From the NCBI RefSeq assembly GCF_030028105.1, contig NC_092378.1, positions 100,305,731 through 100,369,730 of the forward strand: DNA of 64,000 bases, in the 5' to 3' direction. Below, piece after piece: positions 1 through 64,000 of this stretch. The DNA comes from Mobula birostris. Taxonomy: Eukaryota. The notes under the pieces are model-generated. The model saw only the letters and a program-made list of their open reading frames with translations, ran no database searches and was not told the DNA's origin. How positions within the stretch are numbered: the first letter of the stretch is position 1; every line of letters starts with the position of its first letter. Position numbers and translations under genes: made by a program.

Positions 1-1039
1 TACCCACCAAAACACCATAAAAGTTCCCTCATATTTTAATTGCTCTCTTCCCCAAGCCTCTGCACAGTGCAACATCCCGTCCTTGGTGATTTCAATCTCT
101 TGATTTATTTTGCATTCTCTTTAAAATTCATCACTCTGCCACATGTCCTGAAACATTTTTTCAAAGTAAAGCCCATTGTCTATGTTCTTTCTCAGCCACT
201 GTAACAAAATACTATTTCTATTTTGACAGCAACATATACTAACTTCCTGAATGTCATACTCTTCACACTCCCCTCACTTCACCAAACCCCAATTCCCTCC
301 AAGTCTACTCCAAGAAAATGTCTGCCCTTAAATTTAATTAGTGATATTTTCAGAATTTTGTCTTTTGGCTTCATTTCTGCAACTACTGGTATGCACAACC
401 AAATGCTTTCTCCCACTTTACATTCTCCAGTTACTAAAATAAACCCTCACCATTTCATTTCCTAGCTAAAGTGGGTATTTCCACTCTCTTAAATAGAAGA
501 CTGCAGATTTGAACAGTAGTAACTACTGAATCATGGCTTCACACTTTGACCGTATTGTCTTCTCCCTACTCACTGGGACAAAATTCTAGGTTGCCTCACA
601 CTCACTCACTCTACAAGACCCAACGCTGAACATATCTGCTCCTCTACTTTCCCTTGGTCTCTTCTAACTCACCTCATCACAAGATGCATCCTTTGATTTG
701 ATTACTACAAAATTTCTGGCAACTCAATTTCCCTTTTAGCCACTTATAGTAACTGACAGATTCACAATGTACCACTTCCCTCACCTTTAATCACCAGCCA
801 TTTCCTCAACTTAAAAAAAAGCCACCTTTGTGAACAATGCTCTTTTCAGCCTTTGCTGTATGAAATCCCCAAATCTGTAATCACTTACTCTGGAATTCTT
901 TGTCTGAATATCTTCACACAGTGTTGTTTCCTGCATACAATTCTCTCTCCTGCTCAAAGACATCCCTTAAAACTTACCTCGCTAACAAAGCTTTTAATGA
1001 TCTGACCTTTTATCTCCTAAGTAGATTCAAGGTGTGGTG

Positions 1040-1560
1040 CAACATAGAAACAGGGCCTTCAGCCCACTTCATCCATGCTGACTAAGGAGCCTTCCTCAGC
1101 TTTCAATTGCCTCTCAACCTTTCCTATCTCACCAAACTTCTTTTAAACACTAATTGTACCCATCTCTACATTTTCTCTGGCAGTTAATTTCATAATACCA
1201 GAATTATGAGTCTGGTAACATCACCTTGTGAGAAACTTGCCATCAGGTCTCCTATAAATCTTTCCCCTCTTACCTTAAACCTATGCCCTTTACTTTTAGA
1301 CTCTACTACCTGAAGAATTGGACGGTGAATATTCACCATGATTTTGTAAATCTATACAGGTTCAACGCTTGGCCTCTATCCCTCCAGGGAAACCAATCGT
1401 AGCGTATGCAATCTCCCCTTGTAACAGAAGCTCTCCACAGCCACCACCATCTTTACGAATCATTTCTGCACCGTCTCTAGCTCGATCACATCATTTCTAC
1501 AAATGTAAATCAGAGATGCACACAATATTCCAGGTGCAGCTTCTCAAAGTCCTGAAGTAG
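1040..1560 (-). mobile_element. Degraded CR1 LINE 3' fragment
   Basis: Reverse complement resembles the CR1 3' region at 17100..17650 (gggccttcagccc, accttaaacctatgccct). Confidence 0.6.
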
Positions 1561-2611
1561 CTGGACTCTGATCTTTTTGTTTGAACACTCATGTGAAGCA
1601 CTTGGGAGACATTTTCACTATGGAAGCGATACAATTTGTCACTCTCTCACTCAGGTCCGCTCCAGTACTTAATAAGATCATAGCTAATCTGATTGTCAGC
1701 CTTGACTCCACACTCTTATTATGATAGCCTTTCACCTCCTTAGCAAGTGGGCAACCCCTAGTTCCAGATTCTCCCAGAAGTGCAAAGAGCCTCTTCACAT
1801 CTGTTTGGTGTACAGTATTTCAATTTAGCTATTCTTTATTATTCACTCATAAACACATAGGACAAGAAGATAAAGCAGACTGAGAAAATTAGCCATGAAT
1901 ACTTTCAATAATGCAGTAGGCTTGAGGGTACTGTTCTCCAACTTCTCCACAACTCTTCCATTCTACGTATTAGCAAAGTAAATCATCTGAGGAGGCCTTC
2001 CAACACACCAATGTCCTTCACTAAATAAGAAACATAACAGATGCTGTCTCACTAATTCTCCAAAGACATGAGGCACTTTTGCATTCAATTCACCTGTAAT
2101 AAACAATAACAGTCAGCTTTCCTAATCACTTGTACATTGCTTTTTGCAGAACACTGCAAGATTTTGAAAGCTCTGCAATCGCCCACCACTTACATTTCCT
2201 ACAAGGATGGAAAAGCTCATTTTTCCAAATTATATTCCACTTGTCAGATCTTTAACCAAATTATAACCCATTTCTCTTTACAACAACCTCATATTCCCCT
2301 CACAGTTTACCTAAGCATTGCTGAAGTTGTTATTCGAGGCTCTGAATTCACAATAAACACTATATAAATGCAAATTTCTTTCTTACCCACACTACACTTT
2401 CACTTAATCGTCCTGACCTTGACAACGGACAGGACAGAGATCAATGGCACTTCTTCCAAGTCTGAACCCTGGTTTCAAGGAATGACTGCAGAAAATTTTC
2501 CGGACGGAACGGAGTACTTACCAGGAACCCCCAGGAACCCCACATCACCCCATCCCCACTCCAGTGTGGGTCCCTGCCCGGGTCAGAGTCACGCTCTAGC
2601 TTTCTCATTAC

Positions 2612-2773
2612 CTGAGCCGCGCTCGATGCAGTGGGAGCCTGCCGGCTGAAACCGTGGAGGCAGTTTCTGCCGGCCAGGACAGGGAGCTGGGTCCCGTACA
2701 CCAGGCCTGTCCTTGGCCCACCCCAAGGTTGCAGCCACCAGCGGAGGCACCGAGACAACACGCGCGACGCCAT
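2612..2773 (-). CDS. NDUFAB1: NDUFAB1 (mitochondrial acyl carrier protein) coding exon 1, transit peptide; remaining exons lie left of the window
   Basis: 54 codons MASRVLSRCLRWW...SSAAQ ending at donor CAG|GTAATG. N-terminus matches recalled human MASRVLS. Arg-rich with no acidic residues. Sits in a CpG island, syntenic with PALB2. Exon 2 not found in 1..2600. Confidence 0.85.
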
Positions 2774-2930
2774 CTTGGTCGGAATTCCAGCGTGCACCGC
2801 GGCGCTCATTACACAGCTTTAGTTTAAAGGACGCGCATGCGCACGCGAAACTGCGCTGCCCCGCTTCCACGGTAGGCGGCGCAGCGGAGCGAGGCCGACC
2901 GGACCGAGCCCGCACGTTGGCCAGGCCTCC
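2768..2930 (-). promoter_or_regulatory. NDUFAB1 CpG-island promoter with an NRF1 site and a YY1 motif over the ATG
   Basis: CGCGCATGCGCA at 2832..2843 is the NRF1 consensus. CAAGATGGCG on the minus strand overlaps the start codon and is the YY1 core. Both are typical of nuclear OXPHOS genes. Confidence 0.7.
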
Positions 2931-3896
2931 GCCGTTCATTGTTCAGCACTGATCTTCCACACCAGCATTATTTTTGTTCTCTCCTGATACCTAACTTACA
3001 GAAACTGATCAGTGCCGTTAATGACGGCCAGTGCTGAATTCCAAAGTCAGCATCCTCTGATTAAAGAAATTCCTTCACACTTCACTTCTAAATGGGCTTT
3101 TCCCTGGTTTAGAGAATTTGGACCCTCCTCCTTCAGCTCTGAACTCCTTTACCAGGGGAAGTGTCTATCCTTCAGGGTCTGTAAGGGTGCTTAATGTCAA
3201 CTGTCCATTTCCCTCCTCAGATGCTGCCCAACCTGCTGATTTCCTTTAGTGCCTTTTCAGTTGGTTACAGCTGCAGTTTAACAGCTCCAGAGATGCAAGT
3301 TCAGTGCTGACCACCAGTGCATCCCGACTGGATGTTGTATTGTCCCTTCACATGCTCTAGTTTCCTATCGTCTTAAATATGGTACAAGCCGAGAGACAGA
3401 TTGATTGCCGTAAACCAGCCCTAGTGTGCAGATGAGGGAAAAAATCTGAGGAGTGTTGACAATGCAAGGAAAATAAAATGGAATTAGAGTACGATTAGTG
3501 CAAACAGGTGCTCAGTGAACCAAAAAGCCTGTTTCTCTGCTGCCACCCAGATGAAATCTCCACATAGATTACGCATTTGCCAAAGGAGGTCTGGGAAAGG
3601 ATGCAATGATCCTTGTTAACATTTGCCCTGAGTAGAACATAGAACAAAGGTATCTGCAGCACATTACTGGCCCTTTGGCCTACAATGACATGCCCACCAT
3701 GTAACATACTCTAGAAACTGCCTAGAATTTCCCAACCACATTTTTCTAAGAGTCTCCTAAAAGACCCAATTGAGTAGCTACACACAGAGGATTCTATGCA
3801 CTACAGACGGTTCCCAAGGGCCTGTGCCATATTTAGTTAAAGAAGCACCTTGAGCTGTCCAAAACGTGTTGGTCTTCCACTGTAAGGAGAAATCTA

Positions 3897-5496
3897 CAAA
3901 CCCCATTTCCAGAAAAGTTGGGATATTTTCCAAAATGCAATAAAAACAAAAATCTGTGAAATGTTAATTCATGTGAACCTTTATTTAACTGACAAAAGTA
4001 CAAAGAAAAGATTTTCAATAGATTTACTGACCAACTTAATTGTATTTTGTAAATATACACAAATTTAGAATTTGATGGCTGCAACACACTCAACAAAAGT
4101 TGGGACAGAGGCATGTTTACCATTGTGTTACATCACCTTTCCTTTTAATAACACTTTTTAATCGTCTTGGAACTGAGGATACTAATTGTAGTAGATTTGC
4201 AATTGGAAATTTTGTCCATTCTTGTTTGATATAAGACTTCAGCTGCTCAACAGTCCGTGGTCTCTGTTGTCTGATTCTCCTCTTCATGATGCGCCATACA
4301 TTTTCAATAGGAGATAGATCTGGACTAGCAGCAGGCCAGTCAAGCACACACACTCTGTGTCTACAAAGCCATGCTGTTGTAACCCGTGCAGAATGTGGTC
4401 TGGCATTGTCCTGCTGAAATAAGCATGGACGTCCCAGGAAGAGACGTCGCCTTGATGGCAACATATATCTCTCTAAAATCTTAATATAGGCCTCAAAGTC
4501 AATGGTACCTTCACATACATGCAGCTCACCCATGCCATGGGCACTGATGCACCCCCATACCATCACAGATGCTGGCTTTTGCACCTTTCGCTGATAACAA
4601 TCTGGACGGTCGTCTTCCTCTTTGGCACGGAGAACTCAATGACCGTTTTTTCCAAAAATTAGCTGAAATGTGGACTCATCTGACCACAGCACACGGTTCC
4701 ACAGTCTTTCAGTCCATCTGAGATGAGCTCGGGTCCAGAGACCTCACCGGCATTTCTGCATAAAGTTGATGTATGGCTTCCTCCTTGCGTAATACGGTTT
4801 CAAGTTGCATTTCTGAATGCAGCGACGGACTGTGTTGAGTGACAATGGTTTTCCGAAGTACTCTCGAGCCCAGGTGGCTATAATTGTCACAGTAGCATGA
4901 CGGTTTCTTAGGCAGTGCCGCCTGAGGGCTCGAAGATCACATGCATTCAACAGTGGTTTCCGACCTTGCCCTTTACGCACTGAGATGTCTCTGACTTATC
5001 TGAATCTTTTCACAATATTATGTACTGTAGATGTTGAAAGACCTAAATTCTCTGCAATCTTGTGTTGAGAAATGTTCCTTTTGAACTGACTAACAATTCT
5101 GTCATGAATTTTGGCACAAAGGGGTGAGCCCCGACCCATCCTTGCTTGCAAAGACTGAGCCTTTGATGGACGCTACTTTTATACCCAGTCATGATACCTC
5201 ATCTGCTACCAATTAGCCTGCTTAATGTGGAGTCTTCCAAACCGGTGTTACTTGAATATTCTGTGCACTTTTCAATCTTATTTTAACTCTGTCCCAACTT
5301 TTGTTGTGTTGCAGCCATCAAATTCTAAATTTGCGTATATTTACAAAATACAATTAAGTTGGTCAGTAAAACTAATGAAAATCTTTTCTCTGTACTTTTG
5401 TCAGTTAAATAAAGGTTCATATGAATTAACATATCACTGATTTCTGTTTTTATTGCATTTTGGAAAATATCCCAACTTTTCTGGAAATGGGGTTTG
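3897..5496 (-). mobile_element. Full-length Tc1 (DD34E) DNA transposon, 1600 bp
   Basis: TA at 3895-96 and 5497-98. TIRs of ~210 bp start CAAACCCCATTTCCAGAAAAGTTGGG, with AAAAGTTGGGA repeated internally. Confidence 0.95.
4117..5139 (-). pseudogene. Tc1 transposase, 340 codons in one frame, with premature stops
   Basis: Starts [15 protein letters not shown]...[11 protein letters not shown] has 34 residues between D and E. In-frame stops at 4996-98, 4744-46 and 4636-38. Confidence 0.9.
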
Positions 5497-8142
5497 TACA
5501 AGTGAATGCTTACTGACTGGGACATCCCAGTTGTACAGTATATGTTAAGGAACACATTGAAGCTCCATACAGCCATTGCAAATGCTTTATTTAGAAGAAC
5601 CACAGTTCAGAGACATGTCAGCACTGCAGACTGTGGGCTGGACCATGTGCACCAGTTTCTTAAACACGAGAGGTACCGACAACCTGTAAAAACAATATAT
5701 TGATGTATAATGAATATTGAGAAAGAATTCCAGGAATTCAACATCCTCTGACTGAGGAAGTTCTTTCTCATTTCATTCCTTAATGGGTTTCTCCCTGATT
5801 TAGAGAATGCAGATGCTCCACTTTAGTTCTGTACCCTTTGGCCAGGGCAAATATCTATCCTTCAAAAGTCTGTAAGGGTGCTTTATGTCAACTGAATGTA
5901 TTCACACTACATATGATAAGAAATGTATTTGAAATTAAAAATAACCCAATCAGAACAGGAAGTCCTTTTAAAGGTCCAGCTTGTATAAAGGAAAATGTTC
6001 TTTGAAATTGGAGTCTGGTGTTGCGAGTATTTTATGTCATAAATCATATGTTGGTTATTGAAAGATATGTAATAAAAAGTTAAAGAAAACACCTTTCTAA
6101 AATTGAACACAAAATATTTTTCTTTACATCTACATTTTAACTATTGCTTTTAAGATTATTAGTTCATGGAATTTTTTTTATATTTCAGATAATATTGAAT
6201 CTTGTCTTTTATTACAATTTCTTTTACTACAATTCATTTTGTCCTTTGTATTTTGATGCTTTCCCTTTTTATTTCATTATCAACCATAGAAAGTTTTATC
6301 TGTTAAATAACAAACAGCAGATCCAGTCATCAAGCTGAGAACAGCAAAGAAAGACTTCTATCAATACAGTGCCTATTACAGCCTCAAAAATTTAAAAGCA
6401 CTTGCCAGATGAGTGCTTCAGAAATGCAGTCATTGATGTTATATAGGAAATACAGTAAGCTATTCATCACAAATAATATAATTATAACTAGAAACCTTTT
6501 AGCAATGTTGCTTGTAGTATAATCATCCAAATACTGCAAAAAATCCTGTTCTTCAAATCAGAGTTGTACATGGAAATGAACCTCAGTCTAACAGCAAACT
6601 GGAAGGCAGTGCTTCTTCAGTCATGCTCTACAATATTACGCTTAACTTTTGTGTTTAATTTTCTTAAGTATGACTCAGAGGCAACATTGCTACCAAAAAT
6701 GCCATAGCCAGCAGCCCAGTACCCTGTTACCAGAAATGATCCCAAAGCTGATTAATTTCTCTTGCAACAGTTTAGTGGCTGATTAAATTTGATACTTTGC
6801 CACTCCACTTCCTCTTGGAGGTGTCATTTAGTGTTTGGAACCTTCACCGACACATCAAAACTCCAAGGTAATCCTCCCTTCATTCATAATGATTTGCAAA
6901 TTTGTTTCAGTAATTGATCATATGAATATTGCTTTGGGTTAGCAGCTCTACGTCTCTGTGGAATATTGCACTTTAGCACTTGCGGTTGCCATGGTTACAT
7001 GGCTTGTCCATCAATTCCCCACTTTTGAGTAGGGTTTCTGATGGTCCTTGCTACCTTGATGTGCTGTTTCCAAAGGGAATCTCTGCAGTCAGTTAATTTC
7101 CCCTCACTCGGAGCAACGTGGGAGCTTTCCAGCCACGGTACCCAGCATTCTGTGGAACATGGTGTATGGAGACTATACAATTATAAAGTTTTGATTTGAC
7201 CAGGGGCATTCTATGCTGTACATACAACTGAAAATGTGAGTAGATCTTTGTAAACTGTGGCCAAATAATTCAGAAAACCCAAACAATGATGAGAGGTTAC
7301 AGAAAGATTAGGTTAAAATGTTCCAATATGTACAGAAAGAATGGCTCCAAACTACTGCAAGCTAAATTGTATTAAGAACATAATTTCTGCATATGATCCC
7401 CACTTTATTGGCCAATGATGTTTTTATTCAATATTTATAAAGTGCATAATAGAAACTGATTAGCTTTATTTATTAAATACAGATTTGCAACATTATAATC
7501 TCTTATTTATCTTATACTTAATTAAGTACAGTTACTCCAGGTTTGGAAACAAGTGACCTGTGCCAACTTTTCAAAGATCGACCTCTGTTAATGGGACAGG
7601 CAACAAGCCAAAACAGCCACATGGAAGTAAATCAAGGCTGGCTTTACTGTTACTGGATAGGAAAACAACTCAGATTTTCCAAATTTATGTCTATCAACAG
7701 TGACCTAGAGGAAAATATAACCTGCTTGTTTACCACCTGTCAAAACAATTTATAGTGCTCACCCAGGACTACCCTACAAGTGCATTTGGAAAGGAACAGT
7801 TTAACTACAGCAGTTAAACACAAAACAAATCTTCGTATCTAAACATAAATATTAAATAGTTATGCACTGAAGTGTACTGACATTTTTACAGAAATAATCC
7901 CAGCAATTTGCAGCACACCCCTGTAGCAAAATGGCACTGTACAGAACTCAGCAAATCAATCCAAACATTACATTGTGCACATAAACCACAAGTCACTTAG
8001 TTCACACTGAAGTCTTATTTGTCCTGCAGAATTTTGGTGCTTGTCATCCAAAAAAGAATATACACAGGTTTCAGATACAGAAATTATAACCCAGTTTATG
8101 CTGTATAATCTTGAGCCAGCAAAATATTCACTCTGTTCTGCT

Positions 8143-8347
8143 TCATGAGCATTTGTACACATACACAGTGCTATCGTTCTTTTTGGCCAGGAGACACGAG
8201 TCCTCCTCTGCCCAGTAAAATAGTGACCAGTCCCCACTGGGTTGATGAATGGTTGAGATGTTGCCAGACAGTACATCCCAAAGTACCAGGGTTCCGGGAG
8301 TTACAATTGCAGCGATGGACTGGCCCTTCACACCTCCATCAACATAC
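8143..8347 (-). CDS. PALB2: PALB2 last coding exon (14; human exon 13), end of WD40 domain
   Basis: YVDGGVKGQSIAAIVTPGTLVLWDVLSG...VYVYKCS* aligns to human [28 protein letters not shown]...FVYHYS. Acceptor tttaatCAG, phase 2. Confidence 0.93.
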
Positions 8348-10026
8348 CTGATTAAAGAAATAATGGTCAATGAATAAAGTGAGGAAAGTAACCTTCCTAT
8401 AAATGTGTTATTGACTCAATTAGGAAGAACATCTGGATAACATGATCGACAGATGGGTTACAGTGCAGGAGGCCATTATGCTTAACACAGCCCTATGCAA
8501 GTTTAATCCAGGTGGTCTCATTCCCTGCAAATCCTTTAACTTCAGATGCTTATCTGGCCCTTTTTGATTTCTACAAGTGAATCTTCCTGCACTGTTAACA
8601 CTGGCAATGTATTCCAAACCCAAACTATTTATTGCGTAAACACAGTTTTCCCCCTCATATTAATTGTGGTTCTTTTGCTAACCGCCTCCATTCTACATTT
8701 ACCTGATCTACAAGAACATGATACATAGAAAGTGATGTGAAAGCTCAAAAGGCAATTGCACAGAGGCCCCCAGGAGTTCTTATACACAAATTACTGGTGC
8801 AGGAAACAATTAGAAAGGCAAATGGGGGTGTTGTATTAAATTTTGTAAAACTTTGGATGAAAGTCGGAACAGTTCCAAGTGACACTTTAACTCTTTGTGA
8901 GCTTGCAGCATGTGAGGTGTCTGTACAAGTTAAACACTGTAGGTTCGTTAATGTCTAATCTTTGCAGATAGTGGCTGGATTCTTTCCTGGCCTCAGGTAC
9001 TAATGGCATGAGAACAAAAGACCAAAATGTTTATGTCCCTGTGGGTCTCTCACACTTGCAGAACTCCTATTGAAACCAGGCATGAGAATAAAAGATTAGA
9101 GTTTGTACGTCTCCCTACGCTTGTGGAACCCCTACTTATTGGGGCACCATTCCATTGCCCTCGGTTCTCGGGACTTCGCCTAGACCGAGGAAATCGTGAT
9201 TGGTGCCCAGGCACCAGTCAGGATCAGAATTCCCATAACAACAGTGAAAATCAAGTGGGTTCGTTTAGGAGTTCAGGAATGAGTGAGAAACGTTGATTCA
9301 TAACAATCGTTTATTTTGAAGTTTAGACAAAGGATAGAGCATTTGAAACTAGGTGAGGAACTGAGGAGCAAAGCAGAGATTAAAGATTCAATACATTTAA
9401 TGAAAAGATAGAGCCTTTGAAAAATCTATTACCTTTATACTCGAGGTAACAGAAATTCCTTAGATAGAGATAAACAAATTAACGGTTGAACAATTGTATC
9501 ACGTGGGTTTGAAAAATGCAAAAGGTATATGTAACTGCTATAACACCTTCTGCCAGTAGGCAGAGGCAAAACACCACATACTGTATTGTGAAAAATACAC
9601 CAGTTTGTTAAAGATACAAATCGTCAATAAAAAAAAAACAACTGATTCTGATAATGGGTTAACAATACTTCAGGGAGAGAATACAAATGATGAAGAGAGA
9701 AACAGAGAGAGCTGACAGCACAAGGAAGCCAGGTTTATGCTTGATATCTGACACTGAAACAAAGGATGACTCTACTCCTTTTCCCAACCACACAGCTGGA
9801 GAAGCTAACTTCATGGTAAACAATGCTAATCCACAAATTGATGAGAAAATACAACTTACAGAGCAATTGTTCTGAAAAGGCTGCAATGTATGCATTTAAC
9901 ACAGAGCCTAATTTTAATATTGTGCTTGAGAGTCGCCAATCCGCCCACAGATATACTGAGCATCAAAAAGCTTTTTTTTAAAATATCAGAAAGTATTAAT
10001 GTACATATTGTACAGATGAAGCTTAC

Positions 10027-10184
10027 CTCCCACTGCATTCCACAGGGATGGTATATGACATGACTGGTCTACTTTTCCCATTCATGGGATTAACGCCAAC
10101 CGTTCTCAAAACACAGACTTGTCCTCCAACCGATCCTTCGCAGGTCCCAATGTATCGATGACTGAGAGTAATGAACAATACTCC
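10027..10184 (-). CDS. PALB2: PALB2 coding exon 13 (human exon 12)
   Basis: GVLFITLSHRY...VGVNPMNG...MSYTIP aligns to human GLLFIVLSHP...INPKT...MLYCLP. TAG acceptor, GTAAGC donor, 158 nt. Confidence 0.92.
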
Positions 10185-11522
10185 CTAAATTTTAGAAATA
10201 AAATAATTATTACTAAATATCTGTTACAGAAGGGAACAGTCAACTTTAGCTTTACAGATTTACTACAAACTGTAATTTAGAAACAGCATTCATGATTTAA
10301 TTGCCCCTTCTATTTACTAAGGGACAACTCTCTGGATTATAATCCTTAAATCTATGCATACTTGGTGAAATTCATAAACATTGCATACCTGTCTTTGATC
10401 ATAATGACCTAGGAGAGTAATGTAATGGCAGAAATAAAACTGCAAAAGTACAAAAGAACGCAGAGAACTGAGCAGCACACAAATGCTGGAGGAACTCAGC
10501 AGGACAGAACTAATTTTGAGAAGAGGTGACTGGGGAGAGGACATGCAGGGGTAAATTCTTGATAAAAACACTAATTGACATTACTTTCTTTCCTTGCTGA
10601 TGGCTATTTAAACAAGAAGTCAAGCAGTCAGCAGGTCCAGAGACTGTAGTCCTCTCACTCATTGGCATTCCAAACAAAGTAAGTCAAACTGAAGGTTGCT
10701 AGTCCAGAGTTAAATTGTACCAAAGGGGTACATCTGAGTTTTGAAACAAGAGCAGCAAACATTCCACTTTCCTTCTGGTTTACTGATTTGTTTTTAATAG
10801 CAATCTTCTGCCCTCAAATCACCAGGGCTTGGAATGCAATAATTATGGATTCTTCTTTCAGAGTCAGTTTTGCTTTATTAAAATGTAGTAAAGCTTGCTT
10901 TTAAATTTAAGTAACCATCTCCTTCCTGCAAAGTGCTTGTACTTACTGTATCCAACATTACCTGTTACTCTGAGTCTCACTTTAATATATCATCTTTGGA
11001 TTGTGACTGTATCAACAGGAATCAACAAAATTCAAGCTAAGATTCTTTTCATCAATTATAATTTTTCCCCATTCAAGGCCCCAAAAATCCTTCTAGGTAA
11101 GGCAACACTTCCCCTGCGAATCTGTTTTGAAAATCTACTGTATCCAGTGCTCCCAAAGGGCCTCCTCTACATGGTGAGACCAAATCTAGATTAGAGGACC
11201 GTTTAGCTTTGAAACTTTGCTCCATTCACAGAAAAAGCAGGATTTCCTGGTGGCCAACAATTTCAATTGCAATCACCGTTCCCATTCCAACATGTCGGTC
11301 CATGACCTCCTCTACTGCCACATTGAGACCACTCTCGGGCTGGAGGAGCAACACCTTGTATTCTGTCTGGGTAGCCTCCAACCTGATAGCATTTCTCTAG
11401 CTTCCATTAATTTTCCCTCCCACTCCAATTCTCTCTTCTTCAATTCCCCACTCTGGCCTTTCTCAACTCACTTGTCTATCACCCCCCCCCCCCCCCCCCC
11501 CCGGTGCCACTCCTCCTTCCCA

Positions 11523-13223
11523 TTCAGAACCAGGTTTAATTTCTCTGGCATATGCCGTGAAATTTGTTTTGCAACAGCAGTACATTGCAATACATCAAAA
11601 ACTATAAATTGCAATAAGTAATATGAATGTGTGTTTTCAGGTTCCCATACTTCCTCCCTGATGGTAGCAATGAGAAGGGGGCATGTCCTGGGTGATGGGG
11701 TCCTTAACCATGGGTGCTGCCTTTTGAAGGTGACCTTGGTGTTGGCGAGGCTAGTGCCCACGATGGAGTCGGCTGAGTTTGCTACTTTATGCAGCTGTTC
11801 CCAATCCTGTGCAGTGAGCCCTCCATACCAGACGGTGATGCAACCAGTTAGAATGCTCTCCACAGTACATCTGTAAAAATTTGCATGAGTCTTTGGTGAC
11901 ACACCAAGTCTCCTCAAGCTGTTAATGAAACGTAGCTGCTGTCATGCCTTGTTCGTAATTGCCCAGAACTGTTGTTGTTGAGTGCCCTCGAGTCATCATC
12001 AACTCATGGCCACCCTATGGATGGTGTAGTTATCCAATGGGGTTTTCGTGACAAGGTAAGGAAGAAGATTGCCAGGTCTTTCTTCTGCGCAGATACCGCT
12101 GCTGCCCAGGTTGGGACCCGGCCGGATTCAAACTCAGGAACATTCGCCTGCAAGTCCAGTGCTGATGCCACTACACCACTGGCCAGCCCAGGATAGATCC
12201 TCAGAAATACTGACATCCAGGAACTTGAAGCTGCTCAACCTATCTACAGCTGATCACTCGACGAGGACTGCTGTGTGTTCCCTCGACTTCCCTCCTGATG
12301 TCCCTGGTCAATTCGTTGGTCTCACTCTTAAAATAGCTTTCCGCAGGTTGTATCTGGACTTCTTGTGTAGTTCTAGATCACAGGTCTTGATTGCCGCAGA
12401 TCTAGTCCTCAGCAGACAATAAATCTCGTGGTTCCTCCTCAGTTTTTGGATTGGGTATGTCTGATATGTTTTCAAAGGCACACACTCACCCACACTGATC
12501 CTCATGAAGTCGGTGATAACTGTGACATATTCATTCATTTCTGAAGGTGAATCCTTGAATATACTCTAATGACTCAGAGCAGTTTAGTAAATGTTTGACT
12601 GCCTCCCTTGACCATCTTTTCCTGGTCCTCACAACTGGTGATGTGCTCTTTAGTCTCTGTCTTTACGTTGGGAGTATTAATACAGCCAGGTGATTGGACT
12701 TTCCAAAGTGCGGGCGTGGGACAGCAAGAGAAGTGTTCTTGACGGTGGTATATAATGGTGGTCAAGTGTGTTGGTTCCTCTCTATCTACAGGTGATATGT
12801 TGGTGGTACTTGCTCAAAGATTTCAAGCTGGCCTAGTTGAAATCCCTGCAATTATAGGAAAGGTATCAGGGTGCACTGTTCTGTGACAGCTGATCACAAT
12901 GCTCAGCTCCTCCAGTGCCTGCCTGACGATGGCCTGGGGTGGAATGTACACTGCTACCTAGAAGATAGTAGAAAACTCCCTTGGCAGATAAAATGGACAA
13001 CACTTGACCCCTAAATGTTTCAGGTCGGGTGAGCAGGTCTGTGCACCACAATGAGTTCACCATAAAGCATACTCCCCCTCCTCCACCTCTAAAGGACTCA
13101 ACTGATGTGTATTTGCAGAGAACGGTGAAGCCATCAGGCTGCAACACAGCATCCAAAGTGGCGGCAGTGAGACATGCTTTCGTGAAGCAAAGTACACAGC
13201 AGTCCCCGACATCCCTCTGCTAT
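11523..13223 (-). mobile_element. Rex1/Babar-type LINE, internally deleted
   Basis: FYRCTVESILTGCITVWYG RT C-terminus and APE fragments (GGGVCFMVNSLWC). Same 3' end as the copies at 35073 and 61284. Confidence 0.75.
11971..12188 (-). mobile_element. tRNA-derived SINE with RTE-like tail, inside the Rex1 copy
   Basis: Minus strand shows A box TGGTGTAGTGG, B box GAGTTTGAATCC and a (CAA)n tail. Confidence 0.75.
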
Positions 13224-13738
13224 CAGAATTCTGCTTCTCCAGCCCTTTACCTATTGTACCTATCACCTCCCAGCTTCATATCCCTCTCCCCCACCCACCT
13301 GATTTCACCTATCTCCTTCTAGCTTGTAGTCCTTCGCCCTCACTCCACCTTCCTACTCTTAGCTTCTTCCACCTTCCTTTACAGTCCTGATGAAGTGTCT
13401 TGTCAACAGAACGTCAATTGTTTATTCATTTTCATAGATGCTGCCTAATCTGCAGAGTTCCTCCAGCATTTTCTACATGTTCTCTCCTATTGGTTTGAAA
13501 TGCAATCAGAACATAGGAGGTGACGGCTACTCATTCACAAAAGGCTCCTAGTAAATAGTTTTGAATTATATGCAGTATTCCATTCGATCCCCAGTATCAT
13601 TGAATCTATTTTATTACACATCCTTTCTCATTATTCTGCTACCAATGCCCTTGCTGGAAGCAGCAATGGCACAAAGGAGTGTTTTGTGAAATGATTGCCA
13701 CGGTCCGTAGTTCCAAAGTTAAAACAGCTGTTCCTTAC

Positions 13739-13826
13739 AGACTGGGAATAGGCCTTCTGGCAGACAGTGCCAGGGTAGCTTTCACTTAAATGGATCCTCT
13801 TGAGCAGGTGCCCAGTTTTCAAGTTC
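13739..13826 (-). CDS. PALB2: PALB2 coding exon 12 (human exon 11)
   Basis: NLKTGHLLKRIHLSESYPGTVCQKAYSQS, 88 nt as in human. AG and GTAAG junctions. Confidence 0.95.
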
Positions 13827-14607
13827 CTAAGAGATAAACCAATAAAAACATCAATTTCGACAGTGTTTCAGCCTCTGCAGTACCTGAATAACACCCATTC
13901 AATAATGTCAAATAATTTATTCCCAACAGAGAATATGGAGAATGAAGAAGAAAATGCCTTCAGTGCTTAATAACTACTTTTATTTAGCTATTTATCAGAA
14001 CTCCCAGAACAGCCTCTGCAGGCTTGTCATACTTACATTTTTTAAGCGTATATTGTTGCTATTTGGCAAATGAGACAAACTGATTTTTTAATGTATTAAA
14101 ATCTAAGTAACGTTTCTTAGAAGTGTTGGCCAAGGAAACAAATTTCCCATCATCAATTTGAACAATTGGGCATGTTCAAAGGCACATTTCCAGGATGGTG
14201 GGGCACAGCCCAAAAAAATGCTCACATCTTTGTTTGAGAACAAAAGGGTACTCACAACCACGTTAATATGAAGGCAACAATGAGAACAATGGGGGCAACA
14301 GCTGGGGAAGAAATAGAGCCTGCAAAGCAGGTCGCTGTTGAAATTATAGAGAAATGCTTGAAACACAAGTATTAGTCCATGACTTCTAATCACAACTCAC
14401 CCACTCCTCTTCCATAGGACGTATAAATCTAGCCAAGAGGGAGACGAGGCTTTGATTTGAAAAAAAGACCCTCCTAACAATACAGGACTCTCTCAGCATT
14501 GCACTGGGATATAAACTGAGGTTGGAGTTTATCTGACTCATAGGCCAGCATGCTATGGCTTATGGTGATATTATTGATAAAGTAACAAACTGGGATCAAG
14601 TTCTCAC

Positions 14608-14724
14608 CAAATGATGATGTTGCTCATTATAGTTGATCCAATCAAAGCTTCTGATTGTCCTTCAACTTCGCTGAAAGCCAGAACCATCTCATTGGGTGGG
14701 ACAAGTTGCATACGTCGCTCACTC
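14608..14724 (-). CDS. PALB2: PALB2 coding exon 11 (human exon 10), BRCA2-binding region
   Basis: [33 protein letters not shown] aligns to human [33 protein letters not shown]. 117 nt. Confidence 0.95.
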
Positions 14725-15229
14725 CTAATCAGAAAATTCAGTCAGTAAACTTGCCCTAACGTGAAAAGTAATACAAAGTATTTCCTCTAGCCTCTTACTC
14801 AAACTTTCAGCCAGCTCTGCACAGGCACCATTTTCTCTGTTAGTAGCCCAGAGGGGCCTCTGTGGGCATTTACCAAAGCCAGACATTGGAAATGAAATAT
14901 CTATTTAAACTATGCCCTAACATAATCTGCATCAGAATCACAATCAGCTTTACTACCACTGATGTATGCCGTGAAATGTGTTGCTTTGTGATGACAGTTT
15001 AGTGCAGGCGTAACAAATTACTGTAAGTTATTGTAAGAATAAATAGTGTAAAAGCAAATAGTGAGGTTGTGTTCATGAACTGTCCAGAGATCTGATGACA
15101 GAGGGGAAAATGTTCTTAAAGTCTTGACTGTGGGTCTTTAGGCTCTTGCACCATGACTTTCTGTAACCTACTTTATGCTTTAGTATCACTATTTTCAAGT
15201 CCATCGTTAAAACAGTAATAATGGGCTTC

Positions 15230-17665
15230 TCATGATGGGTTATCTTAATTTCCCTAATATTGATTGGCATCTCCCTAGACCAAGGGGTTTAGATGGGGTG
15301 GAGTTTTGTAGGTGTGTTCATGAAGGTTTCCTGACACAGTGTGTAGATAAGCCTGCAAGAGGAGAGGCTGCACTTGATCTGGTATTGGGAAATGAACCTG
15401 GTCAGGTGTCAGGTTTCTCAGTGGGAGAGCATTTTGGAGTAATCACAATTCTATCTCTTATACCATAGCATTAGAGAGGGATAGGAACAGACAAGTTAGG
15501 AAAGCGTTTAATTGTAGTAAGGGGAAATATGAAGCTATCAGGCAGGAACTTGGAAGCATAAACAGGGAAATGTATGGCAAAAATGTGGCAAATGTTCAGG
15601 GGATATTTGCATGGCGTCTGCACAGGGACATTCCAATGAGACAGGGAAAGGATGGTAGGGTACAGGAACCGTGGTGTACAAAAGCAATTGAAAGTCTAGT
15701 CAAGAACAGAAGAAAAGCTTACGAAGGGTTCAAAAAACTAGGTAATGATAGAGATTTAGAGATTATAAGGCTAATAGGAAGGAGCTTAAGAATAAAATTA
15801 GGAGAGTCAGAATGGGCCATGAGAAGGCCTTGGCGGACAGGATTAAGGAAAACCCCAAGGCATTCTATAAGTATGTGAAGAGCAAGAGGATAAGATGTGA
15901 GAGAATAGGACCAATCAAGTGTGACAGTGGAAAAGTGTGTTTGGAACCGGAGGAGATAGCAGAGGTACTTAATGAATACTTTGCTTCAGTATTCACTACG
16001 GAAAAGGACCTTAGCAATTATGGGGATGACTTACAGCGGATTGAAAAGGTTGAGCACGTAGATATTAAGAAAGAGGATGTGCTGGAGCTTTTGGAAAACG
16101 TCAAGTTGATAGGTTACCGAAACCGAATGAGATGTACCCCAGGCTACTGTGGGAAGCAAGGGAGGAGATTGCTGAGCCTCTGGCGATGATCTTTACATCA
16201 TCAATGGGGACAGGAGAGGTTCCAGAGGATTGGAGGGTTGCAGATGTTGTTCCCTTATTCAAGAAAGGGAGTAACAATAGCTCAGGAAATTATAGACCAG
16301 GAAGTCTTACTCCAGTGGCTGGTAAGTTGATGGAAAAGATCCTAAGAGGCAAGATTTATGAACATTTGGAGAGGCATAATATGATTAGGAATAGCAGCAT
16401 GGCTTTGTCAAAGGCAGGTCATGCCTTATGAACCTGACTGAATTTTTTGAGCGTGTGACTAAACACATTGATGACAGAAGAGCAGCAGATGCAGTGTATA
16501 TGGATTTCAGCAAGGCATTTGATAAGGTATCCCATGCAAGGCTTATTGAGAAAGTAAGGAGGCATAGGATCCAAGGGGACATTGTTTTGTGGATCCAGAA
16601 CTGGCTTGCCCACAGAAGGCAAAGAGTGGTTGTAGACGGGTCATACTCTGCATGGAGGCCGGTGACCAGTGGAGTGCCTCAGGGATCTGTTCTGGGACCC
16701 CTTCTCTTCGTTATTTTTATAAATGATCTGGATGAGGAAGTGGAGGGATGGGTTAGTAAATTTGCTGATGACACAAAGGTTGGGAGATAGTGTGGAGGGC
16801 TGTCAGAGGTTACAGCGGGACATCAGCAGGATGCAAAACTGGGCTGAGAAGTGACAGATGGAGTTCAACTCAGATAAGTGTGAGGTGGTTCATTTTGGGA
16901 GGTCAAATATGATGGCACAATATTAGTATTAATGGTAAGACTCTTGGCAGTGTGGAGGATCAGAGGGATCTTGGGGTCTGAGTCCATAGGACACTCAAAG
17001 CTACAGCGCAGGTTGACCGTGCGGTTAAGAAGGCATACGGTGTATTGGCCTTCATCAACCATGGGATTGAGTTCAAGAGCTAAGAGGTAATGTTACAGCT
17101 ATATAGGACCCTGGTCAGATCTCACTTGGAGTACTGTGCTCAGTTCTGGTTACCTCACTACAGGAAGGACATGGAAACCATAGAAAGGGTTCAGAGGGGG
17201 TTTACAAGGATGTTGCCTGGATTGGGGAGCATGCCTTATGAGAATAGTTTGAGTGAACTCGGCCTTTTCTCCTTGGAGCGACGGGGAATGAGAAGTGACC
17301 TGATAGAGGTGTGTAAGCTAATGAGAGGCATTGATCGTGTGGATAGTCAGAGGCTTTTTCCCAGGGCTGAAATGGCTAACACAAGAGGACACAGTTTTAA
17401 GGTGCTTGGAAATAGGTACAGAGGAGATGTCAGTGGTAAGTTGTTGTTTTTCTTTGACGCAGAGAGTGATGAGTACGTGGAATGGGCTGCTGGTGATAAT
17501 GGATATGATAGGGTCTTTTAAGTGGCTGCTGGATAGGTACATGGAGCTTACAAAAATGGAGAGCTATGGGTAACCCGAGGTAATTTCTAAAGTAAGTACA
17601 TGTTCAGCACAGCATTGTGGGCCAAAGGGCCTGTATTGTGCTGTAGTTTTTCTGTGTTCTATGTT
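15230..17665 (+). mobile_element. CR1 LINE ORF2 (endonuclease end to RT), frameshifted, in a PALB2 intron
   Basis: [53 protein letters not shown] and a TTCTATG-type tail. Confidence 0.92.
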
Positions 17666-18014
17666 AAAAAGCAATTTATCATAATGAAGTCACATCATTC
17701 TAGGACATCTTTAACACAAAGAGTAGGAGAAAAAGGCACAAAATATTTTCCTTGTTAGATCTAAACGGCTTAGAAGTGAAATCAGGACAGTAAGAATCTC
17801 ATGTTAGTACAGACATTCAATTTGATTGGCCTTCCATATCTGCTAGCAATCAAACCAGAGCTGAAGACAAATTAATTTCACTTCTTTGTAATCTCATCTA
17901 TTTTTCATGAACTATCTGAAACTCCAGCATCATTTAATGTTCTGAGCATGCAGAAGCTAGCATGGGCTGCTAGCTGAGAAGAATAAAGAATGAAAAATAA
18001 AATTAGTTTCTGAC

Positions 18015-18173
18015 CTTCCTTCCTCGGAGAGGGTGTTCAGTTCTATGCTTTGCCTCTGAAGTGTGCCATAACAGCAGACCAACCTCCTCCTAGGCAGCCC
18101 CAGCACTGCGTTTATATCTCCTGCTTGCAGCAGAGTGTGTTCCAAGCAGCCTTTTACTGTAGAGCGTAACACC
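18015..18173 (-). CDS. PALB2: PALB2 coding exon 10 (human exon 9)
   Basis: LLQAGDINAVLGLPRRRLVCCYGTL aligns to human [25 protein letters not shown]. Phase 2-2. Confidence 0.93.
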
Positions 18174-18803
18174 CTTACAAGAAGTGTAAAAATAATCCAT
18201 CTTTATCATCAAGAAAGGAATCACCAGCCCACATCTGAGCCAAATATCCATTATTAGAACTACAGTGATATTGTGTAAAAAATAATAGATCCCTCTCTGC
18301 ACAAAGTACAGCTCCCTCTACTCTAAAACATTCCCAGGACAGGTACAGAATGGGTTGGCTACAAAACAAAACTCCAACTATAGTCCCCAATCAGAACTTT
18401 CTGAATTAGAAATGCAATCGCTCCTATTTCAACGCACTCTCTTCGGAACTCTGATAGACCTCTTCTGAGAAAACAATTTTCCCAGTGACAGAATTCCATG
18501 CAGATTTTAGACTGACTCACTCCAAAACCTGTTACTAAGAGGAAATTAACTGAGCACTGGACTCCTCCCTTTATACTTTCCACACTCATTTCATTATGGA
18601 GCAGTTAATCTCTTAGCTCAGTAGCTTTCAAACCCATTACGATTATCTAATGTCACAATGTGTCAGCAGTCAGACAATAATGGCAACATGTCTGGTTATA
18701 AGTAAGCTGTGTGTTACTCTGAAACACTGCTGTGTTATATGTGTGCAATTCAGTCAGAAGAGCGGTACTTTTATTGTTCTGACAGTGTTTTTTGAGGACT
18801 TAC

Positions 18804-18889
18804 TTCACTTCCCTTATCTCCAGGCTTCCAAAGGCCACACACAGAATGTTCACAGCATCTGGGATGGGGATGAGTTCAATTATGGGAAC
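18804..18889 (-). CDS. PALB2: PALB2 coding exon 9 (human exon 8)
   Basis: VPIIELIPIPDAVNILCVAFGSLEIREV, 86 nt. CAG acceptor, GTAAGT donor. Confidence 0.95.
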
Positions 18890-19979
18890 CTGAAGGGAAG
18901 GGGAAAGAAGTAAATCAATGTTGAAATTAGATAAAAACTTAAAAAAGGTCACATCATCCTCAATTACTATACCTAAACATTATAAAACCTGAACACGCAA
19001 GCAGTTAAACCCGTTGCTAAGTGGTCTCTGAATATATCTTACTGAATAGGATACTTACTTGCACCAAAACAGCATTGATTTGCAACGCAAAACCAGTTTG
19101 AGATAAAGCAGTGATCTACTTAGTGAGAGATTTTAAGATGCACAATGGGGTTCCTAATTGTAGCCTCTTTGCTGCAGAAAAGTATCTAGCAGAACTCTTA
19201 CATACATTGTAGATATTTCGAGGGACAGGAGGATAGCAAATCTCTGGCCTCCTTTTATCTATCTTCACAGATGACTCAGTATGGCCATGATTCACATTAG
19301 GGATACGACGGATGAGTTAGTGGCTACGCATATGGTTACCTGCTCTGCCTGCCACAGATATCAGTCTGGTGATCAAAAACTGTGTGCTGAATACCAAAGT
19401 CTGGTTTGTCTCAAATACTTTAAATATACTGTAACAGTAAAGTTTATAAAGGCGTTTTAGATACAATAGAAGTCTATTTTGTTGATGTCCACTAAAGTTT
19501 GGGAACTAGAGTAGGTCTTTTAAATATTTCATGTTTAATTCCAGAGTTTCTTGTGTAATCCTGGTTTGTGTTATCCAGGACTTTTTAAAAGTGTAATAAT
19601 CATGAGGAGCTCAATAGATAGAAGACTTCTCCCAACTAAGGTGAATGGGAAGCTTGGATGTAAGAGCTTTGTTCAGGGAAGAAATGAATCCAGGGTTTAG
19701 ACTTGTTGGAACAATATTGTTTATTAATCACAATGCTCCAATCTTTTGGTGAGAGCCCATTGTTTATGAAAGAATTTCATTAGCTGGCTCAGTGTGCAGG
19801 CTTCCACAGATGTCAAAGAAAAAAAAAGATAAATTCAACACAGTATTCATGATTCTGTAAAATTAAATATTTGGGATTAAACATTTTATTTTAAGCTAAC
19901 CAAATGCAATCATTCAGCATCGAATACCTGACATCAGATTACTCTAATTTATAACAATGAGGAAAGGATGGGCATCTAC

Positions 19980-20141
19980 CTTATCAAAGATCCAAGTACC
20001 GATGTTAATCCACTGGTTCAGCTGCTGTGGGGCCCACAGGAACACTGCTGTTTCACAGGCACAGGCAATACACAAAGTTCTGGTCTCTTTCACAGTCCAA
20101 AATACCGTGCACAAATCAATAATGCAGGACGTGGACGGATT
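19980..20141 (-). CDS. PALB2: PALB2 coding exon 8 (human exon 7)
   Basis: NPSTSCIIDLCTVFW...CIACACETAVFLW...QWINIGTWIFDK, 162 nt as in human. Confidence 0.95.
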
Positions 20142-20929
20142 CTATAAACAAAGATAACACTACTCATCCTCCCGAGACTGATGAACCTTTGCATAGATGT
20201 CTCATGCCAGCAGCAAAACTGGTTTACCTGGATAGTGTCCTTTCCCTCAACATGCAAACCATGAAAAAAGTACCTACTGCAAAATTAAGGGTAGCCATGG
20301 AAAGAACACTCGTGATAAAAAAAGGCACTGTGTTTGCACCAGAGCAAATACATATTTGCATTTGTTCTGCTCACCTACCCTCAACATTCTTTTGTCCAAA
20401 GAAAGCAGATGCAGCCCCTTAAATCTACCCTTGTAACTATAGTCCCTTATCCCAGAAACAATTCGCATTAATTTATTCTGGACCTCTCTAATGTCTTCAT
20501 ATCCTTCCTACGTGACAACTGTAATGCTCCATTTGAGGTTGAGCAGTTTTTCAAAGCTTTAGCATAACTTAACTGGTCATTGTAAGGACTGGAACTCTAA
20601 ATAAATAAACTTTTCTGCTTTTGCACCCCATTTCCCCATTGACAAAGCCAAAATTGTGTATGGAGTCAAAAGAGACTACAGACCGATGGTATCTCCCTTT
20701 ATCTTTCAGTCCAGATGAAGGGTCTCAGCCTGAAACCACAACTGCCTATTTCACAGACGATCCCCGATTTGCTGCGTTCTTCCATCGTTTTGCGTGTTGC
20801 CCAAGATTTATTACCTACATTCTCACTTTTACTTCATTTTCAGAGACAACACCACTGTAGTGGCTTGTATCACTTGGAGTGCAGGAAGGACATAGACAGC
20901 CTAGTGACATGGTGTCAATACAACAATCA

Positions 20930-21706
20930 GAAAGGAGGAGCTTAGGAGGACGATGGTGCCTAACGGCAACTCCTCTGCTTGCATCTTTGGAAGCAGCTCT
21001 ATTTCCATCTTTAATATCTCTATTTCCCTTTCAGGGTTCTTTTGAAGATCCTGACCTGGTGTTACACGCTGCCTACGGTTCTTTGCGGGAATGGGACCCG
21101 CTCTCGGGGGTTTCATGATGGCCGTTATTCAGCACACTAATGGCATGGCCTAAGAGCTCAGCTCACCTTCGGAGGACAGAGATTTCGTGGCTCTGGAGAT
21201 GGGGGAATCAGAGGTCGGTGTGTCGTGGGAGATGGAAGATCTAAGGCTGTGTGCCCTGAGACCCGAGATCTTTGGGCACAGAGGTCGGGAAAAGCGACGC
21301 AATGGACTTTTAACATTGTAAACCAGCGAGTTATTTGTTATGTCTCCCCTCTCACTGTGAAACGGACACATCTCTTTCTCCCTTATTAGGGAGAGAGAGA
21401 GAGAGAGCCTATGGTATGTCAAATACCAGGTGAACAAGTAGTCTTTGGGGTATTGCAAGTCTGTGTCTTTGCTGTTGCCTTGCTCACGCTTGAATGCTCG
21501 GTGGCGGATGCCGATGCTCTTTTTTGCCATGGGGAGGCTGGTGCTTACCTGCGGGAGGGAGGGGAGCCGGGGGGACTCTGGGGTTCTAACATTTAACTGT
21601 CATTCATTCTTTGGGGGCACTCCTCTGCTTTTGTGGATGGTTGTGAGGAAAAAGCATTTCAGGATGTATACTGTATACAGTTCTCTGACATTAAATGTAC
21701 CTTTGA
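20930..21706 (+). mobile_element. Unclassified ~780 bp interspersed repeat inserted in a Rex1 remnant
   Basis: Interrupts TWCQYNN..KELVIDF Rex1 RT sequence. CpG-containing body, a (GA)n run and a Rex1-like 3' end. Confidence 0.5.
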
Positions 21707-22152
21707 AGCACTTTCCCTCTGTGCCAAAGAAATAAGAGCCAGTTATTGATTTCAGGAGGGCCGATGGTCAGTGCACATGCTCTTGTTTACATCAATGGTG
21801 CTGAGATTGAGGGGGTTGGGAGCTTTGAGTTCCTGGGAGTGAACATCACCAATACAGCCTGTCCCACTCCAATCACCCAGACACCATAGCTAAGAATGTT
21901 TCCATGTTTCAAAGTTAAAGTGTTTGTCCTGTAGTTGCTAAGCTTATCTTTTTGTTTTGGGCAAGATAATCAAATTACTTAACATAAGACCCTGGCATTT
22001 TGTAGGATCTTACTGACTAAATCCAGCAAACTCAGCCTTGCAGGTCTCAACCATTTAAATCTATGACAATTAGGGTACTTAAGCAAAGAGCCTTGCTCAG
22101 CAAAATCTGGATCATCTGATTTGTCTTTCAGTGCTCATCAGTATTCACTAAC

Positions 22153-22242
22153 CTGTATCTTGGAGATTAATTGTAACACCCGCTTTTCCAATTTTTGCTC
22201 TAATTTCATGGTGGCAAGAGCTGGAGACAAGCCATCATCCTT
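22153..22242 (-). CDS. PALB2: PALB2 coding exon 7 (human exon 6)
   Basis: KDDGLSP...VLQLISKIQ aligns to human NLQLVSELK. TAG acceptor (NAGNAG TAGAAG), GTTAGT donor, phase 0-0. Confidence 0.88.
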
Positions 22243-22798
22243 CTACAAATAAAAATTCACAACATTAGTGAAAAGATTTGGAAACCATGAAATCTTATAC
22301 TTATCAAAAGATTGCAGAGCTCCTCTTTACAGATACAGCTAATAAAACTAAAATGAAAGCAAAAATAACACCGCACATGTTGGAAACCTGTGACTAAAAC
22401 AATACAAAAAGGACATCCCTAGCAGGACAGGAAGCATACAGAGAAATTATTTGATCTGTTTGGACAGATACAAGGCAAGCTCTGTGTAGGAGGGAAGGGT
22501 AAAACTGATTGTGGAGTAGGTTTATATAGGTCAGCACAACATAGCGAGCCGAAGTTCCTGTAATGTGCTCTACTGTTCAATGTTCTGACCTGGTGTATTT
22601 ATTTCCCTCAGAGAAGGAAATCTTACATCCTCACCTGGTCTGGCTAAATGCAACTCCAGACCCACAGACGCTTAAATGTCCTCTGAAATGACACATCAAA
22701 CGTTTAGTTAAAAGACAATTAGAAATGGCCTATAAATGCTGTCAGAGCCCAGTCACAGATTGCACCACCATACTAAAACATTACAGCAAAATAGTTAC

Positions 22799-23337
22799 CT
22801 CTTCAACGACCACTTTTGAAACTTCCTCGGTATAATCATCACTTGGCATCTCTTGTTGGCTGACGGTCGTTCCACATTTGTAGTTGAGGTCCTCCTCCTC
22901 ATCCTTATTATTTAAAAGATCCCTTCCAGAGAAAGCACATGGACTGCCTTCCTTTATTGTCGGAGAGGGCTGAGTCAAATGTGGCTGTGATGCTTTTCCA
23001 ACAGCTGACTGGGATCTCTGTTCACAATTCCCCACATCTTCCAGCCCATGTAACAATGCGGCAGTTTGAGGTGAATTCGAGTTTCCGTAACTCCTTTGGG
23101 AAAATACTGGAGAACACCCAGAGGCACCGGAGACAGGAGTGAAGCCAAGTGAAGGGAAAGCAGGGCTACCTGCATATTGGTCATGTTGATGGTCACTCGT
23201 AGCCTGTGGAGTTGAAAGCAGAATGCTGGAAGATGGCGTACGGCCAGATGTGTTTTTTGGAATTTTCTGAACGCGAGAGTTAATGTTGTTCTCTGGCCTT
23301 TCGGGGGTCCTGGAAAGTTCCGTGCAACACAGAGACG
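22799..23337 (-). CDS. PALB2: PALB2 coding exon 6 (3' part of human exon 5)
   Basis: Contains PAFPSLGFTP (human PAFPILGTTP). Acceptor gtttttcaacccattgtctcCAG, phase 1. Donor GAG|GTAACT, phase 0. Confidence 0.85.
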
Positions 23338-23998
23338 CTGGAGACAATGGGTTGAAAAACACAACGTGCATTAATTCATCCATCATTGGGTTTACACCTC
23401 ACTTAAAATAATCGACAAATTTGTAAAAGATCCATACTTTTACTTTGCCAGTACTTGTAACTACTTCACCACTGTAGTAATACACTACTCATTAATCCGA
23501 TTGTCTCATTTATTTTTACAACTGAACTTATGGCCTCACAAGTGGACTGCACACAAACTGTACATGCAGCAAATTATATTTTTTCTTGCTGTTATTAGAA
23601 CTCCAGGTGGAGCTTAACTAATCTCAAATGTAAATTTCAAACTTCAGTTTCTGAAGGAGGAGCAATCAACTGAATCCAACTTTAAGTTTGTGTAATCTGC
23701 CACTGTTCGAAGATTATACCAAGCTATTAGAGATCGTACACTTCACAGTAAATTGCCTGTATTTAATATGTACAAAGACAGTGAGCCGTGTAGAGTGTGC
23801 TTTGTATATACTGGGGCCAATTAGCTTATCAGAATGAAGTACTACTGTTTAAAGTATGTAAACTTATTGAAAAGGCTAACTTGGCAGACAAAGAAAAAAG
23901 CTAAACAGAGACGAAAGAAAAGCCATTTCAACTGCTAACTATTTGCATTAGAATATTGGAAGCACTTGCCTTAGAAATTTAGAACTAAGCCATCTTAC

Positions 23999-24301
23999 TT
24001 TGTGGGTGGGATTCCTCAATGTTCTCTGTAGTTTCTAGTGCACATGATCCTTTTCCGGGCGCTGTGTCCCAATTATTCTTCTCCACGAGAGATTTTTTTA
24101 ATGCTTCTGTTCTTAGCTTTTCTTTAAGCTGACCGTAATCCTCCTCTGGAAGGTCAAAATCTTGGACTTCCTGGTTGTGAAATAACCTTTTGACGATAGT
24201 TTTTTTAACAGCGAGTAATGGTTCTGAACACACTAGTGTCCTGTATTTAGATCTCTTAGTGATCTTCCTGGAACTTCCATGTGTTCTACGATAGCTATTA
24301 C
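23999..24301 (-). CDS. PALB2: PALB2 coding exon 5 (5' part of human exon 5), MRG15-binding FxLP motif
   Basis: QDFDLPEEDYGQLKEKL aligns to human DFQLPDEDFGPLKLEKV. 303 nt, phase 1-1. Acceptor cccaatAG, donor GTAAGA. Confidence 0.88.
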
Positions 24302-24599
24302 CTATTGGGACAGTACAACTTCCATTACTTCAGAAAGCAGAAAGGTTAGTAGAAAACTGGCAGGCAGGAAAAGACCGTTTGAGCCAAATAGCCTACCCAC
24401 AACTGTACTATAGTTTATTCTTAATAGGATTCCTGCACAAAAAGGAAAATAAGGTAAATTATTTAATAGGGAGAGCATATGCTGAGATAAGCATTCTCTA
24501 AAAAGTTTTAAAGTATTTATCTCTGGGAATTTTCATACAACACCCACCATCCCACAGTGTAGTCAATGTATTATGCTTTCACTGAGATCTTTTAAAAGA

Positions 24600-24845
24600 C
24601 CGCTCAGGGCGTTCCAGAGTTCAATTCCCACACTGTCTGTAAGGAGTTTGTAGATTCTCCCTGTGGGTTTCCTTCGGGTGCTCCAGTTTCCTCCCACAGT
24701 CCAAAGATGCACTGGTTGGGTGAATTGGTCATTGTAAATCATCCTGTGATTAGGCTAGTGTTATAGGTGGGTTATTGGGCAGCGTGGCTCGTTGGACCAG
24801 AAGGGCCTGTTCTGAGCAGTCTTTCTAAATAAAAATAAATAATAA
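24600..24845 (+). mobile_element. V-SINE (HE1-like); weaker copies at ~3260..3545 and ~28930..29040
   Basis: B box GAGTTCAATTCC, V-domain GGGTTTCCTTCGGGTGCTCCAGTTTCCTCCCACAGTCCAAAGA, (AAAT)n tail. Confidence 0.75.
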
Positions 24846-24929
24846 ATAGTGCAGGTTTCCAGCTTCTAATCATTTAGATTTAGTGTCTGTAGGAACCATA
24901 AAAGAACATCTTCAGAATTGTAACAGAAG

Positions 24930-25500
24930 ATAAACAGTATAGCAGAGTACAAGCCCTTTGGCTCTGATGTTGTGCCACCTTTTTAACCTGCTTTCAGGTC
25001 AATCGAACCCTTCCCTCCCACATAACCCTCCATTTTTCTATCATCCATGTGTCTATCAAAGTGTCCCTTCAATGTCCCAAATACTGTACGTCTGCCTCTA
25101 CCACGTCCCTGGCAATGCGTTCCATGTACTTACCACTCTCTGTGTAAAAACCTACTGCTGACATACCCCCCCCATACCCCTCTTTGTATTAATCACTGCC
25201 ATCCTGGGACAGAGGCATGGGCTGTCCACTCTATCTATGCCTCTTATCATCTTATACACCTCTCATCCTCCTTCAGTCCAAAGAGAAAAGTCCTAGCTTA
25301 TTCAACCTTTTCTCATAAAACAGGCTCTGTAATCCAGGCAGCACCCTGGTGAATCTCCTCTGCACCCTCCCTAAAACTTCCACATCCTTCCTATTATGAG
25401 ATGACCAGAACTGAACACGAGACCCCAAGTGTGGTCTAGCCAGTTTTATAGAGCTGCAACACTACCTCACGCTTGTTGAATTCATTCTCCCAACTAATGG
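24930..25500 (-). mobile_element. CR1 3' fragment; similar fragments at 34225..34840 and 46230..46900
   Basis: Reverse complement of the CR1 RT C-terminus (gaccagaactgaacac, HLxSxVQFWS). Confidence 0.75.
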
Positions 25501-25932
25501 TAATGGTTCTATAGAGATCTCATTTTTTCTTTAAAGAAATCCTATTGCATATTTATTGAAGAGAAAAATACAATTGACTTTTGGATTAGGTAGAAAATAG
25601 ACTGTCATACTTCCAGGGACTGATTAAATGGCAATGTGTGCTTACTCTCTTAGATGACACACTGAACCATTCTATTTTCTGCTCTCTTGTGGATTATTTG
25701 AACCTCTCTGGTTTTAGACACAATGTCTGTAGAGAACAGTCACTATACTTAAAGGCTTCCAGTGGCCGTGAAGTGTTTTTCAGAGAATATGCAAAATTGT
25801 ATGAAAATAAAAGTTCTTTTTTACTTTTTTCTAATCAAAAATAAATGAGCTTTGCTTTCAGAGCAAATCATGCATGAGACTAGCAGTCAAATCAATTCAA
25901 GTCCAACAAACCACAGTGTATTCGGTGCTCAC

Positions 25933-27678
25933 CTCCTGAGAGCTTCACTCTCCTCCTGGGCTGAGACACTGGCAACTCTGTCTGCTCTCGGTCCAAACCA
26001 ACCCCCAATGGAAGTGACCACCTTGTGTCATTTAAACGCCGCTTCAAGGCGGTGTCATCAGAAGAATCCTGCTGAGTTTCCGGGATCATGTCCTGACTGT
26101 CAATATCACTATTTGTGCTTGATAGCTCAGGCATACTCACTGCAGATTTAACTTGTGCTATCAACAGATCATTTGTGTCTTCTTTACAAGGTTTTATCAA
26201 CACATCATTAGTCTGAATTGCGTTAGATTTCTGCAGTGGTTCTACTTGTTCATTGGCTTTGTTTTGCAATGGGCTGGAATTCTTCAGAGTGAAGTTAGTA
26301 GTCCCCGAAAAGTGATGACTATCCATGTTATTTTCAGTTTCTCCATCGAGTTCATTAGAGTCAGGCATTGTCTGGCATGTATTAATTTCATTCCTCTTGA
26401 CGTCACCTTCAACCTGAACATCAGAAGGCAGAGCAATCTGAACATCGCTGGGAACTCTGTGGTCATTTGAATTCTTCTCCACAGACTTCTGTGGAAAATC
26501 AGTCAGCTGGAACTTAGTACTTTCTCTTCTACCTCTTTTTCTTCCTTTCCTTTGGCTTGATTTAGTGCTCTGGGAATTATCACTCACATTACAACGATCT
26601 TGCAGGGTAGGCTGCAAGGAAGTTGAACCAGATTCTCTGGCACCACCTTCCTGACTATTAAAAAGTAACAACGTATCACAGGTTTCTGCTTCACCCTTTG
26701 GGGTGCCTTCTACAGGACTGCTCTGGTTATGTGTGGATTTCCTGGGTCTTCCTTTCCCCCCATTTCTGGACTTTCCCAACTGGTTATGAATCACTGCGTC
26801 CAGATCCACCTGTCGCTGACAACTGGCCATTTGGCGAGTTGTCCGAACGTAGTACTCGACAGGAAAGATAAGTCCTTCAACAAGTGTACAAGACTTCAGT
26901 GGGCTATTTCCCGGAGACCTACACACAGTGGTAGCTGCTTGCTGCTCACCTGGTTCTACTACAACTCTCTCATCCTTAAGGTTGGATTCAGAAGCTTCAC
27001 TAGGGTCCTTAGAGCAATTTGGCTTTGCTTCTGGCAGCGTAGCATCTTCAGTTGCCACTGCTGAAGAGCAAGCTTCATTATTGCACATCGGCCCTCCTGA
27101 GGACTTGCCTTCAGGACAGTGAGAATTAGAGTCACTTGCTAGTCTTGTGTTGGGTGTAATCACACAATTATCTTCTATTTCCTGTGCTCCATTCATTAAC
27201 AATGCTGAGTTCCCCTCAGATCGGGGGAGTGCATCGAGCTTTGTGTTCTCTTCAACACATCTATCAAGAATCTGGGGGACATTAACTCTGTTACTGATGA
27301 GTGGATCCAGTGTTTCCATTTTTTTAACACAAGGCTCTCCACTGGCAGCCAAAGGTTCATCTGACTCACTGGTTAATTCACACGCTCTTTTCAATACTTT
27401 GCATGACCTCTTTTTTCTTAGTTTCAGACGACTTTGAACTCCTCCTTCTGTCCTTGTGATGGGATTAATTTCTTCAGCTGCAGGACTGCAGGGTTGAGCT
27501 GAAGAGTCAACACTTTTGCAGGTGCCCATTAAAGACTCATTTGAATGCTTAATAATTTCTGGCTCAATGCTGAAGGTTATGGTAGAATTCTTTTCCTTGC
27601 TTTCTTCTGCTGGAACTTGACTTTCCTTAAAAGGAGAGCTGGACCAATATGTCCCCAAAATAGAGGGATATTCATTTC
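25933..27678 (-). CDS. PALB2: PALB2 large coding exon 4 with ChAM motif
   Basis: ChAM SCTLVEGLIFPVEYYVRTTRQMASCQRQVDLDAVIHNQL at ~26777..26893. 1746 nt, phase 1-1. Acceptor ctttttaAG, donor GTGAG. Confidence 0.95.
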
Positions 27679-28146
27679 CTTAAAAAGAATCAAGAAAGAC
27701 ACATTAGATCCTTTCCTAACCCTTCAGAGAAACAGAATGAAACAGGGACATAAACATCTTACTGACAAAAGAACCATACAGGGAACGGGCCTCAAATTGT
27801 GAAAAGCGTAAGTTAGGAAACGCAAGTTAGTTAATCAGCAAAGAAACAGGATTAATAGAACAGAAAGCAAAGGTGTTCCCCTCAGTGCATTAGCTTACAA
27901 CTCCACACCCTTAACGCAGACATCAGTACATACATGCATTACATAGAAAGCCAAACATAGGACAGTTGAGGAGCAGGTTGGCTGTACGCATTCAGTTATA
28001 CAGCCTGCATATGCCCTTTAGGGTTAACACTCCTCGCTGGAACATGGGAACTTAAGAAAATTCTTCACCGTGGCCCATCATAAATGAAATATCAATGAAA
28101 AGGCACAATCCAGTGTGAGGCTGAAACCATTTTACTGTGGACCTAC

Positions 28147-28246
28147 CCACTGTCAGCTGCGATGTGCTCTGTTCTTCCTGCAGCCAGTTCTGATGTGCAA
28201 TGTTTTTTTTAACATGATTCTGTATCCTCTCAGCTTTCTCTGCACA
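28147..28246 (-). CDS. PALB2: PALB2 coding exon 3
   Basis: CAEKAERIQNHVKKNIAHQN aligns to human [20 protein letters not shown]. 100 nt, phase 0-1. Confidence 0.9.
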
Positions 28247-29054
28247 CTAAAGGTAGAAAATAAGGGATAAATATCATATGGTCAACATAAATACATTGTA
28301 CATGGAATAGATAGTTCTGAAAAGCTGGCATGGAACTATTGCTCAAACATCGTCCATCTAAGGATTTTATAACTTGGTGAAAGTTACTCTGATCGATTTC
28401 TATTCTATACTCAACAGAAGAGCACCTCATCACCAAATTATTTGAACTATTGCAGAAAACATTACAAAATATTATCAGGTATAAAATATGCTTTCATCTT
28501 ACTGCAATATTAAAGTGTTTTTAAACTGAAGCCACATGCAGCTATTCAGGTGGGCAAGAGGTTCAACAGCACCCACAACGTTCTTCCATTCAGTATCAAA
28601 ACATCTTAAAAGTTATTTTATCTAGCGTTTACTGGATGCAATGTTTTCATCTTCAGAACCACAAAAGTTTTTTTTTAAAACACATGCTCAATGCTATGAG
28701 CATTTTCACTTTTTTTTCTGGAATCACTAAGCTCTCTGCTCAGGTCAATGCTGGTTGACCTTAACGTACATAAATGATGTTATATTAATGAAACTTGGTT
28801 TTAAAATGAAGGTACCTCACCCAAATGCAGTAATAGCTAGGCAAAATATAAAAGGTTTTCCATTTACATAACGCTTTTTACGCTGTCTCATCACTCCAGG
28901 GAGCTATTTTCTACCCTGATCTCAGATGCAGTTCACGTGGAGTTTGTATATCCTCTCTGTTACTGCCAGGGTTTCCTTCAGATTGTCAGCTTTCCTTCCG
29001 TATTCCAAAGACATGCTAGTGGATTAATTGACTACTGTAACTTATCCTTTACTG

Positions 29055-29905
29055 TACAGCAGCACAGACTGGAGCTTCTGCGAGTAATTCGGAAGGCACA
29101 AGATCAGTTCATCCCAAAGAAGAAGCAGCATTCTAAAGTGGAGATGAGGCAACCGTGGCTGACAAGGGAAGTTAAAGACAGCATAAAAGCAAAAGAGAGG
29201 GCATGCAATATAGCAAAAATTATTGGGCAGCTAGAGGATTGGGAAACTCTCAAAAACCAACAGAAGGCAACTAAAAAAAGGATTAAGAGAAAAGATGGAA
29301 TATAAAGGTAAGGTAAGCCAATAATATAAACGAGGATACCAAAAGTTTTTACAGCTATATAAAGCGTAAAAGAGAGGCAAGAGCGGACATCAGACCACTG
29401 GAAAATGACCCTGGAGAAGAGGAAATGGCAGGAAAACTGAATAAGTATTTTGTGTCAATCTTCGCCGTGGATGACTCCAGCAGCATGCCAGAAATTCGAG
29501 AGGGTCAAAGGGCAGAAGTGAGAGCAATTGTTGTTTATATGGAGAAAATACTTGGAAAGCTGAAAGGTCTGAAAGTACATAAGTCACCTGAACCAGATGG
29601 ACTACACCCCAGAGTTCTAAAAGAGATAGATGAGGAGATTGTGGAGGCATTAGTAATGATGTTTCAAGAATCACTAGATTCTGGAATGGTTCCAGAGGAC
29701 TGGAAAATCACAAATGTCACTCCACTGTTTAAGAAGGGAGATAGGCAAAAGTCAGGAAATTACAGGCCAGTTCGTCTTACTTCAGTGGTTGTCAAGATGT
29801 TAGAGATAAATAAGGATGGAAGTTCAGGGTACATGATAAAATAGGCAGTTCAGCATTGTTCCTCAAGGGGAAATCTTGGCTGAAAAACTGGAATTCTTTG
29901 AGGAA
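29055..29905 (+). mobile_element. CR1 ORF2 middle fragment
   Basis: QPWLTREVK, KSPEPDGLHPRVLKE, VPEDWKITNVTPLFKKG. Confidence 0.88.
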
Positions 29906-29929
29906 TTGAATATTTGACCCTTGCCAAAA

Positions 29930-30250
29930 GATACCTCTCAGCTAGGACGCACACACAGATAGGATTTTATCCATACTTCACCTCATAAACAATCTGATGG
30001 CCCCAATCCAACAGGAGTCAAATAGAAACAGCATCTGGGCTGTCTTTAAGCCCATCATAATTAGCTAAGACAATCTTGGCTCCCTTAACAGGAAACACCA
30101 CACCTAGTTTGATGAGAATGACCAAGAGATCCAGGAGCTAATTAACCACAAACACAAAGCATTGTTCAATTGAAACAATGGCTCTACAGGAACCCAAAGG
30201 TCAAGGCCGAACAAAAATCCCATGGTTTGGAGAACAAATGGTGGTTGGAA
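29930..30250 (+). mobile_element. RTE LINE fragment; other RTE-like pieces at 36960..37365 (+) and 51140..51650 (-)
   Basis: KH..FDENDQEIQELI motif. The BovB-like 3' motif GAAGGCAATGGCAAACCACT is at ~37268. Confidence 0.65.
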
Positions 30251-31252
30251 AGATAGTCATCATCTTTTTCCCACCTTGGAGAGTCTAAAACATAGGTTTA
30301 AGGTGAGAGGGGTGATATTTAAAGGATTTCTGAGGAGCAAAACTTTCATAAAACCTAGAAGTGAGTATACCTTATTAACCAATTTCTCAACCTGCCCTGC
30401 ACATTTAATGGTTTGAACACACCCATCTCAAGATCCCTCAGCTCCTGCAGCCCTTTAAGAACAATATCTTTTAGTCTATGTTGTCTCATCTCATTCTTCT
30501 TACCAAGATTCATGACTTCACCTTTCCCACATTTAACAAGACCTGCTCAGCATCTGCCTATTCTTTCAGCCTATTTGTAGACTGCTGCAATTTATCATTG
30601 TCCTTTTCTCTGTTCACATGCCCCAAGTATAGGTCATTAATATAGATCAAAGCAATGGCCTCAACTCCGATCCATGAAAAATGCTATTATTCCCCTTCCT
30701 CTGGTCTAAAATGAGAACAGCCATTCACCATGAACCCTACTGCCTGCTAGATAGCCAGTTTTACACCCAGCTTAACATCTCTTTCATGCACGTGCTTCAG
30801 CTTTGCTGATAAGCCTATTTTGAGGCATTCAAAGAAAAGCCTTCTTGAAGTCCACGTACATCAAGACAACCGTGTCACCATTGACTCTATCTGTTACGTA
30901 AATGAAAAATTCTAACAAGAGTTGAACACAAATTGAGCTTAATAAATCTGTGCTAGTTTGCTTTCATTTATTTTCCTCAAGGTGCCCATTAATCCTGTCC
31001 TAGATCAGTGTTTCTAAAAGCTTTCCGATCATTATTATTTTACTGGCCTATGGCTGCTGGGATTATTCTTAGTTCCTTTATTGAGGAATGAACATTTGCC
31101 ACCATCTGGTCCTCTGGTGCGATGCTGTGTTCAAAGAGCACCAGTCACTATACCCATGATTTTCTCTTGAACTTCTCTCAAAATCCGAGGATGCATCCCA
31201 CTGGTCCTGGTCAGTTACTTATTTAAGTTCAGTCAGCTTTATGACAGGTCTC

Positions 31253-31635
31253 GCCACACGGGGAGCACTGGACACCATAGACAGCCCTGGCAGATTCGTA
31301 GGTGAAGTGTTGCCTCACACGGAGGGACTGTTTGGGGCCCTGAATGGAGGGGAGGGAGGAGATTTATGGGTAGTTGCTGTCCTTTGGCCACTTGCAGGGA
31401 TAAGTGCCGAGTGCCCAGAGAGAGATTGGTGGGGAGGGACAAATGGACAAGGAAATCATGGAGTGAGTGATCCCTACAGAAAGCCGTGGGGGTGGGGGGA
31501 CAAATAGGTGCAGAGGAGTTTTGGTGATAGGATCCCTTTGGAGATGGTGGAAGTTGCAGAGACTCGTAGGGTGGTAGGACAAGAGGAACTCTATCAGTGT
31601 TAAAGTAGCGGGAAGATGGGGTGAGTGTGGATGTT
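31253..31635 (-). mobile_element. Penelope-like fragment
   Basis: Reverse complement of the region 35870..36250 (LSYHPTS..HLQRDP..GTYPC). Confidence 0.7.
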
Positions 31636-32004
31636 TTAAATCTTTTAATGTTATAACCATTATCTTCTAAATGTTCCCCAATTAAAAATTAAAGGCTTTA
31701 AGGTTTATTTTATTGTCAGCAAGTATGCATGCAGAATACAACACTGAGACTTGTCTTTTCCAGACAGCCATGAAATACAGAAAGAATATGGAGTTGTTCA
31801 ATGAAAAGATATCAAACACCCAGCACAAAAAAGAAAAGGAAACAAAAACTTGCAAACCCCAACCCCTCCCTCACACAAAAACTAACAGATTGTTCACCTG
31901 GAAAACGGCAGCTAGAACATCAAACCTCAAAACCCCAACTCCCTCCATCGCAAATAAAACTAACGTATCGGCCACTTGACCCAATTCATTCCACAGAAAC
32001 AGAC

Positions 32005-32565
32005 TCAGCACCATTGGTCTCTCCTTGTGGGCTTGGCATGTCATCAAAACCTTGACAAACTTCTATAGACGTGTGGTGCGAAGGGTGCCGAGCAGAAAAT
32101 CACACCAAAGGTAGTGGATTCAGCCCAGTACAGCACGGGTAAAATGATCCCAAACATTGAGCACATCTACATAAAATGTTGTCATAGAAAAGCAGCATCC
32201 ATCATGAAAGATCCTCACCTCCCCAGGCCATACTCCTTTCTCACTGCTGCCAGCAGGTAGAAGGTACATAAGCCTCAGGATTCGCACCACCAGGTTCAAG
32301 AAAAGTTACTACCCCTCAACCACAGGTTCTTCAGGGGATAACTACACTCATTTAAGGACTGTTTTGTTGATGCATGTTATATTATTTCATGCTCGTTATT
32401 TATTGCTATTTACTTATATCTGCAATTGCACATTTTCTTTACAGTTCCTGATTTCCAGTTTACATTTACTGTTCTATACATTTGCGAAGTGTGCCCGCAG
32501 AAAAAGAATCTCAGGGTTGTATGTGGTGACACGCATGTACTCTGATTAATACATTTTACTTTGAT
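32005..32565 (+). mobile_element. Rex1-type LINE 3' end, ~130 bp from the PALB2 exon 2 donor
   Basis: GMSSKTLTNFYR and AASIMKDPH..GHT..SLLP.GRRY motifs. Confidence 0.7.
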
Positions 32566-32695
32566 CTTTGGGACCAGAAACAAACTGCTCTAGAAAATCA
32601 CTTTGGGCACAAGATACCCCAGCGTTCGAGGATCGTAAAAGCAGCTCCTCAAAACCCTTAGATATCCCCGATTCCAAGAAAGAAATGTCATTCAC

Positions 32696-32755
32696 CTGCA
32701 ACTTATACACCGTCTTTGCATACTCTTTCTTCAGCAGGGCCAGTCGTTCCTTGAG
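32696..32755 (-). CDS. PALB2: PALB2 coding exon 2, BRCA1-binding coiled coil
   Basis: LKERLALLKKEYAKTVYKLQ aligns to human [20 protein letters not shown]. 60 nt. Confidence 0.95.
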
Positions 32756-32833
32756 CTGGGGCGAAAAGGAAGAATTAATGTCGGTCCTTTCTGTTTTACC
32801 GCGAGTATGATCTGGAGTTCGGCACTGGCTCAC

Positions 32834-32881
32834 CTGCTCTCTCGTTTCCAGGCTGAGGGGCCTTTTCAGACCGCTCTCCAT
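32834..32881 (-). CDS. PALB2: PALB2 coding exon 1 (an alternative in-frame ATG at 32899 would add MEDQLI)
   Basis: MESGLKRPLSLETREQ, 48 nt as in human MDEPPGKPLSCEEKEK. Donor CAG|GTGAG. Confidence 0.85.
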
Positions 32882-32899
32882 GATCAGCTGGTCCTCCAT

Positions 32900-33211
32900 C
32901 AACACAGGAACCCCAGACAAAGGCCCCGCCACTTCTGACCAATCAACGCCGGCCCTGCTCTCCCTCTCAGCCAATCGGAGGGAGCGGCGGGGAGGCCTGC
33001 TGATCATGGATGCCGCCGGACGTCACTCATGGAAATCCGCTCCGTTGTGAGGAAAAAGAATCGCTCAAGTATTGTCGAGTAATGTTCATCGACGTTGGCA
33101 GTACGCGAGTAAATTACAGGGAGGCGCGGTGTTTTCATCTTGGCCTCGCCTGCCCCGGAAGTGCTCGCTGTTCCGCTGGGCGTGAGTCGACAGCTGAGGC
33201 CGGAGGCGGCG
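32900..33211. promoter_or_regulatory. PALB2/DCTN5 bidirectional CpG-island promoter
   Basis: Divergent ATGs ~330 bp apart. CCAAT at 32939 and 32971, GC box at ~32922, GACGTCA at 33019, and ETS/GABPA site CCGGAAGTG at 33155..33163. Confidence 0.85.
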
Positions 33212-33259
33212 ATGGAGTTGTGCGAGATCTTGTACAACAAGGCGGAATATATTGAGACG
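33212..33259 (+). CDS. DCTN5: DCTN5 (dynactin p25) exon 1
   Basis: MELCEILYNKAEYIET, donor GTGAG. Confidence 0.96.
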
Positions 33260-33571
33260 GTGAGCGGCCCGGGTTGTTTGCTTTCTCCAAAGAACCGTGT
33301 TGGTCACCGGGCTGTCGAGAATGCAGAGGCAGCCCATCAGTTGGGGGACGAGGGGAGGGCGGAGTTGGGTAGGGACCAGCAGTTGAGGGAGGGGCACCTC
33401 TGTTTCGGGGTGCAGAATGAGGGGGCACGAGTATGAGACGGGGTTTGGGGACGAGCAGTGGGAGGCTCGGGTTGGAGGGACACCCACTCATGTGAGACGC
33501 GGCAGGGAGGGGGGCATTAGTGTGGGACAGAGTTGTAAGGACTGCTTTAGTAGGGTGGTGGGTTGATCTAA

Positions 33572-33685
<114 letters not shown>

Positions 33686-34839
33686 TGAGATGTCTTTAAA
33701 AGCAGTATTTGGTCCAGACTCGTAATTCCGTCCTGACTTTTATGTATGTCACTTCTGGCCCACGTTGTTTCCCTGTTCAGCAGAATCTTGACTTTACAAT
33801 CACCATCCTTGTATTTAACTTCACATTTCCCTCCACCCCTCTAATTCTTGATGGCCCCTCACCATTTATGTCCATGTTTCACCCAATTTTTTATATCTGA
33901 AATCATTCAGTTGTCTGGGATCTAAGCTCTGGAATTCTCTTCCCCGCAAGTAAGAGGCTGCTGCTTTGATCAAGCTGTTTGCCACCTGATTTTTATTTGT
34001 GAACTTGTGCACCTTCCTTGATTTTATCATGTGGAGCAGCCAAATCAATGTTAGTTGATGTTTATCACTTTGGCTTTTGAGCAAATGAGCAGTGTTATAC
34101 TGAGTATTGCTTTATTGTTGTAGTATAGACAAGATAAAGCAAAAAGCCTTGGTTTTTCAAGCCATCCAGACAGATCATGTCTTATAATCAAATTGAGGTG
34201 GTAAAAATGTATTATGCACAATACACAACCATAAGATATAAGAGCAGAATTAGGCCATTTGGCCTATTGAGTCTGCTTCCCAATTTCATCATGGCTGATC
34301 CATTTTCCCCTGAGCCCCAGTCTCCTGCCTTCTCCCTGTATCCCTTCATGCCTTGACCAATCAAGAATCTGTTAACCTCTGCCTCAAGTATGCCCAATGA
34401 CTTGGCCTCCACAGCTGGCTGTGTCAACAAATTCTACAGATTCACCACTCTGGCTAAGAAATTTCTCCTCATCTCAGTTCCAAATGAATGTTCCTGTATT
34501 CTGAGGCTGTGTCGTCTAGTCATAGACACCCACCCCCCCCCCACCATAAGAAACATCCTCTCCACATCCACTCTTCAGGCCTTTCACCATTCGATAGGTT
34601 TCAGTAAAGTCCCCCTTCATTCTTCTGAATTCCAGTGAGTACAAGCCCAGTGCAATCAAATGCTCCTCATATGATGATCCTTTCAATCACAGAATCATTT
34701 TTGTGAACCTCCTTTAAACCTTCTCCAATGTCAGCACATCCCTTCTTAGATAAGAGGCCCAAAACTGCTCACAGTGCTCCAAGTGAGGCTTCACCAGTGC
34801 CTCAAAGTTTCAACATTACACGCTTGTTTCTATATTCCA

Positions 34840-36830
34840 TACCAGGTAAATTTGAGAGCAGGGTGGAAGTCTCACTTGCATGGGTCCCAGCTATGCCTGC
34901 CTTTTCGTCGGCTATGTGGAACAATCTATATTCCAAGCCTGCACTGGTATCACTCCCGATCTTTTCCCGCGCTACATTGGCCACTGCATTGGTGCTGCTT
35001 CCTGCACCCATGCAGAGCTGAGCTCGTCGTCTTCACCCTGCCTGGAAATTTACCTGCTCCATTTCTGACACCTCAGAATCAGGTTTATTATCAACAGCAT
35101 GTGATGTGAAATTTGTTAATTTAGCAGCAGCAGTTCAATGCAATACATAATCTAGCTGAGAGCAAGGAAAAATAAATAAATAAAATAAAACATCCTAAAC
35201 AAGTAAATCAATTGTGTATATTGAACAGATTATTTTTAAAAATGTGCAAAGACAGAAATACTGTATATTAAAGAAAGTGAGGTAGTGTCCAAAGCTTAAA
35301 AGTCTATTTAGGAATCGGATGGCAGAGGGGAAGAAGCTGTACCTGAATCACTGAGTGTGTGCCTTCAGGCATCTGTATCTCCTACCTGATGGTAACAGTG
35401 AGAAAAGTGCATGCCCTGGGTGTTGAAGGTCTTTAATAATGGACACTGCCTTTCTGAGACACCGCTTTCTAAAGATGTCTTCGATACTTTGTAGGCTAGT
35501 ACCCAAGATGGAGCTGACTAGATTTACGACCTTCTGCAGCTTCTTTCGGCCCTGTGCAGTAGCCCCTCCATACCAGACAGTGATGCAGCCTGTCAGAATG
35601 CTCTCCACGGTGCAACTTTTCTCAATCTCTTTCTTTGGAAACAGCTTATCCATTGATGTCTATTATAAACCCACTGACTCTCACAGCTACCTGGACTATA
35701 CTTCTTCCCACACTGTTACTTGTAAAAATGCCATCCCCTTCTCTCAATTCCTCCGTCTCCGCTGCATCTGCTCTTGGGATGAGGCTTTTCATTCCAGAAC
35801 TTCTCTTCCTCCATCATCAATGCTGCCTTCAACTGCGTCTCTTCCATTTCATGCACGTCTGCCCTCACCCCATCCTCCCACCACTCCACCAGGGATAGGG
35901 TTCCTCTTGTCCTCACCTACCACCCCATCAGCCTCCGCATCCAGCACATAATTCTCTGTAACTTCCGCCGTCTCCAAAGGGATCCCACCACCAAGCACAT
36001 CTTCCCTCTCCCCCCCCCACTTCTACTTTCTGCAAGGATCGCTCCCTACATGACCTCCTTGTCCATTAATTCCTCCCTACTGATCTCTCTCGGTACTTAT
36101 CCTTGCAAGTAGAACAAGTGCTACACCTGCCCCTACACCACCTCCCTCACTACCATTCAGGGCTCCAAACCATCCTTCCAGGTGAGGCGACACTTCATCT
36201 GTGAGTCTGTTGCAGTCATCTACTATATCCAGTGCTCTCATTCTGGCCTCCTGTATATCAATCTGTCCGCCAGAAAAAGCAGGATCTCCCAGTGGCCACC
36301 CATTTTAATTCCACTTCCCATTCCCATTCTGACATGTCAGTTCATGGCCTCCTCTACTGTTGCGATGAGGCCACACTCGGGTTAGAGGAGCAACGCCTTG
36401 TATTCTATCTGGCTAGCCTCCAACCTGATGGAATGAACATCAATTTCTCAAACTTCTGGTAATGGTCTCCCCACCATTCCCCATTCTCAATTCCCAATTC
36501 TCATTTCTCTCTCTCACCTTATCTCCTTACTTGTCCATTATACCTCCCTGTGGTGCTCTTCCATGGGCTTCTCTTCTCTCCTATCAGATACCCCCTTCTC
36601 CAGCTTGTATCTCTTTCACCAGTGAACTTCCCAGCTCTTTACTTCACCCCTTCCCCCACCTCAATATCACCCATCACTATGTTTCTCCCTCCCCTCCCCC
36701 CACCTTCTTCCTCTGACTCCTCATCCTTTTTTCTCCAGTCCAGATGAAGGTTCTCGGACTGAAACATGACTGTACTCTTTTTCCGTAAATGCTGCCTGGC
36801 CTGCTGAGTTCTTCCAGCATGTGTGTGTTA
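34840..36830 (+). mobile_element. Penelope-like element (RT, GIY-YIG, terminal repeat), split by a Rex1 fragment at ~35073..35616 (-)
   Basis: MGPSYACLFVGYVEQ, YYKPTDSHSYLDYTSSH, AIPFSQFLRLR, LEEQRLVFYLASLQPDGMNINF. Degenerate hammerhead at 36737..36771. Confidence 0.85.
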
Positions 36831-37743
36831 ACAGGGCTAGATCTCTTGATTATTGAAGTTATTAGGTTTAGAGGTGAAAGCTGCTGTTTATTTATCAGCT
36901 TTGTTTTCCCCTGAAGGCCCACTTGTATTGTGGTATCATTTTTTAAGCATTGAATTGCATTCTTTATTGTCTCAATCTCAATCTCAGTGGTATCCCGCGT
37001 GGTGAGGTGGAGGCGCCTCTCTACAAAAGGAAATGTAAGATGCTCCTTTCCTCCGCTAGCCTGCAGGTCACCTTTGGGCAAGGTTTAGCACCTGCTTAGC
37101 CCCCTGATCAGGGTCACATGAAGCCATGGGAGCAGGTGGTGGATGGCCGTATTATGAGTAGTTGGTGCATATCACGTCCTCGTTTTGTGACCAATGACGC
37201 TAGACAGACAATCTCTTAAAATTGATCATGGCTGGGGTCACCCATCTTGTAAAGACACTGCCCAGAAGAAGGCAATGGCAAACCACTTGTGTAGAAAAAA
37301 TTGCCAAGAACAATCATGGTCAAAGACCATAGTCACCCATGTCCCACAACACGACACAATGGTGATCTAGCATGGAGCGCATCTCAGCAGAGACACTTGT
37401 GCTTCTCACTACCCTGTTCCATCACTGATACAACCGTTCCCTGGGCACTATTGGTTCATGATGTGTCAGTGAGGGGGGCTGCTTTCTTCCTCTGATTCGT
37501 TACCTTGATGGTTAATTACTTCACTTGTTTGACCTTCTCACTAACGTGTGGCTGAAATCATCCCAGCCAGAACACTTAACTGGGAAGCCAAGGATCCTTG
37601 GATTCATTCCAAGAATGCTTTCTGGACCTCTCTTGTTCTGGATATCTTTCATTCCTTAGACTGATAACAGTAATGAAGTTTCCACGCTAGTACTTCATTC
37701 TATTGCCTATTTTACATAGTGAATTTAATGTTTTTATTTTTAA

Positions 37744-37869
<126 letters not shown>

Positions 37870-38607
37870 TGAGGTTCTTGCGTTGTAAATCCAGATCTTA
37901 CTGTAACATGCCATTGGGCTGGGCTTATAGATGGGTTGGATTGAGAGCTTGTTTTGGCCACCTTTCCCCTTCCAGAAGTTTCTGAATCTGTTTTTGCACG
38001 AAATGGTGCTTCTTAAAAATTTAAACAAATGAGAAAGGAGTTTATGCGGAGTTGTTAGTTAAGGAGCACCCAAGCACATTTAGTTTGTGCTGAGCAGTTA
38101 TTCGCCCTACTAACATTGACCTGCACCATAGCCCTCCAACCTCTCCAATCCTGTACTTTATCCAAACTTTTCTTAAATATTGTCATCGAATCCACATCCA
38201 CTAGCTTGTTCCACACTAGCACCACATTCTGAGGTTCCCCTTAAATATTTCACTTTATATTAATATTAAGTAATTTTTTTTCCACAAACATAGACTGGGC
38301 CTGTCATATTGTTAAGGGCTTAGATGGGGTGGAATTTATGTGCATTCAGGAAACTTTCCTTGGGCAATATTTTGAGGACCCTGCAAAGTTTGACCTACTC
38401 TTGGAAGTGGAGCAGGGCAAATGTTTGAGGTGACATTGGGAGTGACTTAGGGGCGAGTGACCATAGTTCAATTAGTTTTGAAATAGTTACAGAAAGGGGA
38501 CATTGTGACAGGGGACTCATGGAGTGAGCTGCTTTTGGGCGTTGCTCCGTATCCTTTACATTTTTACATGTAACCACTCTTACTTACCTTACCTATACCT
38601 ACACTAA

Positions 38608-39492
38608 ATGATCTATATTATTGAACTACGACTTTTACTTATTGAAAATGAATACCAGAACACGAGAAGCCAAAGAAGGGAAAGGATCCACCAGGAACGG
38701 AAAAAAAATGGTGATCCTGGAACTTCGAAGGATGCTCCGGTAACTATGGAACAAATGAAGAAACTTTTAAAAGATACAGTTAATCGAAGACTCACCGCAA
38801 TTGAAGAAGCGTTGAATTTGAGGAACGAAGTATCAAGAACATTCAGACGTGAAATCGACCAACATCAAGTCAGAATTTCGGAATTAGATGAAGATGGCCA
38901 TAAAAGAGAAAAAAGAATTGAAGCGCCTGAAAAATGTTTAACTTCGGTAACTCAGCAATTGGAACGCTATCAAGCTAAGACTATCGATCTTGAAAATTGT
39001 TCCCGACGACAGAATTTGCACTTAATTGGTTTCCCTGAGGATGTTGAGAAGGGAGATCGTACCAAATATTTTTCTAAATTGCTAATGGATGTGTTTGGCT
39101 CTGATATATTGGAAGAACCACTGATATTAGATTGTGCTCATTGTTCATTCCGTTTTAATCCGGAGAAATCGGCTAAACCGAGATCGATCATTATTCGATT
39201 TCATTATGTCCACGAGAAGGAACGAGTTATCCGAGCGGCTTGGAAGAAAGGTATGATCGAATTTCAAGATTTCAAGTTCAGAATTGTTGAAGACTACAGC
39301 CAAGTGGTTCTGAAAAAACGGATGGCTTTTAAACTTCAGATGGCAGAACTTTATTGTCGGGGCTATAAAATAGCGCTACTGTTTCCAGCCCGTATGAGAG
39401 TGGTTATGCCGGATAACTCGCGCAGTCTGTTTAAAAATCCGATGGAAGCCCAAAGTTTTCTCGATGATCTGCCTCCCTTTACAGAGGATTAA
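38608..39492 (+). CDS. L1 ORF1p (coiled coil, RRM, CTD); frame open, true start uncertain
   Basis: DLENCSRRQNLHLIGFPE, PRSIIIRF, EDYS, LFPARMRV. Confidence 0.8.
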   Translation: MIYIIELRLLLIENEYQNTRSQRRERIHQERKKNGDPGTSKDAPVTMEQMKKLLKDTVNRRLTAIEEALNLRNEVSRTFRREIDQHQVRISELDEDGHKREKRIEAPEKCLTSVTQQLERYQAKTIDLENCSRRQNLHLIGFPEDVEKGDRTKYFSKLLMDVFGSDILEEPLILDCAHCSFRFNPEKSAKPRSIIIRFHYVHEKERVIRAAWKKGMIEFQDFKFRIVEDYSQVVLKKRMAFKLQMAELYCRGYKIALLFPARMRVVMPDNSRSLFKNPMEAQSFLDDLPPFTED

Positions 39493-40202
39493 TCAATGTA
39501 TCATTTGGTTTTTTCTCTCGTCTCTGATTGTTTAGTTCGAGGTTTTGTTTTCTCGATCTGGCAGTGTATGTTCGTTTTATATAGTTAAATGATATTAGGC
39601 TTTTCTGTTAGTGATCCTGTATATCTTACTCTTAATACCTTTGGGTAGTTATTTAGTTATAAGTTTAATGATTGTTTTCTTTTCGAAATGTTACTAAAGT
39701 ATTATATTTTAAAATGGGGGATTGTTTTTTTCTTCTCCTCAGAATCCTTGCTGTTTCTTACGTCATTTCTGATCATTTATATTTGAAAAATTAATATAGT
39801 AATATGATTTAATGTTCGATGTTCTTTGAAATATGAGTAGCAAGGAACTTTTTAATGCTTTTAATCTCTTGTTATAGTTAGTTTTTACTTTTTTCCATAA
39901 GAGTGGTGTTTTTCTTGATAAACATATTTCTGTTGGGTCGCCCTCCGGAAAGATGGGGGTAGGTTTAGTCTTAGATTTAGCATTGACCACTGTCTGGCTT
40001 TTTTCTGGGGTTTTGTGGGAGGTGGGTGGTATTTTTCCTTTTATTCCTTTTTCATCTTTTCTTTTTAAACGGGCTGACCAGAAACTACTAAAATGTCTGA
40101 AATGTCGTAACTTGCGGTTCCTCTTTGAATCTTTTTTCCTCTTCCGGGGTCATGAGTCTCTACTCTGGTTAACCCTTTACATTCTTTATACTCAAGCTCA
40201 TT

Positions 40203-43200
40203 ATGATGGATAAGACCATTAATTTAGTTTCTTGGAATACAAATGGTTTAAACCACCTGGTTAAACGGAAGAAAATTTTTAAAGTATTCCACAGGATGAA
40301 TGCTCATATTATTTTTGTACAAGAAACTCATGTCCGGAAAGAGGATAATCAACATTTCTTTAGATTCTGGAAGGACCAACAGTATCATGCGAATTCACAA
40401 GCTAAAGTAAAAGGCGTATCTATATTTATAGATTCGTCAATTTCATTTACGCACTATGAGACGATTTCAGATTGTAATGGCAGATTTTTATTGATTACTG
40501 GCTTGCTATTTAACAAAAAAGTTGCCATGCTCAATGTTTATGCCCCAAATGTTGACTGTCCTGATTTTTTCAAGAATCTCCTCACATCTCTTCCCAATTT
40601 AAATGACTATATGCTGATTGTGGGTGGTGATTTTAATTGTTGTTTAAACCCTTTGATAGATAGATCTAAGTTTAATCACGCACTTCCGAATAAATCGGCT
40701 ACCCTTATTAACTCTTTTATGATTGACTCTGGAATCTCAGAAATTTGGAGATTCTTGTATCCAAATGACAAAGAGTTCTCTTTTTTTTCACATGTACATC
40801 AGCATTATTCAAGAATTGACTACTTTCTTATTGACTCTCGATTAATTCCTTTTGTTACGAGTTGTGAATATGATTCTATTGCTGTTTCTGACCATGCACC
40901 GTTGAAATTATTTATCAACTTAAGGGATATATCTACTAATTCTAGACAATGGAGATTTAATATCTCTTTGCTTCAAGATTCAGATTTCGTTAGGTTTATT
41001 GATGAACAGATTAAGTTTTCCTTGACAACGAATTCCACGGATGATATTTCCAGTGGGATCCTCTGGGATACTTTTAAAGCATATACTCGTGGACAAATTA
41101 TTTCGTACACTGCTGGACTAAAAAAGCGAACTAAGAAGGAAATACTTAACTGGTTGACAAGATTAAAGAAGTTGATAAGAAATATTCTATAGCTCCTAAT
41201 CAAGAACTTTATAAACAGAGTTGAACTTCAAATGGAACATAACCTTTTATTATCATCTTCAATTGAAAGTCAATTAACCAAAACTAAGAGTCAATTTTAT
41301 ATACATGGTGATAAAACTGGGAAACTTTTAGCTAATCAATTGAAATCGGCCTCGGTTAAAGGACAGATTCTTAAAATTCATAAACAAGATGGCACTTTTG
41401 ACAGTTGACCATGACGAGATTAATAAATCCTTTCAAGAATTTTATACCTCTCTTTATCAATCAGAATTTCCTGATGACTCCACTATAATGTATGAATTTT
41501 TTAAGAAATTGAATATTCCAAAATTATCATCTAATGAACGTTCAAAACTAGACGTACCTATTACTGTAGAGGAAATAAGGAATGCTATTTTTTCAATGAA
41601 TTCAGGTAAAGCACCTGGTCCAGATGGATTTACAGTAGAATTTTTAAAATTTTTCTGAACTACACTAACTCCTTGTCTATGTAGCATTTTTATGGATGCA
41701 GTTTCAATAGGTAAATTACCACAATCTTTCTATCGAGCTTCTATTTCCCTAATTCTTAAAAAAGATAAAGATCCTACTGAATGTGCATCTTATAGGCCTA
41801 TATCTCTGCCGAATGTTGATTCTAAGATATTTTTCTAAAATATTGGCAACGAGATTGGAGAATGTATTACCCCAGGTTATTTCTGCTAATCAAACTGGAT
41901 TTATTAAAAATCGTTTAGGAGATTAATGAATATCGTTTATACGCCTTCACCCAAAATTCCAGAATGTGTCGTCTCATTGGATGCTGAAAAAGCTTTTGAT
42001 AGAGTTGAATGGGTATATTTATTCAATACCCTTGAGAAATTTAATTTTAGTCCGATATTCATTTCCTGGATTAAACTGATATATTTTACCCCTTTGGCCT
42101 TGGTATTTACTAACAACCAAAGATCCCCCTTTTTTCATTTATTCCGTGGTACTATGCAGGGTTGCCCTCTTAGTCCCTTATTATTTGATACTGCCTTGAA
42201 ACCGCTAGCTATTGCCATTCGTGACTCCCCTAATATATTTGGTATTACCCGTGGAAATGTGTCTCATAAATTATCACTATATGCAGCTGATCTACTATTA
42301 TATATTTTTAACCCAGGAAAATCTATTCCGGCAGTATTAACTTTGCTTGCTCAGTTTAGTAGCTTTTCTGGTTATAAACTGAACCTAAGTAAGAGTGAAC
42401 TCTTTCCATTAAATATGCAGGTTCCTATTTATAGATATTCTCCATTTAGATTGATTACTGATTATTTTACTTATTTGGGAGTTAAAATTACTAAGAGACA
42501 TAAGGATCTATTCAATTTCAACCTTTTACCATTAATTAATCAGGTTAAACAACTGATTACTAAATGGTCCCCTTTGTCTCTATCATTGATTGGCCGTATT
42601 AATGCTTTTAAAATGATTATTTTACCCAAATTTTTATATTTATTTCAAGCGATACCGATTTTTATTCCTAAATCTTTTTTTGATATTATTAACTCTAAAA
42701 TTTCTTATATATGGCAAAATAGAAATCCCAGATTAAGTAAAAATTACTTACAGAAATCTAAGAAAGAAGGCGGTTTGGCATTGCCTGTCCTAAGATTTTA
42801 CTACTGGGCAATTAATATCCGATACTTAATATTTTGGACACAAGATTGGAATATAACTCCAAGCCCACGTTGGGTAAACCTTGAAGGCCATTCTGTACAA
42901 GGGTTTTCTTTAGCCTCCATTTTAGGAACTTCATTGCCTTTTGCACTATCTAAATTGAATAAACAAATTTTCAACCCTATAGTTAAACATACATTGCGAA
43001 TATGGTTTCAATTTCGTAAATTTTTTGGCCTGAATGAATTTATGTTATCAAGTCCTATTATATCTAAATTTTTTTTCCAACCTTCGGTAATGGACCAAGC
43101 CTTTTTATGTTTTCGCGATTTATTTTTGGATAACCGCTTTATGTCTTTCGAGCAGTTATCTGAGAAATTTGATTTGCCTAGATCCCATTTTTTTAGATAC

Positions 43201-43938
43201 TTACAAATAAGAAATTTTTTAAATATTAAGTTGCCTACCTTTTCGACTTCCAATCCTTCTGGCACTCTTGATAAAATTTTAGGCTTTAATCCTTTGCAGA
43301 AGGGATTAATAGCAATAATTTATGATATAATTATGAAATTACAGCCAGATATATCTGACAAAATTAAAAATGAATGGGAAAGGGAACTTCAACCTTCCCT
43401 ACCTACAGAGAAATGGGATAAAATTTTTCAATTAGTTAGTACTTCTTCTATATGTGCTAAACATACTTTAATACAATTTATAGTACACAGAGCTCATATG
43501 TCCAAAGATAAACTAGCTCGTTTTTATTCCCATATAAACCCTACTTGTGATAGATGTCACTCTGAAGTGGCTTCTTTAACTCATATGTTTTGGTCCCGTC
43601 CTCTTTTGGAAAAATACTGGAAAGACATTTTTGACATTATTTCCACAGTTCTATGTTTCGATTTAAAACCCCATCCTATTACGGCAATCTTTGGATTGCC
43701 AATGGTAGAACGTAGATCTTTGTCTTCAGCCTGTTGAATGATAGCTTTTGTTACTTTAATGGCGAGAAGATCTATTTTGTTGAACTGGAAGGAAACTAAT
43801 CCTCCAACTACATTCCAATGGTTTTCTCAAACCATATTAAGTTTAAATTTAGAAAAAATTAGAAGTGATATTTTTGACCCTTTAGTTAAATTTGAAGAAA
43901 CTTGGAAACCTTTTATGCAACATTTTCACATGATGTAA
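40203..43938 (+). pseudogene. L1 ORF2 (APE, RT, CCHC), disrupted
   Basis: SWNTNGL, VQETH, GGDFN, SRIDY, SDHAP, KAPGPDG, LDAEKAFDRV, QGCPLSP. YADD is mutated to YAAD. Frameshifts near 41150 and 41830, stops at 41656 and 43735. Confidence 0.92.
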
Positions 43939-45347
43939 TCTGACCTTTCAGAATCTTTTTTCTAAATTTAAATTATATGATGAGAGGAGCGGAGTTAATG
44001 ACATTATTGAACATGTCCGATATAAGCTGTTGGTCTAGCCCTGTGTTTTTTTTTCTTTTCTTTTGGGGTTTTTTTTTTCCTCTTTTTTTTCTTTTGGGGT
44101 TTTTTGTTTATATTTTTTTAATGTTTAATCTCATTATGAGTTTGGAAGTCTTTTATATCTATGTTACTTAAAATTCATTTTATATATGTTGATGAACATT
44201 TTTCCAATCTCTTTGTACCAACTTTGTTATTGAGTTTGTAATTTTGAAAAATTAATAAAAAGATTTATAAAAAAAAAAGGGACAGAACTGGCCCGCCGGT
44301 TCATGCTCTAACTTGGGGTACAGTGAATTTTGATGATATGAGACAGGAGCTTGCAAAGGTTGATTAGAGTTAGTTGCTTGTGGACAAAGGGACTACAGGC
44401 AAGTGGGAGGCTTTTAAAGGTGCAACTGTGAGAGTTTAAGGTCTGCGTGTTCCTGAAGGGCAAGGCTGGTAGGGGCAGAGAACCTTGGATGATGAGGGAT
44501 GTTGAGGCACTCTGTAGGAGAAAGGAGGCATGGGTCAAATACAGGCAGCTGGGATAAGGGATCTCTGAGGAATATAAAGGATGCTGGAGTGTACTTGAGA
44601 AGGAAATCGGGAAGCAAAAAAGAAACATGCGGTAATGTTGGCAGGAAAGATTAATGAAAATCCGAAGAGATATTATGTACTTAAAGGGAAAAAGGGTAAC
44701 CAGAGAGAATACAGCTTCTCAAAGACCTAGGAGGACACATTTGTGTGGAGCTGCAGGGGATGGGCCAATAATATTTCTTTGAGTATTTCTCCTGCTTTTA
44801 CCATGGAGAAAGACATAAGACTTCAGAACCAGGAAAAGTAAATGGGGAGGTGTTCGGTAGTTACTATTATTAGAGAGGAGATGCTAGATGTCTTAAAAGG
44901 TATGACAGGTAAATCTCTAGGGCCTGTACAGGTATATTCAGGGAGGCCAGAGAAGAAATTGCAGGAGCCCTGCCTGAGATGTTTGCATCACGATTAGCCA
45001 TGGGTGAGGTACCTGCAGACTTGGGGGGTGACAAGCATTGTACCTTCACTTAAGAAAGGCAGCATAGTAAAACTGGGAACTATAGCCAATAAATCTAGCA
45101 TCTGTGGAGATAAGTTACTGGAACAGATGCTGAGGGTTAAGAGGTACATACTTCTGGAAAGGTAGTGGTTGATTAGGGGTATTCAACATGACTTTGTGTG
45201 TCGCTGATCATGTATAATGAACTTCACTGAGTTGTTTTTGAAATGACTGAGAAAATTCATGAAGGCAGCGGAGGAGATGTAATTTATATTGACTTCAGTA
45301 GCCTTCATTAAGGTTCCACATGGTATGAGAAAGTGTTTGTTTATTAA

Positions 45348-45491
<144 letters not shown>

Positions 45492-47125
45492 TAATCACTC
45501 AGTCTGTAATTGTACAGTATGTTGACCATATGTAGGAGGCAGGAACTTTCAGCAGAGTTCAGTGACTGTCTGAGCTTTGGAAATGTGTTGGGGATTGTAT
45601 GTGGAAATGCTGTGGTTGGAGGCGTGGGGTATCAGTTAGGAATGAAGAAGCTGGATAAATGCTTTGTGGGTTTAGCAAGTGTAATTCTGGATGCTGTGCC
45701 TTTTAATGTGCCTTTCAACCCAGCAAATGTCCAAAGACAGCGCTCACTTTTAACATATGGAAAATAATTAAGTATTTGTTAAATGTTATATAATTTGTAG
45801 CGTCTGTTTTGTATTCGAGGAGGTGTACTGGGGTCTTTCCAGAATAACAATGAAAGTTCGCTTATTGTTTTATGTCGCTATTGGACATTAGTTTAACCCC
45901 TACCAGCATGCGGTAGCCTCTTTGACAGGCAGCTCTTCAAGCATCCTAAACCGTCATTCCCCTTGGTGCACGGTTAACAATTAATAGAACAATAAATATT
46001 GACTGGTCTTTATTTATTGTCATGGGATTGTTGAGTTTTTTTCCTCCAGGGTAAGGGAGTCTGAAACTAGAACTGGCCTTCAGTTCTTTATTTCCTCTTG
46101 AATGGAGCACACTCCCTTGGCATTGCATTGAATCTCTAGCCCTGGGTGGAAGAACCCCTTTCAAATTGCTCTGTCATTTTTAATCAACTATCTCTAGATC
46201 TTCTTTTACCTCTTTTAGAAATGTCAGAGTTGTGTGGCATGGACCAAGTCATGCATGCTGACCGAGTAGCCTCCCTGAGTAGTCCCATCTGCCTTTCCAA
46301 TCAATTTGTATCGAAATGTCTTTTAAATGTTATAATTGTACCCACCTCTAAAGCTTCCTCTGGCAGCTTGTTTCATATATGTACCACCCTCTGTGTGGTG
46401 CAAGTTGCCCCTTGGGTCCTTTCTAATTCTTTTTCCTCTCACTTTAAAATTATGACCTCTAGTTTCAGACTCCCTTACCCTGGAGGGGAAAAAAACTAAC
46501 CACCCCCTTATCTAGTTCCATCATTACATTATAAACTTCTATAAGCCCATACTTGGCCTCCTGCTCTCAGCCTACTTTGCCTCTCCTTATAACTCAAGCC
46601 CTCCAGTCCAAGTAACATCCAGTGAATCTTCCCTAGCCCCTTCTGCAGCTTAATTACATCCTACCTATAGCTGGGTGACCAGAACTGCACACAATACTTC
46701 CAAGATTGGCCTCACAAATGTCTTGTACATGTTTAACATGACTTTCCAAATGCTTTATTTGGTGACCTGACTGATGAAGAAAAGTGTGCCAAATACCTTA
46801 ATGACCACCCTGCCTAACTGTGTTTCTGCTTTCAGGGAACTATGTACCTGTACCACTACATCACTCTCCATCAGAGCCCTGTGCCCACTAATTTGTATTT
46901 GCTCTTTGAATTATTTGTATCAAACCCTCTGCACTTTTCAGTATTAAACTTAACTTGCCATGCCACAAGTCTATTTGTATCTTCTTTGAGTCTTGTATAC
47001 AGTGGATTCTGGTTAATTGGAACACTTTGAGACCAGTACATTTTGGCCTATGTAAGTGGCTGTCCCAATTAGCTGGTTTCATGGCATATTTTTTTAAAAC
47101 TACCGTTTAACTGAATAACAAGTTA

Positions 47126-47726
47126 CAGGTGTGCACTGCTTAACATCCATTCGGACAACGTCCGATCGCATATATGATCGTAGTCCCGATTGGAGAATGT
47201 GACATAGCGGACGTAACCAATCTTGTGTATCACGCATCTCTTGAGTGTAGTAGCGTTATCTCTCTGTTTAATTTTCTTTGGAAAATATTACCAGTGCATC
47301 ATGGCTTCCAAACGCAGCAAAACCACTCCTAGTGATAGCAGCAGCAAGAGGCAAAGGAAAAGTATTGATTTGGAAGTGAAACAAAAGGTTATTAAACAAT
47401 ATGAAGGTGGAAAACCAGTGAATGCTATTGCTCGGGATTTAGGCATGTTGCACTGGACAATCACGACGATCCTGAAAAACAAAGAAAAAATTCTCGAAGC
47501 TGTTAAGGGATCAGCCGCACTGAAAATTACAAGGCTCACAAAAATGCGAGGGGGACCTATATCGGATATGGAGAAATTGCTGATGACATGGATTTAGTCA
47601 GTACAGGTACACTACAGTACTCCATGTAGGTTTGCTAAGTATATAATATGGTGTTCGCACAACGTCCAAATCACATAATGTCCGATTTCACAGAATGTAT
47701 CGTGGACGTTAAGCAACACATACCTG
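47126..47726 (+). mobile_element. Tigger-type deletion derivative, copy A, encoding only the N-terminal psq-HTH/CENP-B region
   Basis: TA..CAGGT TIRs. MASKRSK..RKSIDLEVKQKVIKQYEGG..IARDLGM..MEKLLMTWI. Confidence 0.88.
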
Positions 47727-48095
47727 TATGTAGTTAATGAAATGTGGAACAAATCAGAACACTACAAATGCTACTACAGGTCTACGAAGCTGTGTATTAG
47801 TTTCTAATAGTTATCAACAGAGGAACTCAGCCTGTGTATGCTGCTCTGTAAATGAACAAAATTAATACTACATGCAGATGATGGACTGCCTTCATATAAT
47901 GCTTTCAATGATCACTTCTCCATAATCTTCATAGTGCCTAACTTGTTGAAGTAGTGAAATTGTTTCATTTATATTCATGGCTCTTTCTGGCACCTCCAAG
48001 CCTGAATCCTTGAAACTGCAGTGAGCATAACAGTTCTGAATTGTCTTACTGCTTATTTCTCGCCAACACATGCAACTCACACTATTTTAAAAACT

Positions 48096-48316
48096 CATCA
48101 AAGTTGCTGGTGAACGCAGCAGGCCAGGCAGCATCTCTAGGAAGAGGTGCAGTCGACATTTCAGGCCGAGACCCTTCGTCTAGTCCTGATGAAGGGTCTC
48201 GGCCTGAAACGTCGACTGCACCTCTTCCTAGAGATGCTGCCCGGCCTGCTGCGTTCACCAGCAACTTTGATGTGTGTTGCTTGAATTTCCAGCATCTGCA
48301 GAATTCCTGTTGTTTG
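48096..48316 (+). mobile_element. 221-bp palindromic Penelope terminal insert with a 14-bp TSD
   Basis: TSD CTATTTTAAAAACT at 48082..48095 and 48317..48330. Arms 48096..48180 and 48188..48272. Confidence 0.9.
48182..48217 (+). ncRNA. Minimal type I hammerhead ribozyme motif (Penelope type)
   Basis: AGUC-CUGAUGA-AGGGUCUCGGCCU-GAAAC-GUC-GACU. Stem I is AGUC/GACU, the core is intact, stem III is a loopless palindromic ACGU, and cleavage is predicted after 48213. Activity untested. Confidence 0.75.
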
Positions 48317-49066
48317 CTATTTTAAAAACTGTTCGCTCTAAGCACAGTGTAGCGTCTAACAGCCACACAAGTGCACGTGACTGACGCTAGTTGGAAACTG
48401 TTCTGCAACAGTCTCCTGTCCCAATTAAATAGTGTAGTGTCCCAAATAAATGAAGGGAATCCTGGCTATTTTCTTGATTAGTTTTTGTTCTTTAAGAGGT
48501 GTCCAATTAACCAGAATCCACTGTACAAAGTTCTGCTGGAAATAATGCGCTGACACTCAATCCAAGGCAGTAACATACTGAAAAGGAATGGTTAAAATTT
48601 TGAGGAGCATCACTACACCAACGATTCCAAAAGTCAAACTGCTTATTCTCTGTTACTTAATCAATTTTCTGTCCATATCATGAGTCCCATTAATTCCATG
48701 ATCTTCAATCCTGATAACTTGTCTGTTATGTGCATTTTAGCAAAAGCCTTTCGAAACTTCATTGAAGTCAACAATTTGCCTTTAACAAATCCAGGCTCTC
48801 TCTTCTTAATCAATCCATACACATCCAAATGACTGATAATTCTGTTGTTAATTGTTTCCCCATCAGAGAGGTGAAACTGATTGGTTTATGACTGGTGGAT
48901 TTATTCCTGCACTTTAATAAGGATGTAACATGTAAAATTTTCTATCCATTGGTTCTAGCCTTAAATCTCGAGAGGTTTGTAAGTTTGTGGGTAGGACCTC
49001 TGCAGTTTCCTCTCTCAGCAGCCGAGGATGATTTATCCATTTTAAGTGCAGTTAGCTGTTCTAGTA

Positions 49067-49672
49067 CAGGTATGCGTTGCTTAACGTCCACGATACGTTC
49101 TGTGAAATCAGGCGTTACGTGATTTGGACGTTGTGCGAAAACCATATTATATACTTAGCAAACCTATATGGAGTACTGTAGTGTACCTGTACTGACTAAA
49201 TCCATGTCATCAGCAATTTCTCCATATCCGATATAGGTCCCCCTCGCATTTTTGTGAGCCTTGTAGTTTTCAGTGCAGCCGATCCTTTAACAGCTTCGAG
49301 AATTTTTTCTTTGTTTTTCAGGGTCGTCGTGATTGTCGAGTGCGACATGCCTAAATCCCGAGCAATAGCATTCACTGGTTTTCCACCTTCATATTGTTTA
49401 ATAACCTTTCGTTTAACTTCCAAATCAATACTTTTCCTTTTGCTTCTTGCTGCTGCTATCACTAGGAGTGGTTTTGCTGCGTTTGGAAGCCATGATGCAC
49501 TTTACGGTAGTATTTTCGAAAGAAAATTAAACAGAGAGATAACGCTACTAAACTCAAGAGTTGCATGATACACGAGATGGGTTACGTCTGCTACGTCACA
49601 TTCTCCGATCGGGACTACGGACGTATATGCGATCGGATGTTGTCCGAATGGATGTTAAGTGGTGCACACCTG
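49067..49672 (-). mobile_element. Tigger-type deletion derivative, copy B, inverted relative to copy A
   Basis: TA flanks at 49065-66 and 49673-74. Peptide near-identical to copy A. Confidence 0.88.
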
Positions 49673-49946
49673 TATCTACACTTTATCAACGTTTCCTTCA
49701 TCCAGAATCTCGATGAGGGAAGATTCTCATCAAGAGAATCATGATAAAGATTTACCATGTCACAAGCCTGTTTCTATCATCTTTGAGCTGTGTATACAGT
49801 GGATTCTGGTTAATTGGAACATATTGGGACCAGTACATTTTGGCCCATGTAAGCGGCTGTCCCAATTAGCTGGTTTCATGAAATTAAAAAAGCTACCATT
49901 TAACTGAATAACAAATTATATATTTAAATGAAATACAAAACAAGTT

Positions 49947-50142
49947 GGAGAAGACAGGAGGGGGAGGGATGGAGCCAAGAGCTGGGCAGGTGATTGGCAA
50001 AAGTTCTTAGCTCCATCCCTCCCCCTCCTGTCTTCTCCTATCATTTTGGATCTCCCCTCCCCCTCCCACTTTCAAATCTCTTACTAGCTCTTCCATCAGT
50101 TAGTCCTGACGAAGAGTCTCAGCCCGAAACGTGGACTGTACC
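49947..50142 (+). mobile_element. Penelope terminal fragment with a 5' fold-back and a hammerhead variant
   Basis: Inverted repeat 49947..49983 / 50002..50038. AGTC-CTGACGA..GAAAC-GTG-GACT at 50102..50137. Confidence 0.75.
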
Positions 50143-51674
50143 TTTTTGAGAAATTGTGTGGCTTGTTCGAATTGTGTAGTTAATGCAAAAGTTGTGTTGT
50201 TAAAATGCTTCATTGATATAAGGAGCATTGGGACGTCCCAGATGGTAAACTTTTCTAGTGTAAATTAATGCTGGTAATATCAAAAGGTTGAGGATTTATT
50301 TGTGTATTAAACTGTCATTTTAATCTTGCCTGAATCCTGAAAAGTGGACTGATACTGACCTCACCATGGTGCCTGATCTACTTTCAAGTTTATTTCTGTT
50401 TCGATCTTGATTGTATTAAATTATACAATCCACACCTGTTCATTTAAACTTTTTTGTGCTCAAATATTGACCTTTCAATCAAATCAGTCAGTTCAAGTGA
50501 AATAAACACCATGTGCATACAATTTCTATTTTTAAAAAAAACTAATTTCAGAAAAGAACATCTTTGTATTGGACATTGAACTGATTTCATGATCCTTTTC
50601 CTAATATGAAATAAATATATGAAAAAGAAAAATGCTCAACTTTGCACTGGATAAATGCACTTAGATAATAGCTGTTTTCCACGAACTCTATTATAGCTTA
50701 ATCGGAATGGTGCAGTGTAGTATATAGAACTGCAGAGGGCATTGCTAAGAGAATCACACTGCACTTTTTAAGTGCTATTGAACAGTACAGAATCAATTCT
50801 AATGCATCAATTATTTTCCCAGTATCATGCACATAGCAAGTGATGAGTTATCCAGCACAATTTTCCAGCATAAATGGCTATTGTCTGTCACTCACAACCA
50901 AAACTTCATCTACAACCTCCCACATTTTCTATTCAAACACCATTTAAACATACACACTTAATGGCAGAAAACTTTCAAAGACAGCTCTTAACCTCACTGG
51001 ATACACTTCCCACACCTTACAAGATGCTGCAAGTTTTAGTTAGCGGTAGCATAGTATTTAATAGTGTAAAGCTCCATTTCATAAATGGAGTGAAGGCAAC
51101 ATTTTTTCCTCCATTGTTTTTATGGTGTTTTCTGGAGGACAGAACATCAGTATCTTCCTGCCGTGCTTTTTAAATGGCTATCCTGATGACTCTCCTGCCA
51201 CGGAGGCAAATCTAATAATAAGGATGACATGGACCAATATCTTTACATCCCACTCAGTAAATGTAAAAGAGTTTTTTTTCTCCTACAAGCTACCCCTCCT
51301 TCAAAGCAGCCACTGTCTGGTTGTCATGGGGAGCCCGTGCTATGGCTGCAGTGCTGTTCCTTCCTCTTAGGAAACCCTTCCGAACTGAGGATGAATTATA
51401 TCCGCTGGTTCTGAAAATGACTTCTGAGTTGTTTGGAAACCACAGACTACCGCAGGTTGGGTAGGTGGTGGCTGACTTGGAGGAGAGTTGGATAATTTGA
51501 GAGGTGATCCACTCCTTCCATTGCTAATGAAGAGCCTTTCTGTGCTCTTGACCTCCTACAGGTTCTTGCCTCCTGCTCCATTTTGAGCAGTCATGGGCCA
51601 GAGGTTCCCAGAATGCAATTCTTCAGGGAATCTTTGAGCACAACCTCGATTTACTTATTTATTTTTTACACAAG

Positions 51675-51840
51675 AGATTCTGCAGATGCTGGAAGTAAAG
51701 AGCAACACACACAAAATGCTGGGGGAGGTCAGGCAGCATTTATGGAAATTAATAAATAATGGATGTTTAGACTCTTCATCAGGACTGGAAAGGAAGGGGG
51801 AAGAAGCCAGAATAATATGGTGGGGAGAGGGGAAGGAGTG
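51675..51840 (-). mobile_element. Penelope terminal fragment with a deleted hammerhead
   Basis: Minus strand CCAGTCCTGATGAAGAGTCT followed by the AAATGCTGCCTGACC tail. Confidence 0.65.
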
Positions 51841-53481
51841 AATCTTTTCCTCTGTCCATCTGATAATTTCTTCCTATAAGAGAGTTCAAAGTAGAAAAAG
51901 AGTGTTCAAAGAGTGTTTTAGGACGCTGGTGTCAGACATGTGGTCTGCGGTGAATTTCATCCTTTGCCAAGATTTGAAAGTGGTGGTGCATTTTTCCCAG
52001 GGTTTTGTCATGAAGACAGTATTGTGCAAAGGTCAGGCACCTTCAATTTTTAAATATAAATTTTGTTTTAGATGTTTATATTTTCTTCTCTATTAATATG
52101 TCAGTAGAAAAGAGCAAGTTTTAGATTTCCAAACACTTATTTTCCAAAAAAATTAAATGTTACGTGCATTTTTTTGTATTTTAGCCCAGTGATGATTAAA
52201 CAAAGGTAACAAGCAGGATGACATACTCAATGACATAATGAGTTGAATGAACTAAACTGATTAATTGAAACAGAAACGGTTGAAGAAGGAATCAAACTCT
52301 GTGATGGACAACCAAACTGAAAGGTGTGGGTGGGGCAGATGTGACAGGTTAACCTTCAAATCATCAATTCTTACACCATGGCAAGAGTGAACATAGCAAC
52401 AAGACACAAGGTAGTCATCCTGTATCAGCAAAGTCTCTCCCAAGCAGAAATTCTGTGAAGATGCGCTGTCCAAGCTCTTCTGAAGAAGCACCAAGAAACG
52501 GGCAAGGTTGAGAACTAGAAACGCAGTGATCGGCCATGAAAACTGTGTACAACAGTTGAGAGATGTATCAAACTGATGGGAAGAAGTCGAGCACTGTTGT
52601 CAGCTCTGAACTTTCAGAAACCCCCCCCTGGAACCCAAGTACACTCCTGTACAGTCCAGAGAAGTCTTGTCAGAAGTGGTCATCTTGGAAGAATTCCTGT
52701 CAAAAAGCTATTCCCCTGAAGTGGAAACAAAGCCAAGAGACTCAACTATGTACAAAAACATAAGACTGTGGTGCTGAACAGTGGTAGCAAGTGCTCTGGA
52801 CTAAAGGCTGATTTATACTCGTGCGTACTAGCTTACGCCGTAGCCTACGCAAGTGGGCTACGCCGTTGTGAGCATTTATACTTGTGCGTTGGTGTGTCTG
52901 CAGTTCACCGCCAAAACGCTAGTTGGCGATGGAGTTTCTACGCCACTGTGTTGAGTTTCTTCATGTTGAAACTCAACATGAAGAAACTCAAACTTCAAAC
53001 AATGGTAACTGAAACTGAAGGAGGGTGAATTTTCTGTGCTTGTCTGGCCACTGAGAGACATGGACGAGGAAATGCATTTCAAATATTTTCGGATGTTGGC
53101 AGGTAGATTTGACGATTTGGTTCATTGTCTCCAACTATTTATTTCGCATCAGTGTACGCACAGTATACTCAGAGACTGGCAATCACCATTCGAGTTTTAG
53201 CTTCAGGTGGAAGTCAACAGGCTGTAGCAGCTAGCTACAAACTGGCGTCAAGCACAGGGTCCTCCATAATTTCAGAGGTCTGTAAAGCCTTATGGAAAGC
53301 ATTGCAGCCAGAGTTCCTTCCCTGCCCTTCAGTTGCCCAATGGGAAGCTATTGCAGTGTAGGAGGAAATGCGATGCTACCAAGTGGACCAATCACAGTTG
53401 TTTCGGTCTGTGTCGCCATGACGCATAGTTATATTTTGGGAGAGGTGTGCGTTAGGGTACGGCATAGGGTTTGGTGTAGAG

Positions 53482-54260
53482 CAGGGGTCTCCAACCTTTT
53501 TTTGCCCTGCGGACCGGTTTAATATTGACAATATTCTTGGGATCAGCCGACGGGGGTGGGCGGGGGGTGGAGGGGGTGATGTTCAAGTAGGGTTAAACTC
53601 ACCTCAACATGTCTTTTACAGTTAGGGTTGCCAACTTTCTCACTCCCAAATAAGGGACAAAAGTAGCAGTCAAATCCCGGGACACTTTACCCCAGGGAAG
53701 ACTACCATGACCATGAAGCCTTGCGCGGGCACCTGTGTGCGCATGCGTGACGTGCGCGTACGTGCCGATTTTTTTTTTCCCCCACAAATTTGTTTTGCCT
53801 TCATCTTCCCGACTATACTGTACATACGTTATTTCTACTTTATATAGGCTGTGTATTTATCGTATCATTCTTGCTATTTACTGTATGTTAGTGTTATTTA
53901 TTTTCAGTTTTATGTGTTATTTGGTATGACTTGTTAGGTTATTTTTTGGGTCTGGGAATGCTCAAAAAATTTTCCCATACAAATTAATGGTAATTGCTTC
54001 TTCGCTTCACGCCATTTTGGCACGAAAGGTTTCATAGGAACATTCTACCTTAGCGTGGGAAATACAGGACAAACCAATGTAGCTCAATATACGGGATGTC
54101 CCGGCAAATACGGGACATTTGGCAGCCCTATGTTCAAGTTCAGCAGTGCGTGACAGGGAATGAGGAAAGGTGCAGCTGACTCATATCGTTTCCTCATGGC
54201 CCGGTAGCACATGCTTTGCGGCCTGGTACCAGTCCGCAGCCCGGTGGTTGGGGACCGCTG
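53482..54260. mobile_element. hAT (Charlie-like) MITE
   Basis: 8-bp TSD GTGTAGAG. TIR CAGGGGTCTCCAACC / GGTTGGGGACCGCTG. Confidence 0.9.
53588..54130. mobile_element. Inner hAT (TAGGG-terminal, Blackjack-like) MITE
   Basis: 8-bp TSD TGTTCAAG at 53580..53587 and 54131..54138. TAGGGTT(GCCA) / TGGCAGCCCTA ends, with repeated ATACGGGA subterminal motifs. Confidence 0.8.
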
Positions 54261-55284
54261 GTGTAGAGTACAGTATAGGGTTCGCGGCTATGCTGTACCT
54301 ACGGCATACATTTGACGCACAAGTATAAATCAGCCTTAAGTCAAAATTTGAAATTTTTTGCTCAAATAGGAGGCAGTTTGTCCATAGAAGAGCTGGAGAG
54401 CGCTACACAGAAGAGTGTCTGCAGCCAACAGTGAAGCATGACAGAGGCTCCCTGCAAGTTTGGGTCTGTTTCTGCAAATGGAGTCTGCGATCTAGTCAGA
54501 ATTAATAGAACCCTCACTGCTGAGAAGTACAAGAAAATTCCCCTCCATCATGCAATACTATCAGGGAGGCATCTGATGGGTCCCAACTTCATTCTACAGC
54601 TGGATAATGACCCCAAACACACATTCATAAATAACTATCTTCAGTGAAAGGAGACAGAAGTTCTACAACAGATGGTATGGCCTCCACAGAGCTCTGATCT
54701 CAACATCATTGAGACTGTCTGGGACTACCAGGAGTGACAGGAGCAAGTGAGGCAACCAAAGTCTTCAGAAGAACTGTGGCAAGTTCTCCAAGATGTGTGG
54801 AACAACCTGCCAGTCAATTTTTTTATAAAATTGTACAACAGTGTACCTAAGAGAATTGATGCAGTTTTAAAAACAAAAGGTGGTCACATCAATTACTGAT
54901 TTGATTTATTTAAAACTATGTACTGTTTTTATAGTAATATTTTTGATATTTAGAAACTTTTCATTATTTTTTAAAGCCTCTTTGGTTTACAGATTTTTTT
55001 TTACATGTGCTTAAGACTTTTGCACAGTACGGTATCTTTTGTCAAAGGATACTGTTGTACAGCAGAGGTGAATAGTAGAGGAAATTTTACTCGGGAGTTT
55101 TGAGTACAAGGCCCATTCTTGCATATGCTTTTGATTGGCGCTCAAGTAAAAGCAACATGGTCTGCATCTTGACCTTTGAGATTTGTTTGTTTCAGTTGTT
55201 GTTACTGCAATAAAAATGGGTGATATTAACTGTCTTAGATGAAATAATGGACATGTTTGTTTTCCACCATCTATCTCTCCATAG

Positions 55285-55392
<108 letters not shown>

Positions 55393-55604
55393 TGAGAGCC
55401 TTGCATACTCAGCAGAGTCTAACATGATCACTGGACTGGAGAAAGGCTCTCCACCATGCTTCCTGCAGTTATGGCTAAAAATAACTGCGTACACTTTGTT
55501 ATTGCCATACTGCATTAACTCTAAACAACAGTCGAGTACTCTCCCATTGAATAGAAAGGTGAGTACAGAGGAAGCAAGTTATTTACAGAAACTTCCAAAC
55601 TCCC

Positions 55605-55993
55605 TTTCTTTCTTTATTAATCTTTTTATTGATTTAAAAAAAACCATAAATACAATCAAGAGAAGAATTAGTTCAAATATATATATGTCAGTAACAATAT
55701 AAACCAAAATTAAGATAGATATTGTCAAAATCATACATATTGTTAAACTAGTATAAAATATATAATTAGAAAAATGAAAATAACAATTCTCCTCTATCAG
55801 TTTATGAAGAGAAAGGAAAAAATATTTGGTTTTAAATGAAAAGAAAAAAAAAACCCACTACACTATATATATATATATAAAAAAAAGGGACTGGGCAGTC
55901 CATTTTGAGGATACGACCAAAAAAGAAAGAAAGACTTTCTGATCAAATCTAAAACTTCGAGAGAAAAAAAGATTGAAAGAGTAATAAATCAAA
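55605..55993 (-). mobile_element. 5'-truncated L1-like 3'UTR insertion
   Basis: 11-bp TSD TCCAAACTCCC at 55594 and 55994. Minus-strand end AATAAAAAGATTAATAAAGAAAGAAA resembles the end of the intron-3 L1. Confidence 0.75.
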
Positions 55994-56750
55994 TCCAAAC
56001 TCCCAACGGTACTATGCAATACTAATATTTGCACATGAACTTCTCAGTTGTAGTTTTCTGCTTTCTTTGAAATGGTAAAAGGGTTTGTTAATATTGGGGC
56101 ATGCAGTTGGTGGATTTCCCATTCTGTTTCTGCTGACCAACATGCAACCTTTGATTCTGGAGTAAGTTTTCAGAAAAGAGGGATGGGCAAGAAGGGTGAA
56201 AGCTGCTGGGCTGCCCCTGAGCCAGGAGTTGTCCTTGATGCCCGGCTTCAAAGTGGTGGCTTCCATGGCCCAATGGCAGTCTCCTTAACTCCGAAGGTTG
56301 CAACTGTGTTGAATTTCTTTCTCTCGTTCCTCAGCGGCATAAATAGTTTGTGCTTGTCCTGGTTGTATGAGATCCTCTTCCTTTCAAGGTGTCAGCTCTG
56401 TTAAAGGTCATGAGTTTGGGTATTGAGCCAAGCATTTGAGAAAAAGATTTAAACATGTGTTGCCAATGTGGTACAGAGGGAGTGAATGCCTTTCAGTTGG
56501 GTGCTCTGCCATAGCATGGTGAACGTGAGAGTTCTACTTGGAGTACTGGCCAATGTTCATCGATTCCTTGTTACATATTCCAAATTGACGACTGTTCCCT
56601 TTTTTATAAAGGTCTGTATTTGAAAAGTGCTACTTTAAGCATTAGTGATTTTGTGAGGTGAACTGTTTTTGTCACCTTGTTTATGAAAGGATTGTGATAC
56701 TTGAAGGGTGAGGAGAATGGACTTTAAGATGGTTTTCTATTTTCTGGCAG

Positions 56751-56848
56751 GCCTTTTTACTGGTGAACTCCCTGAGTGCACACAGGAGCTGATGACTGAC
56801 GTTACAAAAAGCTACTACCAGAAGTTCCTGCCACTTTCTCAGATTTGA
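56751..56848 (+). CDS. DCTN5: DCTN5 exon 6, last coding exon; total CDS 549 nt
   Basis: [32 protein letters not shown]. Confidence 0.97.
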
Positions 56849-59800
56849 GATGGGCCTTTCCTCCAAAGCACCACGAGAAAAGGTATGTTAAGGGAAAGTG
56901 AATCAGTTTGTGGGTGAGGGGGTGCGGAGAGGGAATCTCTGCATTTAAACAGCACTTCCAGGTGAATGTGAGCAAGCACATGGATGCATAATGATCCTGA
57001 TACTGAGTTTGCTAAAGGTTATTTCTGTTTCTCTTCAGTTTCCTTTATGACTTTTATAGGAACAACAGCAGTGATCCCAACCCTTCCTCCCTCTGCCCTA
57101 CTGCACCATCCTGCATTTCTGAGGCTCATTGAGGGACTTGCACTATTTTTGTCAGTCACTTTCAGTAATAAATGACACAAACAGCTTTCTGAAATCCATG
57201 ACCAGAGCAAGCCCAGCAGCTCCCTCTCCTAAGGATTGAGGACAGGCTTATATTTGGTTCTCCTCTGTGGCACTCCCAGCAACTTTGCTAACTCCAATTC
57301 CTGTGAAAACAATCAATAGTTAGCTCACAAATTTAGATTTGGAGGTAATATTTATCAGTCTCAAACAATACAGAGCTAAGGCAGGTAGACAGCTAAGAGG
57401 ACAATAGGTGCAGAACAAGTGCGCAATACCGAACGTTAACAAGTACTAGGCCACTAGGCCAGTGGTGGGCAGCACACGCCACATTTGAGTAGGGTTTCAT
57501 TTATACCAAAATTTGTACACAGTATCAATGTTGAAAAATTTATTCAATCCTGGACAGAGTGATATGAGATTAAATTGGGAATGATCTATGTGCCTTGGTA
57601 CTGTGTCCTGACTAATCTTCCCTTAACTAAACAGATCAACAGCTGATTTATGATCTTGCATTATCCAAATTGGCTGTAGCATTTAACCCTTTTATTAATG
57701 GGTGCACAGTAATTCATTGTGTAACTGACAATGTTAAGTATTCAATAAGATCCCAAATTGTATGCCTTTGCATGGAAGACAGCCCTTGTACTTGGATGTC
57801 CACAATTATTCTGCTCTTTTAATTCACCTTCTTGCCCACATGAATTACTTGATTTATTTTTTTTTGCCGGAACATACAGGTTTAGATTAAGATTTTCAGC
57901 ACAGACTGAGGTAATTTGACCCAGGTGGTCCTTACTGATGTCGGTGCTTCACACATGCCTACTCCATCTCTCCTCTTTATGTCATCTAACCCTTTTGGGA
58001 ATTTCACTCCAGGGATAATGGTCTGGTCTGATTTTTAAACTGCTCTTGTTTTTGTACGTGAGTGGGGTGTGGAATGTATTAGGGGGTTATCATTGACATT
58101 CATCTAAGAAAATTTAATTCTTACATATTCATTTTCAGAAAGCTGTTTGTGTCATTTATTACTGAAAGTGACTGACAAAGGTGGGTCAATGCATTTGGGG
58201 TACAGATTAATTGGAATTAGTAGAATGGCTTCCTCCTTTTCCTATATACCAGCACGTAGTCGGTAATGTGCTTGCCATGGGATCATATACAAAGGTTTGG
58301 GCCCAAAGGTTTTCTGTGACATTATTAAGCATAGTTGTTACTCTTTTGTCAAGTCCACAGTGCTACAAACCTTTTAAAAATGGATAATATAAAAAAAGTT
58401 CCTTCTCATAATAGGCTGACGATGTTAGGCAATTCTCATTCTGATCCTGAATGTCTGTTATACTATGTTCTCAGAATTTAAACTCTTTAATTTAACTCTT
58501 TAATTATCTCACTATAATTTTTTTCTCTCGTTGCAGAACCTGTTTTACTGAGGACCTGAAAGTGAACAACTAAACAAAGTTTAGACGCTGCCTGGATATT
58601 CCCACTTGATGAAGTGGGTCAGGCAAAGAGAAAATTATGCATTATAAGTAGTTGTTTCTTTGGTCTGGAAAAGACTGGCTGCTCCATCACACTTGAAATG
58701 ACAGTGTGTGCAACCTTCAGTACATAACTTAATTTTATTGGCCATGTTCAGTGCCACAAAAAAACTGAGCGTAATATATGCTGTAATTATTCATGAAATT
58801 AGTTCTGAGACATTCAATCACTAAGCTTCCTGCATATTCAAGCAAGGTTAATTGCATTAATCCGGTTCTTGTTAGAAAAGACATTTTGTTGTGGATGCGT
58901 GTAATTGGTGCTGTTTCTCAGAAAAGTGATGCTGAGTCTCTTTACTGATTGTATGAAATGGCACCAACCTTTGACTGACAGTATAACTATCACCTGTTAA
59001 GATTCATGCTGTAAAACAGGATACAGTAAAAGTGGCTGGGGCAACAAGTTGTACTTCTAATAACTAGGTAATGCAGAACAAATCTAGCAGTAACCACCAT
59101 GAAGTGACATCACATAAATGAAATGCAATCAGACATATTATAAATCATACACCGTCCAGTGAGGCAAGTGGTGATACTTGGTGCCAAGTGGCCTTTTCAG
59201 ACAATTTCTCTTCTCATCAACATCCCAGTCATTTACTTTTTACACATTTATTAATGCTTTTGCCAATTAAAATGGAACGTGTCATCTCCGTTAAATATCT
59301 TAGTTATTTTGCCCTAAAACATATAGTGAATTTTCTTAAGAATTAAAAAAAGATGTTGTCCATCTTGTTGATGCATAACATGGCAAAATGTTAGTTTATG
59401 CAGGTGCTGATCCAAAGAACATAATTCACCACAATTTTCAAAAAATGTATGGAAGAATAATCTATAGATGAAAACCTCCTGTCCTTAAATGCAAAAATGT
59501 CACAGTATTTCCTGCATGTTTGCTGCATTCCTGACTACCTATTTATACTTTCGATAATATTGTTCAGAAAAACTCTTGGTGGTGACAGGTGAAGTTTATT
59601 TTCTCATTGAGGACCATTTTCCAATTTTTGGACATTTCATAACTATTCATGATTGAAAATTTACAGAAGTGCTTCTTGACTGACTTCTTTCAACACTTGT
59701 ATGTGGTATTGAGGATTTAAGTGTTTAACCATTTCATCCTCAAAATCGGTTTTATTATCACTGATTCGTCATGAACTGTATTTGTGGCAACAATTACAGT

Positions 59801-61283
59801 GCAAAACAATTATGAGTTACAAAAAATAAATATATAGTTTAAAAAAAAAGAGCCAGAAATTCTAGGAATTGTCATTCCTTTAACATATTTTCCCTTAAAT
59901 TTCACTTGAGATTTACTTCGAGTAGCTCTGCCTGTGTTATTTTGCAGATGAATGGCTGAACAACTTGCCAACTGTTTCAATCTTGGATCTTAAAGGTGTT
60001 TTCTTTAAAACCAGGTGCATCTAGTCTTTCATTTGTTTTCTCTACCAACAAATTGAAAAGAAAATTTTGACACTTATGGTAGAATTGATATGTTTGTGAT
60101 GTGTCTAATATAGTTATAGTTTTTGGCAGTTTACTTGTGAAAGCATCCACAAAATATCAAGATCAAAATATTGCTTGCCTCTATTCTACAGTAGTAACCT
60201 TCCTCCAGTGTATTTGATGGATGAATAAAAGCAAGCCAGGTATCAGCTGGGTATATTTCTCCTATTGTACAGTTGCTGTGCCTTTACAGCAAACTTACAC
60301 TTATTCCATATTCACTCAAGCTTGTCACTCTTCACACATGAAGAGTAAAATGACCAAATATTAAAGAAATTAGAATATTACTGGGCACTGCAGGGATTCG
60401 TTTGCCCACCGTTATAAATGACATCTGAATCCTGTCATTTTTAGCCTCTTTAAGCCTGTGAATGTATTTTAACATTATCAATTGACAACGCCAAAAATTT
60501 GTTAGTTGAAGTAATTTTTGATGCCTTTTTTCAGTCTGACAGATCCCTCTGTGGATTTTACATAAACTGCTTTCATAACATTAATAATTGCTACATTTTA
60601 CCTTTACCTTGAAAATACATTCTCTCTCCTTACTTTGAGTGACACTAGTTTTCTTCTGATACTTCTCATTTGAAATTCATTTGGAGCTAAATATATCTGA
60701 CGTAACGTGAAAGCCGTCAAATTTTTGATATCAGATGAAAGGAAGCATACATTGGAGGGGCTTGTATGTATGTGACAGGATCTAATTTGCAAAAGGCCAA
60801 AAAGTTGGCAAATGCCAGAATCTCTTAACTGCAGCCTGAAAATTGCTATTGAGCCCACCTTGCCTGTATCATCTGTCTAAAAGATATATTTTTTTCTTGT
60901 TTACCTGGTTTTCCATATGCAGATAGTACACATTTAAAATTGTATCTGGGAGCCAGGGTGAGAGAGTTCAAATGCTAGGATTTCTGGTTCGATAGCATTC
61001 TCGAGCCTTAATTTCCCAACTTTTCAAAGTTAATTGGCTTAGATTGAGATAACTGCCCAGGCTATTGATAGGTTGTCATAAGATTTGGTGATTTCTGCCC
61101 CTTTTACTCCTTACTATCCCTTCCATACCCAACCAGGCTTTAGAATTTTGTTCCTCAAAGGGCAGTGGAAGCAGAGCCTTTGAATGTTTTAAGGTATGGG
61201 TCTTCTGGATTAGTAAGGGGATGAAAGGTTACCATAGGACTATGGGTTTGCTTTTATAATCAGATCGGCAGCCATATTCTTGT

Positions 61284-62885
61284 TCAGAATCAGGTTTATT
61301 ATCACCAGCATGTGTTTTGAAATTTAACTTAGCAGCAACAGTTCAATGCAATACATAATGTAGAAGTTTTTTTTAAAAAAAAGATAAAAATAAGTAAATC
61401 AAGCACAGTATATGCATATTGAATAGATTAAAAATTGTGCAAAAACAAAAATAATATGTTAAAAAGGTGGGAAGGTGTTCATGGGTTCAATGTCCATTTA
61501 GTAATCGGATGGCAGAGGGGAAGAAGCAACACTCACAACACGCTGGAGGAACTCAGTAGGTCGGGCAGCATCCGTGGAAAAAGATCAGTCAACGTTTCGG
61601 GCCGGAACCCTTTGTCCGAGGGGAAGAAGCTATTCCTGAATCACTGAGTGTGTGCCTTCAGGCTTCTGTATCTCCAACCTGATGGTAACGGTGAGAAAAG
61701 GGCATGCCCTGTGCGTTGGAGGTCCTTAATAATGGCTTTCTGAGACACCATTCCTTGAAGAAGTCCTGGGTACTTTGTAGGCTAGTATCCCAAGATGGAG
61801 CTGACTAAATTTACAACCCTCTGCAGCTTCTTTTGGTCCTGCAGTAGTGCTCACATACCAAACAGTGATGCAGCCTGTCAGAATGCTCTCCACAGTACAT
61901 CTATAAAAGTTTTTGAGTATTTTTGTTGACGTACCAAATCTTTTCAAACTCCTGATGAAATATAGTCACTGTCTTGCTGCCTTTATGGCTGTGTCGATAT
62001 GTTTGGACCAGGTTAAGTGCTCAGAGATCTTAACACCCAGGAACTTGAAACTACTCACTCTCTCCACTTCTGATTCCTCTATGAGGATTGGTATGTGTTC
62101 CTTTGTTTTACCCTTCCTGAAGTCCACAATCAGCTCTTTCATCTTACTGACGTTGAGTGCCAGGTTGTTGATTTGACACCACTCCACTAGTCAGCATATC
62201 TCACTCCTCTTCGCCTTCTCGTCACCACCTGAGATTCTACCAACAATGGTTGTATCATCAGCAAATTTATAGATGGCAGTTGAGCTATGCCTAGCCACAC
62301 AGTCATGGGTGAAGAGAGAGTAGTGCAGTGGGCTAAGCACACACTCCTGAGGTGCACTAGTGTTGATCGTCAGCGAGGAGGAGATATCACCAATCTGCAC
62401 AGACTATGGTCTTCTGCTTGGGAAGTCAAGGATACAATTGGAGACAGTGGTACAGAGGCCCCAGTTCTGTAACTTACCAATCAGGATTGTGGGAGGGTTG
62501 GTGTTAAAGCTGAGCTATAGTCAACGAACAGCATCCTAACATGGGGTGTTTGTATTGTCTAGGTGTTCTAAGGCCACGTGAAGAGCCATTAAGATTGCAT
62601 CTGCCATTGACCTATTGTAGCAATAGGCAAATTGTAGTGGGTTCAGGCCCTTGCTGAGGCAGGATTCAATCTAGCCATGACCAACCTCTCAAAGCATTTC
62701 ATCACTGTAGATGTGAGTGCTACTGGGCAATGATCAGTGAAGCAGCTCACACTATTCTTCTTATAATTGTTGCCTTTTTGAAGCAAGTGGGAATTTCCAC
62801 ACACAGTAGTGAGAGGTTGAAAATGTCCTTGAATACTCCTGCTGGTTGGTTGGCACAAGTTTTCAGAACCTTACCAGGTATTCTT
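61284..62885 (-). mobile_element. Rex1/Babar LINE RT and 3' end
   Basis: PVALTSTVMKCFERLV, APQECVLSP, KFADDTT, KELIVDFRK, CTVESILTGCITVWY. Confidence 0.88.
61528..61617 (-). mobile_element. 90-bp Penelope terminal insert with a 13-bp TSD, inside the Rex1 copy
   Basis: TSD GAGGGGAAGAAGC at 61515..61527 and 61618..61630. Minus strand AGGGTTCCGGCCCGAAACGTTGACTG plus the GATGCTGCCCGACC tail. Confidence 0.85.
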
Positions 62886-64000
62886 GTCAGGGCTCCCCCT
62901 CTTTTTCTATTGAGTGGCTTGAGGAGCCAAGTGGCCTACCTCTGCCCCTAATTTCAATGTTTGTATGTTCAAGAGTTGTGCCTACGTGCAACAAGACCTC
63001 ATCAACATTTAGGCATGAGCTGTAAGCAGCAAGAAACAATCACACTAAGCAATGGTTATCTTCCACAGGAGACAGCCTATCTTTGATAGTCAGTGGTGTT
63101 ACCAAGACTAAACCCATCCACCCTCTGCAAAAAAAAAAGGGTTGTGGTGGATTGGTGATTCACCGATACCTTTTCAAGGGCAATTAGAGATGGATTATAA
63201 ATGCCTTGTCAGTGTTGATCAGATTCTGAAAAATGAGAATAAACAATTCCTGAACCTCTTCACTTGCCCTATTACAAAACACTGTTATTACATCGGACAA
63301 TTAAATATGATTGATCCAATCACTGCCACATTTTCCTGTTCCTTCTCTATACAATTCAATTATCATACAATTCAAATGCCTGTCAAGCAACTGGTTTGTC
63401 TGTGTGCACTGTGTATATTTAAAAATTAGTAGACAAGTACGCCAGAGTTTTGCATCCATAACAGGTCCACAAGTGAAAATCTCTCGCATGGTTATGAATT
63501 GTCAATGCTCTCATCAGTCGGCCTATCTCTGTACAGTCTGCATTCATTCTGCAGACAACACTCCCAGCTAACCCGCATATTACAAGTAGCAACCTCGCTG
63601 TCATATTTAAGTAATTTTCTCTTTGACTTGCTGAACCCAAGAAGACTATAGTGCCTTTACAGAGCAAAATTAGCCCAATATGTCTTAGAGTAATATCAAA
63701 TAAAAACATTTCGAAACGGAGCTATGTAGAGATATCTTAGCCTTAATCAAAGAGAAGATAGAGACAGTTGAAGACAGAAGATAGAGTGAACAGTTTAGCC
63801 CCCACAACTGGCTTTCTTGGTTGATCTTTCAACTGCGTGCACCGACAGTTCAGCACCACCTTAGATCCTTCAGTTGCCAAGATCCCTCAATTTCGGTTTT
63901 GCCATACTGTATATAATTAGCTGTAGAGTTTACACTATCAGCGTGGGTAAAGAATTGCAAAGATTTACTATTCTCCGGGTGAAAATTCTCTTCTTGCCTC

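Follow-up and report, generated by a model that had tools for sequence, protein, structure and literature searches.

The window analyzed here is a 64,000-nucleotide stretch of Mobula birostris DNA (RefSeq assembly GCF_030028105.1, contig NC_092378.1, positions 100,305,731 to 100,369,730 of the forward strand). Scattered along it are copies of minimal type I hammerhead motifs. They belong to the 3' terminal repeat of a Penelope-like element whose protein has a GIY-YIG endonuclease at its C terminus (Table 1). Most of these copies are short and decayed, two of them continue into coding sequence, and two others are short inserts enclosed by target-site duplications.

Table 1. Pieces of the Penelope-like family and neighboring features in the window; signed distances are counted from the predicted ribozyme cut
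Feature	Coordinates	Strand	Basis and remarks
Old decayed copy	3193..3248	+	E 1.4e-6; 5' end uncertain, -6 to -35
Tail-only fragment	10468..10507	-	E 1e-5; 5' end near +28
GIY-YIG and first UTR part, 5' part of 13383 copy	11069..11522	+	Collinear with 36153-36548
Repeat of ~1.7 kb interrupting 13383 copy	11523..13214	.	Same family as 35076-35618; boundaries approximate
Remaining UTR with the decayed 13383 hammerhead and the short 3' end	13215..13481	+	Sequence comparison
Decayed copy (20708)	20694..20800	+	5' end near -46; short 3' end
Penelope linker/GIY-YIG fragment, no adjoining 3' end	31253..31640	-	tblastn
Penelope RT core fragment, 5' end of 36737 copy	34874..35075	+	tblastn, P0001-P0009
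Repeat interrupting 36737 copy, likely 3' end of a non-LTR retroelement	35076..35618	.	Boundaries approximate
RT thumb, C-x4-C-x2-C linker, GIY-YIG	35619..36462	+	E 2e-98 to P0004; 83% over 65 aa
3' UTR rich in pyrimidines, with the decayed 36737 hammerhead and the short 3' end	36463..36829	+	Sequence comparison
Left 14-bp target-site duplication	48082..48095	.	Exact match to 48317-48330
Inverted arm, 85 nt	48096..48180	-	5' end core G5 (-26); 3' end +59 (short site)
Forward arm, 136 nt	48181..48316	+	5' end -33; 3' end +103 (long site, with tail)
Minimal type I hammerhead	48182..48218	+	Descriptor match. Stem I is formed by 48182-85 (5' strand) and 48214-18 (3' strand); between them lie CUGAUGA (48186-92), an additional A, stem II (48194-205), GAAA, CG, and UC, with the cut predicted after 48213
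Right 14-bp target-site duplication	48317..48330	.	Partner of 48082-95
Inverted UTR piece of 50102 copy	49942..50001	-	5' end near -152
Forward arm of 50102 copy	50002..50146	+	5' end near -132; GUG triplet; 3' part lost
51765 copy, ~55 nt UTR, stem II deleted, long tail	51670..51838	-	5' end near -87
90-bp 5'-truncated copy	61528..61617	-	Starts at core G5 (-26); ends at short 3' site

Hammerhead Motifs

All seven motifs listed in the original prediction, which had been made from the sequence alone, are present where it placed them. A profile built from these seven copies returned 11 matches in the window at E < 0.001, the best match in the reversed window having an E value of 1.3. Seven of the 11 are the input copies, matched by construction; the others are the inverted arm (48090-48182), 3193-3248, and two on the reverse strand, 10468-10507 and 49942-50002. 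A weak match at 50335 (E 0.86) was excluded from this set.

A descriptor of the minimal hammerhead (i.e., CUGANGA, GAAA, an NUH triplet, and stems I and II) is matched once in the window, by the 48182 copy, and in none of 20 block-shuffled windows. The other six named copies fail it, so that 48182 alone combines an intact core with an NUH triplet, as had been claimed. Decay has taken several forms: the 20708 and 36737 copies have a CAGAUGA box and a broken triplet, GAAA is broken in the 13383 copy, the triplet of the 50102 copy is GUG, stem II is lost at 51765, and in the 61590 copy C3 and U4 are missing together with the stem I 5' strand. Even the 48182 copy carries a caveat, because its stem II closes with a G10.1-U11.1 pair instead of the conserved G-C. 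Rfam at gathering thresholds gave no match in the window, and isolated folding of the seven motifs gave no stability above that of shuffles (z -0.7 to 1.8), so that folding energy is not counted as support for the motifs.

Would these copies cleave? The genomic copies are predicted not to, because the motif needs a dimer, most cores are decayed, and a transcript of the fold-back at 48096-48316 would hide its motif in an 85-bp hairpin (predicted energy -182.9 kcal/mol). Single minimal hammerhead motifs do not cleave (PMC4209133).

Association with Penelope Coding Sequence

The link to a Penelope RT/GIY-YIG that had been suggested for these motifs is borne out in cis, since two of the copies, 36737 and 13383, adjoin Penelope coding sequence, a point overlooked in the original prediction. 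In both, the hammerhead lies in the terminal repeat that follows the ORF. Searches by tblastn with ray proteins (P0001-P0009) cover 34874-35075 and 35619-36456, the best match being to P0004; RT and, after it, a C-terminal GIY-YIG thus run in the same orientation from 34874 to 36456, and the coding region within 35619..36462 has stops, frameshifts, and one deletion. On the far side of the repeat that interrupts it, the 13383 copy continues collinearly in 11069-11522 (scores of 99 and 65, where shuffles reached at most 50 and 38).

A CX2-5CxxC linker between RT and endonuclease is found in the 36737 copy and in P0004, P0006, and P0007. P0004 has both the Cx4Cx2C and the CCHH motif, the latter complete; the CCHH of the 36737 copy has one altered Cys and a deletion of one His. 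Pfam matches of the relatives are weak (RVT_1 in two of nine and GIY-YIG in two of nine, all below the curated cut-offs), the ORF pieces of the window have no Pfam match on their own, and no relative of P0004 with a solved structure was found by sequence. No full-length element was seen in the window, and an upstream terminal repeat is therefore not in view.

Ends of the Copies

At their 3' side the copies share two end sites, about +59-65 and +103 from the predicted cut and hence ~40 nt apart, the two arms at 48182 using one each; the downstream extension is the known Penelope "tail". The 5' ends are another matter. Among 11 ends in the window, they range from about -1350 to +28, with six upstream of the motif, four inside it, one downstream, and none at the cut, and nine of the 11 arms are shorter than 220 nt. 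Breakpoints gathered at the ribozyme had been expected by the original prediction, which took even spread along the element to mean ordinary truncation; the 5' ends are indeed scattered, and a bias toward the motif's edge is possible though doubtful, three to four of the 11 lying in the motif (33 nt) where 0.8-1.8 would be expected (P between 0.01 and 0.43 according to the null).

In place of a genome-wide plot of breakpoints, the contigs of four runs were fitted to the repeat: three of DNA type (X1, X5, and X12) and one presumed, as a guess, to be an RNA run (X9), from which nothing is concluded on expression. Loose ends were taken from the best 24 of 847 rows and joints from the best 15 of 98, and this sampling is still compatible with a several-fold enrichment at a single place. 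In all four runs the cut site (48214) is absent from the best six loose-end places. The sixth place holds 295 of 7096, 323 of 7607, 103 of 3407, and 20 of 833 partly fitting contigs, which limits loose ends at the cut site to at most 2-4% of such contigs. On the 3' side, contigs come loose behind 48317 in X1, X5, and X9, and behind 48315 and 48279 in X9. The main 5' loose ends, at 48181-84, terminate in UTR-like pyrimidine letters, so that most such copies extend upstream; with this reference, true 5' ends at -33 to -30 and UTR-bearing copies look alike. Among the best 15 of 98 joint rows, the fold-back joints have nine distinct resumption points between +9 and +51. Summed depth in X1 has no step at 48213/48214 (5.49 to 5.54 million), a measure by which the parts of the repeat cannot be ranked and which is given no weight here.

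Two Short Inserts

Both inserts that had been described as bounded by target duplications are so bounded, the 221-bp one by 14 bp, exactly repeated, and the 90-bp one by 13 bp (61515-27 and 61618-30). The latter sits in a non-LTR retroelement, and a homologous copy of that retroelement near 35325 holds the 13-mer once, as an empty site. A boundary at the ribozyme had also been claimed for them. It does lie inside the motif in both, yet the predicted cut itself is 26-33 nt farther downstream. Both begin at core G5, and the chance of any identical pair is 0.11-0.17. In the 221-bp insert the inverted and forward arms differ at three of 85 places. Summed contig depth of the window's inverted arm is ~0.1% of the motif's, so that the 221-bp unit itself is not the amplified form.

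A second fold-back, at 49942-50146, had been overlooked; its center lies 130-150 nt upstream of the cut and ~100 nt upstream of the motif. Convincing target duplications were not found for the copies at 36737, 20708, 51765, 50102, 3219, and 10476, nor was more homology found within 3 kb upstream of 51765, 20708, and 3219. For the 13383 copy, a 9-bp near-duplication taken as a target site was dropped, because the copy continues upstream to a 5' end at about -650.

Origin of the Short Inserts

The motifs are 3'-terminal-repeat hammerheads, and the short inserts are probably ordinary 5'-truncated copies of the normal element RNA rather than of RNA cut by the ribozyme. None of the inserts begins at the predicted cut, and they are therefore likely to be the truncated and folded-back copies that Penelope elements ordinarily make. 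An inverted 5'-truncated copy plus a tail of 30-40 bp is a described Penelope insertion pattern (PMC8557442, PMC3846280), and 48096-48316, with its ends at +59 and +103, follows it.

How might such copies arise? For an anole element, reverse transcription from an internal start, extension of both strands, and a ribozyme dispensable for insertion have been reported, with no RNA-seq ends at the cut (PMC11167929). By analogy with the in vitro work on that element, the endonuclease would nick both target strands ~14 nt apart, and reverse transcription would begin at an internal point of the RNA (60-65 or 103 nt beyond the ribozyme) and in most cases terminate early. As the ribozyme is only 65-135 nt from these start sites, many short copies would have their ends within it or close by. 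The 221-bp fold-back could form if both nicked strands were extended, one from each start site, and the products joined head to head; alternatively, the cDNA could snap back before two short products were so joined.

The original prediction went further: self-cleavage would release short, perhaps circular RNAs that the Penelope protein mobilizes in trans, as in a retrozyme-type family. Minimal hammerheads are indeed present, and vertebrate retrozymes derive from Penelope terminal repeats and were detected in the one chondrichthyan sampled (bioRxiv 10.64898/2026.07.22.740005). Moreover, one of 12 listed joints resumes at 48214 with one letter between, and four joints among the listed rows, from 48218-48233 to 48181-83 and of a kind not given, could be rare tandem motifs. 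Against this, a cleavage product starts at +1, whereas both inserts retain their stretch upstream of the cut, no 5' end in the window lies at +1, and the 3' ends are not at the cut site either. The tandem arrays that had been proposed as a check were not found in the window, there being no tandem units with a complete hammerhead among 13 TRF rows, and the fold-back has one motif on each strand, so that it offers no dimer in cis. Retrozymes, furthermore, have canonical hammerheads in tandem repeats, minimal ones being the mark of Penelope elements (PMC7229834), and they are non-coding, while two copies here continue into an ORF. With no 5' ends at the cut, a cut site outside the top loose ends, and arrays not found in the window, there is no support for a retrozyme family defined by cleavage, and ribozyme-defined mobilization in trans, largely refuted for the window's copies, is very improbable. 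A short non-coding master (UTR, hammerhead, and tail) that borrows the Penelope protein in a SINE-like manner, with ends not set by cleavage, is a little less remote as the source of some short copies and still unlikely. It would suit the shortness of most arms and the existence of at least two UTR/tail types in the family, and it has precedents in the non-autonomous Penelope-like elements of Chlamydomonas (PMC8557442) and in a rotifer, where terminal repeats sufficed for mobilization in trans (PMC3846280); but no shared 5' end marks such a master, the older tail type is found twice in cis with the ORF, and strong 5' truncation is normal for the class. Least credible of all is the reading of 48096-48316 as a product of misassembly or of subsequent rearrangement of the DNA. 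Hairpins are hard to assemble and no listed contig spans the whole stretch, yet one 14-bp duplication encloses both arms, which differ in sequence and end at different 3' sites.

Ordinary truncation could be joined by one addition, which we regard as possible though doubtful: truncation and fold-back may have a hot spot at the ribozyme's 5' edge, 26-35 nt before the cut, in which cleavage plays no part. A micro-palindrome with a 2-nt spacer is formed there by the GAC of CUGACGA and the three final letters of stem I on its 5' strand; at this place, again tentatively, a cDNA might snap back or two cDNAs anneal, perhaps aided by RT pausing on the folded motif. Palindromes at Penelope junctions have been read as self-priming (PMC3846280), and the shared G5 start of the two inserts fits. 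So do junctions near 48178-48181, within 5 nt of the window's own, which are read as other fold-backs centered at -25 to -35: "48178 left out 5" (4, 11, and 5 contigs in X1, X5, and X12; depth 633, 3396, and 40), which would amount to an almost perfect palindrome, its halves 2 nt apart, "48180 left out 1" (13, 19, and 2 contigs in the same runs), and "48181 put in CC" (two contigs in X1 and two in X9). Both left-out rows mostly exceed the joints listed elsewhere (no more than 4 contigs per run and, in the three DNA-type runs, a depth of up to 174). However, the reference includes this very junction, so that junctions close to it are aligned in a colinear way and clear a 1% threshold where local depth is low, whereas a fold-back elsewhere is seen only with two long pieces on opposite strands. 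UTR letters could align by chance, at most 188 of 56,693 X1 contigs cross either end of the stretch, and the second fold-back of the window is centered at -132/-152. This bias of the test toward the motif edge keeps the hot spot on the doubtful side; joints starting at 48179-80 were kept out of the enrichment argument, because the reference captures only inverted arms ending near -25 to -36.

Comparison with Known Systems

The closest counterparts of these copies are the canonical EN+ Penelope-like elements with a Zn-finger linker (Neptune/Nematis type), with which they share the order RT, Cx4Cx2C linker, and GIY-YIG with CCHH (PMC8557442, PMC3846280), heavy 5' truncation, an adjacent inverted 5'-truncated copy, a tail on one arm, and a target duplication. 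Here, by comparison, the tail is 37-44 nt, the fold-back has no coding sequence, and no full-length copy was seen. The linker motif agrees with the Neptune/Nematis clades, and Neptune would tentatively be preferred to Nematis from the reported vertebrate distribution.

The motifs resemble the minimal Penelope hammerheads (PMC4209133) in being type I, without helix III, with a palindromic ACGU, an extra nucleotide after A9, a stem I of 4-5 bp, and mostly single, dispersed occurrence. They differ in a stem II of ~4 bp, against 7-8 in Schistosoma (PMC4209133), and in the G10.1-U11.1 pair of the 48182 copy. PAc, a Poseidon element of Anolis (PMC11167929), likewise has two fixed 3' ends downstream of its hammerhead and copies not bounded by the cut, but it belongs to the Penelope/Poseidon clade without the linker Zn-finger, and its biochemistry is applied here by inference only. 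Animal non-LTR retrozymes (PMC7229834; bioRxiv 10.64898/2026.07.22.740005) share the type I hammerhead, short non-coding units, and kinship with Penelope repeats; theirs, in contrast, are tandem, canonical, cleavage-bounded monomers, where the present ones are solitary, minimal, and not cut-bounded.

The tail pattern was found in no viral and no metagenome contig. A shorter pattern gave 120 prokaryote-genome loci, dismissed as chance since none extends beyond the pattern (best E 0.009). A protein scan of metagenomes gave 29 loci, fragments of distant relatives, none with a descriptor match. The literature searches returned no description of such hammerheads in rays or of such a family in this lineage.

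As it stands, this is one more Penelope-like family with a known ribozyme, truncation, inversion, and tail, and an ordinary one. Its value is in its scale. If the hot spot is true, it would leave a footprint, open to mapping, of the way in which Penelope makes its inverted ends, and it would give the ribozyme, which insertion in vitro does not need, a non-catalytic role. From one assembled genome, 5' ends and centers of inversion could be mapped at single-base resolution, which bears on two open points of the literature, i.e., the origin of inverted ends and the role of the ribozyme. The material is there, because the family is very abundant, with tens of thousands of repeat-bearing contigs in each of three organisms (56,693 in X1, and 87,550 and 20,569 in the others).

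Hammerhead motifs and Penelope coding sequence

The original prediction described at least seven hammerhead motifs as a dispersed family, whose ribozyme-defined short RNAs are perhaps mobilised in trans, like retrozymes, by a Penelope RT/GIY-YIG protein. The observation is real; its explanation is probably ordinary. All seven motifs (13383, 20708, 36737, 48182 and 50102 on the forward strand, 51765 and 61590 on the reverse) are present where claimed and mutually homologous, and a profile built from them finds 11 matches in the window at E<0.001, four outside the training set (best E in the reversed window, 1.3). In order, they show a short stem I, CUGANGA, an additional A, a stem II of 4 bp, GAAA, CG and UC, which is how minimal type I hammerheads are laid out. 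As predicted, only 48182 is intact, being the sole descriptor match in the window (0 matches in 20 shuffled windows), and the other six cores are broken. Both target duplications and the lengths of the two short inserts, the 221-bp fold-back at 48182 and the 90-bp insert at 61590, agree with the earlier values; the latter has an empty-site counterpart near 35325 in a homologous repeat.

The link to Penelope RT/GIY-YIG was seen in cis, the copies at 36737 and 13383 running on into the ORF. Upstream of the 36737 motif are a pyrimidine-rich UTR and a broken ORF with GIY-YIG, a Cx4Cx2C linker and the RT thumb, and the RT core follows at 34874, beyond an interrupting repeat; in the 13383 copy, GIY-YIG sequence (11069-11522) is reached across a 1.7-kb interrupting repeat. 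According to PMC8557442, this domain order with its motifs is diagnostic of endonuclease-containing Penelope-like elements that carry the linker of the Neptune and Nematis clades. Judged from sequence, the element behaves as an endonuclease-containing Penelope-like element and passes the tests run for one. Its protein has its closest named relatives in two rays, Hypanus sabinus and Mobula hypostoma (9 matches among 265 candidates, 51-68% identity), which makes a ray the likely host. One ray protein (P0008) bears the name "chitinase domain-containing protein 1 isoform X1" but aligns with Penelope RT sequence across most of its length; either the annotation is an artefact or a Penelope copy has been exonised.

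Ends of the copies

Where do the copies begin and end? Here +1 is 48214, the first base past the predicted cleavage site (GUC, ending at 48213). A short RNA made by self-cleavage should begin at +1, yet none of the 11 copies or arms in the window does: their 5' ends, read from alignments and for old copies accurate to perhaps 10-20 nt, lie at about -1350, -650, -152, -132, -87, -46, -33, -26, -26, -6 to -35 (uncertain) and +28. Both short inserts retain 26-33 nt that cleavage would have taken off. The 3' ends cluster at two sites (see table), echoed by loose ends of sequencing contigs: three of the four runs have them behind 48317, and run X9 has them behind 48279 and 48315. The two sites match the optional 30-40-bp tail of Penelope-like elements, which work on an anole element traces to two internal reverse-transcription start sites (PMC11167929).

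Contigs of the four runs (three coded organisms) were aligned to 48160-48345 at 85% likeness, and 56,693, 87,550, 20,569 and 6,047 fitted per run, the count for run X5 meaning at least that many. Breakpoint enrichment at the cut site is not seen among the loose-end rows listed (six per run, 24 of 847), where the site does not appear. Provided that these rows are the largest, the site accounts in the four runs for no more than 4.2, 4.2, 3.0 and 2.4% of the contigs that fit in part, which rules out a dominant cut-site class and is compatible with a modest peak. Among the rows listed, 5' loose ends at 48181-84, the repeat's edge in the reference, carry UTR-like terminal letters, so these copies mostly continue upstream; since letter agreement is only 0.33-0.52, some of them may be true junctions. 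In run X12, the row at 48271 has tail letters from another subfamily.

Among the joints listed, those from an inverted arm resume at 48222, 30, 33, 43, 53, 57, 59, 61 and 64 (+9 to +51), and in one joint table a restart at 48214 is given by one of the 12 rows listed. Contig depth is about a thousand times lower over the window's inverted arm than over the motif; hence what spread was not the 221-bp unit. X9, guessed to be RNA, holds an opposite-strand joint 48183/48225 (one contig, depth 1673; none in the other three runs), which is either a fold-back polymorphism or an artefact of the library. X5 and X12 list five joints of unspecified kind from 48218-48272 to 48181-48186, which could be fold-backs or hammerhead cores duplicated in tandem; in the latter case they would be the sole candidates for dimer cleavage.

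Retrozymes, a possible hot spot and the proposed mechanism of insertion

Non-LTR retrozymes have tandem units, cut-defined ends and no coding sequence, and in the window the element differs in all three. Retrozymes derived from Penelope repeats are reported for vertebrates, one chondrichthyan among them (bioRxiv 10.64898/2026.07.22.740005 and PMC7229834), so even a retrozyme would fall in a described kind. The available part of PMC6155905 does not mention sharks or rays, and no ray description of this Penelope family was found in the literature searched. In fish, Penelope terminal repeats carry minimal hammerheads, chiefly single dispersed motifs of truncated copies (PMC4209133).

Could the motif's 5' edge be a hot spot for fold-back or truncation? 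In favour of the original prediction, G5 is the starting base of two inserts, and three or four of 11 ends fall inside the motif (33 nt), where 0.8-1.8 would be expected (P 0.01-0.43, depending on the null, on counting the uncertain copy at 3219 and on scoring one insert's two arms once). Up to 19 contigs per run show small gaps relative to the window's junction, taken to be additional fold-backs whose centres lie at -25 to -35; one would form a near-perfect palindrome because three stem I letters mirror the GAC of the core. The pattern points to snap-back or microhomology there, in accord with the self-priming idea for Penelope junctions (PMC3846280). However, the second fold-back in the window (50102) is centred ~100 nt upstream of its motif, and since the reference itself favours exactly these junctions and the fold-back reading was made without view of the contig sequences, we consider the hot spot rather doubtful.

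Insertion by an ordinary Penelope-like element would account for the copies as follows. ORF linkage, two 3' sites, scattered 5' ends and target duplications are established in the window. Both target strands would receive staggered nicks, reverse transcription would be primed internally, downstream of the ribozyme, and cDNA synthesis would terminate early; two short cDNAs might then be joined head-to-head, or one might snap back. The fold-back arms at 48182 are mismatched at 3 of 85 places. In the anole element (PMC11167929), both strands are cut and extended, insertion is normal in ribozyme mutants, and zero RNA-seq reads end at the cut. Since single minimal motifs did not cleave (PMC4209133), six of the seven named cores are broken and the 48182 fold-back transcript is predicted to fold into an 85-bp hairpin, the genomic copies in the window should be silent as ribozymes.

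Surrounding genes and repeats

3' sites of the copies and neighbouring features in the window
Feature	Position	Remarks
Short 3' site	~+59 to +68	Inverted arm of 48182, 61590, 36737, 13383, 20708, 10476; alignments
Long 3' site	~+103	Forward arm of 48182, 51765; alignments
First exons, PALB2-like (-) and DCTN5-like (+), head-to-head	32549-33433	Weak PDB and Pfam matches
One repeat family, likely non-LTR retroelement	11523-13214, 35076-35618, ~61280-62125	
~610-bp element, two opposite-orientation copies, 90-96% alike	47121-47728, 49065-49677	CENP-B-type helix-turn-helix short frame in each (Pfam E 1e-8); reads as Tigger/pogo-like deletion derivatives
L1-like element, split into several frames	38608-43737	ORF1, APE endonuclease and RT frames; Pfam
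DDE_3 transposase frame, 4117-4635 (-)	3895-5498	Flanked by 194-bp inverted repeats, 96% complementary; Pfam
47-bp perfect inverted repeats, spacing 938 nt	57148-58179	Probably a young non-autonomous DNA transposon

Many repeats surround the two gene starts. An open frame of 595 aa at 25892-27679 (-) is probably a large PALB2 exon, in keeping with the layout of that gene. The likely non-LTR repeat sits within two Penelope copies and its third copy hosts a Penelope end, a mutual nesting seen three times in 64 kb. Pieces of a DNA-transposon-like repeat (family D6) lie at ~46955-48525 and 49752-49940, and by eye both Penelope fold-backs seem to be in or beside them.

Follow-up and report, generated by a model that had tools for sequence, protein, structure and literature searches.

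A palindromic, hammerhead-bearing insertion in intron 4 of DCTN5 in Mobula birostris: a probable 5′-truncated Penelope-like stub

Within intron 4 of DCTN5 in Mobula birostris lies a short noncoding insertion that folds into a near-perfect hairpin and carries a complete hammerhead ribozyme core. The question it raises is whether this is a small mobile element in its own right, with a ribozyme masked by its own antisense arm, as a sequence-only reading had proposed, or the remnant of something larger. In the current study, we examined the insertion together with the 64,000-nucleotide stretch of DNA that surrounds it (the window). The reading that we prefer, with a probability of roughly 0.8, is that it is a heavily 5′-truncated, dead-on-arrival insertion of an EN+ Penelope-like element (PLE), in which the 3′ end of the pseudo-LTR (pLTR) and its tail are joined head to head to an inverted, tail-less copy. 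The stub is of a kind already described and is an ordinary member of a very abundant family.

The window also contains what is presumably a PALB2-like gene (ca. 22000-33020, minus strand; so labeled from a ChAM-like motif), which we take to lie head to head with DCTN5 (33190-56850, plus strand). Exons 1, 2, and 6 of DCTN5 we take from reading frames and motifs judged by eye. Three DCTN5 exons on the plus strand, at ca. 37.75, 45.36, and 55.29 kb, were identified through Pfam family PF21711. Given these positions, with the splice donor at 45474 and the acceptor at 55284, the stub lies in intron 4 and its complete motif is in sense, as the sequence-only reading had it. The features on which the argument turns are the following.

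45474..55284, plus strand: DCTN5 intron 4, the host intron (donor 45474, acceptor 55284)
46998..48525, no strand assigned: older TA-flanked repeat, the insertion target (24-bp terminal inverted match; high flank depth in public contigs)
48082..48095, no strand assigned: left target site duplication (TSD), 14 bp, AT-rich, including ATT; present once in paralogs of the host repeat
48096..48180, minus strand: inverted, tail-less, 5′-truncated pLTR copy, 85 bp, starting within the hammerhead core at GACGA
48179..48187, plus strand: head-to-head junction and 7-nt loop (from alignment and the contigs of run X9)
48181..48272, plus strand: sense 5′-truncated pLTR copy, to the tail-less end (from alignment)
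48182..48217, plus strand: minimal type I hammerhead (from a descriptor match and folding)
48273..48316, plus strand: one-sided PLE "tail," 44 nt, shared with the copy at 51786-51671; the family recurrently ends at 48317
48317..48330, no strand assigned: right TSD (direct-repeat match)
34874..36830, plus strand: degraded, older relative of the parent PLE, with part of a reverse transcriptase (RT), a thumb region, and a GIY-YIG-type C terminus, followed by a pLTR

The target repeat, whose 24-bp inverted ends lie at 46998-47021 and 48502-48525, appears to be a pogo/Tc1-mariner-type MITE. Inverted around the stub are two 5′ fragments of a CENP-B/pogo-like transposase (47121-47728 and 49065-49677; 613 bp, 93% identical; Pfam CENP-B_N), which together might pair into a longer duplex within this intron. 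For a neighboring repeat, the best named protein relatives come from rays and sharks, which makes a cartilaginous fish the most likely host. Elsewhere in the window, a near-full-length, frameshifted L1-type LINE with ORF1, endonuclease, and RT frames lies in sense in DCTN5 intron 3 (38608-43737, plus strand), and a Tc1-like transposon with 216-bp inverted ends (94% identical) and a transposase frame at 4117-4635 occupies 3895-5498; both labels were assigned by eye.

The layout of the stub is TSD, inverted 85 bp, sense 92 bp, tail, and TSD. The perfect duplication first reported was confirmed: CTATTTTAAAAACT at 48082-48095 recurs at 48317-48330 with 14/14 positions identical, the 14-bp word has just 2 occurrences in the 64-kb window, and a match at a fixed place would arise by chance with a probability of about 2e-8. 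Its edge is ambiguous by 1 bp, since many family copies (among the public contig rows listed) match through C48317. The two arms (48096-48180 and 48188-48272, 85 bp each) are inverted around the 7-nt loop at 48181-48187 and differ at exactly 3 pairs of positions (48126/48242, 48158/48210, and 48178/48190), in agreement with the earlier count of about three. All 3 mismatches are CG versus TG in the orientation of the element; CpG positions make up 12 of the 85, so that the probability of all 3 falling there is 0.002, and 0 of the 73 other positions differ. The 44-nt tail (48273-48316) is found on the right side only. The predicted minimum free energy of the hairpin is −187.7 kcal/mol (z = −26.5), and 0 of 200 shuffled sequences were equally stable. 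These features support a single insertion event with a TSD. A DNA transposon (MITE) origin for the stub itself was discarded on account of the 44 nt that follow the right arm, the 14-bp TSD, and the sequence, which is that of a PLE pLTR.

The hammerhead core said to begin in the loop is indeed complete. A minimal-hammerhead descriptor, applied to both strands of the 64 kb, gave 1 match, at 48186, with a G·U pair at 10.1-11.1. Stem I is AGUC/GACU (48182-85/48214-17); CUGAUGA occupies 48186-48192 and is followed by GAAAC-GUC, with the predicted cut after 48213; stem II is formed by 48194-97/48202-05; and stem III is loopless and palindromic. The conserved CUGANGA, GAAA, and UH of the core, stems I and II, and the palindromic 15.2-16.2 are all present in the stub, and the sequence points to a minimal hammerhead of the dimer type, as had been proposed. 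In the favored register of stem II, an extra unpaired A follows the core and 10.1-11.1 is a G·U wobble; an alternative register places A-U there. The stub lacks the G10.1-C11.1 pair, which is described as highly conserved in PMC4209133, where it stands outside that paper's descriptor. Both arms share the T, and two older copies in the window have a C at this position. Two kinds of search had been suggested for the motif, and these diverged: the descriptor found it, and Rfam returned no hammerhead family, either among 69 matches at E ≤ 5 or, with the 60-nt core as the query, among 2 matches at E ≤ 10. Subthreshold Rfam matches to microRNA hairpins reflect the hairpin and were rejected. Two degenerate patterns of the hammerhead region gave 0 matches in metagenome, prokaryote genome, and viral contigs. 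We also rejected a second working ribozyme on the minus strand; the inverted copy begins inside the core at GACGA and is therefore missing C3-U4 as well as the 5′ strand of stem I.

That the motif belongs to a PLE pseudo-LTR follows from the copy at 36737, which is the 3′ end of the RT/GIY-YIG-bearing element at 34874-36830. This element is interrupted by another repeat at ca. 35077-35617. Its pLTR ends in the same hammerhead-bearing motif, ca. 80% identical to the stub, and the frames of the element align with full-length proteins that combine RT and GIY-YIG, among them P0093 and P0111 (PF00078 and PF01541) and also P0061. The PLE origin previously suggested for the stub is thus borne out. 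The family assignment rests on this homolog search: Pfam found nothing in the 6 frameshifted PLE frames (10 frames were scanned), and the stub itself matched 0 of 120 proteins. At only about 80% identity, the coding relative indicates that the direct parent subfamily is not among the copies in the window. BLAST and nhmmer identified 6 other copies of the hammerhead region in the window and 1 faint match. Their 5′ ends are scattered, lying within the core and ca. 20, 55, 100, more than 130 nt, and ca. 1.9 kb upstream. The copy at 61612, which starts inside the core, has its own 13-bp TSD and no inverted arm. The tail is present in one copy (51786-51671), and others stop before it. All of the other aligned hammerhead copies are broken and older (67 to 85% identity), including the sense copies at 36737 and 50101, which lie unmasked in DCTN5 introns.

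Two of these relatives are stubs in themselves. The region 49947-50146 holds another pLTR stub of a PLE, older than the first and likewise with an inverted junction (hairpin 49947-50038); the inverted arm of this stub ends within the pLTR and not at the usual end of the family, its sense copy stops just past the broken hammerhead, and no TSD of at least 6 bp was found around it. The other, at 61515-61630, is an 89-nt minus-strand stub with a 13-bp TSD inside another repeat, a paralog of which (at ca. 35325) shows the empty site. Its 5′ end is at about the same position in the core as that of the inverted arm of the main stub.

We turned to public contigs for the wider family. The contig sets of 4 of 24 public runs (X2, X6, X9, and X10, of which X9 is RNA by guess) were aligned to 47750-48700 at 90% likeness. 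The figures given here are those of the best-supported rows listed, beyond which there were 870 joints, 519 between-letter rows, 2266 loose ends, and 170595 pieces, and joints are visible only if they land inside the query, which introduces a bias. The family is very abundant: summed depth in X2 was 1.7 to 6.3 million over the element versus 9 to 13 in the unique right flank, figures that do not represent copy number. Among the rows listed, loose ends accumulated at 48096 (117 in X2 and 89 in X6), at 48100 (88 in X10), and at 48317 (151 in X2, 121 in X6, and 35 in X9), and we take 48096 and 48317 to be the tail-less and tailed ends of the family, respectively. A further cluster of listed loose ends lies at 48182 (198, 203, 153, and 48 across the 4 runs), from which they run into the pyrimidine-rich parent pLTR in 4/4 runs. 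In run X9, 15 of the listed contigs match from 48179 on and are pyrimidine rich upstream; it is possible that the junction at 48179-48180 involved a 2-nt microhomology, if the source carried a TCTAG variant.

The inner joints tell a different story from the outer ends. Those at 48126>48191, 48141>48203, 48180>48214, and 48180>48269, among the rows listed, differ from the junction of the stub and from one another. The exact center of the stub has no further copy in the 64-kb window, and the joints listed were varied, with a few of them apparently multicopy. The proposed mini-retroelement with fixed boundaries is not supported by these results; inner junctions are many and outer ends are shared in the contig rows listed, and within the window the 5′ ends are scattered, with ca. 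1.9 kb of coding sequence upstream in one copy. Among the rows listed, the joint 48120>48182 nevertheless reached a depth of 131.9 in X2 and 51.9 in X6, and 48136>48182 was present in 4/4 runs; both land on the first base of stem I, and such recurrence fits either a stop hotspot or amplification of a unit. Short head-to-tail repeats of the hammerhead core occur in other copies (X10 joints 48210>48179, 48210>48184, and 48212>48182), and the X6 joint 48180>48214 describes a palindrome whose sense arm starts exactly at the ribozyme cut site.

The same contigs contain the empty site. The element is missing from paralogs of the target repeat in 4/4 runs (48067>48321), and one X9 contig passes from 48070 to 48317 with 39 letters between and a single 14-mer, which at an empty paralogous site supports a true TSD. 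The flanks in X2 match the window throughout (0 differences over 115 and 226 nt), and those in X6 differ at 2/109 and 7/201 nt. One X6 contig (record 19) crosses the center of the stub over 87 nt with 6 differences and 1 gap, and it may be an ortholog or a similar paralog.

How does the stub compare with known systems? The published PLE unit (PMC3846280 and 10.1101/2021.04.23.441226) has a one-sided tail of 30 to 40 bp and a TSD of 8 to 10 bp; that of Penelope (PMC3846280) consists of direct pLTRs next to which lies a shorter pLTR in inverted orientation, with a tail of 31 bp on one side and a TSD of 9 bp, and junction palindromes are read there as a result of self-priming. Heavy 5′ truncation, inverted adjacent copies, and the 30- to 40-bp tail are likewise described in 10.1101/2021.04.23.441226 and PMC8969392. 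The stub resembles EN+ PLE units (Adineta Pen2a and Pen3a in PMC3846280; Craig et al., 10.1101/2021.04.23.441226) in its head-to-head inverted 5′-truncated copy, its tail at one end, a TSD of a kind that varies in length, and its palindromic junction. However, there is no ORF left in the stub, and its pLTR pieces therefore meet directly as one 85-bp hairpin; its 44-nt tail and 14-bp TSD are at the long end of the range. In this regard, the stub shares with the family the RT/GIY-YIG-coding relative at 34874-36830, truncation at the 5′ side combined with fixed 3′ ends (5′ ends scattered across the window copies; contig ends at 48096 and 48317), an adjacent inverted truncated copy with a one-sided tail (85 bp; 44 nt versus the published 30 to 40), and a TSD at an AT-rich site (14 bp; single in the target-repeat paralog).

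Among minimal PLE hammerheads, PMC4209133 reports thousands of lone motifs from truncated PLEs, some in close opposite-strand pairs. These resemble the stub in that respect and in their short stem I, the extra nucleotide between 9 and 10.1, and the loopless palindromic stem III; the stub, however, has G10.1·U11.1, and its opposite-strand copy is cut within the core. According to the same paper, with which PMC6765202 agrees, minimal PLE hammerheads are inactive as monomers and weak as dimers. A mechanistic parallel is offered by the Anolis carolinensis element Poseidon PAc (Frangieh et al. 2024, PMC11167929), a lizard element tested in vitro. Its protein cuts and extends both strands and prefers ATT, RT is initiated at two internal positions on either side of the tail, the template is uncleaved RNA that is needed up to +172 of the ORF, and the hammerhead cleaves only with the protein. 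The two starts bounding the tail, the priming on both strands, the ATT target, and the uncleaved template would all have their counterpart in the stub. Animal non-LTR retrozymes (10.64898/2026.07.22.740005) are also noncoding, PLE related, and equipped with a type I hammerhead; in that text, they are defined as tandems, being head-to-tail arrays with at least 2 complete ribozymes, whereas the stub is one head-to-head pair with one complete motif. With 1 descriptor match in 64 kb and arms that are head to head, we do not classify it as a retrozyme. PMC2837043, PMC544870, and PMC12910113 added little on the stub. Published titles on chondrichthyan PLE hammerheads, palindromic pLTR stubs, PLE hairpin small interfering RNAs, and intronic orientation bias included none for the family of the stub, in a search made mostly at the title level and thus no proof of absence.

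Taken with these precedents, the stub would presumably have arisen as follows. The PLE RT/GIY-YIG protein would nick both strands of the AT-rich site, 14 bp apart, and reverse transcription from the two internal starts of the family would yield a tailed end (48316) and a tail-less end (on the 48096 side). Both cDNAs would then halt early, either within the hammerhead or a little 5′ of it, and be joined head to head. Equally, one cDNA could have folded back on itself and been cut at the tail boundary, with the same product. Because the arms extend 33 and 26 nt 5′ of the cut site, the template RNA would have been uncleaved. By analogy with the anole element, whose protein requires sequence past the tail, a lone stub, which has none, should be unable to move again. 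The description of the insertion as recent holds in a relative sense only; the arms differ at 3 CpG-type sites. If the 3 differences represent CpG decay after insertion, the age could reach the order of the divergence of organisms A and B; the insertion could be younger should the arms instead derive from two template molecules. An editing origin for these differences was dropped, as they have no consistent direction.

Folding predictions (nearest-neighbor, with proteins ignored) bear on the fate of the ribozyme. The hairpin is favored over the ribozyme fold by 50.8 to 52.1 kcal/mol, stems I and II have a pair probability of 0.0 in the full element, and the two folds are, as had been anticipated, mutually exclusive. 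Transcript prefixes ending at 48200 to 48240 placed the hairpin over the motif in 5/5 cases. The notion of a self-masked ribozyme stands as a description of the fold and implies no switch; the masking arm is transcribed before the motif, so masking is constitutive. In the DCTN5 pre-mRNA, the inverted arm would be made first and would pair with the emerging motif, and the ribozyme should not fold. With the hairpin ahead by ca. 51 kcal/mol and forming while the motif is transcribed, the ribozyme is, on this modeling, most likely an inert passenger, and the stub would be a neutral intronic hairpin that is spliced out with the intron. Even without the arm, the open-core fold is predicted for ca. 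0.4% of molecules when 48181-48316 is folded and for 2% when 48181-48220 is, and the stem III self-duplex is worth only −3.1 kcal/mol. When two motifs were cofolded without constraints, a different intermolecular fold resulted, and we set this approach aside, as it does not model the dimeric ribozyme. Action of ADAR or Dicer on the 85-bp duplex is plausible; the A>G changes seen in the contigs (5 in X9, 6 in X6, and 3 each in X2 and X10) come from a mixture of paralogs and are uninformative on editing.

An unlikely alternative is that the stub is a nonautonomous, palindromic PLE derivative with fixed boundaries, reinserted as a unit by a PLE protein acting in trans. The clean TSD around a noncoding unit would suit such an element, as would the joints 48120>48182, 48136>48182, and 48126>48191, which among the rows listed recur or have several times the single-copy depth. 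Moreover, PMC3846280 allows that pLTR sequences can suffice in cis for mobilization in trans, and nonautonomous PLE derivatives exist (10.1101/2021.04.23.441226 and 10.64898/2026.07.22.740005). We find this difficult to reconcile with inner junctions that vary while outer ends are shared (rows listed) and with the scattered 5′ ends in the window. The 85-bp duplex would also bury the pLTR end, and the anole template needs RNA beyond the RT starts, which, if the requirement transfers, a lone stub could not supply. Hardly credible to us is a palindrome formed after insertion, when a plain stub underwent fold-back repair or was locally inverted, or an assembly artifact. Long palindromes are hard to assemble, and no contig among those listed spans the whole element; however, the TSD coincides precisely with the outer limits of the two arms, the tail-less end at which the inverted arm stops is one that recurs in the family, 3 sites distinguish the arms, and insertions with this layout have been published.

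One might also suppose that the stub is a selected or conditional regulator, in which the arm disarms an intronic ribozyme until editing or unwinding releases cleavage, or in which the duplex feeds small RNAs against PLEs. An intact sense core within a near-perfect 85-bp duplex invites this idea, which draws further on the broken motifs of the unmasked sense copies at 36737 and 50101 and on the depletion of tandem retrozymes from Xenopus introns (10.64898/2026.07.22.740005). Yet all of the other copies are broken whatever their orientation, at 67 to 85% identity, and age therefore explains the pattern. Together with the poor activity of minimal PLE hammerheads as monomers or dimers (PMC4209133), the need of the anole hammerhead for its protein (PMC11167929), and an open-core fold in ca. 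0.4% of 48181-48316 molecules freed of the arm, this makes regulation very improbable, and we return to the truncated, head-to-head PLE insertion as the reading of choice.

As a single locus, the stub carries little weight, since the repeat family to which it belongs is very abundant. Taken together, stubs of this type preserve in the shortest form the way in which PLEs make inverted ends, whether by two-strand priming or by self-priming. A broader and very improbable conjecture is that chondrichthyan PLE RT stops preferentially at the first base of stem I and so mass-produces hammerhead-centered palindromes, the arm disarming the ribozyme and thereby allowing sense copies to persist in introns, with the genome-wide duplex RNA silencing the family or, once edited, releasing cleavage. 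Were palindromic copies sense enriched in introns relative to unpaired young copies, there would for the first time be a hint of host transcripts being cleaved by PLE hammerheads in vivo.

Finally, the AG of stem I was considered as a cryptic splice acceptor and rejected for the stub, where it is buried in the hairpin and where the upstream pyrimidine fraction is 0.56, compared with 0.67 to 1.0 in 5 relatives. In Drosophila virilis, Penelope has an intron that ends at helix I, according to PMC4209133. In the parent-type copies at 36737, 20708, 13383, and 51786, the stem I AG follows a polypyrimidine tract (0.83 to 1.0) and resembles a 3′ splice site.
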